A DNA stretch of 52,712 nt from a virus (lineage: Duplodnaviria; Caudoviricetes), in the IMG/VR virus record IMGVR_UViG_3300021520_000236, positions 1 to 52,712 of that record; one strand, 5' to 3'. The notes below the pieces were generated by a model, which saw only the letters and a program-made list of their open reading frames with translations, did not search any database and was not told the origin of the DNA. The position numbers and the translations under genes are program-made. How positions within the stretch are numbered: position 1 is the first letter of the stretch; the number at the start of each line of letters is the position of its first letter. Below are positions 1-52,712 of the stretch, in pieces.

Positions 1-30
1 ACCCCGGAAGACGAGAAAATCCGGGCGACG

Positions 31-1014
31 GTGCGCGAGATGAGCGCGAAGACGGAACGTCTCAAAACCGAGATTTCCAAGGCGATCATCGGGCAAAAGG
101 AGATCGTGTCCGAGCTGCTGACCGCGATTATTTCCAACGGGCATGTTCTGATGATCGGCATGCCGGGGCTGGCCAAAACGATGATGATTCGCACCGTTGC
201 CGAGGTGCTGGACCTGCAGTTCCGCCGCATCCAGTTTACCCCGGATCTCATGCCATCGGACATCACCGGAACCGATATCCTTGAGGTGGACGAGTCGAGC
301 GGGCACAAGGAATACAGGTTCATCAAAGGCCCGATTTTTACAAACATCCTGCTCGCCGACGAAATCAACCGCACTCCGCCAAAGACTCAGGCCGCTCTGC
401 TCGAGGCCATGCAGGAACACCGCGTGACAGCCGCAGGGGAGACGTATCCGCTCGACCTGCCGTTTTTTGTACTCGCGACCCAGAATCCACTCGAGCAGGA
501 AGGGACATATCCTTTGCCGGAAGCGCAGCTCGACCGGTTCATGTTCAGCATCCATGTCGATTACCCCAGCGAAGCCGACGAGGAAACGATCGCCAGGGTG
601 ACCACGCGGCCGCAAAACGTGACATTCGAAAAAATCCTCCGCGCGGATGAAATCCTGGAACTCCAGCGCGTTGTGCGCGATCTCCCGATCTCCGATCACG
701 TTATCAAATACGCCACCCGGCTCGCGCGTTCGACCCGTCCGTCCGACCCCCGCGCACCGGACTTCATTAAGAAATGGATCCACTGCGGTGCCGGTCCCCG
801 CGCGACCCAGTACCTCGTCATCGCAGCAAAAGCCCGCGCCGTCGTGGACGGGCGGCTCCTGGTAACATCGGATGACGTGCGCGCTGCCGCGAGCCCCGTC
901 CTCCGCCACCGGATGTTCACGAATTTCACGGCTGATTCCGAAGGCATGGATACGGACAAGATCGTGAAGAAACTTCTCGATGCCGTGCCGGAGCCCGACG
1001 AGCGGGATTACTGA
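31..1014 (+). CDS. moxR: MoxR-family AAA+ ATPase (host gene; true start may lie upstream of the window)
   Basis: Walker A GMPGLAKT, RIQFTPDLMPSDITG, LADEINRTPPKTQAALLEAMQE and ATQNPLEQEGTYPLPEAQLDRF are MoxR hallmarks. Confidence 0.95.
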   Translation: MREMSAKTERLKTEISKAIIGQKEIVSELLTAIISNGHVLMIGMPGLAKTMMIRTVAEVLDLQFRRIQFTPDLMPSDITGTDILEVDESSGHKEYRFIKGPIFTNILLADEINRTPPKTQAALLEAMQEHRVTAAGETYPLDLPFFVLATQNPLEQEGTYPLPEAQLDRFMFSIHVDYPSEADEETIARVTTRPQNVTFEKILRADEILELQRVVRDLPISDHVIKYATRLARSTRPSDPRAPDFIKKWIHCGAGPRATQYLVIAAKARAVVDGRLLVTSDDVRAAASPVLRHRMFTNFTADSEGMDTDKIVKKLLDAVPEPDERDY

Positions 1015-1095
1015 ACAGCCTTGAAATCCGTTTCCGGAATTTCCGCTTGCCCCTGCGTCCCGGCTGCTGTTAAATCCCAGATCCTCAAACGAGAT

Positions 1096-1167
1096 TCCTG
1101 AGTAGCTCAGTGGTAGAGCGGTCGGCTGTTAACCGATTGGTCGTAGGTTCGAGTCCTACCTCAGGAG
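1096..1167 (+). tRNA. tRNA-Asn(GTT), no encoded CCA; probable left integration site
   Basis: Acceptor TCCTGAG/CTCAGGA, D arm, anticodon arm GTCGG-CTGTTAA-CCGAT, T arm GTAGG-TTCGAGT-CCTAC; integrase immediately 3'. Confidence 0.97.
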
Positions 1168-1280
1168 CGGTTTTTTAAAACGTTGATTTTCAGAGTAAAC
1201 CTCCAGCAAACCAAGTCACACAAATGACTTCCGCGCATACTGTATGCACGGATATACAGGAACGAAAAGGAATAAGCATT

Positions 1281-1315
1281 GCCAAAAGGCCGACTTTTTG
1301 GCACTTTTTGGCACT
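1281..1315. repeat. Tandem ACTTTTTGGC x2 plus inverted GCCAAAAG; possible integrase arm-type sites
   Basis: Direct repeat 1293-1315 and inverted copy 1281-1288 between the tRNA and int. Confidence 0.45.
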
Positions 1316-1317
1316 GG

Positions 1318-2343
1318 ATGATTGGCCGACCGACAACAAAAAAGATGTCCGTGCGATACGACGAAGCACGGCAGGCGTGGCGCGTTGATGTCCCGCCGGC
1401 ACTCGGCAACGGGAAAAGAATCAGGAGATTTTTCCCCGATGAGACGGCGGCGGAAGTCTGGGTTGCCCAGCGGACAATCGAACGTGCGACCGGAGAGCCG
1501 GCGAAGGTGGCCGAGAATCCGACCGGCCAAGAATCGACCGTTCGGGCAATCGTCGCGCTTTATCTGGCCGCGAAGAAATCCGCCGTTGGGCCGGGACAGC
1601 ACAAGCTCGCCCGCATCCACCTGGGGAAGCTGGTCGCACGTTTCGGCTCCTACCCTGTCAACGGGGTCCGCGCTCTCGACTGCCGGGATTGGCTGGATGC
1701 AATGGATTGCGCACAGCGCACCCGCCACGGGGTTTTTGCGCTCTGCCGTTCGTTCTGGCGCTGGGCGGTCAGATACGACTACGCGGACCGCTCTCCGTTC
1801 GACAAGATGGAGTTCGTTGCCAAGGGCGAGGCTCCCAAGGCGATCCTGGCGCCGGGGCAGATGCGGTCGCTACTCAAGACGAACGAGCCGCACTACATGC
1901 GTGCCTGGATCGTCCTCGGGGGCTTCTGCGGGCTTCGGACTGAAGAGATGTTTCGCATGGATTGGGGCGCCGTAAATGTCCGCACGAAGGAGATACACGT
2001 TGCCCCCGGCGTCATCAAGCGCACGCGTGGAGTGCGCGAGCGGTATGTCGCAATTCCCGCAAATGCCCTGCGGATGCTCAAAAAGCTGCCAAGGGAAGGC
2101 CGTGTTATCCCGGTGAGCAAGACAACATTCCTCGTTCATGCGGCTCGGCTGGCGGGCATCCTGGGTGAAAAGCACTGGCCGAGGAACTGCCTGCGGCACT
2201 CAGCGGCATCTTATCATCTCGCCGCTGGGGAGGATGCCGGGAAGACGGCCCACTTTCTCGGGCATACTTCCAGCCAGACTGTTTTCTCCAACTACGCTCG
2301 GGCCGTCACCAAGCAGGCGGCGCGGGAGTGGTGGGGGATTTAG
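1318..2343 (+). CDS. int: Tyrosine recombinase / phage integrase (start 1318 or 1345)
   Basis: GLRTEE (R), IKRT (K), NCLRHS (RH), LGH and NYA (Y) catalytic motifs; next to tRNA-Asn. Confidence 0.93.
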   Translation: MIGRPTTKKMSVRYDEARQAWRVDVPPALGNGKRIRRFFPDETAAEVWVAQRTIERATGEPAKVAENPTGQESTVRAIVALYLAAKKSAVGPGQHKLARIHLGKLVARFGSYPVNGVRALDCRDWLDAMDCAQRTRHGVFALCRSFWRWAVRYDYADRSPFDKMEFVAKGEAPKAILAPGQMRSLLKTNEPHYMRAWIVLGGFCGLRTEEMFRMDWGAVNVRTKEIHVAPGVIKRTRGVRERYVAIPANALRMLKKLPREGRVIPVSKTTFLVHAARLAGILGEKHWPRNCLRHSAASYHLAAGEDAGKTAHFLGHTSSQTVFSNYARAVTKQAAREWWGI

Positions 2344-2786
2344 GCGAGCGCCGTGCAACAATCGAGCGGCATCCACTCGTTCGCATCGCGGTCGAAGTAA
2401 TGATCCTGCAAATTCAGCTTCCCACTTTGCAGCATCATTTTGACGGTTGCCGCGGGCATTTCCCCCAAGTCAACCCCGCCGGATGCGATGCGAAGATTTT
2501 TTGAAATCTCGCGCGGTGGAAGAGGGGCCATCGCAATCATGTTGAGATTTTCCATTGCTCGAAGTTGCGCTTGCTGAAGCTGCATTTGACGAGCGGCTTG
2601 AAATTTCTTCGATTTCTCTTCCTCTTCTTTTTTGAGATTCGTCATCGCCAAAATGATCAAGACTCCCAACGGGCCAAGAAGGAAAGCAAGCCACTCCCCC
2701 ATGCTGCCTCTTCCCTTCGCGTGGGATATGATCCGTCCAATAACGATCATGCAAAACCAAAAAAGAATTGCGCAGAATATTTCCAC
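2340..2786 (-). CDS. Membrane protein with C-terminal GYF_2-like segment; possible superinfection-immunity moron
   Basis: Two N-terminal hydrophobic helices (FLLGPLGVLII), Q-rich coil, LQSGKL..DHYF....EWMPL tail. Confidence 0.6.
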   Translation of the reverse strand: MEIFCAILFWFCMIVIGRIISHAKGRGSMGEWLAFLLGPLGVLIILAMTNLKKEEEEKSKKFQAARQMQLQQAQLRAMENLNMIAMAPLPPREISKNLRIASGGVDLGEMPAATVKMMLQSGKLNLQDHYFDRDANEWMPLDCCTALA

Positions 2787-2824
2787 GCGGAAACGTTCCC
2801 TTTCTTACAAAGAAAAGTCACGCA

Positions 2825-2881
2825 GAAAAATAATTGAAAATAATTGTTGACGGTGTTAACACCTTGTGACATATTCGCGAC
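2825..2881 (+). promoter_or_regulatory. Arm A early promoter (AT-rich UP element, TTGACG-17-TGnCATATT) with operator GGTGTTAACACC in the spacer; probably leaderless for ORF 2882
   Basis: -35 at 2847-2852, -10 at 2870-2875, ATG 7 nt later; perfect palindrome 2852-2863. Confidence 0.8.
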
Positions 2882-3094
2882 ATGCCACGGAAGAGAGCAG
2901 ACGGAAAAGTGCAGATCAACTCATGGGTTGATGGAGAACTTGCCGATGAAATCCGGGCAATTCAAAACCAACTCGGCATGTCGCATCAAAGCGACGCCGT
3001 TAAACATCTACTCGAAATCTCAATAAAGAAATATGGCAACTGCAACAATTCACCTATCAGCAAAAATCGAACCCGAGTTAAAAAAACAAATTGA
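2882..3094 (+). CDS. Ribbon-helix-helix regulator (repressor candidate)
   Basis: VQINSWV beta-ribbon followed by two helices (SHQSDAVKHLL). Confidence 0.65.
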   Translation: MPRKRADGKVQINSWVDGELADEIRAIQNQLGMSHQSDAVKHLLEISIKKYGNCNNSPISKNRTRVKKTN

Positions 3095-3224
3095 GACACT
3101 CGCACGTCTTGAAGACCGCTCCGTTTCTCACATGATCCGCCGTTTACTCCGTGAAGGTGTTAACACCTTCAAAACGGGTGTTAACACCAAATTGAATACC
3201 GCAAAGAAAGGATCGCGGAAATGA
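3033..3224 (+). CDS. CopG/Arc-like ribbon-helix-helix protein overlapping the previous gene by 62 nt
   Basis: IHLSAKIEPELKKQIETLARLEDRSVSHMIRRLLRE. Confidence 0.8.
   Translation: MATATIHLSAKIEPELKKQIETLARLEDRSVSHMIRRLLREGVNTFKTGVNTKLNTAKKGSRK
3152..3188. promoter_or_regulatory. Two further GGTGTTAACACC operator copies (3156-3167, 3177-3188), 21 bp apart, inside the RHH coding sequence
   Basis: 20-bp perfect palindrome TGAAGGTGTTAACACCTTCA at 3152-3171 and a 12-bp copy downstream. Confidence 0.8.
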
Positions 3225-3790
3225 ACTCCCTCACGATCCGCGAAGACATGACCGTTGATTCCGTCACGGTGGCAGAGCAGTGCGGGATCGAGCACCGGGC
3301 CGCGTTGCAGTTGCTCAAAACTCACGGTCCCAAACTGCAATCCAAGTTTGGCCCAATCGCATTTGAAATGCGGAAGGGTTCCCCGCTCGCCCACGGTGGA
3401 TTTGCGAAATCAACCCGCATTGCCCACCTGACAGAAGATCAGGCAACCGCGTTCATCACGCTATTCCAGAACACGGAAAAGGTCGTTGATTTCAAGTTTG
3501 CGCTGGTCGCCGCGTTCTCCGATGCCAAGCGCCGGTTGCGGAACTCGCCGATGACCGACGAGCAGATCAGCAACTGGGCTGTCAGCAAGTTTTTGAAAAA
3601 TGCCCGCCCAGCTTGCGAATATGGCGCGAGGACCAAAGACGGACGGGTGCGGGACAAGTTCCGCAAGCCGACCTATACGGCAACAGGGAACAAAACGAGT
3701 GCCGCTTTGGAAGTCGCCTCGGCGCTCATGCTTCTCGACCAGTATCTGCCGGGGTTTCAACTCCTGCCTCAACTCGGGGACGGCCAATGA
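3221..3790 (+). CDS. Rha-family phage regulatory / antirepressor protein
   Basis: DS..VAE..GIEH and LTEDQATAFITL..NTEKVVDFKFALV.AF pattern. Confidence 0.8.
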   Translation: MNSLTIREDMTVDSVTVAEQCGIEHRAALQLLKTHGPKLQSKFGPIAFEMRKGSPLAHGGFAKSTRIAHLTEDQATAFITLFQNTEKVVDFKFALVAAFSDAKRRLRNSPMTDEQISNWAVSKFLKNARPACEYGARTKDGRVRDKFRKPTYTATGNKTSAALEVASALMLLDQYLPGFQLLPQLGDGQ

Positions 3791-4023
3791 GACTATCCGC
3801 CCGCAGCTACGCGAAGCAGATCGGCGTCCACCCGGAGACGGTGCAGAGCTGGTGCCGCAACTCGATGCTCCCGGACAAGGACCGCAACAAGGCGCTCCCT
3901 CCCGTCGTCGCCCGCCGGATCGGCTCCCGCTGGCAGATCGCCGTCGAGAAGACCGAACTCGCCATGAGCCTCATCTGCGGGAACCCGGCCGAGCGCGGGC
4001 TCGCCAAGCGCGGGGCGATCTAG
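3787..4023 (+). CDS. Winged-HTH excisionase-like protein
   Basis: LSARSYAKQIGVHPETVQSWC...RRIGSRWQI; ATGA overlap with the previous gene. Confidence 0.7.
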   Translation: MRLSARSYAKQIGVHPETVQSWCRNSMLPDKDRNKALPPVVARRIGSRWQIAVEKTELAMSLICGNPAERGLAKRGAI

Positions 4024-4049
4024 GCCGCGCAAAACGTGAAACCTATTCT

Positions 4050-4199
4050 ATGAACAGACCTACCCGCCAGTCCGTGAGAACGACCGACGCCCCACCCGCG
4101 CCGGTTCCATTCCGAAGCACAAACCAAGCCCTGCATGACTTTTTCGTCAAGCGCGGCCTAGTCAACCCGCATCCGTGGAGGAAGGCCAAACAGAAATGA
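4050..4199 (+). CDS. Small hypothetical phage protein
   Basis: ATG 4050, stop overlaps next start. Confidence 0.45.
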   Translation: MNRPTRQSVRTTDAPPAPVPFRSTNQALHDFFVKRGLVNPHPWRKAKQK

Positions 4200-4360
4200 G
4201 CGCCGAAACTAAATGCGCGGCCTTGATCGCGCTTCAACTCGACTTGAGGAACTCCGCAAAGTTCCACCGGGAGCACAAGGAGCACCGTGATTTCTGGATG
4301 AAAATCATCCGGAGAGATGTTGCGGCAATCAAGGAACTCAAAGGAACTCCGTGCAAATGA
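4196..4360 (+). CDS. Small hypothetical phage protein
   Basis: ATGA-coupled on both sides. Confidence 0.55.
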   Translation: MSAETKCAALIALQLDLRNSAKFHREHKEHRDFWMKIIRRDVAAIKELKGTPCK

Positions 4361-4578
4361 GCGCCTATAACCTACCGCGCTGCGTCGTTTTGCTCGCCGC
4401 AGTTTTCGGAACCCGCCGCGCCTACGAATGGGCGATGGAAGTCCTGCCGCTCGCAAGGGCCGCAGAGAACATGGACCGGGACGACACTCACGACGAGGCA
4501 TACCGGAAGGAAGCCAGGGACGCACGCCGCCGGTTCGATGACATGCGCGACGGTGGAATCTCAACCGAGGAAGACTAA
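4357..4578 (+). CDS. Hypothetical protein, paralogue of 46058-46300
   Basis: Shared LP.CVVLLAAVF.TR.AY.WA, RDDTHD and DMRDGGIS. Confidence 0.8.
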   Translation: MSAYNLPRCVVLLAAVFGTRRAYEWAMEVLPLARAAENMDRDDTHDEAYRKEARDARRRFDDMRDGGISTEED

Positions 4579-4748
4579 TGGACGCCGACGACAAGAAATT
4601 CATCGGCCTATTGATCGCCGTTTGCCTCATCACGGTTTTCGTGTGCGGGCTGGCCGTCAACAAACTGGAACGGGAAAACGCGCGGCTGCATGCGGCTGTT
4701 GACGCTTCCACGGTCCCGCCGTCAACCAACTACGTCCGCACACGATGA
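4578..4748 (+). CDS. Small TM protein (56 aa, below ORF-track cutoff), paralogue of 45730-45894
   Basis: Translated by hand; ends RENARLHAAVDASTVPPSTNYVRTR. Confidence 0.75.
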   Translation: MDADDKKFIGLLIAVCLITVFVCGLAVNKLERENARLHAAVDASTVPPSTNYVRTR

Positions 4749-4954
4749 TCCCCATCTTCATTCTATCAGGCACTTTGTTTGCCGCCGGGATCGGCGCGGT
4801 GACATACGCACTCTGCAAGGACGCCTACCAGACCGGCTACCGCGAGGGACACCAGCGCGGGACGTTCGACGCCTGCAAGCAGCAGGTCGATACGGAGAAA
4901 TTCTTCCGAGACATCGACTCAGCCAGCAAGACACAATTTCCGCACAGAAACTAA
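4745..4954 (+). CDS. Small TM protein, paralogue of 45527-45733
   Basis: Shared KDAY..GYR.G..RGT.DAC.QQV.TEKFFRDI.SASKT.FPH. Confidence 0.8.
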   Translation: MIPIFILSGTLFAAGIGAVTYALCKDAYQTGYREGHQRGTFDACKQQVDTEKFFRDIDSASKTQFPHRN

Positions 4955-4967
4955 CAACCAATACCAA

Positions 4968-5885
4968 ATGAAAATAACACAAGGAAAAATCGCACGCGCA
5001 CAGCGCGTTGTCATCTACGGCGTCGAGAGCGTCGGAAAGACAACCCTGGCCGCTAACTCTCCACGGCCAATCTTCCTCGATGTGGAAGGCGGGACCAACC
5101 ATCTGGACGTTCCTCGCGCCGACATCGGATCGTGGCAGGAACTCACCGACGCCGTGGCCGAATGCCACCGGCTCGATTACTCAACCGTCGTCATCGACAG
5201 CATCGACTGGGCCGAGCGGCTCTGCATCGAGCAGTTCTTGAAGGACGCAAAAAAAGAGTCCATCGAATCCATTCCCTACGGCAAGGGATGGGTGCAGGTC
5301 GCCGAGCGCATGAGCCGGTTTCTCACCAGCCTGGACGGTCTCATCGAGGCCGGAAAGAACGTGATCCTGATCGGCCATTCTCAGGTTAAGCGCGTCGAGC
5401 CGCCCGACCTCATGTCCGCGTATGACCGCTACGAGCTGAAGCTCGCGAAACAGACCGCGCCGCTCGTCAAGGAGTGGGCGGATGAACTGTGGTTCGCGCA
5501 GTTCAAAACAAAGCTCATCGAGAGCGACAACGGAAAGACAAAGGCTACCGGCGGGAAGATCCGCGTGCTTCTCACGACTCATTCTGCGGCTTTCGACGCC
5601 AAGACAAGGAGCGGGTTGGAAGAGGAGCTTCCTATGGAGTGGGCCAGCGTCTCGCGCATATTCGCCGGGAAGCGCAGCAACCCGCTCCCCAAGTCGATAT
5701 TTGAGGAGCAGATCGGAGAGCACGAAGCCGATGTGAACGCATTCCTGACGGCACGGGAGGTCATCCGCTCCGGGCAGACATGGCGCGATGCGAAGCCCGA
5801 CTATCTCGCCCGCATCGGACAGCGCACTGAGCAGTTCCTTCGCACCGTTTCAGAGTGGCTCAGAAGCCGGCAGGAGGCCGCATGA
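4968..5885 (+). CDS. AAA_24 (Sak4-like) ATPase / single-strand annealing protein
   Basis: YGVESVGKTT, VVIDSIDWAE, YGKG, KEWAD, FDAKTR. Confidence 0.9.
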   Translation: MKITQGKIARAQRVVIYGVESVGKTTLAANSPRPIFLDVEGGTNHLDVPRADIGSWQELTDAVAECHRLDYSTVVIDSIDWAERLCIEQFLKDAKKESIESIPYGKGWVQVAERMSRFLTSLDGLIEAGKNVILIGHSQVKRVEPPDLMSAYDRYELKLAKQTAPLVKEWADELWFAQFKTKLIESDNGKTKATGGKIRVLLTTHSAAFDAKTRSGLEEELPMEWASVSRIFAGKRSNPLPKSIFEEQIGEHEADVNAFLTAREVIRSGQTWRDAKPDYLARIGQRTEQFLRTVSEWLRSRQEAA

Positions 5886-6892
5886 AGGAACTCCGCGCTT
5901 CCAGCCTTCCAAAGCTCGCCGAGTGCCCATTGTTTGATGGGACATCCGGCGAGGCATCGGCAGCGGCCTCGCGCGGGACAAAACTCGACGTTGCATACCG
6001 TGAACGGCTGCATGGACTCAGCACGACTCTCGACACGCTGGAAGAGTCGGAAAAGGCCGCAGTCATCTGGGCTGTCGCCGAGTCCGAGACTCTCGCCAAC
6101 GGAAACTTTGTCGAAACACGCGAGGAATACCTCGCAATGGCCGTGCCTGGACTCTCGACAGTCGGGACCGCTGACGCGCTGTGCATCGGCGGATCGTGGC
6201 TCGCGGATCTGAAGACAGGACAAGTCCGCAACTACCGGGAACAGATGGCTGCTTATGCGCTCGCGTGCATGAACGACCATTTCACCGAAAGCTGGACGGC
6301 CCACGTTCTTTATTGTGACGCGGGAGTAAGGCGGTCCTACGATTTCACATACACGGACGCTCAGGCCATCGTCGCCGCCACCATCGCGGAGGCTACCAGC
6401 AAGGATGCCGAGCCTAACCCGTGCGAGTATTGCGGCTGGTGCGCCCGCAAGGACACTTGCAAGGCAATCGTCCGCCAGAACACGGAGGCTATCGCCATCG
6501 CCACAAGCGATCACAGCCTGACCAAGATCCGCGATCACATCCTTTCGACGCCAGAGAATGTCTGCGAGTTTGCACGCCAGTGGAAACAGGCCGAAAAGGA
6601 CATCGCGGAACCTATCCTTGAAAGGCTCAAGGAACTGGCCGCGCTCGATCAGGCTCCCGGATGGCGCTTAGTCCAGGTCACTGGCCGCGAATACGCCGAG
6701 ACTCCCGCCATCGCCGCTGTCGCCAACGAAACCAAGATCAGCGCCGAAAGCCTGATTCTCGCGATGGGCGGGAAGATGAGCGGAAAACAATTTCGCGAGT
6801 GGACATCGAATCTCGGTGTCGTGCTTGACGAGACGGCCATCAAGCGCGGGGAGCCGACAACCCAACTCCGCCAAGAAAAGAAAAAGAAATAA
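5882..6892 (+). CDS. PD-(D/E)XK Cas4-like exonuclease (DUF2800-like)
   Basis: N-terminal RASSL....ECP, GTAD, DLKTG, Q..AY and C-terminal C..C.WC.....C. Confidence 0.85.
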   Translation: MKELRASSLPKLAECPLFDGTSGEASAAASRGTKLDVAYRERLHGLSTTLDTLEESEKAAVIWAVAESETLANGNFVETREEYLAMAVPGLSTVGTADALCIGGSWLADLKTGQVRNYREQMAAYALACMNDHFTESWTAHVLYCDAGVRRSYDFTYTDAQAIVAATIAEATSKDAEPNPCEYCGWCARKDTCKAIVRQNTEAIAIATSDHSLTKIRDHILSTPENVCEFARQWKQAEKDIAEPILERLKELAALDQAPGWRLVQVTGREYAETPAIAAVANETKISAESLILAMGGKMSGKQFREWTSNLGVVLDETAIKRGEPTTQLRQEKKKK

Positions 6893-6893
6893 T

Positions 6894-7376
6894 ATGCCAA
6901 GCTACAAACAATCAGAACCCAAAAGCGGAGCCTTCTTCGTCCCTCCCGGCACATACGCCGTCGAGATCGTCAAGGCTATCGAAAAGACCAGCCAGAACGG
7001 AAACCCGATGATCTCGCTCACCTGCGAAATCCAACTCGGGAACGGGAAGATCGGGCCAACCGTCTGGGACAATCTCGTCTTTACTCCCAAGGCGGCTTGG
7101 AAGATCGACCAGGTTCTCGCCAGCATCGGACGCGCTGTCGTCCCAGGAGAGGAGACGAACGTCGAGGCCGACCAGCTCGTCGGCGCAGAAGGGGTCGCAA
7201 TCATCGGAGAGGAACCGGGAGCAAAGAACCCGTCCGACAAGTTCAACTGCATCGAGCGCTGGATCTTCGGTGACGAGCGCAACGAGTGGCTGAGGACGAA
7301 CCGCGCCAAGGCCATGCAGGCCAAGGTGGCTTCGCCGGTCAAGGTGGACAAGGAAGATCAGGATATTCCGTTTTAG
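6894..7376 (+). CDS. DUF669-like ssDNA-binding protein
   Basis: VPPGTY.VEI, SQNGNPMI, acidic DIPF tail. Confidence 0.8.
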   Translation: MPSYKQSEPKSGAFFVPPGTYAVEIVKAIEKTSQNGNPMISLTCEIQLGNGKIGPTVWDNLVFTPKAAWKIDQVLASIGRAVVPGEETNVEADQLVGAEGVAIIGEEPGAKNPSDKFNCIERWIFGDERNEWLRTNRAKAMQAKVASPVKVDKEDQDIPF

Positions 7377-7575
7377 CTTCCACCCAAAACCGGGGGCCGC
7401 GCATCCGAAGAACGCGGAGAATTTTTTATGAAGAAACAGAAGACGGTTATCAAAACATGCCAGGTTAATCCGCGCCACATATGGGCAGCAGACATTCCGT
7501 ATTTCCCATATTGCAACTGTTCCACGGAAGCTCGGATCTATCACGCAAACAAACAGCAGGATTCTAAAAAGAAAA

Positions 7576-8430
7576 ATGAAACCAGAAACTAAATCAGTAA
7601 AACTCGCCGACATCACAATGGACGGCGGAACACAAACCCGCGCCGCGCTAAACGAGGATGCTGTGTCTAGCTATTCGGAAGCGATGCAAGCCGCCGCTAA
7701 ATTCCCGCCCATCGTCCTGTTTTATGACGGATCAAACTATTGGCTCGCGGACGGGTTCCACCGTTGCCACGCAGCGAAGGCCGCAGGGTTCCTCGACATA
7801 CTGGCCACTGTGAACTTTGGAACGCGCAGAGAGGCCGTGAAGTTTGCTATCCAAGCCAACCATGTCGGCAGCGTTCTCCGCACAAACAAGGACAAGCGTA
7901 AGTGCGTGGAGATCGCGCTTAAAGAATACCCCGACCTCTCCGACCGTGCGCTGGCGGACTGGTGCGGGGTGTCTGACATGACGGTCTCAAGGGTGAGAAA
8001 AGATAGGTGCATAAATGTTGCACCTGAGACGCCCAAAGAACTCCAAGACCGGCTTGAGAGGCAAATGGACGCAAAGGAAATGCTTCCAGCTCATCCCGAA
8101 CACCCGGAGCACGAAGAATGGAAGAAATCCGAGGCATACCAAACAGAGCACGAATCCCGATGGAAAGAGCAGTCCGAAAAGCGGACCCGCACAGGCAAGG
8201 ACGGGAAGCAATACCCCGCTCCAGTCGTAGAACCAATCTCGCCGGAAGAACCGGCAAAGAAACGAGGCAGCTATGAAGGATGGGTAGAGTTTCGCGACAT
8301 CTGCGATCAGATCGCAGTCGAATGCGATTCTCTAAACTCCATCATTGTTGACCATGCACACAAAACCGCCGCAAGAGATTTAGCGGCGTCTACTGCAAAG
8401 AGGCTAATAAAAATCTCAAACAACCAATAA
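7576..8430 (+). CDS. ParB/Srx-domain protein
   Basis: FPPIVLF..G..YWLADGFHR..A; HTH-like SDRALADWCGVS. Confidence 0.85.
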   Translation: MKPETKSVKLADITMDGGTQTRAALNEDAVSSYSEAMQAAAKFPPIVLFYDGSNYWLADGFHRCHAAKAAGFLDILATVNFGTRREAVKFAIQANHVGSVLRTNKDKRKCVEIALKEYPDLSDRALADWCGVSDMTVSRVRKDRCINVAPETPKELQDRLERQMDAKEMLPAHPEHPEHEEWKKSEAYQTEHESRWKEQSEKRTRTGKDGKQYPAPVVEPISPEEPAKKRGSYEGWVEFRDICDQIAVECDSLNSIIVDHAHKTAARDLAASTAKRLIKISNNQ

Positions 8431-8437
8431 AAAATAT

Positions 8438-9304
8438 ATGTTCAAACTAACCAATCAAATCCAAGTCAGAAACGTCACGCCGGAAGAGGCTAGGGAACTT
8501 CTTGCAATCAACAACTTCCCTGGACAAAGGAGGCTTCACCCTCTCAAGGCAAGGCACTATGCAGACCTCATGCACTCTCGCAGAATGCGGCCTGTTGAGT
8601 TTTCGATTATGACGCTGCCCTGTGGGTCTAAATATCTCGCAAACGGCCAGCACTGTGCCCAGGCAATCATTCTGCATGGGAAGCCTTTCCCCGCTACAGT
8701 GTCCCACTGGAAGTGTGAAACGAATGAAGATGCCTGGCACCTGTTCGCGAGCTTTGATGTCCACGGCACCAGAACCGAGCAGCATATTATGTGTGCGGCG
8801 CGTGGGTTTTTCAACGAAGGGCTTCAAGAAATGCCGTTACGGACACTTCAGTGTTGCGGGTCTGCATTGCATATTCTTGGGGACGGGGATTCTCCGCGAT
8901 TCAGCGGACAGCCTACGCATAAAGAGAGAAAGCCCGAGCTTGTGATCGAGAACGAAGATGCCGTTATTTGGGTTCACCAGTTCTCTGATGAGCGGCACTT
9001 GATGAAAGTCCCTGTTGTTGCGGCTATGATCGCAACCTGGCGGGCTAATGCGGAAGAAGCGCAGTCTTTTTGGTGGGCGCTGAAAACCGGGGACAACATT
9101 CGTGGTTCTACGAGAACGCTCCGTGACCAGTTGCTGAAAAACGAAGTGGGCGGAAGCGCCACGGGAGGCGGGCCGGATAGAGCGAAAGCGATCTACTCCG
9201 TGTGCGTAGCATTCTGGAATACTTTCATGCGGGGAGAAGAACGCCGATCGGTGAAGCTTGCAACAATGAAGGAAGTCCCGGCTCCAGACAAATTCCGCAA
9301 ATGA
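8438..9304 (+). CDS. Divergent ParB-like phage protein
   Basis: VTPEEARELL, N....R, NGQH (DGQHR-like) motif. Confidence 0.6.
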   Translation: MFKLTNQIQVRNVTPEEARELLAINNFPGQRRLHPLKARHYADLMHSRRMRPVEFSIMTLPCGSKYLANGQHCAQAIILHGKPFPATVSHWKCETNEDAWHLFASFDVHGTRTEQHIMCAARGFFNEGLQEMPLRTLQCCGSALHILGDGDSPRFSGQPTHKERKPELVIENEDAVIWVHQFSDERHLMKVPVVAAMIATWRANAEEAQSFWWALKTGDNIRGSTRTLRDQLLKNEVGGSATGGGPDRAKAIYSVCVAFWNTFMRGEERRSVKLATMKEVPAPDKFRK

Positions 9305-9582
9305 AAACCCACTCCGAGCTTATAGCCTACCAAGCAACCCTTGACCCTATCCGTGATTATTTCCTGATTATGGAGAGGCCGGTGGGGAGCTTCACCTGGA
9401 CATTTGCAAAGATTGCCACGGATGAGAAGTCCGCAAATCAAAAGGCAATCGACATCGCGATGACAGGAACCTGCACACGCATCATCCGGGGGCAACTCCC
9501 CCGGATGCCGGATGAGACGTTCAATTACGCCACCCTCGCGGATGGCGACACACAATTCAATATCACGCCTAGCGATCCATGA
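9301..9582 (+). CDS. Hypothetical protein
   Basis: ATGA-coupled to both neighbours. Confidence 0.55.
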   Translation: MKTHSELIAYQATLDPIRDYFLIMERPVGSFTWTFAKIATDEKSANQKAIDIAMTGTCTRIIRGQLPRMPDETFNYATLADGDTQFNITPSDP

Positions 9583-9977
9583 TCCTCTCCCCCGACTTCT
9601 TCCACCACTGGAAAACAGTGACGTTGCAGGCCGAGCACGGGACGGAAGGCGTGCTGGCGCTAATCCGGCTATGGGCGCACTGCTACGAGCGCCGCGCTGA
9701 GACGTTCAGGGCCACGCCAGACATCCTAAAAGCGATAACCGGGCTCAACGGCAAGGTTGACGCCTTCGAGGGCACCTTGACGGCTTTGCGGCTCATTGAG
9801 AGAGACGGAGAAAATATCACCATGCGCGGCTGGAAGGATGTCCACAAAAAGCTGTTTTCTTCGTCTCAAAACGGACGGTTTGGAGGCCGCCCAAAACAGA
9901 GCGAAAAACAGGCCGAAAAAGAGCGTCAGGAAAAGCCGAAAAAGGACAAGAATCCGGCCAAGAATTTCAGACTCTGA
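9579..9977 (+). CDS. Phage replication initiator, N-terminal domain only
   Basis: PDFFHHWKT..L, LIRLWAHC, NG..GGRPK; directly upstream of iterons and DnaB. Confidence 0.65.
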   Translation: MILSPDFFHHWKTVTLQAEHGTEGVLALIRLWAHCYERRAETFRATPDILKAITGLNGKVDAFEGTLTALRLIERDGENITMRGWKDVHKKLFSSSQNGRFGGRPKQSEKQAEKERQEKPKKDKNPAKNFRL

Positions 9978-9988
9978 ACAGAGTAAAA

Positions 9989-10096
9989 TAACCTAACCAT
10001 AACCTAATGTATAACCTAAATGTAACCTACACTCTTGAGATAGAAGGAAGGATACTTCCTTCGGAAGTAGCGCTTTCGCGCTGCGCCAAGAGGCGC
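9989..10096. repeat. Probable replication origin: four TAACCTA iterons followed by three small hairpins
   Basis: TAACCTA at 9989, 10000, 10012, 10023; hairpins TACTTCC-TTC-GGAAGTA, AGCGC...GCGCT, TGCGCC...GGCGCA. Confidence 0.7.
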
Positions 10097-10128
10097 ATCG
10101 CAAGCGCCGACCACTCCAAAAACCACCG

Positions 10129-11406
10129 ATGAAAACCGAAAACAATTTCACCCGCCAGGACAACCGGCAGGAATCACCAAAACCACTTCCGAGAAACGAG
10201 GCGGCAGAAATGGCGTCAATTTCGATTCTCTGTCAGGATTGGCGACTACTCAATTCCACATGGACGGAAGACCTGTTCCTGAACCCGGCCCACCAGCTCA
10301 TCCTCCGAACCATCCGCGCCTGCAAAAACCAAGGAAAGCCGAATGGCGATCTGTTCGCGCTTCAGGCCATGCTGGAAGACAACGGCAAGCTCGCAGATGC
10401 CGGTGGACCGTCCTACCTGACGGAAGTCTTCATCGCCTACCCGACTCCCAGCTCAGGCATCCTTTCGGACTTCCGGCAGGACTTGGCGAAGGCGAGAGCC
10501 TACCGAAAGGCGCTGGCCGTCACTTCCGGTAACGAGCGCGACATCGCCACAGGACGCGCCGACCTCGCTGCCATCGCTTCAGAACTCCTCGCCGCTTCTG
10601 GTGACGACGCTCCGGTTGCAACGTTCAAGGATCAGCTTTCCGATTTCGTCACAAAGCTGGAATCCAAAGAAGCTCCTGAACGCTTCGGCTTCGGCGTCTA
10701 TGGCCTGGACGAACTCGTCTTGAAAGGAGGCATCGAGCGCAAGACGCTGGCAGTCGTTGCCGCCGAGACTTCTGGCGGAAAGTCGATTCTGCTACTGCAG
10801 CTTGCATTGGAATCCGCCATCGAAGGCAAGTCCGTCGCGATCTACTCGCTCGAAATGTCCGCAGATCAGGTCATCAACCGCATGGCTTCCTGCGCCGGTA
10901 AGTGCCAGATCCTACGGCCCGACGAAATCAAGACTACCGCAGAGAACGTCGCGATCCGTAACGCGATCACCAAGCTCGCCGGATTAAAACTCCACATCCG
11001 CGACAACATCAGCAGCATCGAGGACATCGAGGCCGACATTTCCGACTTGAAGGCGACAACCGGCGTCGATCTTGTCGTTGTCGATTACATCCAGCTCGCC
11101 AGTTCGACGGCCAAGGGAAAGAACGACAACCGGGAGCAGCAGGTGAGCGAGGTTTGCCGTAGGCTCAAACTCCTTTCGCTGTCGCACAATGTCGCCGTTG
11201 CTACCGCTTCGCAACTCAACGACGATGGCCTTCTCCGCGAGTCCCGCGCAATCGGGATGCACGCGGATTACGTCCTGCTGATTCTCCACGATGCCGGGAA
11301 GACTTCGATTGTCACCAAGAAGAACCGCAACGGTGAGCGCGACAAAAGCACTTCCGCTCGCATGATTGGAAGCCAGTTTCGCTTTGAATGGGAGCCAATG
11401 CCATGA
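10129..11406 (+). CDS. dnaB: DnaB-like replicative helicase
   Basis: LPRN..AE, Walker A AETSGGKS, YSLEMS, VVVDYIQL, SQLN, RESRAI, KNRNG. Confidence 0.92.
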   Translation: MKTENNFTRQDNRQESPKPLPRNEAAEMASISILCQDWRLLNSTWTEDLFLNPAHQLILRTIRACKNQGKPNGDLFALQAMLEDNGKLADAGGPSYLTEVFIAYPTPSSGILSDFRQDLAKARAYRKALAVTSGNERDIATGRADLAAIASELLAASGDDAPVATFKDQLSDFVTKLESKEAPERFGFGVYGLDELVLKGGIERKTLAVVAAETSGGKSILLLQLALESAIEGKSVAIYSLEMSADQVINRMASCAGKCQILRPDEIKTTAENVAIRNAITKLAGLKLHIRDNISSIEDIEADISDLKATTGVDLVVVDYIQLASSTAKGKNDNREQQVSEVCRRLKLLSLSHNVAVATASQLNDDGLLRESRAIGMHADYVLLILHDAGKTSIVTKKNRNGERDKSTSARMIGSQFRFEWEPMP

Positions 11407-11885
11407 CTTACATCGGCATCGACAATGGTGTCAGCGGCGCTCTGGCCGCCATCTCCCCACACTCCCAGATCGTCTCTGTCCTCCCCATGCCGACACTCAA
11501 GTCCAGAAAAGGAAACGAGATCGACATCCTTTCCGTCTGGCAGTGGCTGGAGGGATTAGGCCGGCACAAGCTCACGGTCACGATCGAGGAGCCGGGAGGC
11601 AGCAAGAGCGCCAAGGCCGCCACCTCGATGGCGGGATCGTTCCACGCACTGCGCTCCTTGTGCGTGCTCAAGGGGCTCAGGTGGCACCGCATCACCCCCC
11701 AGGCATGGCAGAAGGAACTGCTCCCCGGATGCAAGGCGGGGGATAGCAAACCGAGGGCGCTGGCCGCCGCACGCCAGCTCTGGCCGAGTGAATCCTTCCT
11801 CGCCTCAGATCGCTGCCGTGTCGCCCATGACGGGATCGTGGATGCGGCGCTGATCGGGGAATGGTCCCGCCGGAATAATTTATGA
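11403..11885 (+). CDS. RuvC-like Holliday junction resolvase
   Basis: YIGIDNG, IEE, P..WQK, HDGIVDAALI. Confidence 0.85.
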   Translation: MTYIGIDNGVSGALAAISPHSQIVSVLPMPTLKSRKGNEIDILSVWQWLEGLGRHKLTVTIEEPGGSKSAKAATSMAGSFHALRSLCVLKGLRWHRITPQAWQKELLPGCKAGDSKPRALAAARQLWPSESFLASDRCRVAHDGIVDAALIGEWSRRNNL

Positions 11886-11986
11886 GGAAGAGCGCACGGT
11901 GATCGAAGTTGAGGGAATTTAGACGATTCGCAAAAAATAGCTTGCAATTCAAACTTTCGTCCAGCACTCCGCAACCGCCGACCAAT

Positions 11987-12382
11987 ATGTTCACCCAGCT
12001 CGAAGAAGATTCAGAGATCGCATCATTCAGAGATGATCCCATTGATACCATCGAACCGTTCGCGATAACTCCAAATCCAATCAGGGACGCAAAGATACAA
12101 GTCATCGTATTCATGCAGGGCGTTCTGCAATACCTGAAGGACGCCAAGACAGACACAGAGCGCGGGCTAAGGCTCGACATAGCGTGCATCGCATTACGTC
12201 ACGTCACTGTGGATGGACTCGGGTTCAATGATCTTCCCAAGATGCACAAGGTTGATCGCCAGATTGCCAATCATCACGTCAAGGCATTCCAGCGAAACAA
12301 CCACATGGACATTCTCGATGGGCAGAAGAAAACCGAAGCACGCGCCACTTATCACAAAACCAGAAAGTCACAACTCCAATGA
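11987..12382 (+). CDS. Hypothetical protein with HTH-like segment; candidate late-gene regulator
   Basis: Position at end of early arm; LGFNDLPKMHKVDRQIANHHV. Confidence 0.45.
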   Translation: MFTQLEEDSEIASFRDDPIDTIEPFAITPNPIRDAKIQVIVFMQGVLQYLKDAKTDTERGLRLDIACIALRHVTVDGLGFNDLPKMHKVDRQIANHHVKAFQRNNHMDILDGQKKTEARATYHKTRKSQLQ

Positions 12383-12912
12383 ACGAACTCACAACATCAC
12401 TCGTAACAAAGATCAACACTGCCCACAGCGCAGCAATGCAGTGTGGCGAATCTCTCAAATCAAACCTGGTTGAAGGCGCAAACAAGATGCGCGAGACAGG
12501 GATCTATCTCCTCGAACTCAAGGAGGCAACGCCTCATGGGTCGTGGCTCGGCATGTTCGCCAGCAATTCAAATTCAAATCCCGTTTTGAATTTCACCGAC
12601 CAGACGGCGAGGAATTACATGTCATTCGCCAAGGCAAACCCGGAACCAATCGAGGACATTGCCGGCGGCATCGGTTCACTCAAGGCGCTGATGGTGGAAT
12701 GCGGAGCATTGCCGAAGCCAGAGCGCATCGAGCAGAACGCAAAGGAGGAGAAGCAGCAGTGGCTATCACTCCTTCTCAGGGCAACCGGTAGCCTGACCGC
12801 AGCCATCGAACACAACCCGCTCAAAGAGTGGGACGAGATGCGCCGGGTCACGTTCATTGAGAAGGCAAAGCCCATCGTGCAGCTTTTCATACAGGCAGGG
12901 GGGAAGGTTTGA
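12379..12912 (+). CDS. DUF3102-like protein
   Basis: G.YLLELK...PHGSW and TARNYM. Confidence 0.7.
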   Translation: MNELTTSLVTKINTAHSAAMQCGESLKSNLVEGANKMRETGIYLLELKEATPHGSWLGMFASNSNSNPVLNFTDQTARNYMSFAKANPEPIEDIAGGIGSLKALMVECGALPKPERIEQNAKEEKQQWLSLLLRATGSLTAAIEHNPLKEWDEMRRVTFIEKAKPIVQLFIQAGGKV

Positions 12913-12913
12913 A

Positions 12914-13831
12914 ATGCCGACCGGACGATACATCAGTAAGCCGTCAGAATTGGAAGTCCTGCACGGGGATGAGATTGTACGGATGTATTGCGACGAATTG
13001 ATTGGTTCAGCACTGATCGCAAAGCGCCTCCCTGTGTCGAAGAAATTTTGCGAAGCCTTACTGAAACGCAGAGGATTGTATAAAACGGCAAATATCCCGA
13101 GACGTGGAGGCGGCAGGATTGCTGAAGTTCTACCTTGTGGATACACAAAAACGGAACTGCGAGAAATGGAAGCGGACTTCAATCGCGAATGGAGCGGCGT
13201 GGTCGACAATTACTGGACGGGGATAAACGCGGCCAGATTTGGTCTTGATAAATCGTTATCTGACGGAATGGCGCGCTACTGGATAAATCACGAGCAATCA
13301 AAGGCGAGAAGCCGGGCAAGCGCCCGCAGAACGTGGGAGAAAGTAAAGTCGGACCCTGAGCGCAAAGAAAGGAAATTAGAGCAAAACAGGCAATGGTATC
13401 GAAACAACCCGGTTCGCCGTAAAGAGCTAGCCAAATTATGGAGAGCAACACTCTCTCCTGAAAGGAAAAGAGAATATGCAAGGAGAGGACGAAAACAGCC
13501 AACAAGCAAGGTCCGCCATAATTTGCGAGCGAGAATCCGCAAAATTGTCAGACTAGAATCTCATTCGTTCAATTCACTCATTGGATGCACGGGAAAACAG
13601 CTAAAGCAATACATCGAAGCACAATTCAAGAGGGGCATGACGTGGGAAAACTACGGATCTTTTTGGCATATAGATCACATCCAGCCATTGGCCTCATTCA
13701 ACCTCGCTGACAGAAATCACCTCATACTTGCCTGTAATTGGATGAATCTGCGCCCGCTACCAGCCAAGGACAACATGGAGAAGTCAGACTCGATCACTCA
13801 ACCTCAATTACATCTCGCATTGTGTATATAA
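12914..13831 (+). CDS. HNH endonuclease
   Basis: MTWENYG..WHIDHI.PL.SF...NLRPL...DN..K. Confidence 0.88.
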   Translation: MPTGRYISKPSELEVLHGDEIVRMYCDELIGSALIAKRLPVSKKFCEALLKRRGLYKTANIPRRGGGRIAEVLPCGYTKTELREMEADFNREWSGVVDNYWTGINAARFGLDKSLSDGMARYWINHEQSKARSRASARRTWEKVKSDPERKERKLEQNRQWYRNNPVRRKELAKLWRATLSPERKREYARRGRKQPTSKVRHNLRARIRKIVRLESHSFNSLIGCTGKQLKQYIEAQFKRGMTWENYGSFWHIDHIQPLASFNLADRNHLILACNWMNLRPLPAKDNMEKSDSITQPQLHLALCI

Positions 13832-13945
13832 AACAACACTACACCGTCATGGGGACTCTCTTTTTACCCCTATTAGCCAGCAAGTGCCCGCGAAGACGAT
13901 GAGGTTTTGTATAAAAAGCTGCAAAATCCGAAATCACCCACCAAG

Positions 13946-14581
13946 ATGAGCAAAAAGAAACAAAGTCAAACGACATTGGCCGAGTCATTATCCAGACTCA
14001 GCCGCCCGCGCGACTTTGCTTTTGAAGTTGCACCGCGACACATCGTGCGAAAAGTTTACGACGCGCTGAACGCGCGGAAGCGGGCCGCTCGCCGGATGCT
14101 GATCAAAGCAGAAAATGCCAGAACGCTTTGCCTCGCAATTTCCGACCTTGAACCCGGCAGCCAACTCCACGCGGTGACGCCAGGAAACTTCGTTTTCTGC
14201 GAACTCCTGATCCAACTTTGCACGGCCATCAAACCGAAGAAGCTCACGCTCGCGACCTTGAGCCTGAGCGTCGGGAACGTGGACGCGCTCAAACTCGCGA
14301 TTGACGATGGACGAATCCGCCAACTGGATTTTCTCATCTCCGACTATTTCGCGAACGTGAACAAGCCGATCATGGGCGCGATGGAACAAGCCGCAATCGG
14401 GCGAAAATGGAAAATCGCGAAAGCGCGAAACCACGCGAAAGTTGCGCTATTCGATTGCGGACTCGTGATCGAAACGAGCGCGAACCTGCGGAGCAGCGAC
14501 AACATCGAGCAAATCACCGCCGTCCATGATGTTGAACTTTACGACTTCCACCGGGAATGGATCGCCAAACTGATCCCATGA
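13946..14581 (+). CDS. PLD-family (HKD-like) nuclease-domain protein
   Basis: NHAKV....D....ETSANL.....EQ. Confidence 0.7.
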   Translation: MSKKKQSQTTLAESLSRLSRPRDFAFEVAPRHIVRKVYDALNARKRAARRMLIKAENARTLCLAISDLEPGSQLHAVTPGNFVFCELLIQLCTAIKPKKLTLATLSLSVGNVDALKLAIDDGRIRQLDFLISDYFANVNKPIMGAMEQAAIGRKWKIAKARNHAKVALFDCGLVIETSANLRSSDNIEQITAVHDVELYDFHREWIAKLIP

Positions 14582-15192
14582 AAACCCGCGTCCGCATCAC
14601 CCCGAAGCAGGCCGAGGAGATCCACGCGGCAACGATCAAAAACATTGTGGACAAAGTGGCAGCCGGAGGAGTCCCGACCAAACGGGAAAGCGACATGCTC
14701 AAAGCCGCCACGAAAGAGGCCCCCGAAAGAGTCAAAGGCGGGCTCATGGCAGCATCCATCTCGGCTGCCGCGGCAATGATGGATTGCTCTCCGGTGGACT
14801 TGAAGCGGGCAAAGAAAAACGGAGCCCCAGGCTTTCGGTCCAACGGGAGCGTGTGCATCTCGGAACTTCGGCCTTGGTTGGACGAAAACCGGGACGCACT
14901 TGGAGGTGATGAGAAGTCCTCTCTCGAATGCCGCCGCCTCCTAGCCCAGTGCGAAAAGCTGGAATTCCAGAACGAGGTGGAACGGGGAACCTACACGCAC
15001 AACGACCTCCTACGAGAACAGGGAATGCGGATCGGAGCGGCAACCAGATCCGAACTCCTGCGATTCAAGGCCGATGTTCCGACATGGGAAGGACTGCCGG
15101 CCGCCGAAATGGAAAGACGGGTATCAACCTTGAACGATTCGATATGCAAATCCCTCAATGACGCCCTCTCGAAAATCTACGCCAAGCCATGA
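14578..15192 (+). CDS. Terminase small subunit (Nu1-like)
   Basis: wHTH plus coiled coil ending VERG; overlaps the large terminase start. Confidence 0.75.
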   Translation: MKTRVRITPKQAEEIHAATIKNIVDKVAAGGVPTKRESDMLKAATKEAPERVKGGLMAASISAAAAMMDCSPVDLKRAKKNGAPGFRSNGSVCISELRPWLDENRDALGGDEKSSLECRRLLAQCEKLEFQNEVERGTYTHNDLLREQGMRIGAATRSELLRFKADVPTWEGLPAAEMERRVSTLNDSICKSLNDALSKIYAKP

Positions 15193-17033
15193 GCGCGGAG
15201 GCACTGATTGATTCTTACGCGGCTGCATGGGAACCGGAAGACCGCCGCCCAGCCTGCGAGTGGGGAGCGGAATTCGTGAGACCTCCACAGTCGGCAAGGT
15301 CAAGCCAGTTTGACGTTTCGGCAACTCCTTGGCTACGCGATCCGATAAACTTGATTCCAGACAACCGATTCAAGGAGATTGTTTTGATCATGCCGACCGG
15401 AGCGGGAAAAACGACCGTGTTTGATGTTTCAATTGCCCGCGCGATTGATACCGACCCCGGCGGAATACTTCTCACTTTACAAAACGACGTTGAAGCCGAC
15501 GCCTATTGGGAGGAACGGCTGATCCCGATCATTGACGGAATCGACAAGTTGCGCCGGATGATTCGCGGGCTCCCGCGAAATAAGCGCAAGCGCGGGTTTA
15601 TCGCCTTTCCCCACATGACCCTCTATTGCAGCTCGGCCAAATGGAAGGCGCTTCAAAGAAAATCTGTCCGATATGTTTTCCTCGATGAAGCCTGGATGAT
15701 GCCTCACGGTTTCATCGGCGAAGCCCGCGCCCGCACCCATGACTGCTGGAACCAGCGCGTTGTCATCGTCTCGCAAGGTGGAACGCGCTTCGTCGAACGC
15801 AACGGGGAAATCGTCCTATCCGAACTCGAAGAGGCATGGTCGCGGACAGACCGGCGCGAGTTCTCGATGGTGTGCCCCGAGTGCGGGCACGTTGAAGCAT
15901 GGAAGCACGCAAACCTCTGCTGGGAGAATGCCGAGACACCCGACGGCGAGATTGACGAAAAGGCCATCGTGGAAAGCGCCCGCTACAAATGCCCCGGCCC
16001 ATGCGCGACCGAGTTCCCAGACAAGCCAGAAGTGCGGCGACAGTTGGCGCAAAGCTCGATCTATGTGCCGACCAACGACCGTGCCCTTCCGAAGCACGCC
16101 GGGTTCCACGTCCACGGATATGCGCTTTACTACGTCCCATGGGGCGAGCGTGCATTGCGGTGGAAGCGCGCGAATGTTGCCAAGCGGCTTGGTGATTTGG
16201 AGAAACTGAAAATCCTCATCCAAAAAGATTTTGCAGAGTTCTGGGAGGAAACCGAGCACAGATTCAGCGGGTTCAAGTCAGACGCGCCGCCATCTGATTT
16301 CGTGATTGTCGAGAACAACGACCGCTTTCCCGGACTTCCCGCCGGATTTCCTTGGGAAGACGAATACCAGCGTTTCCTCGTGGCTGACTACCAGGAACTC
16401 GACGGCAAGTATTTCGTCGCGGTGGCCGCGGCATTCAGCAAGAGCGGGATTCCGAAAATCCTCTGGGCTGGCCGGCTGAACTCAGCCGACGACCTCCGCG
16501 CGAAACAGATCGAACTCGGGATCAGCGGCCGGCGCGTCGGGATAGACTGTGCCGACAACACGCCCGACGTGAACGCGATTTGCAGCAAATTCGATTGGCT
16601 GGAACTCTTGGGGAGCGACCGGAAGGATTGGCCGCACACGAAAGGGAGGCAGGTTTTTTACCAGCCGTGGAGCAGGCCGGAACGGATCGGCGGCGTGCGC
16701 GACGCCTGCTGGCGGGCATCATGGAGCAACGACTACTTCCACGACCTTCACGCCCAGAAGCTCATGGGTGGGCCGCTGGCCTACAAAGTGCCGGGAGACA
16801 TCGAGGACATGGCCGCTTACGTTGACCCAGCGACCCAGAAGCCGACCGGATTCTGGCCACAGATGAGGGCAAATCAAAAAGTGATGCGCGAGAACAAGGA
16901 TACCGGCAGAAAGGTTTCCAAATGGATTCGCATCGGAAAACGACCGGACCACTACCGCGACGCGCTCTGCATGCTCAACGTCATGGCCGGAATCGGCGGA
17001 TGTCTGGGACACACGTTTGAGAGGGAGAAATGA
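15189..17033 (+). CDS. Terminase large subunit, lambda GpA family
   Basis: TPWLR, PTGAGKT, VFLDE, CPECG, C-terminal DHYRD. Confidence 0.92.
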   Translation: MSAEALIDSYAAAWEPEDRRPACEWGAEFVRPPQSARSSQFDVSATPWLRDPINLIPDNRFKEIVLIMPTGAGKTTVFDVSIARAIDTDPGGILLTLQNDVEADAYWEERLIPIIDGIDKLRRMIRGLPRNKRKRGFIAFPHMTLYCSSAKWKALQRKSVRYVFLDEAWMMPHGFIGEARARTHDCWNQRVVIVSQGGTRFVERNGEIVLSELEEAWSRTDRREFSMVCPECGHVEAWKHANLCWENAETPDGEIDEKAIVESARYKCPGPCATEFPDKPEVRRQLAQSSIYVPTNDRALPKHAGFHVHGYALYYVPWGERALRWKRANVAKRLGDLEKLKILIQKDFAEFWEETEHRFSGFKSDAPPSDFVIVENNDRFPGLPAGFPWEDEYQRFLVADYQELDGKYFVAVAAAFSKSGIPKILWAGRLNSADDLRAKQIELGISGRRVGIDCADNTPDVNAICSKFDWLELLGSDRKDWPHTKGRQVFYQPWSRPERIGGVRDACWRASWSNDYFHDLHAQKLMGGPLAYKVPGDIEDMAAYVDPATQKPTGFWPQMRANQKVMRENKDTGRKVSKWIRIGKRPDHYRDALCMLNVMAGIGGCLGHTFEREK

Positions 17034-17284
17034 ATATGACAGCTTCTGAAAGAATGAAACAATGGAGACGACAGAATCCAGAAAAAAACCTGATGTCTCG
17101 TCGTCGGCGAAACGCAAGGCTAAGGGGTGTTTCAGTGGATGAGATAGTCCCGAAAGGCCAAGTTAAGTGCGTCGAATGCGGGAACGTGATTTATCAGGAA
17201 AAACTTTTAACTGATGGAGGATGGAGGATAAATTTAACATCCTGTATGTGCCCGGAATGCGCTGCTGAAAGAGACACTTTTTGA
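17030..17284 (+). CDS. Small zinc-finger protein
   Basis: CVEC...CMCPEC; ATGA overlap. Confidence 0.55.
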   Translation: MNMTASERMKQWRRQNPEKNLMSRRRRNARLRGVSVDEIVPKGQVKCVECGNVIYQEKLLTDGGWRINLTSCMCPECAAERDTF

Positions 17285-17287
17285 CAC
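17280..17287 (+). promoter_or_regulatory. TTTGACAC late-region motif, copy 1 of 6 (TTGACA also at 17513, 19381, 19884, 23590, 30004)
   Basis: Same 8-mer on the same strand at six late-region positions, five of them at gene junctions. Confidence 0.7.
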
Positions 17288-17299
17288 CACCGCCAAACC

Positions 17300-17415
17300 A
17301 AGGGTAAGCCGTGAGAGCCGAGCGAGTAAGCCCTCCCGCCTGATTTTGCCGGGAGGCGTTCATACCGGGCAGCCGCCCCGCTGCCCGCGCGATCCACGGA
17401 ACGGGGCAAAAAAAT
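17300..17415 (+). ncRNA. Candidate structured RNA / tRNA leader
   Basis: Non-coding, GC-rich; stems CCTCCCG/CGGGAGG, CGGGCAGC/GCTGCCCG and competing GCCCCG/CGGGGC. Confidence 0.35.
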
Positions 17416-17416
17416 T

Positions 17417-17493
17417 GCCAGGGTGGAGAAGTTGGTTATCTCGCCAGCCCCATAAGCTGGAGATCGCAGGTTCAAATCCTGCCCCTGCAACCA
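17417..17493 (+). tRNA. Phage tRNA-Met(CAT), fMet-like but atypical, with encoded CCA
   Basis: D stem GAGA/TCTC, anticodon arm CCAGC-CCCATAA-GCTGG, T arm GCAGG-TTCAAAT-CCTGC, 3' ACCA. Confidence 0.88.
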
Positions 17494-17531
17494 ATCGCCC
17501 AGCGCCAATTTTTTGACACCATGTCAAAAGC

Positions 17532-17783
17532 GTGGCTCTTCCATCCGGTTTATTTGAATTTTTCACGCTCGCGCAGGTTCAGGCGATCCATGCCAAAGCC
17601 GCCGCGATGCTTGCCGAGGGGAAGACCGTAATGAGCTGGTCCGGGGAAGGCAAAGGCGGCGGGAAACAGTTCACAATGCCGGTTGATCAGGTTCTTGCAG
17701 AGTGCAACTACCGACTACGGCAACTCACCGGCAATCCTATTGTCCGCAGGGTTAAAGCAGACTTCAGCAAAGGAGTAAGATGA
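17532..17783 (+). CDS. gpW-like head completion protein
   Basis: 83 aa between GpA terminase and portal (lambda order A-W-B). Confidence 0.7.
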   Translation: MALPSGLFEFFTLAQVQAIHAKAAAMLAEGKTVMSWSGEGKGGGKQFTMPVDQVLAECNYRLRQLTGNPIVRRVKADFSKGVR

Positions 17784-19375
17784 AAGCAGCAACCCCTGAC
17801 ATTTCCCGAAACTGGATAGGATCAAAGGTTGATTCCATCTTCGAGACATTCGCGCCCGGCGTATACCTCAGCCGCATGAAAGCCAGGGCTGCAGCAACTA
17901 AGTTCCGCTTGAGGGCAGCTCAACCGTCCGCCGACAGGGAAATAGCCCGGCGCGGTCCACATCCGAACTCCGCCCTCACCATGCGGGATGCAGTTACGCT
18001 GATGTTCGAGGCTCGCGACCTTTCCGAAAATGTCGGATTCGTAAAAGGTCACCTCCGAAAAGTTCAGCTTTACGGAGCCGGAACTCTCTCCTACGAGCCA
18101 GAGACCGGAGATGCGGGAATGGACTCAGAAATTCATGGCTTCATGGAGAATTTCAACGCGACCGCCCATGTTGGCGGGGAGCACACACTCACACGGCTAA
18201 TCCAGTTGGCGCTTGTCGGAATGACCCGCGACCGTGACAGCCTGCTGGTATTCTGCAGAGATGACGATAATTCTTTGAAGCTACAGCTCGTTGAAGCCGA
18301 CCAAATTGGCGAGTTGTTCAGCTTCGTTAATCGCGAGAATTACATCCAAGGAATCTACATGGATGGACCTCGCAGGGCTGGATACCACATCTATGACAGG
18401 ATCGGAGACTTGCAGTATGCGAACGGGCAAATTATCCCGTCGCACGACGGGGTTTTCTTTTACGACCCGCTCCGCGCATCGGTGCGCGGAATCACGGCAT
18501 ACGAGACCTCGATCCAAAACATCCGCGATAAATTCGAGATCCTTGGATACGAAAAAATCATCGTCAAAGACATCTCCACCCGTGGCGTAATCACCTACAC
18601 GCAGACCGGGCGGGCTGATGAGTTCGACTATGACGACACGCAGACCGGGGCCGACGGGAATGTTTCCTTCATTCAGCACAAGGAAAGCGGAGTGCAGGAA
18701 TACCGTGGGGTAGGGGAGCGGTTCGAGGTTGTGCAACACAACCGTCCGAGCCCGACCTTTCAGGGCTTCATTAAGACGCTTGACCTAGAAGATTGCCAGG
18801 GCTTAAACCTGCCTTATGGGTTCCTTGTTGACCCGAGCGACGTTGGCGGGGCCTCCGTCCGTTTGATTGCCCACGTCGCCAATCGTGAGTTTGAGCGCAT
18901 CCGCAATGACATCCTCACTCCGAACCTGAACCGAATCCGCACGATTGCGCTCGCAGACGCCATGGAACGCAGGCTGATTTCACGACATAAGAATTTCAGG
19001 AACGGATTCTGGATGTTCCCGCCGCCGCCGACCGCCGACATCCAGAGGGAAAGCGACATTTCAATCAGGGAAGTCCGCTCCGGGCTTTCCACCCGCACGG
19101 GCGAATGGGCAATGCAGGGCGGCAGCTTCCGAAAGAAAGTGAAGATCCTCGCCGCCGAAGCCATCGCCCGCCGGGTTGCAGCGGCAGAAGCCACCAAGGA
19201 ACTCGCCCGCCTCGGATACCCGGAGCAGGTTGTGTTGCCGGATGAGATTTACGCCAACAGCGACAACCCGAGCCAAGACCCGGCAAATGCGGACACGACG
19301 GCCAAGCTCCCGACCGCCAGCGATGCTTTGGTCCCGTCATCTTCTGCATCCGTGGCTAAGCCCGTCGCGCCCTAG
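17780..19375 (+). CDS. Portal protein, lambda family
   Basis: ARDL.EN, LQLVEADQI, RGI, RPSPTF..F, GLSTR; 531 aa. Confidence 0.9.
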   Translation: MKAATPDISRNWIGSKVDSIFETFAPGVYLSRMKARAAATKFRLRAAQPSADREIARRGPHPNSALTMRDAVTLMFEARDLSENVGFVKGHLRKVQLYGAGTLSYEPETGDAGMDSEIHGFMENFNATAHVGGEHTLTRLIQLALVGMTRDRDSLLVFCRDDDNSLKLQLVEADQIGELFSFVNRENYIQGIYMDGPRRAGYHIYDRIGDLQYANGQIIPSHDGVFFYDPLRASVRGITAYETSIQNIRDKFEILGYEKIIVKDISTRGVITYTQTGRADEFDYDDTQTGADGNVSFIQHKESGVQEYRGVGERFEVVQHNRPSPTFQGFIKTLDLEDCQGLNLPYGFLVDPSDVGGASVRLIAHVANREFERIRNDILTPNLNRIRTIALADAMERRLISRHKNFRNGFWMFPPPPTADIQRESDISIREVRSGLSTRTGEWAMQGGSFRKKVKILAAEAIARRVAAAEATKELARLGYPEQVVLPDEIYANSDNPSQDPANADTTAKLPTASDALVPSSSASVAKPVAP

Positions 19376-19399
19376 TTTTTTTGACACCCCCGCTTTCTC

Positions 19400-20416
19400 G
19401 TGAAGAAAGCGCGTCTGACATATTTTCAAGTTCTCCCCACCGGGACCGTTGACCACGACGCCGGAACGATCAAGGGCGTCTCCGTGCTTTCCATCGGCCC
19501 GGCCCTCGGCCACGGCATCACGATTGACGAGGAAGGGTTGAAACAATGTCTTGCCGCTTGCGAGCGTCGGGGAAACGTGAAGCTGATTGACCGCCACGAT
19601 GCAGAGTTCGACGGAATCGTGGGCTCACTCTCCAACTTCCGAATCGAAGGCGACCAGGTAAGGGCGGATGCCGCGCTCCTCGACACTCACCCGATGCGTG
19701 CCCGCGTGCTGGAGATCGCAACCAAGCTCGCCAGCGAATTTGGGCTCTCGATCGAATGCGACGGCAACCACGCCGACAACCCGGACGGCAAGGGAAAACT
19801 TTTCCGCTGCACCGACGTTGACGCCGTGGCCCTCGTCCCCCGGCCGGCCGCAAATAAATCGGGATTATTTTCCGCCCGCAAATTTGACACCAAGCCAAAA
19901 ACAGCAACCCGCACCAAAATGAGCAAACTCAAAACCGCCCTCGCAAACTTCGTCAAAGCCCTCAACTTGGAGGAAGGCGACCAGCTCGACAACGTGCTCG
20001 ACGCGATTGTTGAAGCCGTCCAAGAACAGCAGCCCTCGGTCGAGGACCGGCTGAAGAAGCTCGAAGAGGCGACCGCTCCGAAAGCCGAGCCGACCGAAGA
20101 GGAGAAGGCGAAACTCGAATCGGACGAAAAAGCGGCCGCTGACGAAAAGGCGAAAGCGGACGAGGACAAGATGACCGCCCTCGCCGAGAAAATCGCCGAC
20201 AGCAAGATTACCAAGTTCACCGCCGAGATCGGCATCAGGCGTGCACCCGGCAGCGGGGCGGGATTCGTCGCTACGAACGATTCCAAGACCTCCTTCGAGA
20301 CGGCAATCAAAACCCAACTCGAGGCCGGCGCGAAAGACCGCCCGACGGCAATCGCCCGCCTCGCGAAAGACAAACCGGAAATCTACAACGACGCCCGCGC
20401 AAAAGGCCTTTTCTAA
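19400..20416 (+). CDS. Prohead protease fused to scaffold (probable internal start at 19919)
   Basis: H...GLSI...VALV.RPAAN protease half; acidic helical C-terminal half. Confidence 0.8.
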   Translation: MKKARLTYFQVLPTGTVDHDAGTIKGVSVLSIGPALGHGITIDEEGLKQCLAACERRGNVKLIDRHDAEFDGIVGSLSNFRIEGDQVRADAALLDTHPMRARVLEIATKLASEFGLSIECDGNHADNPDGKGKLFRCTDVDAVALVPRPAANKSGLFSARKFDTKPKTATRTKMSKLKTALANFVKALNLEEGDQLDNVLDAIVEAVQEQQPSVEDRLKKLEEATAPKAEPTEEEKAKLESDEKAAADEKAKADEDKMTALAEKIADSKITKFTAEIGIRRAPGSGAGFVATNDSKTSFETAIKTQLEAGAKDRPTAIARLAKDKPEIYNDARAKGLF

Positions 20417-20437
20417 CCCTCTAACCACCTAAATAAA

Positions 20438-20812
20438 ATGGCACTCCAAGCAACCTACATCGGGATCGAGCCCCGCACAATCACCGCGACCAACGTCGCG
20501 CAATCCCGTGGAACTCGCGTGACTCGCGACTCCAGCGGAACAACTGCCGTCGCCGCAGCTTCTAGCCGTGGCGATTATGTCACACTGCAAGACATCGCGG
20601 CCAGCAGCACGGGAACCGCAGCCAGCATGAGCGGTGGCGGAAAAATCCCTGCACTTGCAAGTGAAGCAACAACCGTAGGCGATTTGGCCTATTCCGCAGC
20701 TTCCGGCAAATTCTCAAAAACCTCCACCAATGCGGTTCTCGTTGGCCGCTGGACTCTCGCCGCTTCCGGCGACGGCGTCCTTGGTGAAGTCGAACTCTTC
20801 TCTGTCGCCTAA
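20438..20812 (+). CDS. Head decoration protein (DUF2190-like)
   Basis: Small A/S/T/G-rich protein between scaffold and capsid; GD..Y....G. Confidence 0.7.
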   Translation: MALQATYIGIEPRTITATNVAQSRGTRVTRDSSGTTAVAAASSRGDYVTLQDIAASSTGTAASMSGGGKIPALASEATTVGDLAYSAASGKFSKTSTNAVLVGRWTLAASGDGVLGEVELFSVA

Positions 20813-20831
20813 CCCTCAAACATAACACACC

Positions 20832-21896
20832 ATGCCCGTATTTAGCACAACCTCGGCCCTGCCCCGGCAGGAACTCGCGCTCGCAATCCTTGAAGGGGAG
20901 GGAGCAGTTGAAAACCTTATCGGCGAACAGATTCTTCCTCCGTTCCCGATCAATAAGCGCACCGCGCACTTGGTCAAGGCGACTCTCGCCAACAGCCAGG
21001 CTCTCCGCGTTATTGACGACGCCAAATTCATCCACGCCCCCGGCACGAAGTTCGAGCGCATGGTTGCAACTTTTGGCGATGACACTCTGACCGTGGACCT
21101 CCGCGGGCAGGAGATCGTTGTCCCGAACGAAACCAGCCTCGACTACGCGCAGTTCCTCGACATCGAGGCGTTTTACGCCGGCCGTTTCGGGCAGACCTCG
21201 GCTCTCACCAAAGAGAAGCTGATCGCGGCCCAGATCTTCAACACGTCGAACTTCGGCGCTGGAACGAACTCTGGAGTTGCCTACACCGTCGCAAACCGCG
21301 ACGTGCAAGGCGCCTCGGGCATGAACCCGATTCAAGACATCATCGCCGCCACCCGGCGCGTCAAAGCCAAGGGCGAGCGCCCAGACACGGTTGTGATGAG
21401 CGGCCCCGGCGCGGAACGCGTCTACACCTGCCAGAACACGCTCCAGTTTGTTCGCGGCATGTATGGACCGATCGCGGAAGTCACCCCCGACCTGTTCGCC
21501 AAGGCGCTTGCGCCTTTCGGCATCAAGCAGGTTCTCGTCGGAGACGCCTACTACAACAACGCGGCGGATCAGGCCACGGCTTCACTCTCGCAGGTTTGGA
21601 GCAACACCTATATATGGGTGGGCAAGTCGGGCAAAGCCTCGACCGGCGCAGAGACATCGACCGGGATCGCAGTTCCTCAACTGGCCGGCGTCGGCGCGAA
21701 CATCTTCTGGGAAGATTACGAACAGGGCGGCGTCATCAAGGCGACCGACCTCTCGCTCAAATTCGCGGGCGGCAATTATGTCGAATCCTACCCCGACCTG
21801 TCGATTGATTCGATGGTTCTCCGAGTCAAGATGAGCAATCGGCCTTACCTGGGCAACACACGCGGCGGCGACCTGATCGCTACCCAATACGTCTAA
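20832..21896 (+). CDS. Major capsid protein (gpE-like)
   Basis: 354 aa; position; ILP.FP, E..IA, PI.DI, P.TVVM. Confidence 0.85.
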   Translation: MPVFSTTSALPRQELALAILEGEGAVENLIGEQILPPFPINKRTAHLVKATLANSQALRVIDDAKFIHAPGTKFERMVATFGDDTLTVDLRGQEIVVPNETSLDYAQFLDIEAFYAGRFGQTSALTKEKLIAAQIFNTSNFGAGTNSGVAYTVANRDVQGASGMNPIQDIIAATRRVKAKGERPDTVVMSGPGAERVYTCQNTLQFVRGMYGPIAEVTPDLFAKALAPFGIKQVLVGDAYYNNAADQATASLSQVWSNTYIWVGKSGKASTGAETSTGIAVPQLAGVGANIFWEDYEQGGVIKATDLSLKFAGGNYVESYPDLSIDSMVLRVKMSNRPYLGNTRGGDLIATQYV

Positions 21897-21913
21897 TCCG
21901 AACAGGACATTCT

Positions 21914-22186
21914 ATGGCAAAGCAAGACTCAAAAGATACAGTCAAAACCACCGGGACCGGACTCCCGGTGGTTGAGGCAAAAGAATCCACGCTGAAGGAA
22001 TCATTCAACGCCCCGACCGACGACAAGTATACCAAGGGGTTTTTCAAGTGCAAAGAGGACGGCGAACTCTACGCGCTGGCAATCCACGAGGCAGACGATT
22101 ACTTCCGCACTCACTCGCTGAAAAATTCAATCCACTTCCGGCAGCACACCGAAGCGGAGTTCCGGCTCCTCTTTGACCGGGCCTAA
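21914..22186 (+). CDS. Hypothetical virion-region protein
   Basis: Follows capsid, precedes terminator. Confidence 0.65.
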   Translation: MAKQDSKDTVKTTGTGLPVVEAKESTLKESFNAPTDDKYTKGFFKCKEDGELYALAIHEADDYFRTHSLKNSIHFRQHTEAEFRLLFDRA

Positions 22187-22196
22187 TTTCCCGAAT

Positions 22197-22230
22197 GGGC
22201 CGCATGAGTAAAATCATGCGGCCCCTTTTT
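22197..22230 (+). terminator. Rho-independent terminator after head genes
   Basis: GGGCCGCATGA-GTAAAA-TCATGCGGCCC then CTTTTT. Confidence 0.85.
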
Positions 22231-22235
22231 ATTCT

Positions 22236-22868
22236 ATGAAAAAACTATTCTTACCGTTCATTGATAACGGCATGGGGATCTCAAGAACCTCATGGGCACT
22301 AAGCGCATTCTCTCTGGCGCTCTCCCCTGTGCTGGACGGCTACGAGATACAGGCAGACAGCATTTCATACCCATATCCCTGCGGGGCAATGAATATCGCC
22401 ACGCAGGTATTTTTGGAATCAGGAGCCGACGAGATGATCGTCATCGACACAGACATCATCTTCCATCCAACGCACGTTCAAAAGCTCCTCTCGCACGATG
22501 TGCCGCTTGTTTTCGGCCTATACCCGAAGAAATGCCCCGGCTTGATATTTCCGGTTGTCAGCCTGACAGAAGCCCACCCGTTCACCAAAGATGGGCCGGA
22601 TCTTGTGGAAGTCGCCCGCGTCGCACGCGGATTCATGCGCGTCCATCGGTCAGTATTTGAGCAACTAAAGCCGCACGTCGAAAAGATCACATGCGCGGAG
22701 ACCGGGCGCGACCAATGGGTTTTCTGGAAAACCCTCCCCGGTGGCAACAGTGAGGACTTTGCCTTTTGCGACCTATGCCGCGCCCACGGCATCAAGATCA
22801 TGGTCGATCAGAAGATTACAGCTCAGCACGAGGGCAGTGTGCGCTACCCGATCGAAGGGACCTACTGA
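22236..22868 (+). CDS. GT-A fold (GT2-like) glycosyltransferase
   Basis: IDTDI (DxD), GLYPKK, GFM.V.RSVFE, SEDFAFC, H.G. Confidence 0.8.
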   Translation: MKKLFLPFIDNGMGISRTSWALSAFSLALSPVLDGYEIQADSISYPYPCGAMNIATQVFLESGADEMIVIDTDIIFHPTHVQKLLSHDVPLVFGLYPKKCPGLIFPVVSLTEAHPFTKDGPDLVEVARVARGFMRVHRSVFEQLKPHVEKITCAETGRDQWVFWKTLPGGNSEDFAFCDLCRAHGIKIMVDQKITAQHEGSVRYPIEGTY

Positions 22869-22870
22869 TT

Positions 22871-23185
22871 ATGGCATGGGCTGACGATGTTGCTGACGGG
22901 TTGAAAGAAGCGATGGTAGACGCGGGCGTCATCATCACATGGCGCGGCAAGAAAATCCGCGCGATGCAAGGCAGCGGGATATCGCTCGAAATGCTCTCCA
23001 ACGGAGGCGTCGTTGACGGAGAAAATCCGTCGTTCACCGTGCTGAAAAGCGACATGCCAGCCGGCCGCACGTTCAAGCAGGGAGACAAGATCGAACTGGC
23101 CGGGAAAACCTTCGTCGTCAAATCCATTTCGTTCGACGTGGCAGACCCCGACATCCGGCTCGCAACCCAAGGAGAAGGCCAATGA
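22871..23185 (+). CDS. Head-tail joining protein (FII-like)
   Basis: Size, position, GDKIE..G.TF.V. Confidence 0.6.
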   Translation: MAWADDVADGLKEAMVDAGVIITWRGKKIRAMQGSGISLEMLSNGGVVDGENPSFTVLKSDMPAGRTFKQGDKIELAGKTFVVKSISFDVADPDIRLATQGEGQ

Positions 23186-23583
23186 CCTCCGACCCCGCCA
23201 GCATGACACTTAAGGAACGGGCCGAGGCCCAGATCATTTCCGAACTCGTCTCCGACAAGTCGCTCCGTGCGCTGTTCCCGAAGAAGCAGAACGATGACAG
23301 CAAACAGAAGCTCCCCCGGCTGGCCGTCGTCGCCACCGTCGGCAAGGAAATCTCCCCAGGCGCCGGACTCTTCAACCTGACCGTGGCAATCGAGGTCTAT
23401 TTCAAATACCCCGCCGACAATGCGGAAGACCTTGACCAGATCGTGCAGAAAATCCGCTCCGCGCTCGCCTACGCGCAGGCACAGGGGAATTACGGCGTGA
23501 TCCTCGACGGCGAGCAGCCGACCCAGTTCGTTTCCGACACGATCCGCAAGCGCGTCGTGGCAGCCCGGTTGCTGGCTGGCTGA
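23182..23583 (+). CDS. Tail terminator / completion protein
   Basis: 133 aa, LP.LAV motif, precedes putative tube gene. Confidence 0.5.
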   Translation: MTSDPASMTLKERAEAQIISELVSDKSLRALFPKKQNDDSKQKLPRLAVVATVGKEISPGAGLFNLTVAIEVYFKYPADNAEDLDQIVQKIRSALAYAQAQGNYGVILDGEQPTQFVSDTIRKRVVAARLLAG

Positions 23584-23611
23584 CGGAATTTGACACCCGG
23601 CCATATTTGTT

Positions 23612-23980
23612 ATGGCCGCCACCTCACCCATCCTCCTCGGGCTCACCGGAGCAACTTTCCTTATGACCGCAGAAACCGGCGGCATCATCCAATCGTTTTC
23701 CGCAAACCAAAACTCGAAATGGATCGACGTTTATGATGCTAGCGTCGGTTACACCGTCGGTCATGTCGCTCACGATTTCGTGAACGACTACAGCGTCGAA
23801 GTGATCTCCACCGGTAGCAATGGCATCTGTGCGGCTTCCCCCGGCGTCGCCCTCACCCTCGCCAACAACGTCAGCGGCAGCAATACGGCGCTGATTTACA
23901 CGATCTCCAAGAACATCGCCCACTCTCCCGAACAGCTCCGCAGGCAGAGCGTTACTGCCAAGCAGTGGCTGAACGCATGA
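23612..23980 (+). CDS. Putative tail tube protein
   Basis: Beta-rich, S/T/G-rich, own upstream motif, position. Confidence 0.5.
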   Translation: MAATSPILLGLTGATFLMTAETGGIIQSFSANQNSKWIDVYDASVGYTVGHVAHDFVNDYSVEVISTGSNGICAASPGVALTLANNVSGSNTALIYTISKNIAHSPEQLRRQSVTAKQWLNA

Positions 23981-24012
23981 TCCGAGAGATTTAACTCTAC
24001 CAACCGCATTCT

Positions 24013-24729
24013 ATGAGCCTCCAAACGGGCGACGCCCGATTCAGCACGAACAACACCAACCTCGCCGCATGTCTTGGCGGGTTGAGGATCGCAGTCAAGA
24101 CCGAGCAGCCGGTGACGATTGTCAGAGACGAGAACGGCCCCGGCAAGGTTGTGACGTTCTGGTTTGAGCGTGACGGGGAAGAAGAGTTCTGCGGGGCATT
24201 TCACAACTCGCTCGAAATCGACAAATGCTGGCGCAACCGCGGGCAATTCGATCGGGAGTTCCCGAATCACCCGCTCGTGGCAATGCGGGAAGTGCTCGAC
24301 AGACGGGATTGGCTCACGAAAGCCTGGCACGGGCGGATCATGCCGGCAAGCTCGCTCGACAAGCCGGGGTTCAAGACAGACGACCTGTTCTTTGCATCGG
24401 TTCTCATGGCGGAAAAATACCCACTACTGCGGCTCGAAAAACCGAACTACTTGTTCCGGAAAATCCGGAAGACCGACCTCGACCGGATTAAGCAGGAGTT
24501 CGACAACTTCAACGAGCCCGACTTCCAAGAGCGGACCGTTGCAGTCCGTCGCCGGGTGCTGGAAGTCCGCAAGCTCCTCGTGCAACTCGCCCGTCACCCC
24601 GACATTGAGGCCTCGCTCAAGTTCACCGACGGCATGGTCGATCCGGAGTGCGGGAAGATGGCATTTATCTCCGAAAAGGCGACCGACCGGCAGATCAGTG
24701 AGACCATCGACGTTCTCCACACAATATGA
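24013..24729 (+). CDS. Hypothetical tail-region protein
   Basis: Long ORF coupled to next gene; weak internal repeat (FST.N..LAA.L / FKTDD..FASVL). Confidence 0.6.
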   Translation: MSLQTGDARFSTNNTNLAACLGGLRIAVKTEQPVTIVRDENGPGKVVTFWFERDGEEEFCGAFHNSLEIDKCWRNRGQFDREFPNHPLVAMREVLDRRDWLTKAWHGRIMPASSLDKPGFKTDDLFFASVLMAEKYPLLRLEKPNYLFRKIRKTDLDRIKQEFDNFNEPDFQERTVAVRRRVLEVRKLLVQLARHPDIEASLKFTDGMVDPECGKMAFISEKATDRQISETIDVLHTI

Positions 24730-25271
24730 GCACCGCATCCTACGCAAACACGCCCGACTTCAACCCGGAAGACGAGGCCAGCATCAAAAACGCACTGACC
24801 GGCGAGTTCACCAGACCCGCCGCCGTCTTCCAAGGCCGCCCGCTGTGGCCGTTCACCCCCGGAAGCAAGGCGCTTTATCACATGTCGCTCTCTGACGCCG
24901 ACACGAGGCTGTATCGCGTGCTCGCTTTCATCCTGATCCACATCCGGGGAGAGCAAGAGCTTAGGAACGCCACGGGTGAGGTCGTCGCCAAGGCGATGGC
25001 GACCTCGATGGAATCCGACCTGGCCGCCCGTGTCGTTCCGCTCGTCTGGCACGATCTGAACCTTTTCCGGGTCAAAGCGCTCGCGCTCTGCGATTCGATG
25101 ACCCCCGAGGACATCGAGGCAGCGTTCGAGATCGTCAATCGCGAGCTCAAACTCGAGGCAGCGAGCGAAGTTGTGGCGACCCCGCCCGACTACGGCGCGC
25201 CTCAAAAAAAAAGCACACCGACACCCCGCCCGAAATCGGGTGGCAAGCGTTCTCGGCCGCGAAAGAAATGA
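24726..25271 (+). CDS. Tail assembly chaperone (gpG-like); -1 frameshift product extends to 25429
   Basis: A9G run at 25204-25213 near the C-terminus; open -1 frame ends at a TGA overlapping the next ATG. Confidence 0.7.
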   Translation: MSTASYANTPDFNPEDEASIKNALTGEFTRPAAVFQGRPLWPFTPGSKALYHMSLSDADTRLYRVLAFILIHIRGEQELRNATGEVVAKAMATSMESDLAARVVPLVWHDLNLFRVKALALCDSMTPEDIEAAFEIVNRELKLEAASEVVATPPDYGAPQKKSTPTPRPKSGGKRSRPRKK

Positions 25272-25425
25272 ACATGAGCGTCCATGACTACCTCTGGGAA
25301 ACCCGCGTGACCGTGGCAAACATGCTCCACCATGCGCGGCTGGTCTCCGAGGGGTGGACATGCCGCCGATTAGTGAGGGCAGAGGCCAGAAAACGCCGGA
25401 TCCTCGACCGCATCCGAAACAGAAA

Positions 25426-26127
25426 ATGACGATCTCCTCCACATCATCGATCCGCAACCTCTCCGACGTGATCCGCGGGCTCTCAGAAGCCAGCGGATCC
25501 ACCGTCCAGAATGTTGTTGATTTCGAGATGGGCAAAGTGCTGGAGAAATGCGTCGCGCTAACCCCGGCGGCCAGCATCGCCAAGATTGCGGACAATTACG
25601 CCACCAGACAGTGGACAACCGGATACCCCGGCAGTTTCGTGATCGATCGCCGCATGAAAAAATACCGGATCGCTGGGTCCGGCAGATACGGGAAGCAGAA
25701 AAAAGACCACAGAAACAGGTATCCGGATTGGCTGTGGTCCGAACTGCAAGGAGCCCAGCGGCAGTCTGAGGAAAAAGCGATCCTGCTTCGAGGGCTCTCT
25801 AAGCAGTCATGGCTGCGTCTCGCAGAGATGCTTGGATACACGATCAAGGCCACGAAATACGTCCAGAAGATACCGAACAACTTCAACCAGAACTTTAACG
25901 TCACGCGCTCGGGAGGGAAAAGCGGGGAATACTTCGTCGGAATCTTGAACGCCCAGCCTACGATCAACCGGATTGGCGGAAAGCGAATCGTAAAGAAAGC
26001 CGTGGCCGGCCGCGTTGGATATTTCAAGCGCAACATGGAAAACGGAGTCCTAGCGGATGCCGCCAAGCTCGCTAAGGCATACCCCGGTCTCCACGTCATG
26101 CAGGGAGGGCAAATGGAGTTGATATGA
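25426..26127 (+). CDS. Basic tail/neck morphogenesis protein
   Basis: K/R-rich, LTP motif, directly before tape measure. Confidence 0.5.
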   Translation: MTISSTSSIRNLSDVIRGLSEASGSTVQNVVDFEMGKVLEKCVALTPAASIAKIADNYATRQWTTGYPGSFVIDRRMKKYRIAGSGRYGKQKKDHRNRYPDWLWSELQGAQRQSEEKAILLRGLSKQSWLRLAEMLGYTIKATKYVQKIPNNFNQNFNVTRSGGKSGEYFVGILNAQPTINRIGGKRIVKKAVAGRVGYFKRNMENGVLADAAKLAKAYPGLHVMQGGQMELI

Positions 26128-27773
26128 GTGACGCAATCGAACTATCGATCGGCGGGACAAACAAAGGCTTCGTCGCCGTCCTCAACGACACGGAAAAGCG
26201 CGCGAAGGAATCGACCGCAAAGACAAATGTTGCGCTCGACCAAATAGGCGCACAGGGAGTCAAGGGAAGGCAGAAGATCGGGACTGACCTTAACGGGATC
26301 GCCGCCGACTTTGCCAAATGCACGTCACTGTCGGGAGCCCTTGAAATGGGCCTTGGCCGGCTTGGATCCTCGTTCAAGATTGGCGGGATCGTCACGCTTG
26401 CCAGCGCATTCGTGAAAGCCATCTATGACGCGACCCAGAACTCGCGGGACCTTAATTTTGAGATCGAGAAACTCGGCCGGCGGAACAATTACAACGTCGG
26501 CGGGTTTTCGATGGGCGAACTGGAAGGCAACCTCTCCGACACAAAAGGCGCACGCGAGAAAAACTGGGGCTCGATGATGAGCCAGGACAACAAGCCGAAC
26601 TGGATAAAAGCAGCGGGCAGCTTTTGGCAGGACGAGCTCGCGAATGCCGGCGAATTTTGGTCTGGCCACGGCGGAAAGTCATTGGGGCAGGTTGCAGGTG
26701 TTCGGGGCGAAAGGGACGAGGAATTGCGGAAAATCCAACTGGCCGACCTTTCCCGGATCGCGGAAAAGGAACGGCAGATATTCGATATCCAAACCCTCCG
26801 CATCAAAGGGGCGCATGAGCTCGCCGACGTGAAGGCAATGGAGGCGGTCTATTTGGAGCGGATCCGGAGCGCCCACGAAAAAGCCAAGGAGGCCGGATCG
26901 ACCGACACCTCCCTGCAATCCCAGCTCCAACAGGAGATGGCCATGGTCAAGGCGGGGATGTTCAAAGAAGCCATGACCCGCGGCGACATCCGCGCCCGCG
27001 CAGAGATCGGAGCCGACCTCTCCGTCCGCAATGCCCGAATGGAAGCTGGCCCCAACAGCCGGATGTCCATCGGTCTGTCCCGCATGGGAGACCAGGCGCA
27101 GCTCGCCCGGCTCGACTACGAAAACGCCAAAGCCAAGGCACGCCGGTTCCCTGATGACCCGGACGCGGCCAGCGCCGTCATCGTCGCACAGAAGGCGATG
27201 GAACAACTCGGGGAGCAGGTGAAGATTTTTACGCGCGGCCTAGTAAGCGACGGAAACCAAATCAAGAGCCTGAATACCATCGCTACCGGCAATCGTCGCG
27301 AGGAACGCAACGCGAAAGAGGCAATCGCCCAAGCCGACAAGATGGAACGCGTCGGGCTCCCCACAGTCACAACCGGAACCCATGCACGCAAGATCCTCAG
27401 CGGGGCAGATCGCGACATGGACGGAAATATCAAAGGAGACGTGGATCCTCTCACAACCTCTCGCCTAGCAGGTGGGGCAGCGAACGCAGTCCGTGCCACA
27501 GGGTATGCTTCAATGTATGGTCAACACGGTATTCCGGCGGGTGGCTCGCATCTGCCATCGGGGCCGGGTGGATACAAGGCCGAGGGCATTGGTGCAATGC
27601 TCGCCAAGTCCGAAATGCAGCACAAGCACGGGGTTATTGGTCTCGCTTCAGACAAGGCGGCTCGGCAGGAGGCGATTGAGAAAAGCAAAGTTGAATCTGT
27701 GAAAGCCGGGACCGCATCGCCGGGGCAGGCACTTGCCAGCATCGCGCAGATCCTCACCGCTTGGAACAATTAA
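26124..27773 (+). CDS. Tail tape measure protein (short, 549 aa)
   Basis: A/E/K/G-rich helical protein after the chaperone; IELSIGG...GF N-terminus. Confidence 0.7.
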   Translation: MSDAIELSIGGTNKGFVAVLNDTEKRAKESTAKTNVALDQIGAQGVKGRQKIGTDLNGIAADFAKCTSLSGALEMGLGRLGSSFKIGGIVTLASAFVKAIYDATQNSRDLNFEIEKLGRRNNYNVGGFSMGELEGNLSDTKGAREKNWGSMMSQDNKPNWIKAAGSFWQDELANAGEFWSGHGGKSLGQVAGVRGERDEELRKIQLADLSRIAEKERQIFDIQTLRIKGAHELADVKAMEAVYLERIRSAHEKAKEAGSTDTSLQSQLQQEMAMVKAGMFKEAMTRGDIRARAEIGADLSVRNARMEAGPNSRMSIGLSRMGDQAQLARLDYENAKAKARRFPDDPDAASAVIVAQKAMEQLGEQVKIFTRGLVSDGNQIKSLNTIATGNRREERNAKEAIAQADKMERVGLPTVTTGTHARKILSGADRDMDGNIKGDVDPLTTSRLAGGAANAVRATGYASMYGQHGIPAGGSHLPSGPGGYKAEGIGAMLAKSEMQHKHGVIGLASDKAARQEAIEKSKVESVKAGTASPGQALASIAQILTAWNN

Positions 27774-28454
27774 ATGAGCGCGAAAAAAAATTCGGACGCA
27801 CACAAAAACGCGAAAACTCCCGCATTCCTCGGAGATTCACAGCTGTGTATCCCGCTCCCCGGATCGACAATGCAGAAGAATTACTACGGGATCGACGTTC
27901 TCAACCGACAGTTTTCCTGCCCGAGATCAGAGGTAGGAAATTCAATTCCACCCAAAGCGTCTTCCGACTTCTTTTATCCGAACCTTTGCGCGACCGGAAA
28001 CTACAGCGTGAACGAAGGTGAGGGGCTGATGACAACGATCAGCGTCGAATACAAAGGATTGCTGAACAACTTCATCCCCGATCCGCTCATCACTTACGGC
28101 ATGGGGACCGGCCAGACCTCTGCGACCAATGGGGACACCGGAGACGCCGAAACTCAGCGGACGTGGGAGATCGTCTTTTATTCCCCGACCGCGACCTACC
28201 GCTATATCACGAACGGGAAGCCGATCGGACCAAAGTTTTCCACATACGCAGGCGGGGCTGTCGCAAGCCCGACAATCCAGACCCAATCCATTACCGACGG
28301 CACCGGGCGCCGCAGGATCAGCGCCCCCACCATCGCACTGCAAGTCATCGGCCAGCTCGCAGGCTTCAATGCCTCGCCCGTCGCCGGGACTCCCTACTAC
28401 GAATGCGACGAGACCTGGAGAGGGGTTTACATCCTCGTCCCATCTGGCGCATGA
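27774..28454 (+). CDS. Tail tip / distal tail protein
   Basis: Follows tape measure; beta-rich. Confidence 0.55.
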   Translation: MSAKKNSDAHKNAKTPAFLGDSQLCIPLPGSTMQKNYYGIDVLNRQFSCPRSEVGNSIPPKASSDFFYPNLCATGNYSVNEGEGLMTTISVEYKGLLNNFIPDPLITYGMGTGQTSATNGDTGDAETQRTWEIVFYSPTATYRYITNGKPIGPKFSTYAGGAVASPTIQTQSITDGTGRRRISAPTIALQVIGQLAGFNASPVAGTPYYECDETWRGVYILVPSGA

Positions 28455-29170
28455 CCTTCGATACCTCCAAAATCAAAGGCCCCAAATGGCTCAAGCAGGC
28501 GTTTTCGGACGTTGACGCGAAGATCGAAGCCAACAAGCCGATCAGCGGGATCGGCACGCAGGTTTTCGACTCGGCCGGCGGTCGGCCAATCAATTCGGTT
28601 GGCAGGGGAGTGGGAGCATCCGCGGGAGGATATTTCCCGTTCCAGGTGATCGCCGCCGGCCAAAACCTCGGCATCTCCCCGGCCAGCTCGCTGTTCAAAA
28701 ATCTCAAAGGCGAGACCATCCCCATCACCGGACTCCTCGCGGACGAGACCAATATGTCCGACCCCGGCTGGTTCGCATGTCCAGCCATCGGCAAAAAAAT
28801 CTGGCTGCAGATCGGCACCTGTGCCAGCAGCGGGGCCGCTCCCCGCCCGCTCGCGCTCACCGCTGCCACTACCCAGATCCGCTCCGGCGCGGTCGGCTCA
28901 ACTCTCTGGGATGAATACCCCGACCCGATTTCCATCAACAGCGATGATCCAACAAAGCCATTTCAAGAATTTTACAACCTCCTCATCGCCGAAATCACCG
29001 ATCCAGAAGTTGATCCGCGCCCATCATCCCTCGTCGTCACCGTCGGAGAGGAAAGGCGACAGATCACGCAATGCTGGTGCCGCGATATACTTGCGGTCAC
29101 TTGGCTGGTCAATGGGGCACTCTGCTTTGTCCCGGTTGATCCATCCCCGGACTATAAGCCGACAGCATGA
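28451..29170 (+). CDS. Tail tip protein
   Basis: PFQV motif; ATGA coupling. Confidence 0.55.
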   Translation: MTFDTSKIKGPKWLKQAFSDVDAKIEANKPISGIGTQVFDSAGGRPINSVGRGVGASAGGYFPFQVIAAGQNLGISPASSLFKNLKGETIPITGLLADETNMSDPGWFACPAIGKKIWLQIGTCASSGAAPRPLALTAATTQIRSGAVGSTLWDEYPDPISINSDDPTKPFQEFYNLLIAEITDPEVDPRPSSLVVTVGEERRQITQCWCRDILAVTWLVNGALCFVPVDPSPDYKPTA

Positions 29171-29991
29171 GCGATTACCTGTGCGTGCCATTTCCAGAAT
29201 TTAGGGCGTTCCCTTTTGCGATCCCTAAGAAAACGGAAACGGATTATGGCATCCCCATTTCGCTAGCAACGGCCATAAAGTTTTTTTGGCGGGTGAAGAC
29301 ATGGGAAATTGTAAGGCCGTCATGGATGCCCGAGTATTGGGTAGGAGACATATCGGGACCGCACATCCCCGATGCCGTGCCGGAACAAAGGGAGAGTTAT
29401 TCCGCAGGGACACTAACAGCCGATTATGTGCCCGATCCAGAAAACCCCGAATCATATTTATACACCGCCACGGCACAGCAGTTATCCGGCGAAAGATTCC
29501 TTATGACACAAGGGGCGGCAAGGTTCATATTCCCTTGGTCGGGGCCGGTAGGATACCTATACGCATCATCGGTTGGCATTACAGATTTGAACATCGGTTT
29601 TGATATGCAACTCAAAAGGGATGAAACGGGGAACCTGTTCATTTCCATAATCGGACTGGATTCGGTAATCCCCATACTCACATACGGTTTTCAAAACATA
29701 CCCGGTTCGGAATTTTCAACCCCCGACATTTCGGTGGATGAGACAACCGGAATAATCACGTTAGGCGTTGCATATTTGAGCGGCGGAAGAATCCCTTCCC
29801 CTTGGGAAAACGGACACTACGTTGATCCGGTAGGCCCATTCCTAGAGACATCAATAGCCAGAAGCCCCGATATGTTTGATTTCCTTTTACCGCTAACGCT
29901 TTCCCCTAAAGAGTTCTGGCCCTACAAGAACAGCGCGGGGGATTCCGTATGGGACACCGGAACCGGAAATCTGATTACTCCGGTGTCTTGA
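29167..29991 (+). CDS. Tail-associated protein with AT-richer interior
   Basis: FWRVKTW near N-terminus, EFWPY...WDT.TG near C-terminus. Confidence 0.55.
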   Translation: MSDYLCVPFPEFRAFPFAIPKKTETDYGIPISLATAIKFFWRVKTWEIVRPSWMPEYWVGDISGPHIPDAVPEQRESYSAGTLTADYVPDPENPESYLYTATAQQLSGERFLMTQGAARFIFPWSGPVGYLYASSVGITDLNIGFDMQLKRDETGNLFISIIGLDSVIPILTYGFQNIPGSEFSTPDISVDETTGIITLGVAYLSGGRIPSPWENGHYVDPVGPFLETSIARSPDMFDFLLPLTLSPKEFWPYKNSAGDSVWDTGTGNLITPVS

Positions 29992-30022
29992 CCCTCCTTA
30001 TTTTTGACACAACCCCACATTT

Positions 30023-32524
30023 ATGAGCCTCTCCGCAGTCCGATTGATCGCTAATATCGCCAGCCCGGACAAAACCGGGCTTCTTGATTCGTTTTTCTCC
30101 CAGCGCCCAGCATCACAGGGGCTTTATTTCCGGGGGGACAAGAACCGCGTCGAATTTTACCCCGTTTCCCCCGCCGATGGCAGCGCGACCATGTTCTGGC
30201 TGCCCGAGGTAATCGACCCGTCCCATCTCTCGCTCGGGATCGGAGATGCCGACAAGCCGGCAGAAAGCGGAACATTTTCCCTCGCGTATAGCGGCAGTTC
30301 TACCGCGCTGACCGGTCTCAGCTATGCGGTGGACGCCGCAACCCTACAGTCGGCACTCAATGCCAATACGGCCATCGCCGCGCTGCCCGACACCGTTGCA
30401 GTGTCATTGCTGGCAACCGGCGTTTACCAGGTCGCATTTCAAGCAGTCGGGGCACGGTCGCTCCTGACCGGAGACCCGACCGGGCTACTCCCCGAGTGCA
30501 ACGTGTTTGTTTCCAGACTGCAAACCGGAAGCGCGACCACGAAAGAGATCCAGATCATCCAGATCGTTCAGCGCCCATACGTTTACGTTTCCTCATGGTC
30601 CGCGACTTCCGGCCCATCAGCCGCCGTCACGACAATCCAGACCGGAACAGTCAGCGTGGCCGCGATGTTCGAGGTCGAGATTTCCCCGCTCCCGTATGCC
30701 GGATCATTCACCGTGGCGGGGTCTTCCCCGTTGGCCTACAACGGGACGCAGGACGATTGGCAGACCGCACTTGGAACCGGATGGAATGTCGTCAAGACAG
30801 GAGAGGCGCAATTTACGCTTTCTCGCACTACTGTTGGCGTTTACGCGATCACATCTGCCGACATCAATGTTTCTGGATTGAGCGTGTTTTCCGGACTTTA
30901 CGGGACACTCGCATTCAATGCGGCAACCCTTTTCAAACGGTTCATGTCCGAGCCGACCGGAGAGTTTTCTACCACGCTCGAAGTGACATACGATGACGGA
31001 ACCGTCCGATCTGTCCTATTGCACGTCCCGGTCACGCTCACGAAAGAAATCCTTTCCGCCGGATCTCTTTCCCCGTCGAACTGGAACGGTGGATTTTACA
31101 CGAAAACCGAAAGCGACGCGCGTTTCGCCCCGATCTCGGCAACGGACATCAAACTAACAGTCCCCAACCAATCCGCCCTCCTCGCCCTTACCCTAGCCGA
31201 CGTGCAAAACGGCGACTTCGTTTTGCAGAGCGACACGAACGTGCTCTACGAAGTGACCGACCAATCCGCGCTCGGGACAGCCGGGGCGTTTACCGCTCTT
31301 GCCACAGTCACATGGGATCAGGTGACGGGGAAGCCGACGAGCTTCGCTCCTGTTGCCCACAAGTCAACCCACGCCACAGGCGGCAGCGATGCGCTGGCAC
31401 CCAGTGACATCGGGGCGGTTCCAACATCGCGCACCATCAACGGCGTTGACCTCTCCGCCAACCGCACGCTCAACGACATCGGCGCGGCATCTGTCCGGCT
31501 CATCAAAACCACGAATTTTACCGCCGACATCAACGGGCGATACACTGTGGCCGGAACGGCGACAGTGACCGACCCCAGCGGCACCACCAGCGGCCAGATA
31601 TACAGCGTCGTGATCGGCAGCGGGACCGCTACCATCGGCGGCGTGGCCTACGCCCCGAGCCGCGTGGAGGTGATACGGTATTACAATGGCAGCGCGTGGA
31701 CGACTCTCAGCCCGACGTTTTCCGATAACTTAACGCTCAATGGCACCGGCAATCTTGCGCCAAATCAAACGTCGGCGAGCGCATCGTCTTTAATGACTCG
31801 GAGTCTATGCGACACTCGCTACCAGTCAACCGCTCCGCTTTTCCGAAAATTTAATGCCGATATTATTTATCCAATCGGGCTATACGCGGTCACCGGAGGC
31901 ATTCTGACAAACGGGGGAAATACAATTTTCAATTCTGGGATGAGGCAAATTCAAGCAACCTCGACAGCAAATTCCACAGCACTATTAATATTTCCAGGAA
32001 TAATCACCAACACATCAGGGAACACTGATTTTTCTTATGGGTGGACGGGATTCAGCGTAATAATGAGCCTGCCGTACCGCGAGGGATGTACGACTCGCGT
32101 TGGCATTGGAGGAGTTCTGACAGCCGATACCGTCATGCCGGTTGGCTCGATGAACTGTCGCGGAATGGCCATCGAATTTCAGATGAGTTCCTCCGTGCTG
32201 CAATGGCGGATGATTACGGAAAACGACAGCGGAACCGAGAATATAACGTCGTGGGCTGGAATCGGCGCACTCGCATTATTTTACGAAATTGCAGTTTTTG
32301 TGAATAACGCAACTGCTTACGCGCTTGTCCGTCCCATTACTGCCGATGTGTCAACTGTCCCGACCTGGACGGTAAATGCGTCGCTTTCAGGTTGCACGGC
32401 CGGAATTGTGGCTGGGATGGTTGGGTGCATGGTTGGCGTTGTAAATAACGGCGGAGCGGCTGGAAGCTGCTCCGCGCAAATTCACGCACTCACGTTCTTT
32501 CACACTCAAAACGATCCTCGATGA
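30023..32524 (+). CDS. Tail fibre / receptor-binding protein
   Basis: 833 aa, S/T/A/G-rich; YTKTESDARF, W..V.GKP..F.P..H...H..GG.D, VP.SRTING..L fibre motifs. Confidence 0.85.
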   Translation: MSLSAVRLIANIASPDKTGLLDSFFSQRPASQGLYFRGDKNRVEFYPVSPADGSATMFWLPEVIDPSHLSLGIGDADKPAESGTFSLAYSGSSTALTGLSYAVDAATLQSALNANTAIAALPDTVAVSLLATGVYQVAFQAVGARSLLTGDPTGLLPECNVFVSRLQTGSATTKEIQIIQIVQRPYVYVSSWSATSGPSAAVTTIQTGTVSVAAMFEVEISPLPYAGSFTVAGSSPLAYNGTQDDWQTALGTGWNVVKTGEAQFTLSRTTVGVYAITSADINVSGLSVFSGLYGTLAFNAATLFKRFMSEPTGEFSTTLEVTYDDGTVRSVLLHVPVTLTKEILSAGSLSPSNWNGGFYTKTESDARFAPISATDIKLTVPNQSALLALTLADVQNGDFVLQSDTNVLYEVTDQSALGTAGAFTALATVTWDQVTGKPTSFAPVAHKSTHATGGSDALAPSDIGAVPTSRTINGVDLSANRTLNDIGAASVRLIKTTNFTADINGRYTVAGTATVTDPSGTTSGQIYSVVIGSGTATIGGVAYAPSRVEVIRYYNGSAWTTLSPTFSDNLTLNGTGNLAPNQTSASASSLMTRSLCDTRYQSTAPLFRKFNADIIYPIGLYAVTGGILTNGGNTIFNSGMRQIQATSTANSTALLIFPGIITNTSGNTDFSYGWTGFSVIMSLPYREGCTTRVGIGGVLTADTVMPVGSMNCRGMAIEFQMSSSVLQWRMITENDSGTENITSWAGIGALALFYEIAVFVNNATAYALVRPITADVSTVPTWTVNASLSGCTAGIVAGMVGCMVGVVNNGGAAGSCSAQIHALTFFHTQNDPR

Positions 32525-32922
32525 AAACCCTACGCCTCGTCATTTTTACCCCGTCCCAAAACGTCGCGGCCCGTTACTGGGAGGAGGACGGATTCCGCCG
32601 CAACGACCAGCTCCAAATCTCAGCGCTAGCGCCCGACCAGCAGGCGGTCGTGGCAGGCGCGATGGGCTGGGCAGAATCGAAACTTCCAGAAGGCTTCACG
32701 GTTCTCGAAAGCGTCGAACTCCGCCGCGAGGCCGACGTGCCGACAGCATGGAGCACGCCCGCCACGCCGGACGAACAGCCGCAGCCGACCGCCTTTGGTC
32801 CGTCGTTCGTTGCTTCAATCACCGGCCACGGCCCACTCGGCCAGCAATCGGTCGAGATCCACAGCGACCAGAGTCCTGTGTTCTTGGCTCTGGAAGCGCT
32901 TTGGGAGCAGTTTTCAACTTAA
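32521..32922 (+). CDS. Putative tail fibre assembly / accessory protein
   Basis: Coupled downstream of the fibre gene. Confidence 0.5.
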   Translation: MKTLRLVIFTPSQNVAARYWEEDGFRRNDQLQISALAPDQQAVVAGAMGWAESKLPEGFTVLESVELRREADVPTAWSTPATPDEQPQPTAFGPSFVASITGHGPLGQQSVEIHSDQSPVFLALEALWEQFST

Positions 32923-32954
32923 CCTCAGAGCCGCAAGGCTAGAAGACCAAACTG

Positions 32955-33521
32955 ATGCCAGATGAGCAACGACCAGACCGTTACGACGATGCCCATGAGT
33001 GGAGGAGAGCCACTGACCAGCAGATTACATCCCTGCGTGGAGCGGTGTCCAGTTTGGAGACGGGACAGGCAAAGGTTCAGTCTGGTTTAGACTACCTCAC
33101 CAATACCGTAAATAATGCGGTGACTGTGTTCCAGCAGACGGCGAAGCCAAAGGAAACTCAGTGGGGAGTGCTGATCTCCCTCCTTGCACTCATAACCATC
33201 ATCGCTGGCGGATTTACGAAGCTCACGACCGATCCGATAACGTTCACCCAAGAATCAAACGTCAGGAGGATTCAGGCTTTGGAGGATACGGATGCGGTAT
33301 TCGCCAAGTTCGCTGGTGCTTCCGAAGCATGGCGGGAGGGCGCACGGCGGGAACTGGATCGCCTTTGGGAACACGCGCAGCAAGCGGAAACGGATCACGT
33401 TTCAATGGTAGATCCCACGGCATACGCTCGCGGGAGACAGGACGCTTATGAAGGCCGTCTGAACAGGCTCTCTCAGCGACTCGAAAAACTCGGTGAACGA
33501 ACTTACGCCGCAAAGCCATGA
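32955..33521 (+). CDS. Coiled-coil single-TM protein of the lysis region
   Basis: Coil-TM(WGVLISLLALITIIAGGF)-coil. Confidence 0.6.
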   Translation: MPDEQRPDRYDDAHEWRRATDQQITSLRGAVSSLETGQAKVQSGLDYLTNTVNNAVTVFQQTAKPKETQWGVLISLLALITIIAGGFTKLTTDPITFTQESNVRRIQALEDTDAVFAKFAGASEAWREGARRELDRLWEHAQQAETDHVSMVDPTAYARGRQDAYEGRLNRLSQRLEKLGERTYAAKP

Positions 33522-33690
33522 GCAATTTCGACCGTTTCCTTGTCGGTATTTCCGCAGCAGCATCTTTTGTTGCGGCACTTGCTGGACTGATGCTTCTACT
33601 AAAGCCATGAAATGCCCGAACCTGATTATTGCCCTCATCTGCCTACTTTCTTTTGCGGTCGGCGCGACATCTCAAACCCTCTTTGCCTGA

Positions 33691-33948
33691 ATGAATCCCG
33701 CCGACCTACTCTGCCAAGACCGCCAAGCGGAGGGCAACTGTCCGATGCAGAGAGTATTCCTGCGGCACGGAATCCATCCGACATCTATCCGTCGGGGAAT
33801 GACATACCAGGCTAGGCTCGCACTGGCGTTTCTGGCCGGGTTGATCGCCCTCGCAGTTGCTTGTTTCGCCATGTTCCTGATCACATCTGCTATCCAGAAC
33901 CCGCAGTATCCAGACATCATCGCAACTCAGCCACAAATCCAAAAATGA
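33691..33948 (+). CDS. Small membrane protein
   Basis: One long hydrophobic helix; stop overlaps next start. Confidence 0.45.
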   Translation: MNPADLLCQDRQAEGNCPMQRVFLRHGIHPTSIRRGMTYQARLALAFLAGLIALAVACFAMFLITSAIQNPQYPDIIATQPQIQK

Positions 33949-34439
33949 AAACCCGCAATCTACTCCTTGCCGTTTGTCTTTGCTTCTCACTTTCGGCCTG
34001 TCAGACCCCTTTCGGAAAATCCGTCTCCGCGTGGTGGGCAAAACCGGCGACACAGCAGGGGGTCGCCTGCGCGGAGGAGGCGGCAACCCAGTTCGCCGTC
34101 AACGCCGCCCTGGCCGCTCTCCAGCAGTGGGCGGGCGGAGGAAAGTTGAACTACCAGCAGATCGCGCTCCAAGGCGGTATCTCCACCCTCTACATGCAGG
34201 CCAGCAACATCCGCCAGCTTCAAGGGACCAGCTTAGTTCTCGATCCGGTTGCCACGGCGCAACTACTACAGCAAGGAGGAACGCCAGAAGAAATCAGCCG
34301 CAAGCTCGCCACTGAACTCGTCGCCAACGCCAACGCCCTCATTCTTCAAACCGGGATCACCCCGAGTCAGGCCGCCGAGATCAATGCAGCGGCATTGGAT
34401 AAATCCGCCGTCGTCGTCAAAACCATCACCACGCCATGA
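33945..34439 (+). CDS. Lipoprotein (possible spanin-like component)
   Basis: MKTRNLLLAVCLCFSLSAC lipobox. Confidence 0.7.
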   Translation: MKTRNLLLAVCLCFSLSACQTPFGKSVSAWWAKPATQQGVACAEEAATQFAVNAALAALQQWAGGGKLNYQQIALQGGISTLYMQASNIRQLQGTSLVLDPVATAQLLQQGGTPEEISRKLATELVANANALILQTGITPSQAAEINAAALDKSAVVVKTITTP

Positions 34440-34756
34440 ACGCAATCAAAGCATTTTTCGTCAGCAAGCTCGGCAGCATCCTCACACCGATCATCGCGGG
34501 CGTTGTCGCCGTGGCAGTCACAAAGATCGCGGCACTCGATCCGAACCTCGCCAGCGCAATCGACCAGAACGCCGTGACGGGATGGATCGTCCTCGCCGTG
34601 ATCTCCGTCATCAACTACCTCACGAACAAGCAGAGTGCGGACGGCATCAAATCCATCCAAGCACTCGTCAACACCAAGCAGGACGGCGTTGCCGGACCCG
34701 TGACCTATACGGAGGTCAGGAAGGCCATTGCCGTGGCTCCTGTGACCCTTCCGTGA
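34436..34756 (+). CDS. Holin-like 2-TM protein with C-terminal peptidoglycan-binding-like motif
   Basis: Two TM helices; IQALVNTKQDGVAGPVT. Confidence 0.65.
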   Translation: MNAIKAFFVSKLGSILTPIIAGVVAVAVTKIAALDPNLASAIDQNAVTGWIVLAVISVINYLTNKQSADGIKSIQALVNTKQDGVAGPVTYTEVRKAIAVAPVTLP

Positions 34757-34922
34757 ACGATAGGGAGATCATGGAAGCAGCGATCCGTCACATGGGCGAC
34801 AAGCCGGTTCCCGCCCAAGACGACCGGCCATTTTTGGTTCGCCTGTTCGCCAGCCTCCGCGCAAAGCTCATCGGGCCAGCCAACAAGCCAACCGGCATCG
34901 AGATAACGGGAGGGACCGACTT

Positions 34923-35309
34923 TTGAAACACATCGTCATGGCTTCTTCGTTTGCGGACCCCGCCGATGTCGCCGCGTTCCGCCGCTGCAAGGCCAAGGGC
35001 ATGTCGGACATCGAGGCGTTCCGATTCGGCGACAATGCCATAGGCCGATGGGGAGACTCGACGGCAGAGGGATCTGGTCCGTCGTGCGCTCTGCCGCCAG
35101 AGGATTGGAAACCGCTTGGCGACAAGGCCCATCTTGCCAAGGTGCGGGTTTTTTCAAACGGGAAAGAGGTTGTCTGTCTTCTTAAGGACACAATGCCTGC
35201 ACGCGCCCACATCACGAATAAATGCGGGATAGACCTGAATCCTGATGCGTGCGAGGCGCTCGGGCTGCATCCGCCTGTATTGACGGCGGCTACTTGGGAG
35301 TGGGTTTAA
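34923..35309 (+). CDS. RlpA-like double-psi beta-barrel protein; candidate endolysin
   Basis: ASSF, CAL, VRV..NGKEV....D..P, IDL.P.A...LG. Confidence 0.65.
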   Translation: MKHIVMASSFADPADVAAFRRCKAKGMSDIEAFRFGDNAIGRWGDSTAEGSGPSCALPPEDWKPLGDKAHLAKVRVFSNGKEVVCLLKDTMPARAHITNKCGIDLNPDACEALGLHPPVLTAATWEWV

Positions 35310-35741
35310 TCCCAGCATCCTCCTGCGCCATGTCGCAAGCAGCCGCAAGGAACATGATCGCCGCTTTGTGCTGGCCGTCCTTGTTGGCGATGGTCGCGCA
35401 GGAAATGGCCGATGACAGAATTTCTTGTCCGGTGACCTTGGCGCGACCTTTGATGATCTCCTCAACCTGCTTGCGTTCTTCCGGCCAGCGAGTGCCGTAA
35501 AGGTCGCGCATGGTAGGTGTCCCTGACCGCCGACGTTCTGCATATAAGAATTGTGTTCCTCGCGTGGTTTCCCAAAATGTTGTTCCGCGCATTTTCGGCA
35601 GTAAAATTCTCCGCAATAGAGGCACCGATACGCGAATCGAAGCCCTATCGTCTTGCCGCAATGACACGTTACATGTGCTCCCATGATTCCTGCTTGTAGG
35701 AACTGCGCTGCTACCCTTTCCCGTTTTGATGAAGTCGGCAT
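35154..35741 (-). CDS. Cys-rich zinc-finger protein reading into S0 (C-terminal extension probably due to the lost stop)
   Basis: CHC...CLYC....C..C...H then NVGGQG. Confidence 0.5.
   Translation of the reverse strand: MPTSSKRERVAAQFLQAGIMGAHVTCHCGKTIGLRFAYRCLYCGEFYCRKCAEQHFGKPREEHNSYMQNVGGQGHLPCATFTALAGRKNASRLRRSSKVAPRSPDKKFCHRPFPARPSPTRTASTKRRSCSLRLLATWRRRMLGLNPLPSSRRQYRRMQPERLARIRIQVYPAFIRDVGACRHCVLKKTDNLFPV
35290..35511 (-). CDS. Hypothetical protein, last gene of arm B, converging on the lysin
   Basis: MRDLYGTRWPEE...; 3' overlap with lysin. Confidence 0.45.
   Translation of the reverse strand: MRDLYGTRWPEERKQVEEIIKGRAKVTGQEILSSAISCATIANKDGQHKAAIMFLAAACDMAQEDAGIKPTPK
35517..35541 (+). 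repeat. attC-like half site S0 (L'-R' only)
   Basis: CCCTGACCGCCGAC-GTTCTGC; GTTCTGCAT complements ATGCAGAAC at 36014-36022. Confidence 0.65.
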
Positions 35742-35853
35742 TTATCGTGTGGGCTTGAGAAGCAGGACCACGAGCGTCCAGAAGATCAGGAAGAGGCTCC
35801 AGTCTATCGCGTGCAGGAGCTTCAAGGCTTCGGTGATTTGTTCCGGCGTCATA

Positions 35854-36072
35854 CTACGAAGAGAATTGCAGGATTCCGTCGATCAGCAGGAACGGTTGCG
35901 CCCACCATTGATCTTGGTTTCGATCCAAGAACGTGTGGCCGTCGGCCTTCATCTGCTTGTGGGTTTCGTTGAGGTAGTCCGGCCTATAGGTGGCGCTGGT
36001 CGCGCATCCCGAAATGCAGAACAAGGCGAGGCAGCTAATCGCCGCCAGCCCGGTGTTGAATTTACGTTTCAT
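35854..36072 (-). CDS. Small lipoprotein with signal peptide encoded by attC S1
   Basis: MKRKFNTGLAAISCLALFCISGC. Confidence 0.6.
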   Translation of the reverse strand: MKRKFNTGLAAISCLALFCISGCATSATYRPDYLNETHKQMKADGHTFLDRNQDQWWAQPFLLIDGILQFSS

Positions 36073-36130
36073 TTTACGAGTTCCCTTTCACTGTTTTTGG
36101 TTGTGCCGCGTCGGGCGGCGATTGCTGCTC
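36016..36130 (+). repeat. attC-like site S1 (R' end deleted)
   Basis: GCAGAAC-AAGGC-GAGGCAGCTAATCGCCGCC ... GGCGGCGATTGCTGCTC. Confidence 0.7.
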
Positions 36131-36161
36131 TTAATTATTTTTGCATGAGCGAAAAATATCT

Positions 36162-36252
36162 TGAGAACAAGGCCGTTCAGAGAACGGCGGGGCGACACAA
36201 CTTTCGATTTCACGCCTCATCCTCCCGCCGTCCCTGACGGCCAGCGTTCGCA
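36162..36252 (+). repeat. attC-like site S2
   Basis: TGAGAAC...GGCCGTTCAGAGAACGGCGGG / CCCGCCGTCCCTGACGGCC...GTTCGCA; two extra bases in left arm. Confidence 0.88.
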
Positions 36253-36545
36253 GAATATATGCGCCCCCTACGGACTCCTCGCGGGTAGATCAGCACGATT
36301 TTTGTCGGCATGAACTCCGCGTTTAAGGGCAGCCATTTCCGGCTTTTGATTTTGTGGGCACCGTAAACGTGCCAGTGATTCGGTCCCATTTGCAGAGGCT
36401 CGCCCCAGAAAATTCCGGCATCCTTCCAGCGGCGCATTGTTTCCGGCCCGTTGGCTCTGATGATCCGCATTCTTGAAATATCGTGCGAACAATCCGGTGC
36501 AGGAAATCGCTGGCCGGTGGGTGTTGAGATGGAGCGAGTCGTCAT
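36210..36545 (-). CDS. Cassette-borne hypothetical protein
   Basis: Starts in S3 loop, stops in S2 loop. Confidence 0.6.
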   Translation of the reverse strand: MTTRSISTPTGQRFPAPDCSHDISRMRIIRANGPETMRRWKDAGIFWGEPLQMGPNHWHVYGAHKIKSRKWLPLNAEFMPTKIVLIYPRGVRRGRIYSANAGRQGRREDEA

Positions 36546-36604
36546 ATCAGTGTGTTTTCGGTTCCGCCGTGCCAGCCAGCGATTTCTGACCGGCAGCGTT
36601 CGCA
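36484..36604 (+). repeat. attC-like site S3
   Basis: TGCGAAC...CCGGTGCAGGAAATCGCTGGC / GCCAGCGATTTCTGACCGG...GTTCGCA. Confidence 0.9.
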
Positions 36605-36858
36605 GGAATATCCTCCGGTTCGTAGGTCGCAGCGAAGATGTCTGGCTTGCACGGATAAAACTCTCCCTTCACTCCCTTGATGATCCAGTCGCCAATAGAT
36701 GCTGTCATTACGCCTTCAAGAGTTGGAATAAACACGCCTTGCGTGTCGCTGAATGCGATGTGTTCAAGCCCCATGAATGCAAGAATTTCTGATCTGCTAT
36801 CGGTGGTTCCGTTGTATTGGATTGCTTCGATGACTACTGGTTTTTTGCGGTATCTCAT
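36547..36858 (-). CDS. Widespread phage protein (PGDYG-like family), cassette-borne
   Basis: YRKKPVVIEA.Q, IPTLEG.M.A..GDWIIKGVKGEFYPCKPDIF..TYE. Confidence 0.88.
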   Translation of the reverse strand: MRYRKKPVVIEAIQYNGTTDSRSEILAFMGLEHIAFSDTQGVFIPTLEGVMTASIGDWIIKGVKGEFYPCKPDIFAATYEPEDIPANAAGQKSLAGTAEPKTH

Positions 36859-36884
36859 ATTATTGGTTGCGGGTTAAAAATCAC

Positions 36885-36937
36885 TGCGAACAAGTCAGTG
36901 GGCCGAATCCTTCGGATCGGCCACTTTTGCGTTAGCC
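36885..36937 (+). repeat. attC-like site S4 (minimal, 53 bp)
   Basis: TGCGAAC-AAGTC-AGTGGGCCGAATCC-TTC-GGATCGGCCACT-TTTGC-GTTAGCC. Confidence 0.88.
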
Positions 36938-37257
36938 AAAATATCGCGGAGCCTGTATATGACCGCCGCCGTGGGTTCCGCATCCTTCCAGAGCGGCGTT
37001 TCCCATCGGTCAACCACGGCTTGCGCGGCCATCTCCACTTCCTCCAGACGCTCGGCATGTTGCCAAAGATTTTCCCTGAGTTTATTGTTTTCCGCGATCA
37101 GTTCCCGAACCCGATGGACTACCGAGTGACCGGGGGCAATCGGCGTTCCGATAGCCTCCGCAATTTGCTGGAGATGTTCCGCGAAGCGTGTCCGCATTTC
37201 ACGCGCGGCAGAATACGCGGATTGTAGGTCTTTGTGGTCCGGATATTGAGAGTTCAT
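36895..37257 (-). CDS. Cassette-borne hypothetical protein
   Basis: AQAVVDRWETPLWKD motif; stop inside S4. Confidence 0.7.
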   Translation of the reverse strand: MNSQYPDHKDLQSAYSAAREMRTRFAEHLQQIAEAIGTPIAPGHSVVHRVRELIAENNKLRENLWQHAERLEEVEMAAQAVVDRWETPLWKDAEPTAAVIYRLRDILANAKVADPKDSAH

Positions 37258-37664
37258 TCCTTTTCCTCCAAGAGCAGATGCAGGATATACTGTTCCTCCC
37301 CCATGATCTTTTGGCAGAGTTTGTCGCAGTCGAGTTGGCGCGAGTGCCTGAGATCAGATCCAGCCTTCGCTTGCTCCTTGAGTTTTGCGGCGAGCGCATA
37401 CGCCTCATTCAGATTCTTGAGGTTGGCGACATGGGTTCTGATTCGCTGGTCCATCAAGGCCAGCTTGCCCTTGTAGATCGGCGGGAGTTTCGAGATCAGG
37501 CCGGTGATTGACAGGTATTGATCCCATGCGTCGTCTCCGGTCCTCCATTGCATTTCGCAGGATGCCGTTGAGCGGAATCCTTTCGGGGTCCGCTTCATCT
37601 TTTGCACGGTGATTATCAGTTTGTCCCGCATGTCGGCGGGGTTTTCGTCGGGTGTCAGTTTCAT
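37254..37664 (-). CDS. Cassette-borne hypothetical protein
   Basis: ATGA-coupled to 36895-37257. Confidence 0.65.
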   Translation of the reverse strand: MKLTPDENPADMRDKLIITVQKMKRTPKGFRSTASCEMQWRTGDDAWDQYLSITGLISKLPPIYKGKLALMDQRIRTHVANLKNLNEAYALAAKLKEQAKAGSDLRHSRQLDCDKLCQKIMGEEQYILHLLLEEKE

Positions 37665-37671
37665 AAAAATT

Positions 37672-37737
37672 GGCTAACAATGTGGTGCAGGAGAATGGCT
37701 CCGCTTCGCTACGCCATCCCTGACCACTGCGTTAGCC
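37672..37737 (+). repeat. attC-like site S5
   Basis: GGCTAAC-AAT-GTGGTGCAGGAGAATGGC ... GCCATCCCTGACCAC-TGC-GTTAGCC. Confidence 0.92.
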
Positions 37738-38015
37738 TTATCGTGGTGACTCACCAGTATTGCGTGCTCCTTGTCGGCGTTGGTCACAATCTCTCGTAGT
37801 CTGTCGTTTCCCCACCTTAACTCCGGCCCGAGGGTGGCAAGTGTTCCGTCCACACCGCTGATGTAGTATTGCACATCCCCACCATACAGCCCGTAGTGGA
37901 TTCTTTCTTGCAAATCCACAGGTAGAGCGGCTAACAGCCCATCCACCGAATCCTCACCCGTGCGGGCTTGGGGTGGTGGCTGCGTTTCAGTTTCGTTCGA
38001 TGTCGTAGTTTGCAT
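37674..38015 (-). CDS. Cassette-borne hypothetical protein
   Basis: Starts in S6 loop, stops at the TAG of S5 R''. Confidence 0.65.
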   Translation of the reverse strand: MQTTTSNETETQPPPQARTGEDSVDGLLAALPVDLQERIHYGLYGGDVQYYISGVDGTLATLGPELRWGNDRLREIVTNADKEHAILVSHHDKANAVVRDGVAKRSHSPAPHC

Positions 38016-38059
38016 ATTAGTCTTTCTTTGGGTGAGGATCGGTGATGGTGATGTTCGGC
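37929..38059 (+). repeat. attC-like site S6
   Basis: GGCTAAC...CCATCCACCGAATCCTCACCC / GGGTGAGGATCGGTGATGG...GTTCGGC; extra C and A. Confidence 0.92.
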
Positions 38060-38730
38060 CTACGGCAGCGGATGCCTTTGGTGACAGTAGGCCATGGCAA
38101 GTAGCAAAGCTCTTTTAGAAGCCGGAAGTTCTGGCATACATCCCGCCATTTTCCATCCCAGCGGACCTGATCGCCTTCCTGCAACTTTGTGCCGGGTTCA
38201 AGCTCGTTGGGATCGCGTTCAGAGTCGAAGTGTTTGCCGCATCCGCCTTTGTCTTTTTGGCAGTAGTGCCCGAAGTAGTGAGTTCCATCGAAGTCGATGT
38301 CTCTGGTCCATGTATAGACGTGTTCCTTGCTGTGGCATTGCGGGCACGATATGGCCGAACATGCGATGGAGCGAACCACAGGCCGCTCGGGAGTTTCATT
38401 TGGATTCATAGGTTTTTCTTTCTGCGGCCCGTGGCCGCTCATCTGGTCGTTCGACAAAATACCGCGCACTTCCGAGAGCGGAATGTCGCTGCCTTTCCCA
38501 GATGAGATATGCACCGGAAACGCCCGATTTGAGAAGTCCATGAGACATCCCTTTGAGCAGATGTCCCAATCCTTTTGCCGGTTTAGTTCCACGAGTTGCG
38601 TTGAGCCTCCATGTTCCTTCAGCGAATACCAGCCGGAGAACGGATGCCCTCCGATCCAGCCGGAGCCTTCGTCGGTGACTTCCTTCCCGCAGACATCGCA
38701 TTTCAGAATTGTTGATTTTCGAGTTGCCAT
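38017..38730 (-). CDS. In-frame fusion of two cassette ORFs (two Cys-rich domains) through S7; internal ATG at 38409
   Basis: CDVC...CSKGC domain, attC-encoded linker, CPQC...C......C domain. Confidence 0.65.
   Translation of the reverse strand: MATRKSTILKCDVCGKEVTDEGSGWIGGHPFSGWYSLKEHGGSTQLVELNRQKDWDICSKGCLMDFSNRAFPVHISSGKGSDIPLSEVRGILSNDQMSGHGPQKEKPMNPNETPERPVVRSIACSAISCPQCHSKEHVYTWTRDIDFDGTHYFGHYCQKDKGGCGKHFDSERDPNELEPGTKLQEGDQVRWDGKWRDVCQNFRLLKELCYLPWPTVTKGIRCRRPNITITDPHPKKD
38354..38455 (+). repeat. attC-like site S7
   Basis: GCCGAAC...GATGGAGCGAACCACAGGCCGC / GCGGCCCGTGGCCGCTCATC...GTTCGAC. Confidence 0.88.
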
Positions 38731-38736
38731 AAAAAT

Positions 38737-38838
38737 GTCGAACCAAGTCGTCCAGCGAACCCCTACCCGCCAGACGGTTGTTTTTGATTTTCGGGATTCT
38801 CGCCAGCGGGCAGGGGCCGCTGACGACCGACGTTCGAC
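38737..38838 (+). repeat. attC-like site S8
   Basis: GTCGAAC...GTCGTCCAGCGAACCCCTACCCGC / GCGGGCAGGGGCCGCTGACGAC...GTTCGAC. Confidence 0.9.
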
Positions 38839-39260
38839 AAAATATGGGATGCGATTTCGTTGACCTCACCGCAGGAAAGGCAGTCCTCGTGGCATCCTGC
38901 GTAGGATTCCGTTTTGATCTTTTCCATCGCGGCGCGAAACTGGCCGTTTCGTTTCCAGTGCCGGTCGCGTTGTGCGAGAGTTGCGATCAGGTCCGCTTCG
39001 AGCTTGTCCCCGGCATTGATGAGCCTCGCGTTCTCGGCGGCGAGGTTGTCGCGCTCTTTCCTGTCCTCATCGCGAATAATTTCCCCATCGCGCCACATGT
39101 TCAACTCGGTTTCGATGGAGGCGTTCTCGGATTCAACCTTGTAGTATTTCGCAACGATGTCTGCGGCGGCGAGCAATGCGGGGACCTTCCCTGCCAGCGT
39201 TCCTTTTTTGAGCGTGGCGGCTAGCTCGCGCAGGGTGGTTTCGGTTTGGTTGGTGGTCAT
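38763..39260 (-). CDS. Coiled-coil hypothetical protein ending inside S8
   Basis: Heptad pattern; C-terminus NVGRQRPLPAG is attC-encoded. Confidence 0.7.
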   Translation of the reverse strand: MTTNQTETTLRELAATLKKGTLAGKVPALLAAADIVAKYYKVESENASIETELNMWRDGEIIRDEDRKERDNLAAENARLINAGDKLEADLIATLAQRDRHWKRNGQFRAAMEKIKTESYAGCHEDCLSCGEVNEIASHILSNVGRQRPLPAGENPENQKQPSGG

Positions 39261-39320
39261 ACGTTCAAAAAGTCCCGCCGCGCTGGCCGTGAGGGGTTGT
39301 GATATTCAATGTCATAAATG

Positions 39321-40841
39321 CTATAATAACTTTGCTGGTTCCGGTTTCGTGTAGATCGGGTTGTATCTGTTGAGCCTTCCCCGGATTATCACCCTGTCTC
39401 TTTCGGCCTTTGCGAGAGCATCGTAGGCGACGGACTTCCCGCATCCGGTGAGGTCTTTGATCTTGTAAAGGAGTTCTGTTCTCGTGATCTGATCCTCGAA
39501 AAGATCGGCAACGTCTTGGCTTGAAAGTGCGGCCTTTTTATTCCCTGGCGCTTTCTTTTCGAGCCCTACGGACTGCCGGAACTCCTCCGGGTCGAAGTCG
39601 GGGTTAATCCGGTAGATCCCAACTTCCTCATCAAGCATCACGCCCATCTCCGGGAACTGTGCGCCGTTGTTGTTCTTCCCGCATGCCATTACCATCAGGC
39701 GCGGGTTGTCCGGGTCTTGAGGTGCCAGGTTCACCTGTGCACGGGTCCATGCGTAGAGAGCTTTTGAGTTGCGCCCGAAAGATGATTTGTCCCATCCTAC
39801 GGCCTTTGCGGCTCCGAGTTTTCCGGTAGCCGAGTGATGCACGACGACAGGGACACGCTGCGGGTTCCCCTTCTTGACCGCCCGAGAGAGAGCTGTAACA
39901 ACCTGCTTCATGTCACGGTCGTTGTTCAGTTCCAGACTGGTGAAGGTATTGAGCGGATCGAAACAAACGAAGTGCGGGTCGTGGTCGGCAATCGCTTGCT
40001 CGATATGCCGGATCTCGTCAGTCTCCAAGTCGAGGAAGGTATCTTCGTCCTTCTCTACCGTGTGGATGACAAAGCAGTCGTCGATAAGAAGCGTATCCTC
40101 TTTTTGAAATCCCAACCCTCTCACCATCTTGGTGATGTCAGTTTTTAGGCGGCGGTTTGAGTTCTCCGTTTGGAATACGAGCCACTTCTTCCCGCGAGCG
40201 TGTGTTTCAATCCCGAGGAACGGGCGCCCGGTTATCATGCAAAAAGCTAGCTGCATGAGGAGTCTGCTTTTCCCGATCCCTCCGGGGCCGAGGATCGTTA
40301 CCGGCTGGCTGGCGGCGATGATCCTATCCCCGAAATAATTGTCGGACTCGTCGAAGTCCATATTCACGAGTTCTGTAATCGTGCGGATGGACAGGCGGGA
40401 CTTCTTGCTTTTTACCGTGTGGTTGAGCTGCTTGAAGTTCAGCGCGATCTCTGTCGGGTCTTCGCCCTTCTTCACCGCTACTTGGATTTGCTGTGAGACG
40501 GTCGAGTTGTGCGCGTTGACCTTGTGCTTCCAGAGGGTTTCGCAATATCCCTCGAAGACTGCCGGGACCGAAGACTGCCCCTCGTTTATCAGGGCATCCG
40601 CGATGGCCTGGTTCACCTCCGGGGAGCCGCCAGCAAAGAAGCTCGCGATGGAAAGGTAATCGAATGTCTCCCCGTTCTCGTGCCGCCTTGCAAGTTCTGC
40701 GAATACCTGCCGGTAATGGTCCGCGACGAACGATTCGGTAGTGACCTCGTATTTGTCAACGATTCCCCAGCGGTCTTTCCCTGACAGGAGCCCGGCGAGG
40801 ATGCCGAGTTCGGCGGCTTGTGTCGGCCAGTTGTTCTTCAT
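39321..40841 (-). CDS. RepA-like SF4 helicase (AAA_25) with DnaB-like N-terminal domain
   Basis: GPGGIGKS, QTEN, FDPL, VVHH, R.S, KNN. Confidence 0.85.
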   Translation of the reverse strand: MKNNWPTQAAELGILAGLLSGKDRWGIVDKYEVTTESFVADHYRQVFAELARRHENGETFDYLSIASFFAGGSPEVNQAIADALINEGQSSVPAVFEGYCETLWKHKVNAHNSTVSQQIQVAVKKGEDPTEIALNFKQLNHTVKSKKSRLSIRTITELVNMDFDESDNYFGDRIIAASQPVTILGPGGIGKSRLLMQLAFCMITGRPFLGIETHARGKKWLVFQTENSNRRLKTDITKMVRGLGFQKEDTLLIDDCFVIHTVEKDEDTFLDLETDEIRHIEQAIADHDPHFVCFDPLNTFTSLELNNDRDMKQVVTALSRAVKKGNPQRVPVVVHHSATGKLGAAKAVGWDKSSFGRNSKALYAWTRAQVNLAPQDPDNPRLMVMACGKNNNGAQFPEMGVMLDEEVGIYRINPDFDPEEFRQSVGLEKKAPGNKKAALSSQDVADLFEDQITRTELLYKIKDLTGCGKSVAYDALAKAERDRVIIRGRLNRYNPIYTKPEPAKLL

Positions 40842-41032
40842 TTCTTGGCCTTCGGGATGACGTGACGGTCAACGTAGTTTTGCAGGTGCTCTTTCGCTCT
40901 CTCCGCGTCAACGCGACCCTCTTCCGTGTCCGGGTAGTCGAAGCACTTGATTGGAAGAGGCGCGGACCTTTCCAGCCTGTGACCGGCTGGCCCGTGCTCT
41001 GTCCATAGTTGTAGGCGTAGGGAGATTGTCAC
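40838..41032 (-). CDS. Hypothetical protein
   Basis: Coupled to helicase start. Confidence 0.55.
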   Translation of the reverse strand: MTISLRLQLWTEHGPAGHRLERSAPLPIKCFDYPDTEEGRVDAERAKEHLQNYVDRHVIPKAKK

Positions 41033-41107
41033 GCGGCGAAAAGGTTCAGCTGCGATTTCGCGGACACGAGGAACCGTTGACTTTGGTTTTGATGAAATCG
41101 TCGTAGT

Positions 41108-41344
41108 TCATTTATCGGCCTTGCGTTTCCGGCAACGATCAATCGCCTGCCGGATTGCTTTTCTTTCTTCCGGGTCAAACGCGGCGATCTTCACGTCCGG
41201 GAAGTTTTGAAATTCGGGGAATGTTTCGATTATTACGGTGATGCAGCCTCCCGGCTTTCCGAGGTGGTCTAGCATCGGTTGGATGCGCCTTGTCCATTCA
41301 ACCTGGTTGAATAGCGGCGGGCATATTTGGAATGTCAGGCCCAT
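41108..41344 (-). CDS. Hypothetical protein
   Basis: Fits the operon. Confidence 0.55.
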   Translation of the reverse strand: MGLTFQICPPLFNQVEWTRRIQPMLDHLGKPGGCITVIIETFPEFQNFPDVKIAAFDPEERKAIRQAIDRCRKRKADK

Positions 41345-41354
41345 CGGGAGTCAG

Positions 41355-41816
41355 TCAGGCGTTGCAGAACTTGTCACGCGCATAGGCGGCAACGGCGAGA
41401 GCGGCCCAAACGTGCGACTTGATACCGTAAGTCGGTCCCGGTTCTTTCTTCGTTCCTTGCGGTCCAAGGCGGTCAATAAGTGCCTGCCGTATATTGGCGT
41501 CTTTCGCCCGCATGCTGCCGCAGAGATGAATCTTGATGTCCTTTCGGAAGATCAGTTCAAACCCTGAGTCAAGCGACCTCGCTTCCATGAACCGGCCAAT
41601 CCAAAGGCATGTTTCAAAAGTCTCGCGTCCTACCGGCATTCCATATGAGGCGATCATCTCGCAAGCGACGAGTGCCGGCCACGGTTTGAACAGTCTGCCA
41701 GATAGCCAGTCGCGCACGGTCTGGTTTTCCTCAAATCCGTGCGATGCAATTCCGTCATTGTCAAGAATGACGAACGCGCTATGCGTCGTGCCTGGGTCAA
41801 TAGCCAAGATAGTCAT
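41355..41816 (-). CDS. RuvC-like Holliday junction resolvase
   Basis: ILAIDPGTTHS, EMIASYGMPVG, IGRF, AKDANIRQALIDR. Confidence 0.85.
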   Translation of the reverse strand: MTILAIDPGTTHSAFVILDNDGIASHGFEENQTVRDWLSGRLFKPWPALVACEMIASYGMPVGRETFETCLWIGRFMEARSLDSGFELIFRKDIKIHLCGSMRAKDANIRQALIDRLGPQGTKKEPGPTYGIKSHVWAALAVAAYARDKFCNA

Positions 41817-41992
41817 ACAAAGTTCAAGTCGTGCTTACGGGCGATCCAGTCAGACGCCAGAATAAATCCTTCCCTTACCCGGCATTCGCTGCGGGGAAGC
41901 CAAGCGGTAACTCTCCGGTGCGCTTGGGCTTGGAATATCAGGACAGCTTTCGCGGTCTTGCGGATTATCTGGCATCTGACTTTCACGCTCAT
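41813..41992 (-). CDS. Small hypothetical protein
   Basis: T.KAVL...WLPRS motif; coupled to neighbours. Confidence 0.55.
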   Translation of the reverse strand: MSVKVRCQIIRKTAKAVLIFQAQAHRRVTAWLPRSECRVREGFILASDWIARKHDLNFV

Positions 41993-42204
41993 CAGAGTTG
42001 TTCCACTGAATTTGTGGAAAGGAATGTCTCGATGTGGCGAGGGAGAATAAGAACCTTTCCACCTATCTTGCAAAATCCAATCCTTCTGGCCGCAAGATGC
42101 GCGTCAATAGTCCTAAGCCCCATGTTGAGCATGGATGCAGCCTGTTGGCGGGTGTAAGTTGTTATTCTCGATACTTGTTCGATTTGTGTGTTTTGTTTTT
42201 TCAT
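41992..42204 (-). CDS. HTH_17 excisionase-like DNA-binding protein
   Basis: YTRQQAASMLNMG.RTI......I...KIG.KVLI....IE.FL. Confidence 0.8.
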   Translation of the reverse strand: MKKQNTQIEQVSRITTYTRQQAASMLNMGLRTIDAHLAARRIGFCKIGGKVLILPRHIETFLSTNSVEQL

Positions 42205-42473
42205 CAGAGTTTCATTTCGGTTTGCTGCGGGTCGCGGACCATGAACTCGGTTTCGTCGGTGTGCTTCACCGCGTATCCGATCTTAATTTTGACCGCTCTG
42301 CTTTGCCCGGAGTGGTCGAGAGAGATTCCGAGGGACACGTTTCCGGATTGTCCCTCAGTCTCTCCGATCATCTTTTGGATGCCGGTCCAGTTGGCTTCCA
42401 GAATGTCGGAAAGCATGGCTTGGACTTCGGCGAGCTCCTTTTCAGAAAAGGTCTGTTCGGTTGGTTTGCTCAT
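42204..42473 (-). CDS. Hypothetical protein
   Basis: Coupled ORF ending DPQQTEM. Confidence 0.65.
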   Translation of the reverse strand: MSKPTEQTFSEKELAEVQAMLSDILEANWTGIQKMIGETEGQSGNVSLGISLDHSGQSRAVKIKIGYAVKHTDETEFMVRDPQQTEMKL

Positions 42474-42476
42474 TTT

Positions 42477-42911
42477 TTAGATTCCTACTTTTTGTTTGTG
42501 TGCGATTTCACGGTGATGCTTGAAGCACATCCAGCGAACCGCCAATGGTTTTGAATAGTCGAGGTGGTGAGCCTGTGAGTTGGCTTCTCCGCAAACTTCA
42601 CAAGGCATCCGGGTAATCCGTCCGTCTCTGATTGCGTTTGATACAGCCGATAGCGCCTTGCATTTCTGCGGGTTTTGAATCCGGCGCTTTTTGTTGTATT
42701 CGCGCAGTTGCGCTTTTCTGTGTTCTGACTGAAACCTTGCCTTTTCGTATGCTACTACCTTCGCTCGCCCTTCTTGAGACAAGTATCTGGCCGTCACGTC
42801 CAACTTTGTGCATTCCTTGCACTTGTTTAAGTGGCCGTCTGCCATCTGCGGATGGGGATAGAACTCAGAGAGTTCTTTTTCCCCACCGCATTTGAAGCAT
42901 TTCTTCGACAT
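42477..42911 (-). CDS. HNH-type endonuclease with N-terminal zinc finger
   Basis: C.KC...K...EFY...CKEC; CEVCG...AHH.DYSKPL.V.W.C..HH. Confidence 0.85.
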   Translation of the reverse strand: MSKKCFKCGGEKELSEFYPHPQMADGHLNKCKECTKLDVTARYLSQEGRAKVVAYEKARFQSEHRKAQLREYNKKRRIQNPQKCKALSAVSNAIRDGRITRMPCEVCGEANSQAHHLDYSKPLAVRWMCFKHHREIAHKQKVGI

Positions 42912-42946
42912 TACAGGTTGCGTTTTTAACGAGGTATTCGCGCCTC

Positions 42947-43489
42947 TCAGTTAAAAGGTATGTCGTCTTGTCCTTCGGGGGCCGCGTTCGCCGGACCGTC
43001 AGCCTTCGCCGCTGGTGCCGCCGTGCCGCCGTTGACCGTCTTGGCGATAGCCTTGGCCTTGCGCCCCATCTTTGAGATGAGAGAGGCAACTTTAGCCCCG
43101 TCCATCTCCTTGCCGCAGCCGCCCGCGTTGTTCAGCCATTTGGCTTTGATGCGCGTCTCGCCGTTGTAGGTTTCGGACTCGGCCACGATCTCGCATTCCG
43201 AACCGGCAAAAGAGAACGTGCCGTTGTGCAGCGCGTCCATGTCGCCGTTCCATTGCGGGAACGTCTTGCAGAGGTTTTCGATGGTCCGGTCAAAGGCGGC
43301 GTCCGAAAGCCATCCTGTATAGACGATCTCCTTGCCTTGCTGGTCCCCGGCCTCTGTGACTTTGCACGGGATGCGGATGAATGGCGTTTGCTTCTCGCCA
43401 GCCTCGCCAAACCACCCGTTGCCGGGTTGCTTGACGACGCAAAGGTAGCTGCCGGCCTTGTTGACGTATTTGTTGTTTTCTTCGCTCAT
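42947..43489 (-). CDS. ssDNA-binding protein (DUF669-like)
   Basis: G.Y, TP.I, KWLN, DDIPF tail. Confidence 0.75.
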   Translation of the reverse strand: MSEENNKYVNKAGSYLCVVKQPGNGWFGEAGEKQTPFIRIPCKVTEAGDQQGKEIVYTGWLSDAAFDRTIENLCKTFPQWNGDMDALHNGTFSFAGSECEIVAESETYNGETRIKAKWLNNAGGCGKEMDGAKVASLISKMGRKAKAIAKTVNGGTAAPAAKADGPANAAPEGQDDIPFN

Positions 43490-43492
43490 GTT

Positions 43493-44386
43493 TTATTTGG
43501 TTTTTGGTTGGAGTGATTGGAGTTTCGCGATCCCGCCTTTCACGCGGTCGGGCGGGAGCGAAGTGACATCCACCTTTGCCCACTTCTCGCGATCGGCTGC
43601 GGGCATGTCGGCGGTTTTTAGGAGGGCGAGGTATTGCTCGCGGAGTTTGTCTGGCCGGTTGGCTTGAACTGCGGCGTCGAAGTCTTCCCACGAGAGCGGG
43701 AGAGTTTCTGGGAGTCCCAAGCGGTTCTTGGCGTCCCATCCTGGGCTCCATTGCGTGTGGATGATCCGGTCGCCTCCGATCACCTTTTCGCGCTGTTCGC
43801 CCTTCTCCTTTGTCTTGAAAACCTCATAGACCGCAAACAAGCACGCATCCGGCCACTCGCGGAGAATCCCGGTGAATCCGCGATGTCCCTTGCTTTCATA
43901 ACGATCCCAAGTCGTTCCGTCCGGGGAGTTGAAAGGCTTGATATGGACGTGCGAGAGGAGAACGATTCCCATTTTCTGCTGCTGGCGCAGGTGGTCGAGT
44001 TTGGAAAGAAGCAACACAAGCTCTTGCTCCGCGACTTTGTAGCCCTTCCCGTAGCCATAATCCTCGATGCTAGCCTTGCTGTCGCGGGTGCAGACAAACG
44101 AATGGATTGACCGTTCCAGCCAGTCCATCGTGTCAATCACAAGCGTCTTGTATTCCGAACCGTTAGCTGCCAGTTCGTCAACGATAGCCGTGACATCCGC
44201 AAACGTCTCAGGTGTGACGCGGGCAACGTGATCCAATCCGGTCAAGCCGTCCTCTTGGCTAATGAAGAGAGGGAATGGGGCGGATGCTCCAAACGTGCTT
44301 TTCCCGATTCCTTCCGGACCTGCGAGTGACACGCGGGGAGGCAGGCTCTCTCCACCGCGTTTGATCTTACTGAGGATTGTGCTCAT
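43493..44386 (-). CDS. AAA_24 (Sak4-like) ATPase, paralogue of 4968-5885
   Basis: GPEGIGKST, LVIDTMDWLE, GYGKGY, EWPD, WDAKNR. Confidence 0.9.
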   Translation of the reverse strand: MSTILSKIKRGGESLPPRVSLAGPEGIGKSTFGASAPFPLFISQEDGLTGLDHVARVTPETFADVTAIVDELAANGSEYKTLVIDTMDWLERSIHSFVCTRDSKASIEDYGYGKGYKVAEQELVLLLSKLDHLRQQQKMGIVLLSHVHIKPFNSPDGTTWDRYESKGHRGFTGILREWPDACLFAVYEVFKTKEKGEQREKVIGGDRIIHTQWSPGWDAKNRLGLPETLPLSWEDFDAAVQANRPDKLREQYLALLKTADMPAADREKWAKVDVTSLPPDRVKGGIAKLQSLQPKTK

Positions 44387-44389
44387 AGA

Positions 44390-45319
44390 TTATTTTGTGA
44401 TGAATGTTTTCAAGTAGGCTTCGCATCCGGCGTGGAATGACGATCCAAGCCGCAATGCTTCCGATGTCTCCGCGATCTTCTCTGTCGGGGTTTCGTATCG
44501 AAGTTGGTGATACCTTGCGCACTTACGCAGGGCCGAAAGTCGGGAGTTGGTGAGAAAGTCCTTCCCCTGTTCGGTGATAAGCAGCTCCGCGTGTTTGGTG
44601 ACTTTCTCTCCGTAACGGATGCCGTCCACGGTCGCGCGGCCAGCGCAGAGGTCGAAGTATTCGCATTGCCCGTAGGCCGTGCATGCGGACGGGTTGCGCG
44701 GCCAGAGGTTATGCTGGCGGGAGTAAAGGATCTGCTTGGAAAGCTCCCAGGCGTCCTTGCAGTAATCAACCAGGTCGGAGTCTGAGCGGGGGATTTCCTT
44801 CTGGACAAAGAAGGCGGCGGGATTCTCGCGGATGTTTTCCAAGCAACGGTCAAAGAACTCCTGCGGAGTCTCCGGGTTCGGTTTGTCTTTCCGAAGCGGT
44901 TTGATTCCCGGCTTCTTGGCGACATCATAGACCACGCTGCGGACATCCTGACCGCCTTGCATCACGGCAAGAACATATTTGCTGATCTGTCCATCCATCG
45001 CGAGACGCGCCCAATAATCGCTTTCGGGCTCGACTGACTCGCTGGTTGTCTTGTGTTCCAAGACTTTGATTGCACCGGATGTCTTGTGCTTTAGAACGCC
45101 GTCGATCTTCCCGGCTTCAACGAATGTCTTGGACGGGCTTTCGGTTTCCGGGTTGAGGAGCGGGAATGTAAATTCAAGCTCCACGCTGATAACCTCGTGC
45201 TCCGCGAGCACCGGCCCGATGTTTTCCACCCATCCGACAAACATGGCGTGCGCCTTGGCGGTCGAGTGGTCGTATTCTGCTTTTTGGAAAGTTTCCTCTC
45301 CTGGGTATGGTCTTGTCAT
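44390..45319 (-). CDS. PD-(D/E)XK Cas4/AddB-like nuclease, apparently circularly permuted
   Basis: VE, GKID, EHKT, Q...Y, C.....C.Y..LC, then LTNSRL....KC.R...LRY...ALRLGSSFH at the C-terminus. Confidence 0.85.
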   Translation of the reverse strand: MTRPYPGEETFQKAEYDHSTAKAHAMFVGWVENIGPVLAEHEVISVELEFTFPLLNPETESPSKTFVEAGKIDGVLKHKTSGAIKVLEHKTTSESVEPESDYWARLAMDGQISKYVLAVMQGGQDVRSVVYDVAKKPGIKPLRKDKPNPETPQEFFDRCLENIRENPAAFFVQKEIPRSDSDLVDYCKDAWELSKQILYSRQHNLWPRNPSACTAYGQCEYFDLCAGRATVDGIRYGEKVTKHAELLITEQGKDFLTNSRLSALRKCARYHQLRYETPTEKIAETSEALRLGSSFHAGCEAYLKTFITK

Positions 45320-45323
45320 AAAG

Positions 45324-45530
45324 TTAGAGCTGTCCCCGGCGTTGTAGCCGAAGGATAAATTCGGAAGATTCGATGGCGTCTTGCAATTTGGCCTTGGCGG
45401 TCGCGTATTGGTTCCCGCAACCGATAAGTGCTCCCTGTGTCTTGGAAGGGAGAGATCCCCAGCAAGGTTCGCAGAACTGCTTGGTTTCCTTCTTGGCCCC
45501 TCCACACGAGCATTTCCCAGTCGTGTTCAT
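45324..45530 (-). CDS. Small zinc-finger protein
   Basis: CSC........FC..CW..LP. Confidence 0.65.
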   Translation of the reverse strand: MNTTGKCSCGGAKKETKQFCEPCWGSLPSKTQGALIGCGNQYATAKAKLQDAIESSEFILRLQRRGQL

Positions 45531-45733
45531 TTGTGGGGAAAGCTGGTTTTGCTGGCGGATTCGATGTCGCGGAAAAACTTCTCCGTCTCGACTTGCTGGC
45601 GGCAGGCGTCGTATGTCCCGCGCTTGACCCCGTGCCGGTAGCCTTCGTTGTAGGCGTCTTTAACGAGCGCGTTGACTACTGCCGTGATCCCGACGATGGA
45701 AAGCAGGCCGGATAGGATGAAAATGGCAATCAT
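45527..45733 (-). CDS. Small TM protein, paralogue of 4745-4954
   Basis: MIAIFILSG...QQVETEKFFRDIESASKTSFPHK. Confidence 0.8.
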   Translation of the reverse strand: MIAIFILSGLLSIVGITAVVNALVKDAYNEGYRHGVKRGTYDACRQQVETEKFFRDIESASKTSFPHK

Positions 45734-45894
45734 CGTGTGCGGACGTTGAGCGTGGACGGCGGGACTTCGCTGGCGATTGTCGCGGCGTGGAGTCGGTCCT
45801 GTTCGCGGGATAACTTTTGCTGGTATTGGCCGATCAGGAGAACGGTCCCGAGGGTAAGCCAAATCAAGAACAAGATGGCGTTGTGCTTGTTCAT
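45730..45894 (-). CDS. Small TM protein (54 aa), paralogue of 4578-4748
   Basis: Hand-translated; ends REQDRLHAATIASEVPPSTLNVRTR. Confidence 0.75.
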   Translation of the reverse strand: MNKHNAILFLIWLTLGTVLLIGQYQQKLSREQDRLHAATIASEVPPSTLNVRTR

Positions 45895-46061
45895 TTGCAG
45901 AACATCTCCTGGTAGTGGGCGAAAAGGTCGGCCCAGGTGACTTCGATCCGCCTGCGGTTGTCGGGATCACCGAGTCTCCACGCGAGGGCGAGGGTCTGGA
46001 CGAACGATCCGCCATGCTCCTCCATCGCGCGGACGGCCTTGATTTTTTCCTCGATTTTCAT
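45891..46061 (-). CDS. Small phage protein (56 aa)
   Basis: Hand-translated MKIEEK...HGGSFVQTLALAW..GDPDN..RI; ATGA-coupled both sides. Confidence 0.7.
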   Translation of the reverse strand: MKIEEKIKAVRAMEEHGGSFVQTLALAWRLGDPDNRRRIEVTWADLFAHYQEMFCK

Positions 46062-46300
46062 TCTTCCTCCCCGCTGATTCCACCGTCTCGCATGTCGTTA
46101 AACCGGCGCTTGGCGTTTGTGGCTTCTTCGCGGTATTCCTGATCGTGTGTGTCGTCGCGTTCTTTGTCGCGTTCGCTGATAAGGTTCTCGGCGTTGCGGG
46201 CGATGGGGAGTGTGACTTGCGCCCAATCGTAGGCTTTGCGTGTCATAAAGACCGCCGCGAGGAGAACGACGCAGTTCGGTAGGAGGTAGTTGTTTTTCAC
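46058..46300 (-). CDS. Hypothetical protein, paralogue of 4357-4578
   Basis: LPNCVVLLAAVF.TR, RDDTHD, DMRDGGIS. Confidence 0.8.
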   Translation of the reverse strand: MKNNYLLPNCVVLLAAVFMTRKAYDWAQVTLPIARNAENLISERDKERDDTHDQEYREEATNAKRRFNDMRDGGISGEEE

Positions 46301-46536
46301 TTCCCGGCCTCCATTGCTTTGGCCCGCGCCCGTTTCAGCCGGCGAGACATGACACTCGTGAACGTGTTGGCGTCCGGGTGGACGTTCTGGCCTTTCTCAA
46401 TTAGAAAGGCGTGGATCGCCCGGAACTTGTAGCCTTTCGCCCGCATAACTTCGACGGCGCCAAGAATGGTATCGGTAGGGTATCGGCCAGCCGGGGGTAG
46501 AGCGTTTGCCGCCTCGATGAGTTCGGCGGCGCTCAT
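46297..46536 (-). CDS. Hypothetical DNA-binding protein
   Basis: MRAKGY.FRAI..FL...G. Confidence 0.6.
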   Translation of the reverse strand: MSAAELIEAANALPPAGRYPTDTILGAVEVMRAKGYKFRAIHAFLIEKGQNVHPDANTFTSVMSRRLKRARAKAMEAGK

Positions 46537-47195
46537 TGTTTCAAACGGGCGTGCCCGTATTTGGTTTGAACGTGGCCGGATTTCTTGGCTTCGCTCAGGT
46601 GGTAGTAGAATGTCGTCTTGCTCACATTCAACATCCCGGAAAGCTCAACGGTGTTCTGCCATTCCGTTGTGAGGATTTCCAAGACGTTGAAACCTGATTT
46701 TGCCGTTTTGGTAGCCTTGCGGGTTGGCGCTTTGTTCTTCCAGACGAGAGAACGTGCCGTTGTTGCCGCCGCATCCGCGCCGATGTCCATTGACCGGAGC
46801 CAAGCGAAGATGTCCGCGAAGTCGCGGGCAACCGGGTATCGGTCGAAGTCGAGGGAGGATTGGAGGTAGAAGCCGTTCTGCCGGATCGCCGGGAGGACTT
46901 CCGATGTCACCCACAGCCGGAAGGCGACCGCCTGCGGCTTCCGGGATTTGAAGATCAGCGCGTAGAGGCCGGATTCGCTGATGAGGTTGTAGGATTGTGC
47001 GCCATTTCCGGCCCGACCCTCAGGATTACTGAGGGTCATCTTTTCGAAATCTTCAAGAGAGCGGATAGCCTCAGTGGTGTTCCCGATTTCCAGCACCCGG
47101 CAGACATCCGCCGCAACGAACCAGGGCGAGTTCTCCCGGTCAACAACCCGGACGGGGTTTTCTTTGAAGTCGAATACTTGGAGGCTCATTTCCAT
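46533..47195 (-). CDS. BRO-N domain antirepressor (start 47195 or 47189)
   Basis: PWFVAADVC.VL, ISESGLYALIFKSRKP.A..F..WVT.EVLP.IR. Confidence 0.92.
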   Translation of the reverse strand: MEMSLQVFDFKENPVRVVDRENSPWFVAADVCRVLEIGNTTEAIRSLEDFEKMTLSNPEGRAGNGAQSYNLISESGLYALIFKSRKPQAVAFRLWVTSEVLPAIRQNGFYLQSSLDFDRYPVARDFADIFAWLRSMDIGADAAATTARSLVWKNKAPTRKATKTAKSGFNVLEILTTEWQNTVELSGMLNVSKTTFYYHLSEAKKSGHVQTKYGHARLKQ

Positions 47196-47356
47196 GCCCC
47201 TTTCTCCGCGAGAAACTCTTCGAGCACCTGAGTTACCACGGATGACCGTGTGCGGCGTTTCTGTTGCGCGAATTTTTCGAGGGCCATCAAAAGATCTGGT
47301 TTAAGGGATATTCCCGCGCTCTTGGCTCTCATCTCTTTTGGAAGTGGACGGCTCAT
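47186..47356 (-). CDS. Third ribbon-helix-helix protein (56 aa, below ORF-track cutoff)
   Basis: Hand-translated AGISLKPDLLMALEKFAQQKRRTRSSVVTQVLEEFL; ATGA-coupled. Confidence 0.75.
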   Translation of the reverse strand: MSRPLPKEMRAKSAGISLKPDLLMALEKFAQQKRRTRSSVVTQVLEEFLAEKGAWK

Positions 47357-47541
47357 TTTGAGGATGTCTGAGGTTCACTTAACCCTTGAAGTAAAAAAAT
47401 AACGTGCTGGTTGACAGAACGGCAGCTTGCGCGAGCTTCCCGGACCAACTTCGTTTTGATGTCACGGGGTATCATCAAGGATAGTGGCAAGGCGCTTGCC
47501 CGTTTCGGCTGCTTTTTTTGTGGCGGCGAGGATTGCTTCAT
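47353..47541 (-). CDS. Arc-like ribbon-helix-helix protein, overlapping the upstream gene by 80 nt
   Basis: LSLMIPRDIKTKL..EA....RSVN..VI.LL. Confidence 0.8.
   Translation of the reverse strand: MKQSSPPQKKQPKRASALPLSLMIPRDIKTKLVREARASCRSVNQHVIFLLQGLSEPQTSSK
47371..47385. promoter_or_regulatory. Second copy of arm B operator AGGTTCACTTAACCC inside the RHH coding sequence
   Basis: Identical 15-mer at 47730-47744. Confidence 0.75.
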
Positions 47542-47707
47542 AGTCTTTTACTGAGATTGGAATGTTTGCGGTTTTTGCTGCGAGAATTTCAATCACCAGT
47601 TCAGACAATGAAATTCCCTGAGACTTCGCCATACGAACAAGGCGAACCTTGATCGTGCGGGGGAGAGAGAGGGAGAATGGCTCCTTGTCTGGTGAATGCT
47701 GGTTCAT
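47462..47707 (-). CDS. Ribbon-helix-helix regulator (repressor candidate)
   Basis: FSLSLPRTIKVRL..MAKSQGISLSELV..IL. Confidence 0.8.
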   Translation of the reverse strand: MNQHSPDKEPFSLSLPRTIKVRLVRMAKSQGISLSELVIEILAAKTANIPISVKDYEAILAATKKAAETGKRLATILDDTP

Positions 47708-47771
47708 TGAAACAAGTGCAATATAAACAAGGTTCACTTAACCCGTCAACAATTATTTTGAATTATTTTTC
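47708..47771 (-). promoter_or_regulatory. Arm B early promoter (UP element, TTGACG-18-TATATT) with operator in the spacer
   Basis: 47743-47771 is a 28/29 inverted copy of 2825-2853. Confidence 0.8.
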
Positions 47772-47794
47772 ATGCCCCAGAATCCCTGTGTTTA

Positions 47795-48388
47795 TCAGGG
47801 TTTGACGGGATCAAGCGGTGATGCTTCGACAAGATCACCCTTGAAAAACTGGCCACGGATATCTTCGGCCACAATGCTTGATAACGGAAGAGTTGATCCG
47901 CTATCCTCGTCTCCGGGAGAACCGGGATCGTATTCAGCCTTCATCTCAACATGCAGAGGAGATGCCGACGACAGAGAGAAGAAAAGCAGGGATTTTACCT
48001 TTGGAAATTCCTTGTTCGTTTCAATGATGCTCGCCGCTTGCTCTTTGGAGCACCTCAATTCTACCCAGTAGCCAGCGTCAGCACTGAAAAACGCAAAAAT
48101 CCCCTTTGGCGTCCGATATATGCCAAAATCATCGGACGAGACCCAATAAAGTTGTTTTGGCGCATCTGCAATCCTGTCCTGTATCTCAATCGTGAATCCA
48201 TCCCGCTTGTATATGTCGTCAAAAGCCCCAGACCGAAAATCAATCGCATCGGGATGCTTGCCCTTTGCTGCGGCACGCGTTTTGTCCGCTTCAGTTTGCT
48301 TTTTTGGAACTACTTTTGCGGATCTCTCGCACGATGTAGCAGCAAGCGCGATTGCCGCTGAGATGATGATTCCAATGTATTTTCTCAT
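47795..48388 (-). CDS. Lipoprotein (moron-like)
   Basis: MRKYIGIIISAAIALAATSC lipobox. Confidence 0.7.
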   Translation of the reverse strand: MRKYIGIIISAAIALAATSCERSAKVVPKKQTEADKTRAAAKGKHPDAIDFRSGAFDDIYKRDGFTIEIQDRIADAPKQLYWVSSDDFGIYRTPKGIFAFFSADAGYWVELRCSKEQAASIIETNKEFPKVKSLLFFSLSSASPLHVEMKAEYDPGSPGDEDSGSTLPLSSIVAEDIRGQFFKGDLVEASPLDPVKP

Positions 48389-48726
48389 GGCTTCGCATCT
48401 TTCCAGAACATCACCGCCGCAATTACCAGGCTCGCCACGGCGATCTTGTCGAGAGTCTGCCACATATCACGCTTGAAATGGAATTCGATTACCGGATTAA
48501 ACAGAATCGCCTGAGCCCCGAAGATCACGGTCCACGCTACCCGGCCAATCAGGTTTGCTGTGAAAGCAGAATAGAGGAAACCGGCACAGCATATCCACCG
48601 CAGAGAAGTATAGAACCCATGAGGATTGCGCTCGGTGACAGCGCTGGCGAGCATGAGGAACATCAGAGCCGCGAAAATATAGAATCCCCACACAAAGCCT
48701 CTGATAGTCGATTGTTCGGAATCCAT
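48385..48726 (-). CDS. DUF6804-like membrane protein
   Basis: P.GFY..LRW, AILFNP......R..W...D. Confidence 0.75.
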   Translation of the reverse strand: MDSEQSTIRGFVWGFYIFAALMFLMLASAVTERNPHGFYTSLRWICCAGFLYSAFTANLIGRVAWTVIFGAQAILFNPVIEFHFKRDMWQTLDKIAVASLVIAAVMFWKDAKP

Positions 48727-48798
48727 TTTGATTCACAATACTGATAACACCCTTACCAATGATCCAGCAAAATGTGCAATGTTCGCTCAAATCTCGCG

Positions 48799-48908
48799 CC
48801 CGGAAATCTCGCAGATTTCCGGGAAATTTTCCGGGGTTAATCAATTAATGGATAGATGTTTATGAGAATCTTCCGGGAACGAACTTGGTCCCGGAAATCT
48901 GTCCGGAA
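48799..48908. repeat. Cluster of CCGGAAAT(C/T)T direct and inverted repeats; possible recombination arm sites
   Basis: CCCGGAAATCT-CGC-AGATTTCCGGG hairpin and another CCCGGAAATCT near 48890. Confidence 0.45.
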
Positions 48909-48956
48909 CATTTACAACTCATTCACTATCAACGAGTTAGGGAATAACGCATAAAC

Positions 48957-49001
48957 AAAGAATGCAGCGCCGCTGCTCCGCGCGGACGCTGCATTCTTTT
49001 T
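48957..49001. terminator. Terminator-like hairpin
   Basis: AAAGAATGCAGCG ... CGCTGCATTCTTTTT. Confidence 0.65.
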
Positions 49002-49029
49002 GTGCGGCATTTTTTTAATAAGTCAAGAT

Positions 49030-49227
49030 TTATTTTTTGGCCAGCGCCCTCGCCACGCGCTTCTTGAGCGCCTGGGCGGCGAGCCAAGCCGGATCACTGG
49101 CCTGGAGAGCATACCAGTCCGCCTTGCGCTTCGCCTCGGCCTGCCGGAACTCCTCGTCGGTCCAGTATCTCCCCATATACCAGACGGTGTGGTTTTTCCG
49201 GTAATCCGCTTTCTTCCTGAACGGCAT
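49030..49227 (-). CDS. Small basic hypothetical protein
   Basis: MPFRKKADY...; hairpin downstream. Confidence 0.45.
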   Translation of the reverse strand: MPFRKKADYRKNHTVWYMGRYWTDEEFRQAEAKRKADWYALQASDPAWLAAQALKKRVARALAKK

Positions 49228-49346
49228 GGATGCAGTCAACCACACTTCCTAAAAGGAATCAAGTTGAATCAAAAACGGGAAATGCCGTAAATATCCGCCG
49301 TAACTCATCCGGCATAGATTCACAATCTCTTGATTATGAAGGGGAG

Positions 49347-49419
<73 letters not shown>

Positions 49420-49651
49420 ATTTGCCGGATTCCCTCTGTAGATTGATCCGGTTTCGGTGTCAACGAGATTTTTCACCGAGGCGATTTGACCCTCTATGGC
49501 TCTGTATAGAATTTGAGGTTGCCACCCCTCCGTGCCACCCCAATTCGCAAGAAACACGGTGGGGGGGGCCGATTTCCAGATTTCCGAAGAAAAATGGAAA
49601 AAAGATGGGGGCGAGGGGGTTGACATTTTCGGGTTTCCAATCAGTAGGGGC

Positions 49652-50764
49652 ATGAAAAGAAAATCATGCACACAGTTGACCGGACTCTCCCGAAAGAAAA
49701 CCGGAATTTACCAATACCGTCCACAAGTCAACGGGAAGAGGACGGCATTCTCTCTCAGGACAAAAGATTTCGAAGAGGCGATACACAGGGCACTTCTGAT
49801 TAAGGATACGACTCCTGTGCAGACCAAGGATAGTCTCCTTTCGCTTGTTGAGGAGTTCGTCCGGTTCAAAGAAAACAAAGGCAAGTTCAGTCGGTTCAGC
49901 GTTTCCGACAAATACGGTATGCTCAAAAGATTCGCCACCTTTTGTGGTGACAACATTCCGGTTGGGAGCATGAATCCGAAAAAAATCGGTGAGTTTTTTG
50001 CCGATTGCGAGAATCGCTCTTTGGCGCAATCTACCTTGTCAGGCTACAAAACCAACATTCAGAGCTTTTTTTCGTGGTGCAACGAGGAAAAACGACTGCA
50101 TGTTCATCATTTTATATCAGCGTTAAAAGAGTTCGAATTTGTGTCAGAGGCGAGGACTGATTACATCCCACAGTCGGAAATCAATCGCCTCTTAAATGAA
50201 TGTGACGACGAGGTTGTAAAATACGTGCTGATCTGTGGTGCCTTTCTTGGAATGCGAAAAAACGAGATCATTGAGTCAAGGCGGGAGTGGTTCGATTTTG
50301 ATCGTCAAATCTGTCGTGTTCAGAATTGCAATGCGAAAAAGGCGCAAGCTGAAAGCCTTGATCTGTTTCGCGTGAAAAACAAAAAAGAGAGGGATGTTCC
50401 GATCATTCCCGAATTGCAGGAATGGTTGGCGAGGTTTGTTGAAGGGAAAGAATATTGTCTGGCAAGTGGAAAAAGGCGCGGGAAATCAAAGTATCGCTTC
50501 AACTACGAGAAGAGGTTCAAGACTTTTCTAAAAAAGAAAGGGATGCTACATGTTTCAAGCCACACACTGAGGCATTCATTTGCTACAAATCTAGCAATAG
50601 GGAATGTTCGGATTGAAAAAATAGCTTCAATGCTAGGGGATTCGATCAAAACAACAGAAAAACATTACGCGAGGTTTATCCCAGACCAATCATCAGTAGG
50701 AATTCTATCGTTGGGACTTGTGACTCAGGAATCTCCTATTGAATCAGATAGTTGGAGCATCTAG
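49652..50764 (+). CDS. int: Tyrosine recombinase / integrase
   Basis: GMRKNE, KNK..R.VP, HTLRHSFA, LGD, HYA. Confidence 0.92.
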   Translation: MKRKSCTQLTGLSRKKTGIYQYRPQVNGKRTAFSLRTKDFEEAIHRALLIKDTTPVQTKDSLLSLVEEFVRFKENKGKFSRFSVSDKYGMLKRFATFCGDNIPVGSMNPKKIGEFFADCENRSLAQSTLSGYKTNIQSFFSWCNEEKRLHVHHFISALKEFEFVSEARTDYIPQSEINRLLNECDDEVVKYVLICGAFLGMRKNEIIESRREWFDFDRQICRVQNCNAKKAQAESLDLFRVKNKKERDVPIIPELQEWLARFVEGKEYCLASGKRRGKSKYRFNYEKRFKTFLKKKGMLHVSSHTLRHSFATNLAIGNVRIEKIASMLGDSIKTTEKHYARFIPDQSSVGILSLGLVTQESPIESDSWSI

Positions 50765-51015
50765 GAGACTCCGATAGCAATAGGCTCTTCAGACTCTATA
50801 TGAATACCCGATTTGAAATACAGGAGAACTTTATCAATATCTTCACGCCAATACAATGTCATCTTATGACGTTTTTCAAATGGCTTGAGGTGATATTCGA
50901 CCTCAAGAATCTGGAGTATTCTTTCACCACCAACGTAGGCAATAGTATCTCGTCTATTCAATATTTTCGCTATTGGCGAATGTTCCCAAGGTGCAACATA
51001 AGTCCTATTTTTCAT
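50761..51015 (-). CDS. Possible excisionase-like protein
   Basis: Convergent with int; LNRRD...YVG and LY.REDID. Confidence 0.45.
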   Translation of the reverse strand: MKNRTYVAPWEHSPIAKILNRRDTIAYVGGERILQILEVEYHLKPFEKRHKMTLYWREDIDKVLLYFKSGIHIESEEPIAIGVS

Positions 51016-51331
51016 AAGAATATTTATTGCGTGTCTTTAGAATGCAAGGGTTTGGTCAGACATTTGTCCTATAAAAGTGCCGAAATGTTCTTGAAAAATC
51101 AGAATCCAGTTAAAAATAGATTCATTTTTAATCTGGCAGCACCTCGAATAAGCCGTCTTGGCCATTATTACACTAAGTCCAACCCAGCACGATTTGAAAT
51201 TACGCGCTCGAATATAAATATCTACAAACACCAATCAGAACACCGTGATATATCCTGAACTTACGAGTGGTGAATCGAATGTCGTTGCGCTCTTGGAAAA
51301 CAAACGCCTGACCTATGGTATGTCCTGAATA

Positions 51332-52000
51332 ATGAAAACCGAATACGTGACAGACCTTCAAAAACTTCTCCAAGCCTCAGAATCTTGGGAACCCTCTGAC
51401 CCTTCGCCTCAAGCGAAACTTTCAGAATACCCCCACCCCTCTGAAAACCCATATACCATTGTTGATTCCCAAGGTTTCCACAAAGGCAGGAAGGTTGATC
51501 CATTCTTCCATACGATCAAAGACATCCCATTCCGAATATTTCTGACGTTCCATTATCGCACCCCCCACTTTTTCAAAGCAACGCAAGACGCTATATCGGC
51601 GAGAAGATGGGTGATAAAAGACCTGCTTTACCGGACGAAAAAGGAACTGAACCTGAGAGTGAAGGACGTTCAGTATTTCGGGGCCGCTGAACGTGGAGAT
51701 TCAACTCGGATACATACACACACCTTGATCTACCTGAAAGACCATATTCGGCACATGGAACAGGCGATTCTGAACAAGCTCATTAAACTCATGCCCCGTG
51801 ACATCGTGGACACTCCCAAACCTCTCTATGGCATGACTCCTCCAAATGCAGAACTGGTTCGTGATTCCGAAGCTGTCTGCTCGTATATCACAAAACTCAG
51901 CGACCACCCGCTGCATGAGGAACACCATTCTGACCATTTCGATAAATTCGTGAATGCCTTGCGGAAATACCAGAAACGGATGACTGGCGCGAAGGACTGA
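51332..52000 (+). CDS. HUH rolling-circle replication initiator-like protein
   Basis: Motif I FLTFHY, motif II E......IHTHTLI, motif III YITK. Confidence 0.7.
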   Translation: MKTEYVTDLQKLLQASESWEPSDPSPQAKLSEYPHPSENPYTIVDSQGFHKGRKVDPFFHTIKDIPFRIFLTFHYRTPHFFKATQDAISARRWVIKDLLYRTKKELNLRVKDVQYFGAAERGDSTRIHTHTLIYLKDHIRHMEQAILNKLIKLMPRDIVDTPKPLYGMTPPNAELVRDSEAVCSYITKLSDHPLHEEHHSDHFDKFVNALRKYQKRMTGAKD

Positions 52001-52052
52001 ACTGCTTATGGCATTTCATTGAGAATCGAGCTGCCCGTGATAAGTATTTCAA

Positions 52053-52712
52053 ATGAATCCGACCCTTTCCAAGAAACCAAGAATAGCACTCAAACGACTT
52101 GCTGATTTTCAACGCATGGTCCTTGGTCACTGGGAGCTAGAGGACACGGTTTGCCTTCGTCCCAAAGACATTCCTGAAATTGGTTTATCGTGGGCCGGAT
52201 ACATTTTCCGCTGCACATGGGAAAACGGCATGATCTCGGTTTGTGCCATTTGTCCACGTTCCGAACACATGGTTGTTTACGTGTTCGCGGATAGGGACTC
52301 CTTTGAGTTTCACATTCCGGCGCGAACTGAAAATTCCGAAGAAGAACGACAGCCTTGCGAATCCTACTCCATCCTTCTCGGAAATATTGCAGTGCGATTG
52401 AGCCAGCTTGGTTTGGTTGCTTCGCTGAATTCGGCAAAACATATCGACCCGCATCTCGAATATCCGCTGAATTTCCGGTGGTCTGAGATCCTGCTGCGAT
52501 CCATGTGCAAGGACGGAGAGACAGAACTACTCTACGCCATCGACAAAACCGGAAAAAAAGCAGTCGTGTATGTCAATTCCGAGAATGGAACGAGGCTTGA
52601 TCCGAGGTTTGTGGAAAATGCCTATCAGGTGGATTCAGAGAATTTGAGGATGAGGCACCGGAACGAAAATCTGGAATCCCTCGTTTGTGACGAATTTTTG
52701 GATTCTCCCTGA
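52053..52712 (+). CDS. Hypothetical protein
   Basis: 219-aa ORF with no recognised motif. Confidence 0.55.
   Translation: MNPTLSKKPRIALKRLADFQRMVLGHWELEDTVCLRPKDIPEIGLSWAGYIFRCTWENGMISVCAICPRSEHMVVYVFADRDSFEFHIPARTENSEEERQPCESYSILLGNIAVRLSQLGLVASLNSAKHIDPHLEYPLNFRWSEILLRSMCKDGETELLYAIDKTGKKAVVYVNSENGTRLDPRFVENAYQVDSENLRMRHRNENLESLVCDEFLDSP

Follow-up and report, generated by a model that had tools for sequence, protein, structure and literature searches.

Antirepressor control by small RHH proteins is known from the immI region of phage P22, where the Mnt and Arc repressors control ant. In phage lambda, two divergent early promoters have operators in common (OL/OR) and are controlled by one repressor. 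The window analyzed here, the entire 52,712 nucleotides of a Caudoviricetes record from IMG/VR (IMGVR_UViG_3300021520_000236), holds two early regions, arm A on the plus strand and arm B on the minus strand, that recall both systems. As in immI, a promoter with overlapping palindromic operators precedes small RHH genes and a gene of antirepressor type, here Rha or Bro-N; unlike immI, the cassette heads a whole early/replication operon. The link to immI by sequence is confined to RHH_1 and Arc-like PHROG matches, and operator binding is predicted. A near-identical block at the two early promoters resembles OL/OR, but the block lies upstream of the -35 element and is not a palindromic operator, the operators of the two arms differ, and the arms, which converge in the prophage, have no repressor gene between them. 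Arm B also resembles cryptic or defective prophage remnants in having no integrase, second att site or virion genes, but unlike such remnants it shows no detectable pseudogenes or decay, and its variants seem to swap the replication cassette.

E. coli O157 and its relatives are reported to be poly-lysogenic (PMC8112680), their prophages being adjacent, tandem or nested and recombining with one another. As there, the window has two related lambdoid-type prophages at one locus with mosaic modules, and one element lacks parts and may depend on the other. The present elements differ in lying tail-to-tail, in opposite orientation, at two different tRNA genes, with a single virion module and no att copy between them; their linkage on one molecule is putative.

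Early promoters and regulatory cassettes

The two arms begin with an inverted block (2825–2853, plus strand; 47743–47771, minus strand) that is identical at 28 of 29 positions, just as the preliminary description had it, and that blastn lengthens to 33/35 (2825–2859 and 47771–47738). The arm-A block comprises two AAAATAATTG repeats and the -35 element TTGACG. Arm A carries the palindrome GGTGTTAACACC at 2852, 3156 and 3177 (operator set 2852–3188, plus strand), and arm B carries AGGTTCACTTAACCC at 47371 and 47730 (block and operators within 47370–47771, minus strand); neither palindrome occurs elsewhere in the window. In the relative G415:C214, the block is the same at 27 of 29 positions, and a third operator, GGTGTATAACCACC, occupies the same two positions. 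Judged from these sequences, the shared block most probably represents no more than the upstream/-35 portion of an early promoter found across the family, and not a repressor binding site. Since each arm has palindromic operators of its own, the arms appear to follow a single design but to be heteroimmune, as two separate phages would be; the binding of repressors to these operators is predicted.

The arm-A regulatory cassette (2882–3790, plus strand) consists of two overlapping small genes, the second matching RHH_1 (Pfam, 3.4e-7), followed by a Rha antirepressor-type gene (3221–3790; Pfam Phage_pRha, 3.2e-10). Its arm-B counterpart (46533–47737, minus strand) contains two small genes, one of them RHH-type (phrog_582, Arc-like, 4.4e-4), and then a Bro-N antirepressor-type gene (46533–47195; Pfam Bro-N, 6.5e-23). 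Divergent from the arm-A promoter lies an ORF (2340–2786, minus strand) with no match in Pfam or PHROGs, whose translation, read by eye, looks membrane-anchored and unlike a classic HTH repressor. Upstream of the arm-B promoter are a lipoprotein-like ORF, a DUF6804 gene and a 71-aa ORF (47795–49245, minus strand); the 71-aa ORF (49030–49245) is conserved beside the integrase in G415.

Gene content and similarity of the two arms

Three small genes of arm A (4357–4954, plus strand) have paralogues in the same order in arm B (46300–45530, within 45527–46300, minus strand), with BLASTP identities of 64% over 76 aa, 47% over 59 aa and 68% over 82 aa and nucleotide identities of 67–83%. Arm A continues on the plus strand with an AAA_24 ATPase, a DUF2800/PD-(D/E)XK nuclease and a DUF669 gene (4968–7376; Pfam), and then, by Pfam and PHROGs, with a ParB-like gene, the DnaB helicase (10129–11406), a Holliday-junction (HJ) resolvase (phrog_1770, 11403–11885), and endonuclease VII-like and endonuclease genes (7576–14581). 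On the minus strand, the recombination gene run of arm B (41355–45505; Pfam and PHROGs) comprises a PD-(D/E)XK nuclease (44390–45505), AAA_24 (43493–44386), a 180-aa gene (42947–43489), an endonuclease (42477–42911) and an HJ resolvase, also of phrog_1770 (41355–41816). It is followed by an AAA_25 RepA-like helicase (39321–40841; Pfam, 9.7e-25) and by distal small ORFs, including one phrog_419 member and one lipoprotein-like ORF (35290–39260). The ORFs of arm B follow one another closely, and no pseudogene was detected among them. Genes for packaging redirection, a small terminase or capsid size were not recognized in it, and none of its scanned ORFs matched a structural family.

Much of the parallel gene content proposed in the preliminary description is borne out: RHH/Arc-like genes, an antirepressor, the small paralogues in conserved order, AAA_24, a PD-(D/E)XK nuclease, a Holliday-junction resolvase (phrog_1770; RuvC-like in that description) and an endonuclease VII/HNH-type gene are present in both arms, and Pfam confirms the helicases as DnaB versus RepA-like. 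The arm-B gene designated SSB-like (42947–43489) found no family match. To call the arms homologous is too sweeping, since their sequence homology is confined to AAA_24 (35% identity over 248 aa), the promoter block and some 1 kb of small genes: the nuclease, resolvase and DUF669/180-aa pairs show no significant pairwise similarity, and the nuclease/AAA_24 order is reversed in one arm relative to the other.

Virion module and tail-to-tail junction

A single virion module (14557–35309, plus strand) encodes TerS, a gpA-type TerL, a lambda-type portal, a protease, a decoration protein, the major head protein and a tail terminator. It includes a tRNA-Met (17416–17493), a tail-fibre-like gene of 833 aa (30023–32524, plus strand) and unannotated distal genes. 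Of the single head/tail/lysis set described before, one packaging/head set is thus recognizable, whereas the supposed lysis genes (32.5–35.3 kb) have no PHROG match.

The module meets arm B where a plus-strand ORF (34923–35309) and a minus-strand ORF (35290–35511) overlap by 20 nt (35290–35309). Contigs from runs X1 (31592–36482), X5 (31487–39293) and X6 (34960–36959) cross this point, and run X7 gave two contigs overlapping at 35246–35268. The 35.3-kb junction is real as DNA, and no truncated gene marks a deletion scar there.

Around the junction, read depth roughly doubles over the segment 31487–39293 relative to the flanks on either side (X1, 33 against 15.8 and 17.2; X5, 19.4 against 9.1 and 11.6). 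The contigs are interrupted at 31333/31592 and 39293, and past 39293 and 39172 reads run on into sequence that is not part of the window. The double depth and the branch points at both ends imply that this segment exists in at least two genomic backgrounds, so that short reads cannot phase its left with its right side. Of the two warning signs named in the preliminary description, doubled coverage and a lack of spanning reads, the former is present over 31.5–39.3 kb, whereas contigs of several runs span the junction; an assembly chimera or mis-phasing therefore stays a live alternative. In X1, two of the four right-arm contigs (15.2 and 15.8; spread of all four, 15.2–20.6) match the left flank (15.8), which is compatible with linkage, while in X5 left and right depths are unequal, and in X6 and X7, where coverage is patchy, they part in opposite directions. 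For all ten exact proteins looked up, the longest carrying contig measures 82,231 bp, and the same holds for the arm-B helicase. A physical link between arm A and proximal arm B on a single molecule is putative.

Host genes, tRNAs and integrases at the window ends

The left flank carries a host MoxR-type AAA ATPase gene (40–1014, plus strand; Pfam AAA_3, 4.7e-63) with 97% amino acid and 87.6% nucleotide identity to a locus of a Verrucomicrobiota MAG (L006), the homology ending at the stop codon. In none of seven related host loci, with 0.3–10 kb available downstream, is the MoxR gene followed by tRNA-Asn or any other part of the window. The tRNA-Asn(GTT) (1096–1168, plus strand; ARAGORN) has its 3′ end toward the tyrosine integrase int1 (1279–2343, plus strand; Pfam Phage_integrase, 6.5e-12; six-frame PF00589 match at 1858–2304) and is 96% identical to the tRNA-Asn of G415, with different flanks.

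At the other end, tRNA-Gly(GCC), taken together with 58 nt of native 5′ flank (49346–49477, minus strand), matches the nearest host genome tRNA-Gly locus (G001:C52) at 93% over 132 nt, and the homology breaks off exactly at the tRNA 3′ end; the tRNA alone is 99% identical to the nearest host genome copy. The tRNA-Gly is a host gene at whose 3′ end an insertion begins. The related host loci do not show tRNA-Asn and tRNA-Gly as natural neighbours. As the preliminary description stated, ARAGORN places the 3′ ends of both tRNAs (Asn plus, Gly minus) inward, and no copy of at least 11 nt of either end occurs anywhere in the window, nor does an att duplicate near 35.3–35.5 kb. A six-frame PF00589 scan found int1 and int3 only, none between 2.3 and 49.3 kb, confirming the absence of an integrase on the arm-B side of tRNA-Gly.

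Just past tRNA-Gly begins a third mobile element (49532–52712, plus strand; GC 0.38–0.48) with int3, a 168-aa ORF, a REP_ORF2-G2P replication protein and an open-ended ORF. The tyrosine integrase int3 (49532–50764, plus strand; PF00589), the second in the window, was absent from the earlier account.

Related Verrucomicrobiota prophages

Related Verrucomicrobiota prophages (G148:C100, which equals IMG/VR locus L003, G026:C34 and G415:C214) resemble the window in the major capsid protein (38–40% identity) and in the arm-B-type PD-(D/E)XK nuclease, AAA_24, 180-aa gene and helicase (44–54%). Unlike the window, each has a single early arm, as has L001. In G148 and G026 this arm is co-oriented with the late genes and lies upstream of TerS, TerL, portal (56–62% identical to that of the window) and major capsid protein; in L001, helicase and then TerL follow on one strand. 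G415, which shares the promoter block and operator layout, has the order tRNA-Ser, integrase, homologue of the window ORF 49030–49245, block and early genes; its integrase sits, unlike in the window, between the tRNA and this homologue, where arm B has none. In G236, arm-A-type and arm-B-type genes are mixed within one operon. None of the relatives searched repeats the composite layout.

Discussion

On the best reading of the window, which we favour tentatively, two related prophages are genuinely joined tail-to-tail into a composite. Arm A would belong to a complete-looking prophage that starts with tRNA-Asn, int1, an early promoter and the RHH/antirepressor cassette and runs on through recombination and DnaB replication genes to the lambda-type packaging/head module, tail and distal genes. 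Arm B would be that portion of another element, inserted at the 3′ end of the host tRNA-Gly, which lies nearest the tRNA, having its own promoter, operators, RHH/antirepressor and recombination/helicase genes but neither integrase nor virion genes, and abutting the end of the first prophage at 35.29–35.31 kb. A non-homologous deletion or fusion removing the far ends of both elements could have produced this arrangement. Since the window holds no second copy of either tRNA end, the composite presumably cannot excise in one piece. The term non-excisable dual-replicon hybrid, used in the preliminary description, remains unproven.

That account is nevertheless supported in assigning the arms to two different but related temperate phages, given that each arm has its own operators and each relative one arm, and in tying one of them to tRNA-Asn and the other to tRNA-Gly, where host homology stops at the tRNA 3′ end; the window has no second att copy and no arm-B integrase. 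The mechanism it proposed, in which a tRNA-Asn and a tRNA-Gly prophage recombined through homology in their structural modules and left one hybrid virion module between the arms, appears improbable. It agrees with the two-phage origin and with a mosaic breakpoint within the tail-fibre gene (31.3–31.6 kb), but no hybrid breakpoint requires it, and by topology oppositely oriented co-linear prophages would invert the intervening DNA and keep two modules instead of deleting one. It also needs a tRNA-Gly phage with late genes convergent to its early arm, in which the related phages seen differ, and the doubled depth continues past 35.3 up to 39.3 kb, so that the depths reveal no parental form that stops at the lysis end.

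The main rival, rather unlikely yet to be taken seriously, is a mis-phased or chimeric contig. Two related prophages, at tRNA-Asn and tRNA-Gly, would share a near-identical 7.8-kb mosaic segment (31.5–39.3 kb) that the assembler entered from one and left into the other; the true genomes would then be left, shared and alternative right, and alternative left, shared and right, with the missing att copies beyond the window. Besides the double depth, the branch points and the non-window continuations, subtracting depths gives a closer fit of the left flank to the alternative right (15.8/15.9 in X1, 9.1/7.8 in X5) and of the right flank to the alternative left (17.2/17.3 and 11.6/10.3), although the X1 differences fall inside the spread of its right-arm contigs. 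The diverging depths of X6 and X7 fit as well, as do the inward tRNAs without an att duplicate and the MoxR and tRNA-Gly sides not adjoining in relatives. However, the tail-to-tail junction lies inside the shared segment, so mis-phasing would duplicate the odd layout, not remove it: plus-strand late genes would still meet minus-strand arm-B-type genes in both true genomes. The alternative left is still a tail-fibre allele (32 nt match, 151-nt gap, 24 mismatches), the 82,231-bp contig traverses the segment, and in X6 and X7 the depth at 46.5–49.2 kb is back at the shared-segment level, suggesting a cassette swap within a constant architecture. The same constancy of the arm-B flanks around an apparently swapped replication cassette would suit a capsid-less satellite or hitch-hiker, fused to or beside a helper prophage, that replicates from its own module and uses the single virion module of its neighbour. 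Arm B, some 12–14 kb long and intact-looking, has its own immunity and replication genes and no virion genes, and a low-depth contig links 49141 to 37734 with 36 nt between; yet this joint lies within ORFs at a depth of 2.2, there is no integrase or att pair, no gene for packaging redirection, a small terminase or capsid size was recognized, and homologous arm-B-type modules are normal early arms of complete phages. We consider a satellite quite improbable. Slightly less probable still, and disfavoured, is a single two-arm phage in whose circular form the arms would run outward from an integration region at the centre, in the manner of lambda pL/pR, and share the block as operator. Blocks identical at 28 of 29 positions head both arms, and the promoters would flank int1 in the circle, but the block is upstream of -35 and the operators are unlike between arms, both ends are marked by host-type tRNAs, one for Asn and one for Gly, neither of which has a duplicated fragment, the recombination/replication sets are wholly redundant, and relatives have one arm each. 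Moreover, the G415 integrase adjoins the ORF 49030–49245 homologue on the same strand, which a circularized window would not match.

Arms A and B are thus best explained as deriving from two different but related temperate phages, with a freshwater Verrucomicrobiota bacterium as host, whose immunity and early-replication regions they represent. Each arm would be silenced by an RHH repressor of its own, acting on palindromic operators particular to that arm: one lies in the promoter spacer, and a further one or two lie some 300–360 bp downstream, before the antirepressor gene. The two arms would accordingly be heteroimmune and switched independently.

Gene content of the two early arms and the single virion module

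The 52,712-bp record, classed as a provirus in IMG/VR, contains two sets of early and replication genes: arm A on the plus strand behind the integrase int1 and tRNA-Asn, ahead of the virion module, and arm B on the minus strand at tRNA-Gly, which meets the arm-A prophage tail-to-tail at 35.29–35.31 kb. CheckV estimated a completeness of 48 for this record, despite a full-looking prophage plus extra DNA. The inverted promoter block reported in the preliminary description (2825–2853 in arm A and 47743–47771 in arm B) is genuine, with 28 of 29 positions identical (33 of 35 by blastn). The homology proposed for the arms as a whole held for three small paralogous genes (47–68% identity) and the AAA_24 ATPases (35% over 248 residues), the only two places where the all-against-all BLASTP of the window detected arm-to-arm similarity. 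Arm A encodes RHH_1, Rha, AAA_24, DUF2800/PD-(D/E)XK, DUF669, ParB-like, DnaB, HJ resolvase (phrog_1770), and endonuclease VII-like proteins, and arm B encodes Arc-like, Bro-N, PD-(D/E)XK, AAA_24, endonuclease, HJ resolvase (phrog_1770), and AAA_25 helicase proteins. Pairwise comparisons of the nucleases, of the resolvases, and of DUF669 with the 180-residue arm-B gene product gave no significant similarity. As judged from the sequences, the remaining correspondences are parallels of function, not of detectable sequence.

The packaging and head genes form a single set, as described earlier: TerS, gpA-type TerL, lambda-type portal, protease, decoration protein, major head protein, and tail terminator. 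The presumed lysis genes had no PHROG match. A tRNA-Met(CAT) at 17416–17493 lies between the TerL and portal genes and is, because of its position inside the packaging module, phage-borne. The 324-residue endonuclease VII-like ORF at 12857–13831 lies in the lowest-GC part of arm A (~0.49), immediately ahead of the small terminase region, and may be a homing-type insertion. Among the arm-B ORFs scanned and in a six-frame integrase scan, we found no genes for excision or virion formation in arm B. Its ORF map is dense and without obvious breaks; most of the distal ORFs lack homologues by which their length could be judged. Two lipoprotein-like ORFs (signal peptide and Cys, by eye) and a DUF6804 membrane protein reside at the extremities of arm B (47795–48726 and 35854–36072), possibly as prophage-expressed surface or exclusion genes.

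One promoter block with three candidate operators

With two AAAATAATTG repeats ahead of TTGACG, the block represents the upstream and -35 part of a promoter. Its assignment as early-promoter sequence in both arms thus stands, but it is not the operator. In arm A, the perfect palindrome GGTGTTAACACC is located between -35 and -10; two further copies lie about 300 bp downstream, immediately before the Rha gene, and these three copies are the only ones in the window. In arm B, a different sequence, AGGTTCACTTAACCC, occupies the corresponding promoter position and is found again once, 359 bp downstream, and nowhere else in the window. Searching 122 fetched loci (1.65 Mb) for the block returned a single match, at 27 of 29 positions, on contig C214 of the Verrucomicrobiota genome G415, where a third palindrome, GGTGTATAACCACC, sits at the same two positions. 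The exact block pattern had no matches in IMG/VR. The G415:C214 prophage end (locus L117, 5867–8452) is a useful comparison for the evolution of immunity types.

We read arm A, arm B, and the G415 prophage as three immunity specificities built on one regulatory design, in which the palindromes would be bound as operators. Three operator variants behind one block are expected of heteroimmune relatives, and the differing operators argue against one repressor serving both arms. P22 immI and lambda OL/OR are the comparison systems for the regulatory cassette and the paired promoters, respectively. By analogy, the cassettes of the arms resemble P22 immI: matches to RHH_1, an Arc-like PHROG, Rha, and Bro-N accompany promoters with palindromic candidate operators, the genes and operators of an immI-like switch. 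The paired arm promoters recall OL/OR, but the operators differ between the arms; a lambda-like pL/pR pairing has the same operators at both promoters, and the palindrome of neither arm occurs in the other. The divergent ORF at 2340–2786 was considered as a CI-like repressor and dropped, having no family match and a translation that looks membrane-anchored.

Host-side ends, integrases, and attachment sites

The public runs in which the window sequence occurs come from lakes and other freshwater metagenomes, with 14 rows spread over 8 studies and 4 flagged as possible sources. The leftmost 1 kb is a host gene for a MoxR-type ATPase. Compared with its counterpart in a freshwater Verrucomicrobiota MAG (L006, the same as G001), identity is 97% for the protein and 87.6% for the DNA, and this homology ends at the stop codon. 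The MoxR loci of seven relatives have nothing in common with the window except MoxR, and none of the seven has tRNA-Asn after MoxR (0.3–10 kb downstream examined). The tRNA-Asn of the window is 96% identical to the host tRNA-Asn of G415, and its location adjoining int1 is the classical arrangement. At the other end, positions 49346–49477, comprising tRNA-Gly and 58 nt of its 5′ flank, match the tRNA-Gly locus of G001 at 93% identity. Since this homology stops exactly at the tRNA 3′ end, arm B represents the tRNA-proximal part of an element that inserted into a host tRNA-Gly. The tRNA-Gly and MoxR contigs of G001 have no common sequence.

Six-frame scanning for PF00589-type integrases identified only int1 and int3, the latter just beyond tRNA-Gly. 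The account of integrases given earlier is thus right in placing none on the arm-B side of tRNA-Gly, but left int3 unmentioned. In G415:C214, the order is tRNA-Ser, an integrase (31% identity to int1), a 62% homologue of window ORF 49030–49245, the promoter block, and early genes. In the window, this ORF lies only 100 nt from tRNA-Gly, and the integrase position seen in G415 is empty. The 410-residue tyrosine integrase int3 belongs to 49532–52712, on the 5′ side of tRNA-Gly, together with a 168-residue ORF, a REP_ORF2-G2P rolling-circle replication protein, and an open-ended ORF. The succession of int3 and the REP_ORF2-G2P gene in low-GC DNA (0.38–0.48 vs. 0.52–0.60 in the prophage) indicates a third mobile element, perhaps an integrated one of inovirus-like or RCR type.

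Both flanking tRNAs point their 3′ ends inward, as described, and searching the whole window with exact 11-mers gave no second copy of either tRNA end. Local alignment with shuffles found only chance-level repeats, among which the best inverted matches outscored the best direct ones. The att duplicate near 35.3–35.5 kb that would have pointed to two simply adjacent elements was looked for, yielding no credible copy and two weak direct repeats of near-chance score (1069–1086 vs. 35304–35322, 17 of 19 positions; 1163–1182 vs. 35140–35160). The former, which falls exactly at the convergence point, outscores every other direct match to the MoxR/tRNA-Asn spacer across the window; it was set aside as an att copy since better-scoring inverted matches arise by chance. 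Nor did we rely on a 9-nt direct match, AACGAGATT, at 1087–1095 and 49463–49471 (~0.04 expected).

Early arms in related prophages

Any portal match occurred in 48 of 401 genomes of the host order, close ones being G026:C34 (62%) and G148:C100 (56%). Each of these two carries one early arm, upstream of and co-oriented with TerS, TerL, portal, and major capsid protein genes. G148 contains the same phage as the IMG/VR locus L003, with arm-B-type PD-(D/E)XK, AAA_24, 180-residue gene, and helicase at 44–54% identity. In the related locus L001, the helicase (72% identical) is followed by TerL on one strand, and in G236:C79 a single operon combines arm-A-type genes with the 180-residue gene of arm B. 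The two-arm layout, proposed as something to seek in related phage contigs, appeared in none of the relatives searched.

Megablast of both window halves against cultured phages and tblastn of the arm-B helicase against phages gave no match, and tblastn of TerL found only relatives at ≤26% identity, Verrucomicrobia phage P8625 being the best. Single-protein scans of IMG/VR with the helicase, ORF 38020–38730, and ORF 33945–34436 had no match. The metagenome scan gave nothing beyond a 12-kb contig already matched in IMG/VR. In the family-wide DNA search with 31.5–47.8 kb, 13 of 102 genomes matched, every piece being ≤290 nt.

Depth and phasing around the 35.3-kb junction

We placed Logan contigs from four short-read lake or freshwater runs (X1, X5, X6, and X7) on 30.5–50.5 kb. 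Single contigs bridge the 35.3-kb junction in X1 (31592–36482), X5 (31487–39293), and X6 (34960–36959), and in X7 two contigs overlap at 35246–35268; with bridging in several runs, the junction is real DNA in several samples. Of the two signs of a collapsed assembly named beforehand, missing spanning contigs are therefore not seen, but doubled depth is: 31.5–39.3 kb has about twice the depth of its flanks in X1 (33 vs. 15.8 and 17.2) and X5 (19.4 vs. 9.1 and 11.6). The segment is delimited by contig ends at 31333/31592 and at 39293. On the left, the alternative sequence carries the same tail-fibre gene as a diverged allele, and reads past 39293 enter sequence absent from the window. The tail-to-tail junction is present in at least two genomic backgrounds.

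Exact-protein matches agree with this picture, placing the proteins of the shared segment on 6–9 contigs, those of arm A and the structural module on 3–5, and those of arm B on 5–7; the longest contig carrying window proteins is 82,231 bp in every case. Contigs of 46.7–46.9 kb represent close variants, with arm-B proteins at 79–90% identity. In X6 and X7, both with uncovered parts that make them weak hints, the depth returns to the level of the shared segment at ~46.5–49.2 kb, and a loose end enters at 47208 in X7, which suggests variants differing only in the replication cassette of arm B. Within the double-depth segment, single runs show extra branch points or loose ends (34455 in X7; 39172 in X6), and X1 contigs break there at 36453–36482 (~36.47 kb) and 37672–37701 (~37.69 kb), indicating that the lakes contain more than two mosaic variants. 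The loose ends seen at 45499 and 47743 were rejected as alternative junctions, being arm-A sequence placed on short inverted repeats. One low-depth X5 contig (2.2) connects 49141 with 37734 through 36 unrelated letters, and both of these positions fall inside ORFs; possible sources of this contig are a rearranged relative, a circle-like or tandem form, and a contig artefact.

Possible origins of the two-arm layout

The linkage of arm A with the proximal part of arm B on one molecule is unproven, as short reads cannot phase across 31.5–39.3 kb. Our leading reading, held at slightly less than even chances, is a real composite, in which a complete-looking prophage at tRNA-Asn adjoins the integrase-less, virion-less early arm of a heteroimmune relative at tRNA-Gly. 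The two elements would have been fused tail-to-tail by a non-homologous event that removed the distal ends of both. Among known phenomena, the closest are poly-lysogeny with adjacent or nested prophages and prophage–prophage recombination, as described for E. coli O157 and related strains (PMC8112680), and defective prophage remnants, which arm B resembles in having no excision and virion genes. A mis-phased contig across the shared mosaic segment is the more doubtful, though serious, alternative. The multiplied depth, branch points, and alternative continuations outside the window are those of a chimeric or mis-phased contig, and mis-phasing would neatly account for the missing att copies; the odd junction, itself part of the shared segment, would remain. 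When depths were subtracted, X1 and X5 leaned slightly toward the crossed pairing, the X1 difference being within the spread among right-arm contigs.

The mechanism in the preliminary description, recombination between structural modules, seems improbable: the topology permits it only where early and late arms already converged in the tRNA-Gly phage, a layout seen in none of the relatives. That arm B is a satellite is a little harder still to credit. A PICI- or P4-like satellite has its own integrase and att pair, and the window offers only int1 and int3 and no tRNA-end repeat. The distal arm-B ORFs, where genes redirecting helper packaging or capsid size could lie, had no family match. Least probable is one phage with two early arms, which the differing operators disfavour; a single lambda-like phage would be bounded by a duplicated att core, and no repeat of ≥11 nt of either tRNA end exists in the window. 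Two adjacent complete prophages would each bring an integrase, attL, and attR, with an att copy between them, an arrangement that the window lacks; nor did we find a second virion module, the only packaging and head set lying outside arm B.

There is also a small chance that the contig is correct and the layout maintained and functional, with a second early/replication arm, devoid of virion genes and integrase but carrying its own RHH immunity, permanently fused tail-to-tail and using the virion module of the complete prophage. Lake populations of this two-headed temperate phage, or “fused satellite”, would exchange the replication cassette of arm B and keep the architecture constant.

If mis-phased, the record warns that provirus records crossing mosaic segments of co-occurring prophages can mimic exotic architectures. 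If the composite is real, it would show clearly, in nature, two heteroimmune members of one phage family with a locus and a single virion module in common, and would open prophage–prophage interference, helper use, and module exchange to study in an uncultured freshwater Verrucomicrobiota host. Apart from the linkage question, and hence whether or not the composite is real, the three operator variants behind one conserved block may serve as a compact and testable model for the diversification of immunity specificity in these phages.

What the first reader, a model, noticed from the sequence alone, without database searches (positions are those of the whole stretch)
35517..38838. Integron attC cassette array inside a phage early operon, with all genes antisense and no IntI
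Seen: nine mutually dissimilar hairpin sites (S0-S8; the 7 complete ones are 53-131 bp) with AAC...GTT cores, unpaired spacers and extra bases on the left arm. Several have A/C mismatches that become G-T pairs on the bottom strand, which are attC hallmarks. Each cassette's first core complements its own last core: GTTCTGCAT/ATGCAGAAC, GTTCGCA/TGCGAAC, GTTCGCAG/CTGCGAAC, GTTAGCCAA/TTGGCTAAC, GTTAGCC/GGCTAAC, GTTCGGCC/GGCCGAAC, GTTCGACA/TGTCGAAC. Cores within S2, S4, S6 and S7 mismatch, the footprint expected from real recombination at GTT. Unlike usual integrons, every ORF is on the bottom strand and in line with the phage early operon, and at least one is a typical phage gene. Neither integrase here shows the IntI-specific insertion. 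Inference: the phage uses a host IntI in trans to gain and shuffle accessory genes.
Basis: partly seen in the sequence, partly recalled or inferred. Interest (0 to 1): 0.93.

Follow-up and report, generated by a model that had tools for sequence, protein, structure and literature searches.

The report
Backwards integron cassette array in prophage
A string of eight integron-type recombination hairpins separates small genes at the end of a phage-like early operon in a freshwater Verrucomicrobiota provirus, with every gene on the strand opposite to the one normal integron cassettes use, and the same hairpins recur beside different genes in other viral contigs.

Summary
Window 36014-38840 carries eight attC-type hairpins (S1-S8), plus a partial ninth (S0, ending 35543), all oriented on the + strand.

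Evidence that they are attC sites:
- A covariance model built from 25 attC sites beside integron-integrase genes in a related Verrucomicrobiota genome hits seven of the eight. These are the seven best + strand hits in 52.7 kb.
- A second model, built from sites in other contigs, hits all eight (E <= 1.2e-6).
- The outer core letters at each cassette's two ends are complementary for 7-9 bases in 7 of 7 cassettes. Within-site cores mismatch in S2, S4, S6 and S7.

The genes lie on the - strand by codon statistics, and one is the common phage family phrog_419. No IntI is present in the window. Four of five related host genomes encode one.

The 45-base S4 core recurs in six other metagenome contigs with different flanks. 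Their genes are again antisense where homology places them. One viral contig keeps an internally deleted intI in the canonical position.

attC clusters in phages are already published (Qi et al. 2023). What looks new is the systematic reverse gene orientation and a cassette pool shared among phages. Action of IntI on these sites is inferred, not shown.

The parts
35517..35543 (+). S0: partial site made of a right-arm-like stretch, a spacer and the right core GTTCTGCAT (G at 35535). It could be an attI-like junction or the remnant of a degenerate 132-bp site starting near 35412.
   Evidence: Sequence; fold of 35405-35546. Its core is complementary over 9 nt to the left core of S1. Neither model detects it.
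36014..36146 (+). S1: attC-type site with left core ATGCAGAAC and a degenerate right core. The start codon of lipoprotein gene g3 lies in its loop.
   Evidence: R2 36.1 bits, E 1.2e-6. R1 10.9 bits, E 1, partial match. Folds.
36160..36254 (+). S2: attC-type site, only 13 nt from S1, with no gene between them.
   Evidence: R1 31.7 bits, E 2e-6. R2 40.7 bits. z-score -3.43.
36482..36606 (+). S3: attC-type site. The g5 stop and the longest g4 start both lie in its loop.
   Evidence: R1 16.6 bits, E 0.027. R2 50.7 bits. z-score -3.92.
36883..36939 (+). S4: the shortest attC-type site. Its 45-nt AAC..GTT core recurs in six other metagenome contigs.
   Evidence: R1 12.1 bits, E 0.48. R2 59.5 bits, but R2 contains three S4 copies. 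Other copies.
37670..37739 (+). S5: attC-type site. The g8 ORF reads through it and stops in its left core.
   Evidence: R1 17.8 bits, E 0.013. R2 47.1 bits. z-score -4.52.
37927..38061 (+). S6: attC-type site, the least typical. It has G-T pairs on the + strand and mixed bulge sides. The g8 start lies in its loop.
   Evidence: No R1 hit. R2 36.1 bits, E 1.1e-6. An 80% identical copy occurs in L211.
38352..38457 (+). S7: 102-bp attC-type site. The g9 ORF reads through it in frame, and an internal ATG (38409-38407) lies in its loop.
   Evidence: R1 34.1 bits, E 4e-7 on + against 7.6 bits on -. R2 40.9 bits. An S7-like site accompanies the g9C-like gene in L207.
38735..38840 (+). S8: 102-bp attC-type site. 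It is the closest to the host-clade integron attC family, sharing the left-arm word TCCAGCGAAC.
   Evidence: R1 41.7 bits, E 3.4e-9 on + against 17.6 bits on -. R2 48.9 bits. z-score -4.15.
35742..36072 (-). g2 (35742-35852, 36 aa, hydrophobic) and g3 (35854-36072, 72 aa, with a signal peptide and lipobox read by eye). They sit in the cassette between S0 and S1.
   Evidence: Codon score positive for both. Translations. No family hit for g3.
36210..36545 (-). g4 (111 aa, or 86 aa from the ATG at 36470). Its stop lies in the loop of S2, 12 codons past the G|TT boundary.
   Evidence: No family hit.
36547..36858 (-). g5, a member of phrog_419 (function unknown). Homology ends at about residue 83. 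The last 20 residues come from reading into S3.
   Evidence: phrog_419 E 2.3e-35 over aa 1-83. 560 of 564 pattern matches in viral contigs encode relatives, and most of the 80 kept loci match only up to aa 79-85. L126 is 87% identical in DNA over 36617-36858 only.
36895..37664 (-). g7 (37254-37664) and g6 (36895-37257), two overlapping genes in one cassette. The g6 stop lies inside S4.
   Evidence: Codon scores of +41.8 and +14.7 in total. A g7 relative (59% identity over aa 1-71) sits beside an S4 copy in L208.
37674..38015 (-). g8 (113 aa). It starts in the S6 loop and stops in the left core of S5.
   Evidence: No family hit.
38017..38730 (-). g9 (237 aa), an open frame spanning two cassettes and S7. 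The N part (38458-38730) and the C part (from the ATG at 38409) both carry Cys-X2-Cys pairs.
   Evidence: A relative of the C part (54% identity over aa 176-233) occurs in L207. Only sub-threshold Zn-ribbon hits.
38763..39260 (-). g10 (165 aa), the first cassette gene after the helicase. Its stop lies in the S8 loop.
   Evidence: Codon score +36.7. No family hit.
39321..40841 (-). Helicase (AAA_25 / DnaB-like N-terminus), the last recognisable backbone gene upstream of the array.
   Evidence: PF13481 E 9.7e-25. PHROG helicase and primase families.

Best explanation
Window 35.5-38.8 kb is an integron-type cassette array with no integrase of its own. In IntegronFinder's terms it is a CALIN, a cluster of attC sites lacking an integron integrase. 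It sits at the promoter-distal end of a leftward phage-like early operon (anti-repressor, exonuclease, Sak4-like annealase, endonuclease, Holliday-junction resolvase, helicase). The record is a provirus of a freshwater Verrucomicrobiota host.

Shown here:
- Eight sites have the attC build: 7-nt AAC/GTT cores, an unpaired spacer, and an imperfect stem with extra bases on one arm.
- All eight are in one orientation, with the window's + strand as the canonical 'top' strand.
- Each stretch between sites behaves as a cassette that was once a circle, because its two outer cores are complementary.
- The genes lie on the - strand. Each gene therefore follows its attC instead of preceding it. The mRNA-sense strand is the strand that integron integrases normally recombine (the bottom strand).
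- Four start codons (g3, g4, g8, g9C) lie inside attC loops. Six ORFs (g4, g5, g6, g8, g9N, g10) run 12-23 codons past the G|TT boundary until a stop turns up in the neighbouring site.

Inferred:
- An integron integrase cuts the folded - strand between A and C of the AAC that ends each gene (G|TT on the + strand), excising and re-inserting cassettes. The integrase is supplied by the host or was once carried by the element.
- Because all sites in an array must share one polarity and all genes in an operon share one strand, 'all genes antisense' is a single binary outcome, not eight coincidences.
- The cassettes are expressed by read-through from the phage early promoter, not from an integron Pc promoter.
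For: 1. Independent model. R1 was built from 25 attC sites lying beside intI genes that pass TIGR02249's cut-off in genomes G005 and G004.
- With filters off, its seven best + strand hits in the whole 52,712-base window are S8, S7, S2, S5, S3, S4 and S1. Scores are 41.7, 34.1, 31.7, 17.8, 16.6, 12.1 and 10.9 bits; E runs from 3.4e-9 to 1.
- The best hit outside the array has E 1.6.

2. Strand. On the - strand S8 scores 17.6 bits and S7 7.6 bits. With R2 all eight sites score 36.1-59.5 bits on + and 10.6-14.5 bits on - for the five of them listed there.

3. Controls.
- R1 on 95 kb of seven distant prophage loci: best E 0.065.
- R1 on 86.6 kb of eight viral loci: best E 0.35.
- R2 on the same 95 kb: one hit, E 0.71.

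4. Reciprocity. R2 was built only from phage and metagenome contig sites. It finds 39 hits at E <= 0.01 in five host-clade integron loci. 38 of them lie in arrays next to intI, and all 38 are on the canonical strand.

5. Canonical orientation control. In G005 arrays, 5 of 7 cassette ORFs tested on the attC top strand have Pfam domains.

6. Cassette signature. Perfect complement runs of 9, 7, 8, 9, 7, 8, 8 nt for 7 of 7 cassettes, against 4, 7, 3, 7, 3, 5, 8 within sites; permutation 5 of 20000. Read by eye, the same rule holds at 10 of 12 adjacent site pairs taken in L206, L207, L208, L211 and L212 (7-9 nt each); the weak L207 hit at 3049-3116 was left out.

7. Mobility. The exact 27-mer of S4 occurs in 6 metagenome contigs and 2 viral records, the latter being two of the same contigs.
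- Similarity to the window is limited to S4 plus scattered cassette pieces in a different order.
- All 7 copies carry different outer core letters on both sides.
- In L207 the g9C-like gene keeps an S7-like attC on its right and the same right-core letters on its left, but has a different attC core to the left. This is what a crossover at G|TT of the + strand predicts.

8. Integrase link.
- 4 of 5 related genomes have a TIGR02249 match over cut-off.
- Viral contig L212 has a 146-aa internally deleted integron integrase. TIGR02249 is its best family (60.6 bits, E 1.5e-16) over model positions 2-73 and 263-313.
- It lies where intI belongs relative to the attC polarity. A core, GTTCGGATT, next to its start complements the left core of the first attC.

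9. Genes antisense.
- In the window: phrog_419 on the - strand and the codon scores.
- In other arrays: a Mom-like protein (phrog_1384, E 9.7e-53) lies on + between attC sites on - in L212. A g7 relative in L208 and a g9C relative in L207 lie opposite their attC sites.
Against: - No integrase-mediated event is observed. All evidence is comparative.
- IntegronFinder's own attC model was not available. My models have short calibrations, so their E-values are rough. R2 is fitted to R1's structure and contains S4 copies and S6/S7 relatives, so it is not independent for those sites.
- R1 misses S6 and is weak for S4 (E 0.48) and S1 (E 1).
- S6 has more G-T pairs and a lower energy on the + strand.
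- The S1 right core is degenerate, and the S1-S2 junction does not follow the complementarity rule.
- The S4 core carries different outer letters on BOTH sides in all 7 copies. In L208 a g7 relative is joined to an S4 core instead of an S5 core, right at the AAC. A single crossover point at G|TT of the + strand does not explain a changed left side.
- The S4 core was not found in any of 401 genomes of the host's order at up to 2 mismatches, so no link to a host integron is shown.
- The seven closest helicase relatives fetched, at 38-51% identity, have no such array.
- The host of this provirus is known only from one flanking gene: 96% protein and 87.6% DNA identity to a Verrucomicrobiota MAG.
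Confidence: 0.68

Rival explanations
1. The array is a piece of a bacterial chromosomal integron (or a chromosomal CALIN) that merely lies next to prophage remnants. The provirus call is too wide, and the phage does not own or use the cassettes.
For: - The window holds two separate phage-like early modules: two Sak4-like genes only 34% identical, and two helicases.
- No att repeats were found, and CheckV completeness is 48, so the element borders are unknown.
- One contig from another run departs from the window at 39293, between g10 and the helicase. Another departs at 35272.
- The host clade is rich in integrons.
Against: - The attC sites are mutually dissimilar, unlike the near-identical 102-103 bp family of the host-clade chromosomal arrays.
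- Genes are antisense here, whereas the chromosomal arrays have sense genes.
- g5 belongs to a family found in at least 560 viral loci.
- The sister array in L212 carries a Mom-like phage gene and lies in a contig with a phage O-like replication gene.
- The array is co-oriented with the helicase and 60 nt from it.
- The S4 core was found in 0 of 401 genomes of the order.
Confidence: 0.1
2. The hairpins descend from attC sites but no longer work as such. The array is a frozen relic of a phage-borne integron whose integrase was lost. The hairpins now serve, if anything, as RNA stem-loops between genes, and mosaic exchange happens by the phage's own homologous recombination at these short shared sequences.
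For: - The window has no intI, and only a deleted intI exists in L212.
- The S1 right core is degenerate.
- S4 copies differ on both flanks. Homologous exchange within a shared 45-nt core, or at conserved extended cores, could produce this.
- The element encodes an exonuclease and a Sak4-like annealase.
- The sense strand carries the G-T-rich version of most hairpins (5 of 8), which would fold well as RNA.
Against: - Outer cores of each cassette are still perfectly complementary for 7-9 nt in 7 of 7 cassettes. This decays quickly without site-specific turnover.
- S4 copies are 94-98% identical over 45-59 nt in five of the six other contigs (89% over 71 nt in L211), while their flanks are unrelated.
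- Break points fall exactly at AAC and GTT.
- Host-clade genomes supply IntI.
Confidence: 0.15
3. The hairpins are an IntI-independent kind of phage intergenic repeat, such as terminators or regulatory stem-loops, that only resemble attC by chance or convergence.
For: - They lie at gene boundaries and overlap start and stop codons.
- No Rfam family reaches threshold in the array.
- The relatives found through the helicase lack them.
Against: - Two-way covariance-model recognition with bona fide attC sites next to intI, with clean negative controls.
- A shared left-arm word and the same 102-bp length between S8 and the host-clade family.
- A deleted intI and an attI-like core beside the sister array.
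- No excess of terminator-like sites: 9 found against 8.5 expected.
Confidence: 0.05
4. The arrangement is an assembly chimera, with contigs joined wrongly at repeated hairpins.
For: - Hairpin repeats such as S4 occur at several loci in the same community.
- One contig diverges at 39293.
Against: - The 4-kb stretch is held at 0.79-1.00 of sampled words in 9 runs.
- Contigs laid from four runs of two later studies match with 0-1 differing letters and bridge S0-S1 (X7 record 19), S3 (X7 record 20), S5 and S6 (X7 record 22, X9 record 30) and S8 (X7 record 23, X9 record 31).
- The sites are mutually dissimilar, so they would not mislead an assembler.
Confidence: 0.02

Closest known systems
Clusters of attC sites lacking an integron integrase (CALINs) in bacteriophage genomes. 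Source: Qi, Rajabal, Ghaly, Tetu and Gillings 2023, Front Microbiol, PMC9892861. I read the abstract, part 1 of 3 of section 3 (the intro, section 3.1 and the heading of 3.2) and all of section 3.4.
   Same: attC sites with cassettes inside phage or prophage genomes and no intI nearby. That paper reports 17 CALINs, 3 complete integrons and one In0 among 10,705 phage genomes. It shows that 5 of 6 tested phage attC sites recombine with attI1 under IntI1. It also proposes cassette exchange between phages and bacteria.
   Different: [quoted passage not shown]
- Here there are eight sites, every gene is antisense to its attC, start codons sit inside attC loops, and the same attC core is seen in seven contexts.
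- The host phylum is Verrucomicrobiota.
- Their supplementary tables, which list all 17 CALINs, could not be opened, so an antisense case may be hidden there.
Mobile-integron cassette arrays (class 1 type), as described in Cury et al. 2016 (PMC4889954, passages only) and Richard et al. 2024 (PMC13108822, passages only).
   Same: Heterogeneous attC sites of 50-150 bp. Outer cores of each cassette are complementary. The crossover is at G|TT. The bottom strand is the recombined one, about 1000 times more efficiently than the top strand according to the passage read in PMC13108822.
   Different: In those arrays the cassette ORF lies on the top strand, upstream of its attC, and is expressed from Pc beside a divergent intI. 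Here the ORF lies on the bottom strand, downstream of its attC, and no Pc or intI is present.
   Same: The same structural family of attC by models in both directions. S8 shares a 10-nt left-arm word and the 102-bp length with them.
   Different: The chromosomal arrays have near-identical attC sites (mean column identity 80%), sense-strand genes such as PEP-CTERM proteins and an intact intI.
Insertion of cassettes outside integrons at attG sites. Source: bioRxiv 10.1101/2022.09.11.507474. I saw only the search listing and the start of the abstract.
   Same: It offers a route by which a first cassette could enter a phage genome that lacks an attI site.
   Different: It does not predict antisense genes. 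No attG-type junction could be identified at either end of this array.
Promoter-stem-loop 'mobile regulatory cassettes' of T4-type phages.
   Same: Repeated intergenic hairpins that mark the break points of gene shuffling in phage early regions.
   Different: As recalled, those act through homologous recombination and carry promoters. They have no AAC/GTT cores, no complementarity between cassette ends and no link to integron integrases.

Membership tests
integron attC recombination site | Inverted 7-nt cores RYYYAAC ... GTTRRRY at the two ends, 50-150 bp apart | tested here: met
   S2-S8 have both cores, 53-131 bp apart. The S1 right core is degenerate. S0 has only the right core.
integron attC recombination site | Imperfect hairpin with an unpaired central spacer and extra (extrahelical) bases on the R''/L'' arm. 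This definition is recalled from the attC literature. | tested here: met
   Single-base bulges fall only on the 3' arm of the - strand in S2, S3, S4, S5 and S8, mostly so in S7, and on mixed sides in S1 and S6. Internal loops of 2-4 nt sit next to the core helix.
integron attC recombination site | Recognition by a covariance model of known attC sites | tested here: met
   Model R1, built from 25 attC sites next to intI, hits 5 of 8 sites at E <= 0.027 and 2 more at E 0.48 and 1; S6 is missed. Model R2 hits 8 of 8 at E <= 1.2e-6. IntegronFinder's own model is not available in these tools.
integron attC recombination site | Bottom strand folds better than top strand (G-T pairs against A/C mismatches) | tested here: inconclusive
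   The - strand is more stable and richer in G-T pairs in 5 of 8 sites. The + strand is favoured in S3 and S6 (energy and G-T pairs) and in S1 for G-T pairs only.
integron attC recombination site | Recombined by an integron integrase at G|TT | not testable with these tools
   Only indirect support: the cassette-end complementarity, and break points at GTT and AAC in other contigs.
integron gene cassette (canonical) | A promoterless ORF on the attC top strand, upstream of its attC | tested here: not met
   All 9 ORFs g2-g10 lie on the opposite strand. The control arrays of G005 do meet this feature.
CALIN (cluster of attC sites lacking an integron integrase; IntegronFinder definition read in PMC4889954 passages) | Two or more attC sites less than 4 kb apart on one strand, with no intI nearby | tested here: met
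   Eight sites on the + strand within 2.8 kb. No TIGR02249 match over cut-off anywhere in the 52.7-kb record. This was done with my own models, not with IntegronFinder.
complete integron | An intI gene (TIGR02249 over 265 bits) with attI next to the array | tested here: not met
   Best scores in the window are 24.2 and 30.6 bits, both far from the array. No remnant lies left of S0.

The most novel reading that the evidence does not exclude
This may be one member of a distinct 'phage-type' integron whose cassettes are built the other way round.
- The attC sits upstream of the gene and often holds the gene's start codon.
- The recombined (bottom) strand is the mRNA-sense, non-template strand.
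- The array is read from a phage early promoter towards a co-oriented intI, which survives as a deleted copy in contig L212.

These cassettes would form a separate pool exchanged among freshwater phages. They would be silent if captured by a bacterial integron, and bacterial cassettes would be silent in the phage. Early transcription would expose the recombinogenic strand, so cassette shuffling would be coupled to lytic growth. The array might also show how ordinary phage genes such as phrog_419 or a Mom-like gene become cassettes.
Probability: 0.3. Interest if true: 0.85.

Novelty: new variant of a known kind. Interest (0 to 1): 0.62.

Why it matters
Integrons are studied mostly as bacterial devices, and the origin of their cassettes is still an open question.

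Phage-borne attC clusters were reported in 2023, but as small arrays of ordinary build. This case offers three things:
- A long array in which ordinary phage genes sit in cassettes of reversed polarity.
- Sister arrays in other viral contigs that share an identical attC core in different gene contexts.
- One relative that still shows a decayed integrase in the expected place.

If the reversed polarity is functional, phages may run their own cassette economy. That pool would be insulated from the bacterial one by orientation, while using the same recombinase.

It also gives concrete substrates (S2-S8, both strands) and a natural population, the same lakes sampled over three years, in which cassette turnover and cassette birth could be measured.

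Tried and rejected
Searches that led nowhere:
- Rfam over the whole window found only three tRNAs.
- My first hairpin scan (AAC..GTT plus fold energy) was too unspecific: 16 and 15 hits spread over the window. I dropped it in favour of covariance models.
- Candidate extra sites at 3538-3664, 8638-8749, 39149-39302 and 41556-41690 were folded. Neither model supports them.
- Close relatives of the helicase: none in viral contigs and none in metagenome contigs.
- In 301 genomes of the host's order, 19 have a helicase match. Seven loci at 38-51% identity were fetched, and none has an array.
- g7 has no relative in viral contigs.
- The g10 leader has no exact match in viral contigs.
- A strict motif for this attC class found only 2 viral contigs. 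One of them, L218, has 4 model hits and was not followed further.
- The deleted intI of L212 retrieved only itself.
- No att repeats of tRNA-Asn or tRNA-Gly were found, and there is no synteny beyond the flanking gene in 5 related genomes. The element borders stay unknown.
- No similarity was found between the region left of S0 and the attI regions of L212 or G005.
- The promoter and terminator scan showed no excess.

Limits on what can be read from some results:
- No RNA holder is listed among the runs, so nothing can be said about expression.
- The depth figures are per contig. They were not used to rank regions, and parts without cover are not interpreted.
- Supplementary files of PMC9892861 could not be read.
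- Literature searches for antisense or inverted cassettes in phages listed no such report. I saw only titles and abstract starts for most hits, so I make no claim of absence from print beyond those searches.

Considered and set aside:
- The - strand as canonical top strand. In the gene-sense direction the cassettes look ordinary: GTTRRRY, an AT-rich leader, then ATG. But model scores, bulge sides, the deleted intI geometry in L212 and the L207 g9C cassette all point to the + strand.
- Gene-less attC cassettes having invaded a pre-existing operon. This would place the two complementary cores side by side, not across each gene.

Full report
CONTEXT

The window is a whole IMG/VR provirus record of 52,712 bases, 55% G+C.
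- Its left flank gene (31-1014, a MoxR-type ATPase) is 96% identical in protein and 87.6% in DNA to a Verrucomicrobiota MAG.
- A tRNA-Asn gene (1096-1168) and an integrase (1279-2343) follow it.
- On the + strand run a Sak4-like gene, a DnaB-like helicase, terminase, portal, major head and tail genes, up to about 33.7 kb.
- On the - strand, from about 48.8 kb downwards, run an anti-repressor, an exonuclease, a second Sak4-like gene (34% identical to the first), an endonuclease, a Holliday-junction resolvase and a helicase at 39321-40841. The region in question follows directly.

The record therefore holds two phage-like early modules. I could not find att repeats, so whether this is one element or two lying tail to tail is open.

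THE OBSERVATION

- Folded as single-stranded DNA, all eight full sites give the same picture: a 6-8 bp helix of the AAC and GTT cores, a 2-4 nt internal loop, and a long imperfect stem with single-base bulges around a variable loop.
- z-scores run from -1.41 to -4.52.
- On the - strand the single-base bulges lie only on the 3' arm in S2, S3, S4, S5 and S8.
- G-T pairs favour the - strand in 5 of 8 sites.
- The rule that a cassette's first core complements its last core holds for 7 of 7 cassettes, with perfect runs of 7-9 nt. Within-site cores give 4, 7, 3, 7, 3, 5, 8, and 48 of 50 other pairs reach 5 nt or less. Only 5 of 20000 random re-pairings reach the observed sum.

ARE THEY attC SITES?

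The host genome is not held, so I searched the five genomes closest by the flank gene.
- Four of the five have a match to the integron-integrase family TIGR02249 above its cut-off. None of 14 control genomes does.
- Upstream of three intI genes of genome G005 lie arrays of near-identical 102-103 bp sites. Their cassette ORFs are on the same strand as the site's 'extra bases on the left arm' orientation, and 5 of 7 tested ORFs have Pfam domains.
- From 25 such sites I built covariance model R1.

Searched over the whole window with filters off, R1's best + strand hits are S8, S7, S2, S5, S3, S4 and S1.
- Scores run from 41.7 down to 10.9 bits.
- Nothing outside the array falls below E 1.6. S6 is missed.
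- The - strand of S8 and S7 scores 24 and 26.5 bits lower than the + strand.
- Controls of 95 kb and 86.6 kb gave best E-values of 0.065 and 0.35.
- S8 even shares the left-arm word TCCAGCGAAC and the 102-bp length with the G005 family.

A second model, R2, was made from 15 sites found in other contigs.
- It hits all eight window sites on the + strand (36.1-59.5 bits, E <= 1.2e-6). Five of these sites also appear on the - strand, at 10.6-14.5 bits.
- It gives one hit at E 0.71 in the 95-kb control.
- It finds 38 attC sites of the host-clade arrays on the canonical strand.
- R2 is not independent for S4, S6 and S7, because relatives of these sites are in it.

I conclude that these are integron-type attC sites and that the + strand is their canonical top strand.

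THE GENES

Codon statistics were trained on 19 long ORFs of the window.
- They call all nine - strand ORFs g2-g10 coding.
- They call all 11 + strand ORFs antisense.
- Four mis-framed rows were dropped.

g5 belongs to phrog_419 (E 2.3e-35), and the match covers only residues 1-83 of 103.
- 560 viral stretches encode relatives, most ending at residues 79-85.
- The closest, L126, is 87% identical in DNA over 36617-36858 only.
- The last 20 residues of g5 are therefore read-through past the cassette boundary into S3.

The same pattern recurs across the array.
- g4, g6, g8, g9N and g10 also run 12-23 codons past the G|TT boundary to a stop in the neighbouring site.
- The start codons of g3, g4 (longest form), g8 and g9C lie in attC loops. 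g5, g7 and g9N start 6-26 nt after the left core.
- g9 is one open frame across S7.
- g3 looks like a lipoprotein, read by eye.
- The other products have no family.

In the gene's direction, then, each cassette is attC, leader, gene. This is the reverse of the canonical gene-then-attC order.

OTHER COPIES

The 4-kb stretch is held by 15 lake or freshwater runs of 9 studies dated 2018-2020. Nine of them hold at least half of the sampled words.

Laying the contigs of four runs gave pieces with 0-1 differing letters and no joints, but some loose ends:
- One contig differs from the window to the left of 36889, the A of the AAC of S4.
- One differs to the right of 36933, the last T of the GTT of S4.
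- One departs at 39293, between g10 and the helicase.
- One departs at 35272.

Each is a single contig at low depth.

An exact 27-mer of S4 then retrieved six metagenome contigs, two of which are also IMG/VR records.
- They resemble the window only in S4 (45-71 nt at 89-98% identity) plus scattered pieces. L207 has a g9C-like gene one cassette away from S4. L208 has a g7-like start joined to an S4 core. L211 has an S6-like site on the other side of S4.
- All seven S4 copies share the core from AAC to GTT but carry different outer letters on both sides.
- Each contig has further model hits, all on one strand per contig.
- The cassette-end complementarity rule holds at 10 of 12 adjacent pairs taken, read by eye; the weak L207 hit at 3049-3116 was left out. 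The exceptions are L207 c-d and L211 b-c.
- Where homology fixes the gene strand, it is opposite to the attC strand. This holds for the Mom-like protein in L212 (phrog_1384, E 9.7e-53), the g7 relative in L208 and the g9C relative in L207.
- Of 10 further array ORFs scanned, 2 have PHROG hits.

A DECAYED INTEGRASE

- In viral contig L212 the array (attC sites on the - strand at 7900-9336) is followed at 9607-10047 (+) by a 146-aa ORF.
- Its best NCBIfam family is the integron integrase (60.6 bits, E 1.5e-16), matched at model positions 2-73 and 263-313. It is therefore an internal deletion.
- Its C-terminal part is 38-44% identical to the intact intI genes beside the G001, G003 and G005 arrays (31-35% to three others).
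- This is the canonical place and direction for intI relative to the attC polarity. A core next to its start complements the left core of the first attC.
- The cassette genes there point towards intI.
- The window has no such remnant.

MECHANISM

Shown: the sites are attC-like, they bound cassettes, they share one polarity, their genes are antisense, they are shared among several contigs in different contexts, and they are linked to integron integrases both by the host clade and by the L212 remnant.

Inferred: an IntI cuts the folded - strand at AA|C at the end of each gene (G|TT on the + strand), excising a circle made of the gene plus the attC upstream of it.
- The L207 case fits this. The g9C-like gene keeps its S7-like attC and its own right-core letters, while the attC core to its left differs.
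- Variation on the LEFT side of S4 and the S4-for-S5 swap at g7 do not fit. They need either crossovers on the other strand as well, homologous exchange within shared cores, or repeated addition of one attC type to different genes, as happens in chromosomal integrons. I cannot tell which.

The uniform antisense polarity is most simply a single choice. One array has one polarity and one operon has one strand. Only cassettes whose genes face the phage promoter are kept.

That transcription of the sense strand exposes the recombinogenic strand is a hypothesis, not a finding.

WHAT IS KNOWN

Qi et al. 2023 (PMC9892861) screened 10,705 phage genomes. I read the abstract, part 1 of 3 of section 3 and all of section 3.4.
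- They found 17 CALINs, 3 complete integrons and one In0.
- They showed that 5 of 6 phage attC sites recombine with attI1 under IntI1.
- Their figured arrays have 2-3 sites in ordinary orientation.

The idea that phages carry attC cassettes usable by a bacterial IntI is therefore already in print. The passage read in PMC13108822 states that bottom-strand recombination is about 1000 times more efficient and fixes cassette orientation for expression from Pc. The array here inverts exactly that relationship.

My searches listed no report of phage arrays with systematically antisense genes. I saw mostly titles and abstract starts, and supplements were closed.

VERDICT

The identification as an attC cassette array without IntI is supported. 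'Host IntI in trans' is plausible but untested. The finding is a new variant of a known kind and is of moderate to high interest.

Noticed in passing
window 1279-33700 (+) and 34000-49300 (-): There are two separate phage-like early modules, each with its own Sak4-like gene (34% identical) and helicase. Only the + strand module has terminase, portal, head and tail genes. The record may hold two elements lying tail to tail. No att repeats were found.
   Followed up: partly
window 17416-17493: A tRNA-Met gene lies between the terminase and portal genes, apparently phage-encoded.
   Followed up: no
window 49346-50764: A tRNA-Gly gene (-) is followed by a second tyrosine recombinase (410 aa). Its best family is XerA-type at 73.6 bits, below cut-off. 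It may belong to a third integrated element at the right end of the record.
   Followed up: no
window, right cores of S2, S3, S4, S7, S8 and left cores of S2, S3, S7: The cores extend to about 13 nt with a conserved ATAT, as in GTTCGCAGAATAT. On the gene strand this makes unrelated proteins carry the same short peptide I-L/Y/P-S/A-N just before the boundary (g4, g5, g6, g9N, g10). The same motif flanks S4 copies in four other contigs.
   Followed up: partly
window 38017-38730: g9 is a single 237-aa open frame that crosses attC site S7 in frame. It joins two Cys-rich parts that belong to two different cassettes. It is unknown whether a fusion protein is made.
   Followed up: no
window 36146-36160: S1 and S2 are only 13 nt apart with no gene between them. 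S1 has lost its GTT. This may be an empty cassette or a dead site.
   Followed up: no
L213 2580-2637 (viral contig of 22,858 bases): A lone copy of S4 sits between two + strand ORFs in another viral contig. No other model hit was found there, so it is a single attC site in a phage.
   Followed up: no
G005 (L091, L093, L095, L096) and G003 C64: One Verrucomicrobiota genome has five full-length matches to the integron-integrase family above cut-off, on two contigs. Three of the four fetched have arrays of near-identical 102-103 bp attC sites, and several cassettes encode PEP-CTERM proteins. The G003 intI match contains an in-frame TGA.
   Followed up: partly
window 39293 and 35272: Single contigs from runs X7 and X9 leave the window's sequence at these two places, which bracket the array. 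The letters that follow 39293 in X7 begin with AAC. This suggests that another attC site, rather than the helicase, follows g10 in that population.
   Followed up: partly
L218 (viral contig of 43,740 bases, 62-69% G+C at the hits): Four attC-model hits on one strand in a viral contig of clearly different base composition. This may be another phage-borne array in a different host group.
   Followed up: no

What the first reader, a model, noticed from the sequence alone, without database searches (positions are those of the whole stretch)
35535..38838. Every gene crosses the crossover core in the same frame, so C-termini and stops come from the neighbouring cassette
Seen: all eight ORFs entering an R' core read its AAC as Asn: Q-N-VGG (S0), A-N-AGR (S2), A-N-AAG (S3), A-N-AKV (S4), A-N-AVV (S5), P-N-ITI (S6), S-N-DQM (S7), S-N-VGR (S8). 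By chance that is about (1/3)^7. Stops lie inside S2, S3, S4, S5, S6 and S8, and S3 and S6 hold a stop and the next ATG 1 nt apart in the loop. Frames leaving through R'' vary, as expected because that side stays with its gene. Inference: attC acts as a standardised coding connector, so reshuffling keeps translation intact and coupled while swapping tails.
Basis: partly seen in the sequence, partly recalled or inferred. Interest (0 to 1): 0.88.

Follow-up and report, generated by a model that had tools for sequence, protein, structure and literature searches.

The report
Phage attC array with one reading frame
A prophage carries a row of integron-type recombination sites in which each cassette's last gene has no stop codon, runs across the recombination point in one fixed reading frame and, in six of eight cases, stops inside the next site, a rule that recurs in other viral sequences.

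Summary
Window 35535-38838 holds nine integron-type attC sites: eight found by a covariance model, plus one half-site. They sit in the early operon of a provirus that has no integron integrase.

A model built from these sites finds attC arrays beside integron integrases in Verrucomicrobiota genomes, and the bottom strand of class 1 attC sites. So the sites are genuine, and the window's genes lie on the recombinogenic bottom strand, the reverse of the canonical layout.

All 8 ORFs that reach an R' box lack their own stop and read AAC as Asn. Six stop inside the next attC.

Chance is not (1/3)^7. AAC falls in that frame in 49-63% of cases in this phage's own genes, giving P about 0.003-0.025. 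But the rule recurs in eight other viral contigs (24 of 27 crossing ORFs). Their attC sites, pooled with the window's, carry a stop in that frame in 39 of 44 sites, and in 13 of 13 sites that no ORF enters in that frame.

Natural junctions fall exactly on the AAC/GTT triplets, but at both boxes. The closest non-cassette homologue diverges six codons before the Asn, not after it.

The 'standardised connector' idea is plausible (precedent: ORF-11 of attI1) but untested. S0 and S7 supply no stop.

The parts
38737..38838 (-). attC site S8: R' box GTCGAAC, hairpin, 3' box GTTCGAC
   Evidence: Fold -28.8 kcal/mol, z -3.9. Covariance model hit of 101 bits on the minus strand against 11 bits on the plus strand.
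38354..38455 (-). attC site S7. It has no stop in the Asn frame, so the ORF reads through. Its 3' box GTTCGGC matches the R' box of S6.
   Evidence: 88-90 bits.
37929..38059 (-). attC site S6, with a long loop that holds the stop and, 1 nt later, the next ATG. The 3' arm encodes the next protein's N-terminal part.
   Evidence: 71 bits; ORF coordinates.
37672..37737 (-). attC site S5. The stop TAG lies inside the 3' box GTTAGCC.
   Evidence: Fold z -4.3, with 0 of 200 shuffles as good; 56-63 bits.
36885..36937 (-). attC site S4, the short one. Both of its boxes are break points in contigs of other runs.
   Evidence: 44.6 bits. Loose ends at 36889 (run X7) and 36933 (run X9).
36484..36604 (-). 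attC site S3, boxes TGCGAAC / GTTCGCA. The loop holds the stop and, 1 nt later, the next ATG.
   Evidence: Inverted repeat I1; fold z -4.45; 81-99 bits.
36162..36252 (-). attC site S2. It is followed directly by S1, so the cassette between them is empty.
   Evidence: 81 bits; sequence.
36016..36151 (-). attC site S1 with a degenerate R' (no AAC). Its loop and 3' arm encode the start and signal peptide of the 72-aa lipoprotein-like ORF. Its 3' box GTTCTGCA pairs with the R' box TGCAGAAC of S0.
   Evidence: Model hit of 34.5 bits and 81.7 bits; sequence.
35517..35541 (-). Half-site S0: R' box plus an L'-like arm only. There is no 3' arm and no stop in the Asn frame.
   Evidence: No model hit at E up to 10 with filters off. 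The fold is not better than shuffles (z -1.9).
38763..39260 (-). ORF of 165 aa crossing S8, with a 22-residue tail after the Asn.
   Evidence: The codon score favours this strand (0.32 bits per codon against the antisense frame), while the overlapping plus-strand ORF scores -0.30.
38017..38730 (-). ORF of 237 aa crossing S7 (read-through) and S6. It contains two zinc-ribbon-like halves.
   Evidence: weak zinc-ribbon hit.
37674..38015 (-). ORF of 113 aa that starts in the S6 loop and crosses S5.
37254..37664 (-). ORF of 136 aa, an internal gene of a two-gene cassette. It has its own stop, which overlaps the next ATG (ATGA).
36895..37257 (-). ORF of 120 aa crossing S4.
36547..36858 (-). ORF of 103 aa crossing S3. 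Residues 1-83 belong to the widespread phage family phrog_419; residues 84-103 are encoded by the R' flank and by S3.
   Evidence: (E 2.3e-35, residues 1-83).
36210..36545 (-). ORF of 111 aa that starts in the S3 loop and crosses S2.
35154..35741 (-). ORF crossing S0. Only the first 66 codons (35544-35741, B-box-like zinc finger) look like a domain. The frame then stays open for 128 codons with no coding signal.
   Evidence: (E 2e-4; -0.18 bits per codon for 35154-35543).
35742..36072 (-). Two small internal genes of the last cassette: 72 aa lipoprotein-like and 36 aa membrane-like. Each has its own stop, placed 0-1 nt before the next ATG.

Best explanation
What it is. The stretch is a cluster of nine integron attC sites with no integrase nearby (a CALIN). 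It lies at the end of the early operon of a provirus, probably of a Verrucomicrobiota host.

Layout. The layout is the reverse of a canonical integron: the genes lie on the strand that folds as the recombinogenic bottom strand. Each cassette therefore reads, in gene sense: C, hairpin, 3' box, gene(s), R' box ending in AA. The gene's 3' end abuts the crossover point AA|C.

The rule. The last gene of every cassette has no stop codon of its own. It reads the invariant AAC as Asn and ends 11-22 codons later at a stop inside the next cassette's attC. That stop is often next to the next gene's start.

Proposed mechanism (inferred, not shown). This is a shared convention among such phage-borne cassettes. 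Because every stop-less gene enters in the same frame, each attC needs to keep a stop in only that frame. Any neighbour is then terminated, and ribosomes that melt the 5' arm of the hairpin are released near the cassette's own start, giving termination-reinitiation coupling.

Shown here: the attC identity, the strand polarity, the frame rule in this and eight other contigs, the excess of stops in that frame, and junctions on the triplets.

Inferred: that selection maintains the rule, that the tails are translated, and that coupling occurs.
For: attC identity
- Folds show a 7-8 bp R stem, a 2-3 nt unpaired spacer and bulged bases on the arm opposite the AAC.
- Model R2, built from 11 sites, finds arrays in 15 of 151 Verrucomicrobiota genomes.
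- In G085 and G009 these arrays lie next to integron integrases: TIGR02249 scores 313, 268 and 384 bits against a cut-off of 265, plus one at 263.

Polarity
- R2 matches the strand opposite aadA7 in a class 1 integron.
- In the chromosomal arrays, ORFs are antisense to the model strand in 22 of 23 classified sites, plus 2 of 2 class 1 sites. In the window they are sense in 6 of 7 classified sites; S6 was called antisense by a small margin, and an eighth site had no AAC at the expected place.
- This agrees with the rule that extrahelical bases lie opposite the AAC on the bottom strand (PMC5027507, passages).

Cassette signature
- The 3' box of each site matches the R' box on the far side of the following gene in 7 of 7 box pairs read (S8 to S1; 8 of 8 or 7 of 7 bases). 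The eighth junction, S2's 3' box to S1's R', cannot be matched because that R' is degenerate. In the four sites S7, S6, S4 and S2, the 3' box does not match its own hairpin partner (sequences).

Junctions at the AAC
- In L003 a duplicated gene keeps homology through TTCTGCGAAC and then differs.
- One contig of run X9 leaves the window exactly after 36933.

Frame
- 8 of 8 in the window.
- 24 of 27 crossing ORFs in contigs L070, L080, L085, L094, L140, L239, L244 and L250; 21 of 22 if only ORFs with a codon score of 5 bits or more are kept.
- Three of these are DNA methylases by Pfam (E 2.7e-42, 9.3e-28, 3.7e-18) whose domains end 12-35 residues before the ORF end.
- Control: in canonical arrays, top-strand ORFs that run into the other AAC box use another frame (6 of 8).

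Stops
- Sites of these arrays hold a stop in the Asn frame in 39 of 44, against 23 and 21 of 44 in the other frames.
- In the 13 sites not entered in that frame the count is 13 of 13, against 8 and 6.
- Shuffles reached these counts 0 of 2000 and 2 of 2000 times.

Tight stop-start spacing
- This is the style of the operon: 1 nt in S3 and S6, 9 nt in S5, and 0-1 nt or overlap at three internal gene junctions.

Precedent
- ORF-11 of attI1 crosses the crossover point, takes its stop from the inserted cassette's core and couples translation (PMC8876359, passages).
Against: - S0 gives no stop for 128 codons, and S7 gives none, so two ORFs are fused.
- Gaps from stop to next start are 32, 36 and 137 nt at S8, S4 and S2.
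- Over 30 sites, a predicted start lies within -25 to +15 nt of the stop in 14 of 30 for the Asn frame, against 6 and 9 of 30 for the other frames. That is only a weak excess, and it rests on crude start calls.
- In the wider set of 62 same-strand viral sites there is no excess of stops in that frame (29, 42 and 28 of 62), and 46 of 62 genes have their own stop at or before the box. The convention, if real, holds only for a subset of arrays.
- The eight contigs of the stop test were chosen because crossing is common in them.
- Codon composition alone favours the Asn frame (0.49-0.63).
- One junction lies at the other box of S4 (run X7, 36889), so the hairpin does not always travel with the downstream gene.
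- Gene calls outside the window rest on my own codon model, not on a gene finder.
Confidence: 0.5

Rival explanations
1. Neutral by-product of composition. In G+C-rich coding DNA, AAC followed by G fits best as a codon: C at the third position, G at the next first position. Cassettes that formed or inserted at an AAC near a gene's end therefore sit in the Asn frame more often than not. The tails and stops are simply whatever follows.
For: - Frame share of AAC is 0.49, of KCNAAC 0.55, of AACG 0.63 and of CKAACG 7 of 10 in the window's long genes.
- At a baseline of 0.63, the window's 8 of 8 has P = 0.025.
- S0 and S7 show that no stop is guaranteed.
Against: - In the other contigs the baseline is lower (0.35 for AAC, 0.43 for AACG), yet 24 of 27 ORFs use the frame.
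- All 35 together give P = 1.5e-4 even at a baseline of 0.63.
- Composition does not explain the excess of stops in that frame inside the sites, including 13 of 13 unused sites.
- Canonical arrays show a different frame at their AAC box.
Confidence: 0.25
2. Shared descent of a 3' end module. A conserved stretch of 15-18 nt (an AT-rich motif plus the R' box) spreads together with attC sites and is grafted onto gene ends. The frame is inherited with the module rather than selected.
For: - The close homologue without an attC diverges at the start of this flank, not at the AAC.
- Two other cassette-borne homologues keep I-(P)-A-N-A-A although their bodies are only 57-60% identical (P0139; L250).
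- An ATATT motif lies upstream of the core in S8, S7, S4, S3, S2 and S0.
- T-rich flanks also precede R' in chromosomal arrays.
Against: - The spacing between ATATT and the AAC varies: 6 nt in S8, S7, S4 and S3, 5 nt in S2 and 3 nt in L250. The frame stays locked to the AAC, not to the motif.
- S5, S6 and most crossing ORFs of the other contigs lack the motif.
Confidence: 0.15
3. Annotation artefact. The real genes would lie on the plus strand, as in canonical cassettes, and the minus-strand ORFs would be antisense shadows whose frame is set by a plus-strand ATG near R'.
For: - At S8 a plus-strand ATG lies 5 nt after the core, in frame with GTT, and opens a 127-codon ORF that is codon-aligned with the minus-strand ORF.
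- Long antisense ORFs are common in this G+C range.
Against: - Codon scores favour the minus strand for every array ORF and disfavour the plus-strand ORFs.
- 36547-36858 is phrog_419 (E 2.3e-35) and has thousands of homologues.
- No other site has a usable plus-strand ATG and ORF.
- Methylases in the other contigs confirm same-strand crossing.
Confidence: 0.03

Closest known systems
Clusters of attC sites without integrase (CALINs) in phage genomes (Qi et al. 2023, PMC9892861; abstract, section 3.4 and passages read)
   Same: An array of attC sites with small cargo genes in a phage and no integron integrase. Methylases are among the cargo in related arrays.
   Different: That paper describes 17 CALINs and, in the parts I read, says nothing about reading frames, genes without stops or gene strand relative to attC polarity. 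Its Tetrasphaera phage TJE1 gave one marginal model hit in the canonical orientation. Here the genes are on the bottom strand. Its supplementary tables could not be opened.
ORF-11 (and ORF-18) of attI1 in class 1 integrons, as described in the review PMC8876359 (passages read)
   Same: A reading frame that spans the crossover point, takes its stop from the neighbouring cassette and is said to couple translation of the next gene.
   Different: ORF-11 is one short leader peptide at attI on the top strand. Here full-length cargo genes cross attC R' boxes on the bottom strand, at every junction of the array.
Short ORFs inside attC that relieve the hairpin barrier by termination-reinitiation, and fused cassettes (review PMC8876359, passages; PMC4670013, search listing only)
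   Same: Translation through attC hairpins and stop-start proximity. S7 resembles a fused cassette.
   Different: Those cases start a new short ORF in the attC, or have lost the attC. Here the upstream gene itself supplies the ribosomes and the attC is intact.
Chromosomal integrons of Verrucomicrobiota
   Same: The same attC family by covariance model, the same box sequences (GCCGAAC, GCGAAC, GCTAAC) and T-rich R' flanks.
   Different: They sit beside an integron integrase and carry genes on the top strand, which start just after R' (CAT upstream of the box on the model strand; 22 of 23).

Membership tests
integron attC site | Imperfect hairpin with inverted 7-bp boxes RYYYAAC / GTTRRRY forming the R stem | tested here: met
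   Seven sites (S2-S8) have both boxes. S1 lacks the AAC and S0 lacks the 3' half. The boxes depart from RRR at one position (GTTCGAC, GTTCGCA).
integron attC site | Unpaired central spacer and extrahelical bases on the arm opposite the AAC of the recombined strand | tested here: met
   Folds of S8, S7, S6, S5, S3 and S2 show a 2-3 nt spacer and one to three bulges on the 3' arm of the gene-sense strand. Criterion from PMC5027507 passages.
integron attC site | Same family as sites found next to an integron integrase | tested here: met
   R2 hits form arrays adjacent to TIGR02249 matches above the cut-off in G085 (contigs C10 and C3) and G009 (contig C7). R2 also hits two class 1 attC sites (24 and 23 bits).
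integron attC site | Detected by the curated attC model of IntegronFinder or HattCI | not testable with these tools
   Neither program nor model is on hand. Rfam holds no attC family; the window gave only three tRNAs.
integron attC site | Recombined by an integron integrase between A and C of the AAC | tested here: inconclusive
Natural break points lie on the triplets: L003 and run X9 at 36933 for the AAC box, but run X7 at 36889 for the other box.
complete integron | intI gene and attI next to the array | tested here: not met
   The best TIGR02249 score in the whole record is 23.6 bits against a cut-off of 265. The two tyrosine recombinases are ordinary Phage_integrase proteins. The array is therefore filed as a CALIN.
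canonical cassette layout | Cargo gene on the top strand, followed by its own attC, with the stop before or in the first box | tested here: not met
   The genes are on the model (bottom) strand. The last gene of each cassette has no stop before the box.
translational coupling across a crossover point (ORF-11 type) | ORF spans the crossover and its stop is supplied by the neighbour | tested here: met
   By sequence, in 6 of 8 ORFs. That the tail is exchangeable follows from the junctions at the AAC.
translational coupling across a crossover point (ORF-11 type) | Upstream translation raises expression of the next gene | not testable with these tools
   There is only spacing evidence.

The most novel reading that the evidence does not exclude
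Phage-borne integron cassettes form a pool of their own, with a grammar different from that of bacterial integrons. The genes are on the recombinogenic strand and often lack stop codons. All of them enter the crossover triplet AAC as an Asn codon. Each attC then serves both as recombination site and as a standard translational connector: it supplies the stop in one agreed frame and releases ribosomes at the next start. Cassettes therefore stay expressible in any order inside a phage operon.
Probability: 0.35. Interest if true: 0.8.

Novelty: new variant of a known kind. Interest (0 to 1): 0.62.

Why it matters
- Integron cassettes are usually described as a gene followed by its own site, expressed from one promoter. 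How downstream cassettes get translated past the hairpins is only partly understood.
- An array in which genes give up their stop codons and share one frame at the crossover would show a recombination site shaped by translation as well as by the recombinase.
- It would give a simple, testable rule for how shuffled genes stay expressed in a phage operon.
- The reversed gene polarity seen here and in most viral arrays sampled (62 of 71 classified sites) suggests that phage arrays are not just borrowed pieces of bacterial integrons. This bears on where cassettes come from.
- The result also warns annotators that C-termini in such arrays are site-encoded and context-dependent.

Tried and rejected
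- A single-protein scan of viral contigs with the helicase found nothing. An alignment of 16 helicases then gave 8 loci.
- MAFFT on five sites misaligned the 3' arms.
- Rfam has no matching family.
- The idea that the real genes are on the plus strand was rejected.
- The idea that stop codons in the other two frames force the Asn frame was rejected. GAAC-type boxes and the conserved 5' arm are open in all frames (read). Only TAAC boxes close one frame.
- The idea that attC sites in general carry a stop in the Asn frame was rejected for the wide viral set and for canonical sites (6, 10 and 5 of 24 for the three frames).
- Phage TJE1 gave only one marginal hit (E 0.011), so it says little.
- No RNA holder was listed for the stretch.
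- Laying contigs of four runs gave no joints. Bins 39491-39924 had no cover in any of the four runs. That is no finding.
- The stop-to-start test uses a longest-ORF start rule and is weak.
- Supplementary tables of PMC9892861, which may list the orientation and ORFs of its 17 CALINs, could not be opened.
- Literature searches listed no paper on a fixed frame across attC or on stop-less cassettes. They cover only the held library.

Full report
**What is there.** The window is one IMG/VR provirus record of 52,712 bases. The plus strand carries late genes. The minus strand carries an early operon: a Bro-N protein, a PD-(D/E)XK nuclease, an AAA_24 ATPase and a DnaB-like AAA_25 helicase at 39321-40841.

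Named helicase relatives come from Chthoniobacteraceae and other Verrucomicrobiota records. The best genome hit, however, is a Gemmatimonadaceae MAG at 49% identity, so the host call is tentative. Lake and freshwater metagenome runs hold the stretch.

Downstream of the helicase, on the minus strand, lie eleven small ORFs separated by imperfect hairpins.

**The sites are attC sites.**
- Folded as single-stranded DNA, S8, S7, S6, S5, S3 and S2 show the same plan. It has a 7-8 bp stem made of NNNNAAC and GTTNNNN, then 2-3 unpaired bases, then a stem with one to three bulged bases on the 3' arm, then a variable loop. At most 3 of 200 shuffles fold as well.
- A covariance model built from seven sites, then rebuilt from eleven, scores 44-101 bits on the minus strand and at most 17 bits on the plus strand. 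It finds an eighth site, S1.
- S0 is only a half-site.
- The model finds sites in 15 of 151 Verrucomicrobiota genomes.
- In G085 and G009 the hits form arrays with 400-700 bp spacing. These lie next to integron integrases that pass the TIGR02249 cut-off (313, 268 and 384 bits; one scores 263).
- The window itself has no such integrase: the best score is 23.6 bits. It is therefore a CALIN. CALINs are already known in phages (PMC9892861; abstract and section 3.4 read).

**Polarity.**
- In a class 1 integron fetched as a control, the model matches the strand opposite aadA7, which is the bottom strand.
- In the chromosomal arrays, the model strand is the integrase strand. By a codon model, cassette ORFs are antisense to it in 22 of 23 classified sites, plus 2 of 2 class 1 sites.
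- Nivina et al. state that extrahelical bases lie opposite the AAC arm on the bottom strand, and that cleavage is between A and C of the R' triplet (PMC5027507, passages).
- In the window the bulges lie opposite the AAC on the gene-sense strand. The genes are truly on that strand: codon scores favour it, 36547-36858 is phrog_419 at E 2.3e-35, and that ORF has thousands of homologues.

The ORFs enter R', the crossover box. This layout is the reverse of the canonical one.

**Cassette signature and junctions.**
- For the 7 box pairs that can be read (S8 to S1), the 3' box of a site matches the R' box beyond the following gene. The eighth junction, S2's 3' box to S1's R', cannot be matched because that R' is degenerate. 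Examples: GTTCGACA / TGTCGAAC, GTTCGGCC / GGCCGAAC, GTTAGCC / GGCTAAC twice, GTTCGCA / TGCGAAC twice, GTTCTGCA / TGCAGAAC.
- Within S7, S6, S4 and S2 the two boxes of one hairpin do not match each other.
- In L003, a contig whose helicase is 72% identical, a gene occurs twice. Both copies run through TTCTGCGAAC. One is then followed by an attC hairpin and the other by unrelated DNA.
- Contigs of other runs leave the window exactly at the triplets of S4: one after 36933 (run X9, at the AAC box) and one before 36889 (run X7, at the other box). It is one contig each, at low depth.
- The two new boxes are nearly complementary to each other, so they may be the two ends of one further cassette.
- Both boxes therefore appear as exchange points. 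The hairpin is not strictly tied to the downstream gene.

**The observation.**
- 8 of 8 ORFs that reach an R' box read AAC as Asn, and none has a stop before it.
- Six stop inside the next site after 11-22 residues. S7 reads through, and S0 stays open for 128 codons.
- S3 and S6 have the stop and the next ATG 1 nt apart.
- Internal genes of multi-gene cassettes do have their own stops, placed 0-1 nt before the next ATG or overlapping it. Tight coupling is therefore the style of the whole operon.

**How unlikely is it?**
- AAC falls in this frame in 0.49 of cases in the window's long genes, and AACG in 0.63. So 8 of 8 has P = 0.003-0.025, not 5e-4.
- I then looked elsewhere. A pattern scan of viral contigs plus the model gave 72 sites. 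Of these, 71 were classified, and in 62 the upstream gene is on the model strand.
- Of those 62 genes, 46 have their own stop. It is often built into the box: TGAGAAC in 11 cases and TAAC in 7.
- Fifteen cross the box: 12 in the Asn frame, 2 and 1 in the others.
- A filter-off search of eight contigs, three of them found through homologues of 36547-36858, raised this to 24 of 27. Counting only well-scored ORFs gives 21 of 22.
- Three crossing ORFs are N6_N4 DNA methylases whose domains end just before the core.
- In L250 a phrog_419-type gene ends ...YEPVEYIAN-AAVSGG..., and two further ORFs there cross as MAN-ATV and TPN-DKA.
- As a control, top-strand ORFs of canonical arrays mostly stop before their AAC box (15 of 24). 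Of the 8 that cross, 6 use another frame.

**Do the sites provide the stop?**
- In the window plus those eight contigs, a stop in the Asn frame lies between the crossover and the end of the site in 39 of 44 sites. The other frames give 23 and 21.
- In the 13 sites not entered in that frame, the count is 13 of 13, against 8 and 6.
- Shuffles reached these counts 0 and 2 times in 2000. Fisher P is 9e-6 and 0.003.
- The stop positions vary (6 to 66 nt), so they are not one inherited motif.
- The contigs were chosen because crossing is common in them. In the wide set there is no such excess.

**The homologue test.**
- Homologues of 36547-36858 are typically 80-90 residues long and end just after TYEP.
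- P0122 is 95% identical in the body and sits in contig L273 in a plain operon without an attC. It diverges right after TYEP, six codons before the Asn.
- P0139 (...VEDIAN-AAGERPLPAGDKP) and the L250 gene keep the flank and the Asn and then differ.
- So the last five or six codons belong to an R' flank, and the residues after the Asn belong to the neighbouring site. Similarity does not end 'exactly after the Asn'.

**Reading.** The structure is solid. The function is inferred.
- The best fit is a convention among a subset of phage-borne cassettes. Stop-less genes enter the crossover in one frame, and each attC keeps a stop in that frame near its own start.
- The known parallel is ORF-11 of attI1 (PMC8876359, passages).
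- Composition bias and a shared 3' module can each explain part of the pattern. Neither explains the stop excess or the frame staying locked to the AAC while the AT-rich motif shifts (spacing of 3, 5 or 6 nt).
- S0 and S7 show the cost of the arrangement when the neighbour supplies no stop.

**Limits.**
- Gene strand and frame outside the window rest on my own codon model, with homology support in five cases.
- E-values from the model are rough.
- Arrays within one contig are not independent.
- No standard attC finder was available, and supplements were closed.
- No expression data exist for the stretch.

Noticed in passing
IMG/VR loci L070-L149 versus L060-L063 and L190: In the viral contigs sampled, the gene upstream of an attC lies on the bottom (model) strand in 62 of 71 classified sites. 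In chromosomal integrons next to an integrase it is the top strand in 22 of 23, plus 2 of 2 class 1 sites. In L085 two convergent arrays each keep this same-strand layout. Two of the source records are rated 100% complete viruses and have no integron integrase.
   Followed up: partly
L134, L084, L108 and related loci: In one homogeneous attC family, genes end on stops built into the R' box or its flank. TGAGAAC occurs 11 times and TAAC 7 times, and the flank often reads TAG and TGA in two frames (TTAGGNTGAGAAC). The gene's last bases are thus the last bases of the cassette.
   Followed up: partly
L060-L062 (genome G085): In canonical Verrucomicrobiota arrays, 6 of the 8 top-strand ORFs that run into their own attC do so in one frame (xAA Cxx). 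They stop at a conserved TGA 38 or 44 nt into the site.
   Followed up: no
window 36016-36168: S2 is followed directly by S1, so the cassette between them is empty. S1 has lost the AAC of its R' box. The start, signal peptide and lipobox-like motif of the 72-aa ORF 35854-36072 are encoded by the loop and 3' arm of S1.
   Followed up: partly
window 1096-2343 and 49346-52000: There is a tyrosine recombinase at each end of the record. One lies beside tRNA-Asn (anticodon GTT). The other lies beside tRNA-Gly and is followed by a REP_ORF2/G2P-like replication protein. The record may therefore hold two elements or some host flank. A tRNA-Met lies inside the late region at 17416-17493.
   Followed up: no
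L003 1989-4025: In the related contig, the 678-aa helicase-like ORF upstream of the DnaB-like helicase contains an inserted stretch that looks like an intein, read by eye from the translation. In this contig the attC array lies upstream of the replication genes, not downstream as in the window.
   Followed up: no
window 39293: One contig of run X7 follows the array and the 165-aa ORF up to 39293 and then continues with unrelated sequence. The array can therefore sit behind a different upstream neighbour.
   Followed up: no
G052 contigs C1, C16, C23, C24, C7: Nine model hits of nearly uniform length (135-140 nt) are scattered over one Verrucomicrobiota genome that has no integron integrase above the cut-off. 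They could be a dispersed repeat derived from attC.
   Followed up: no
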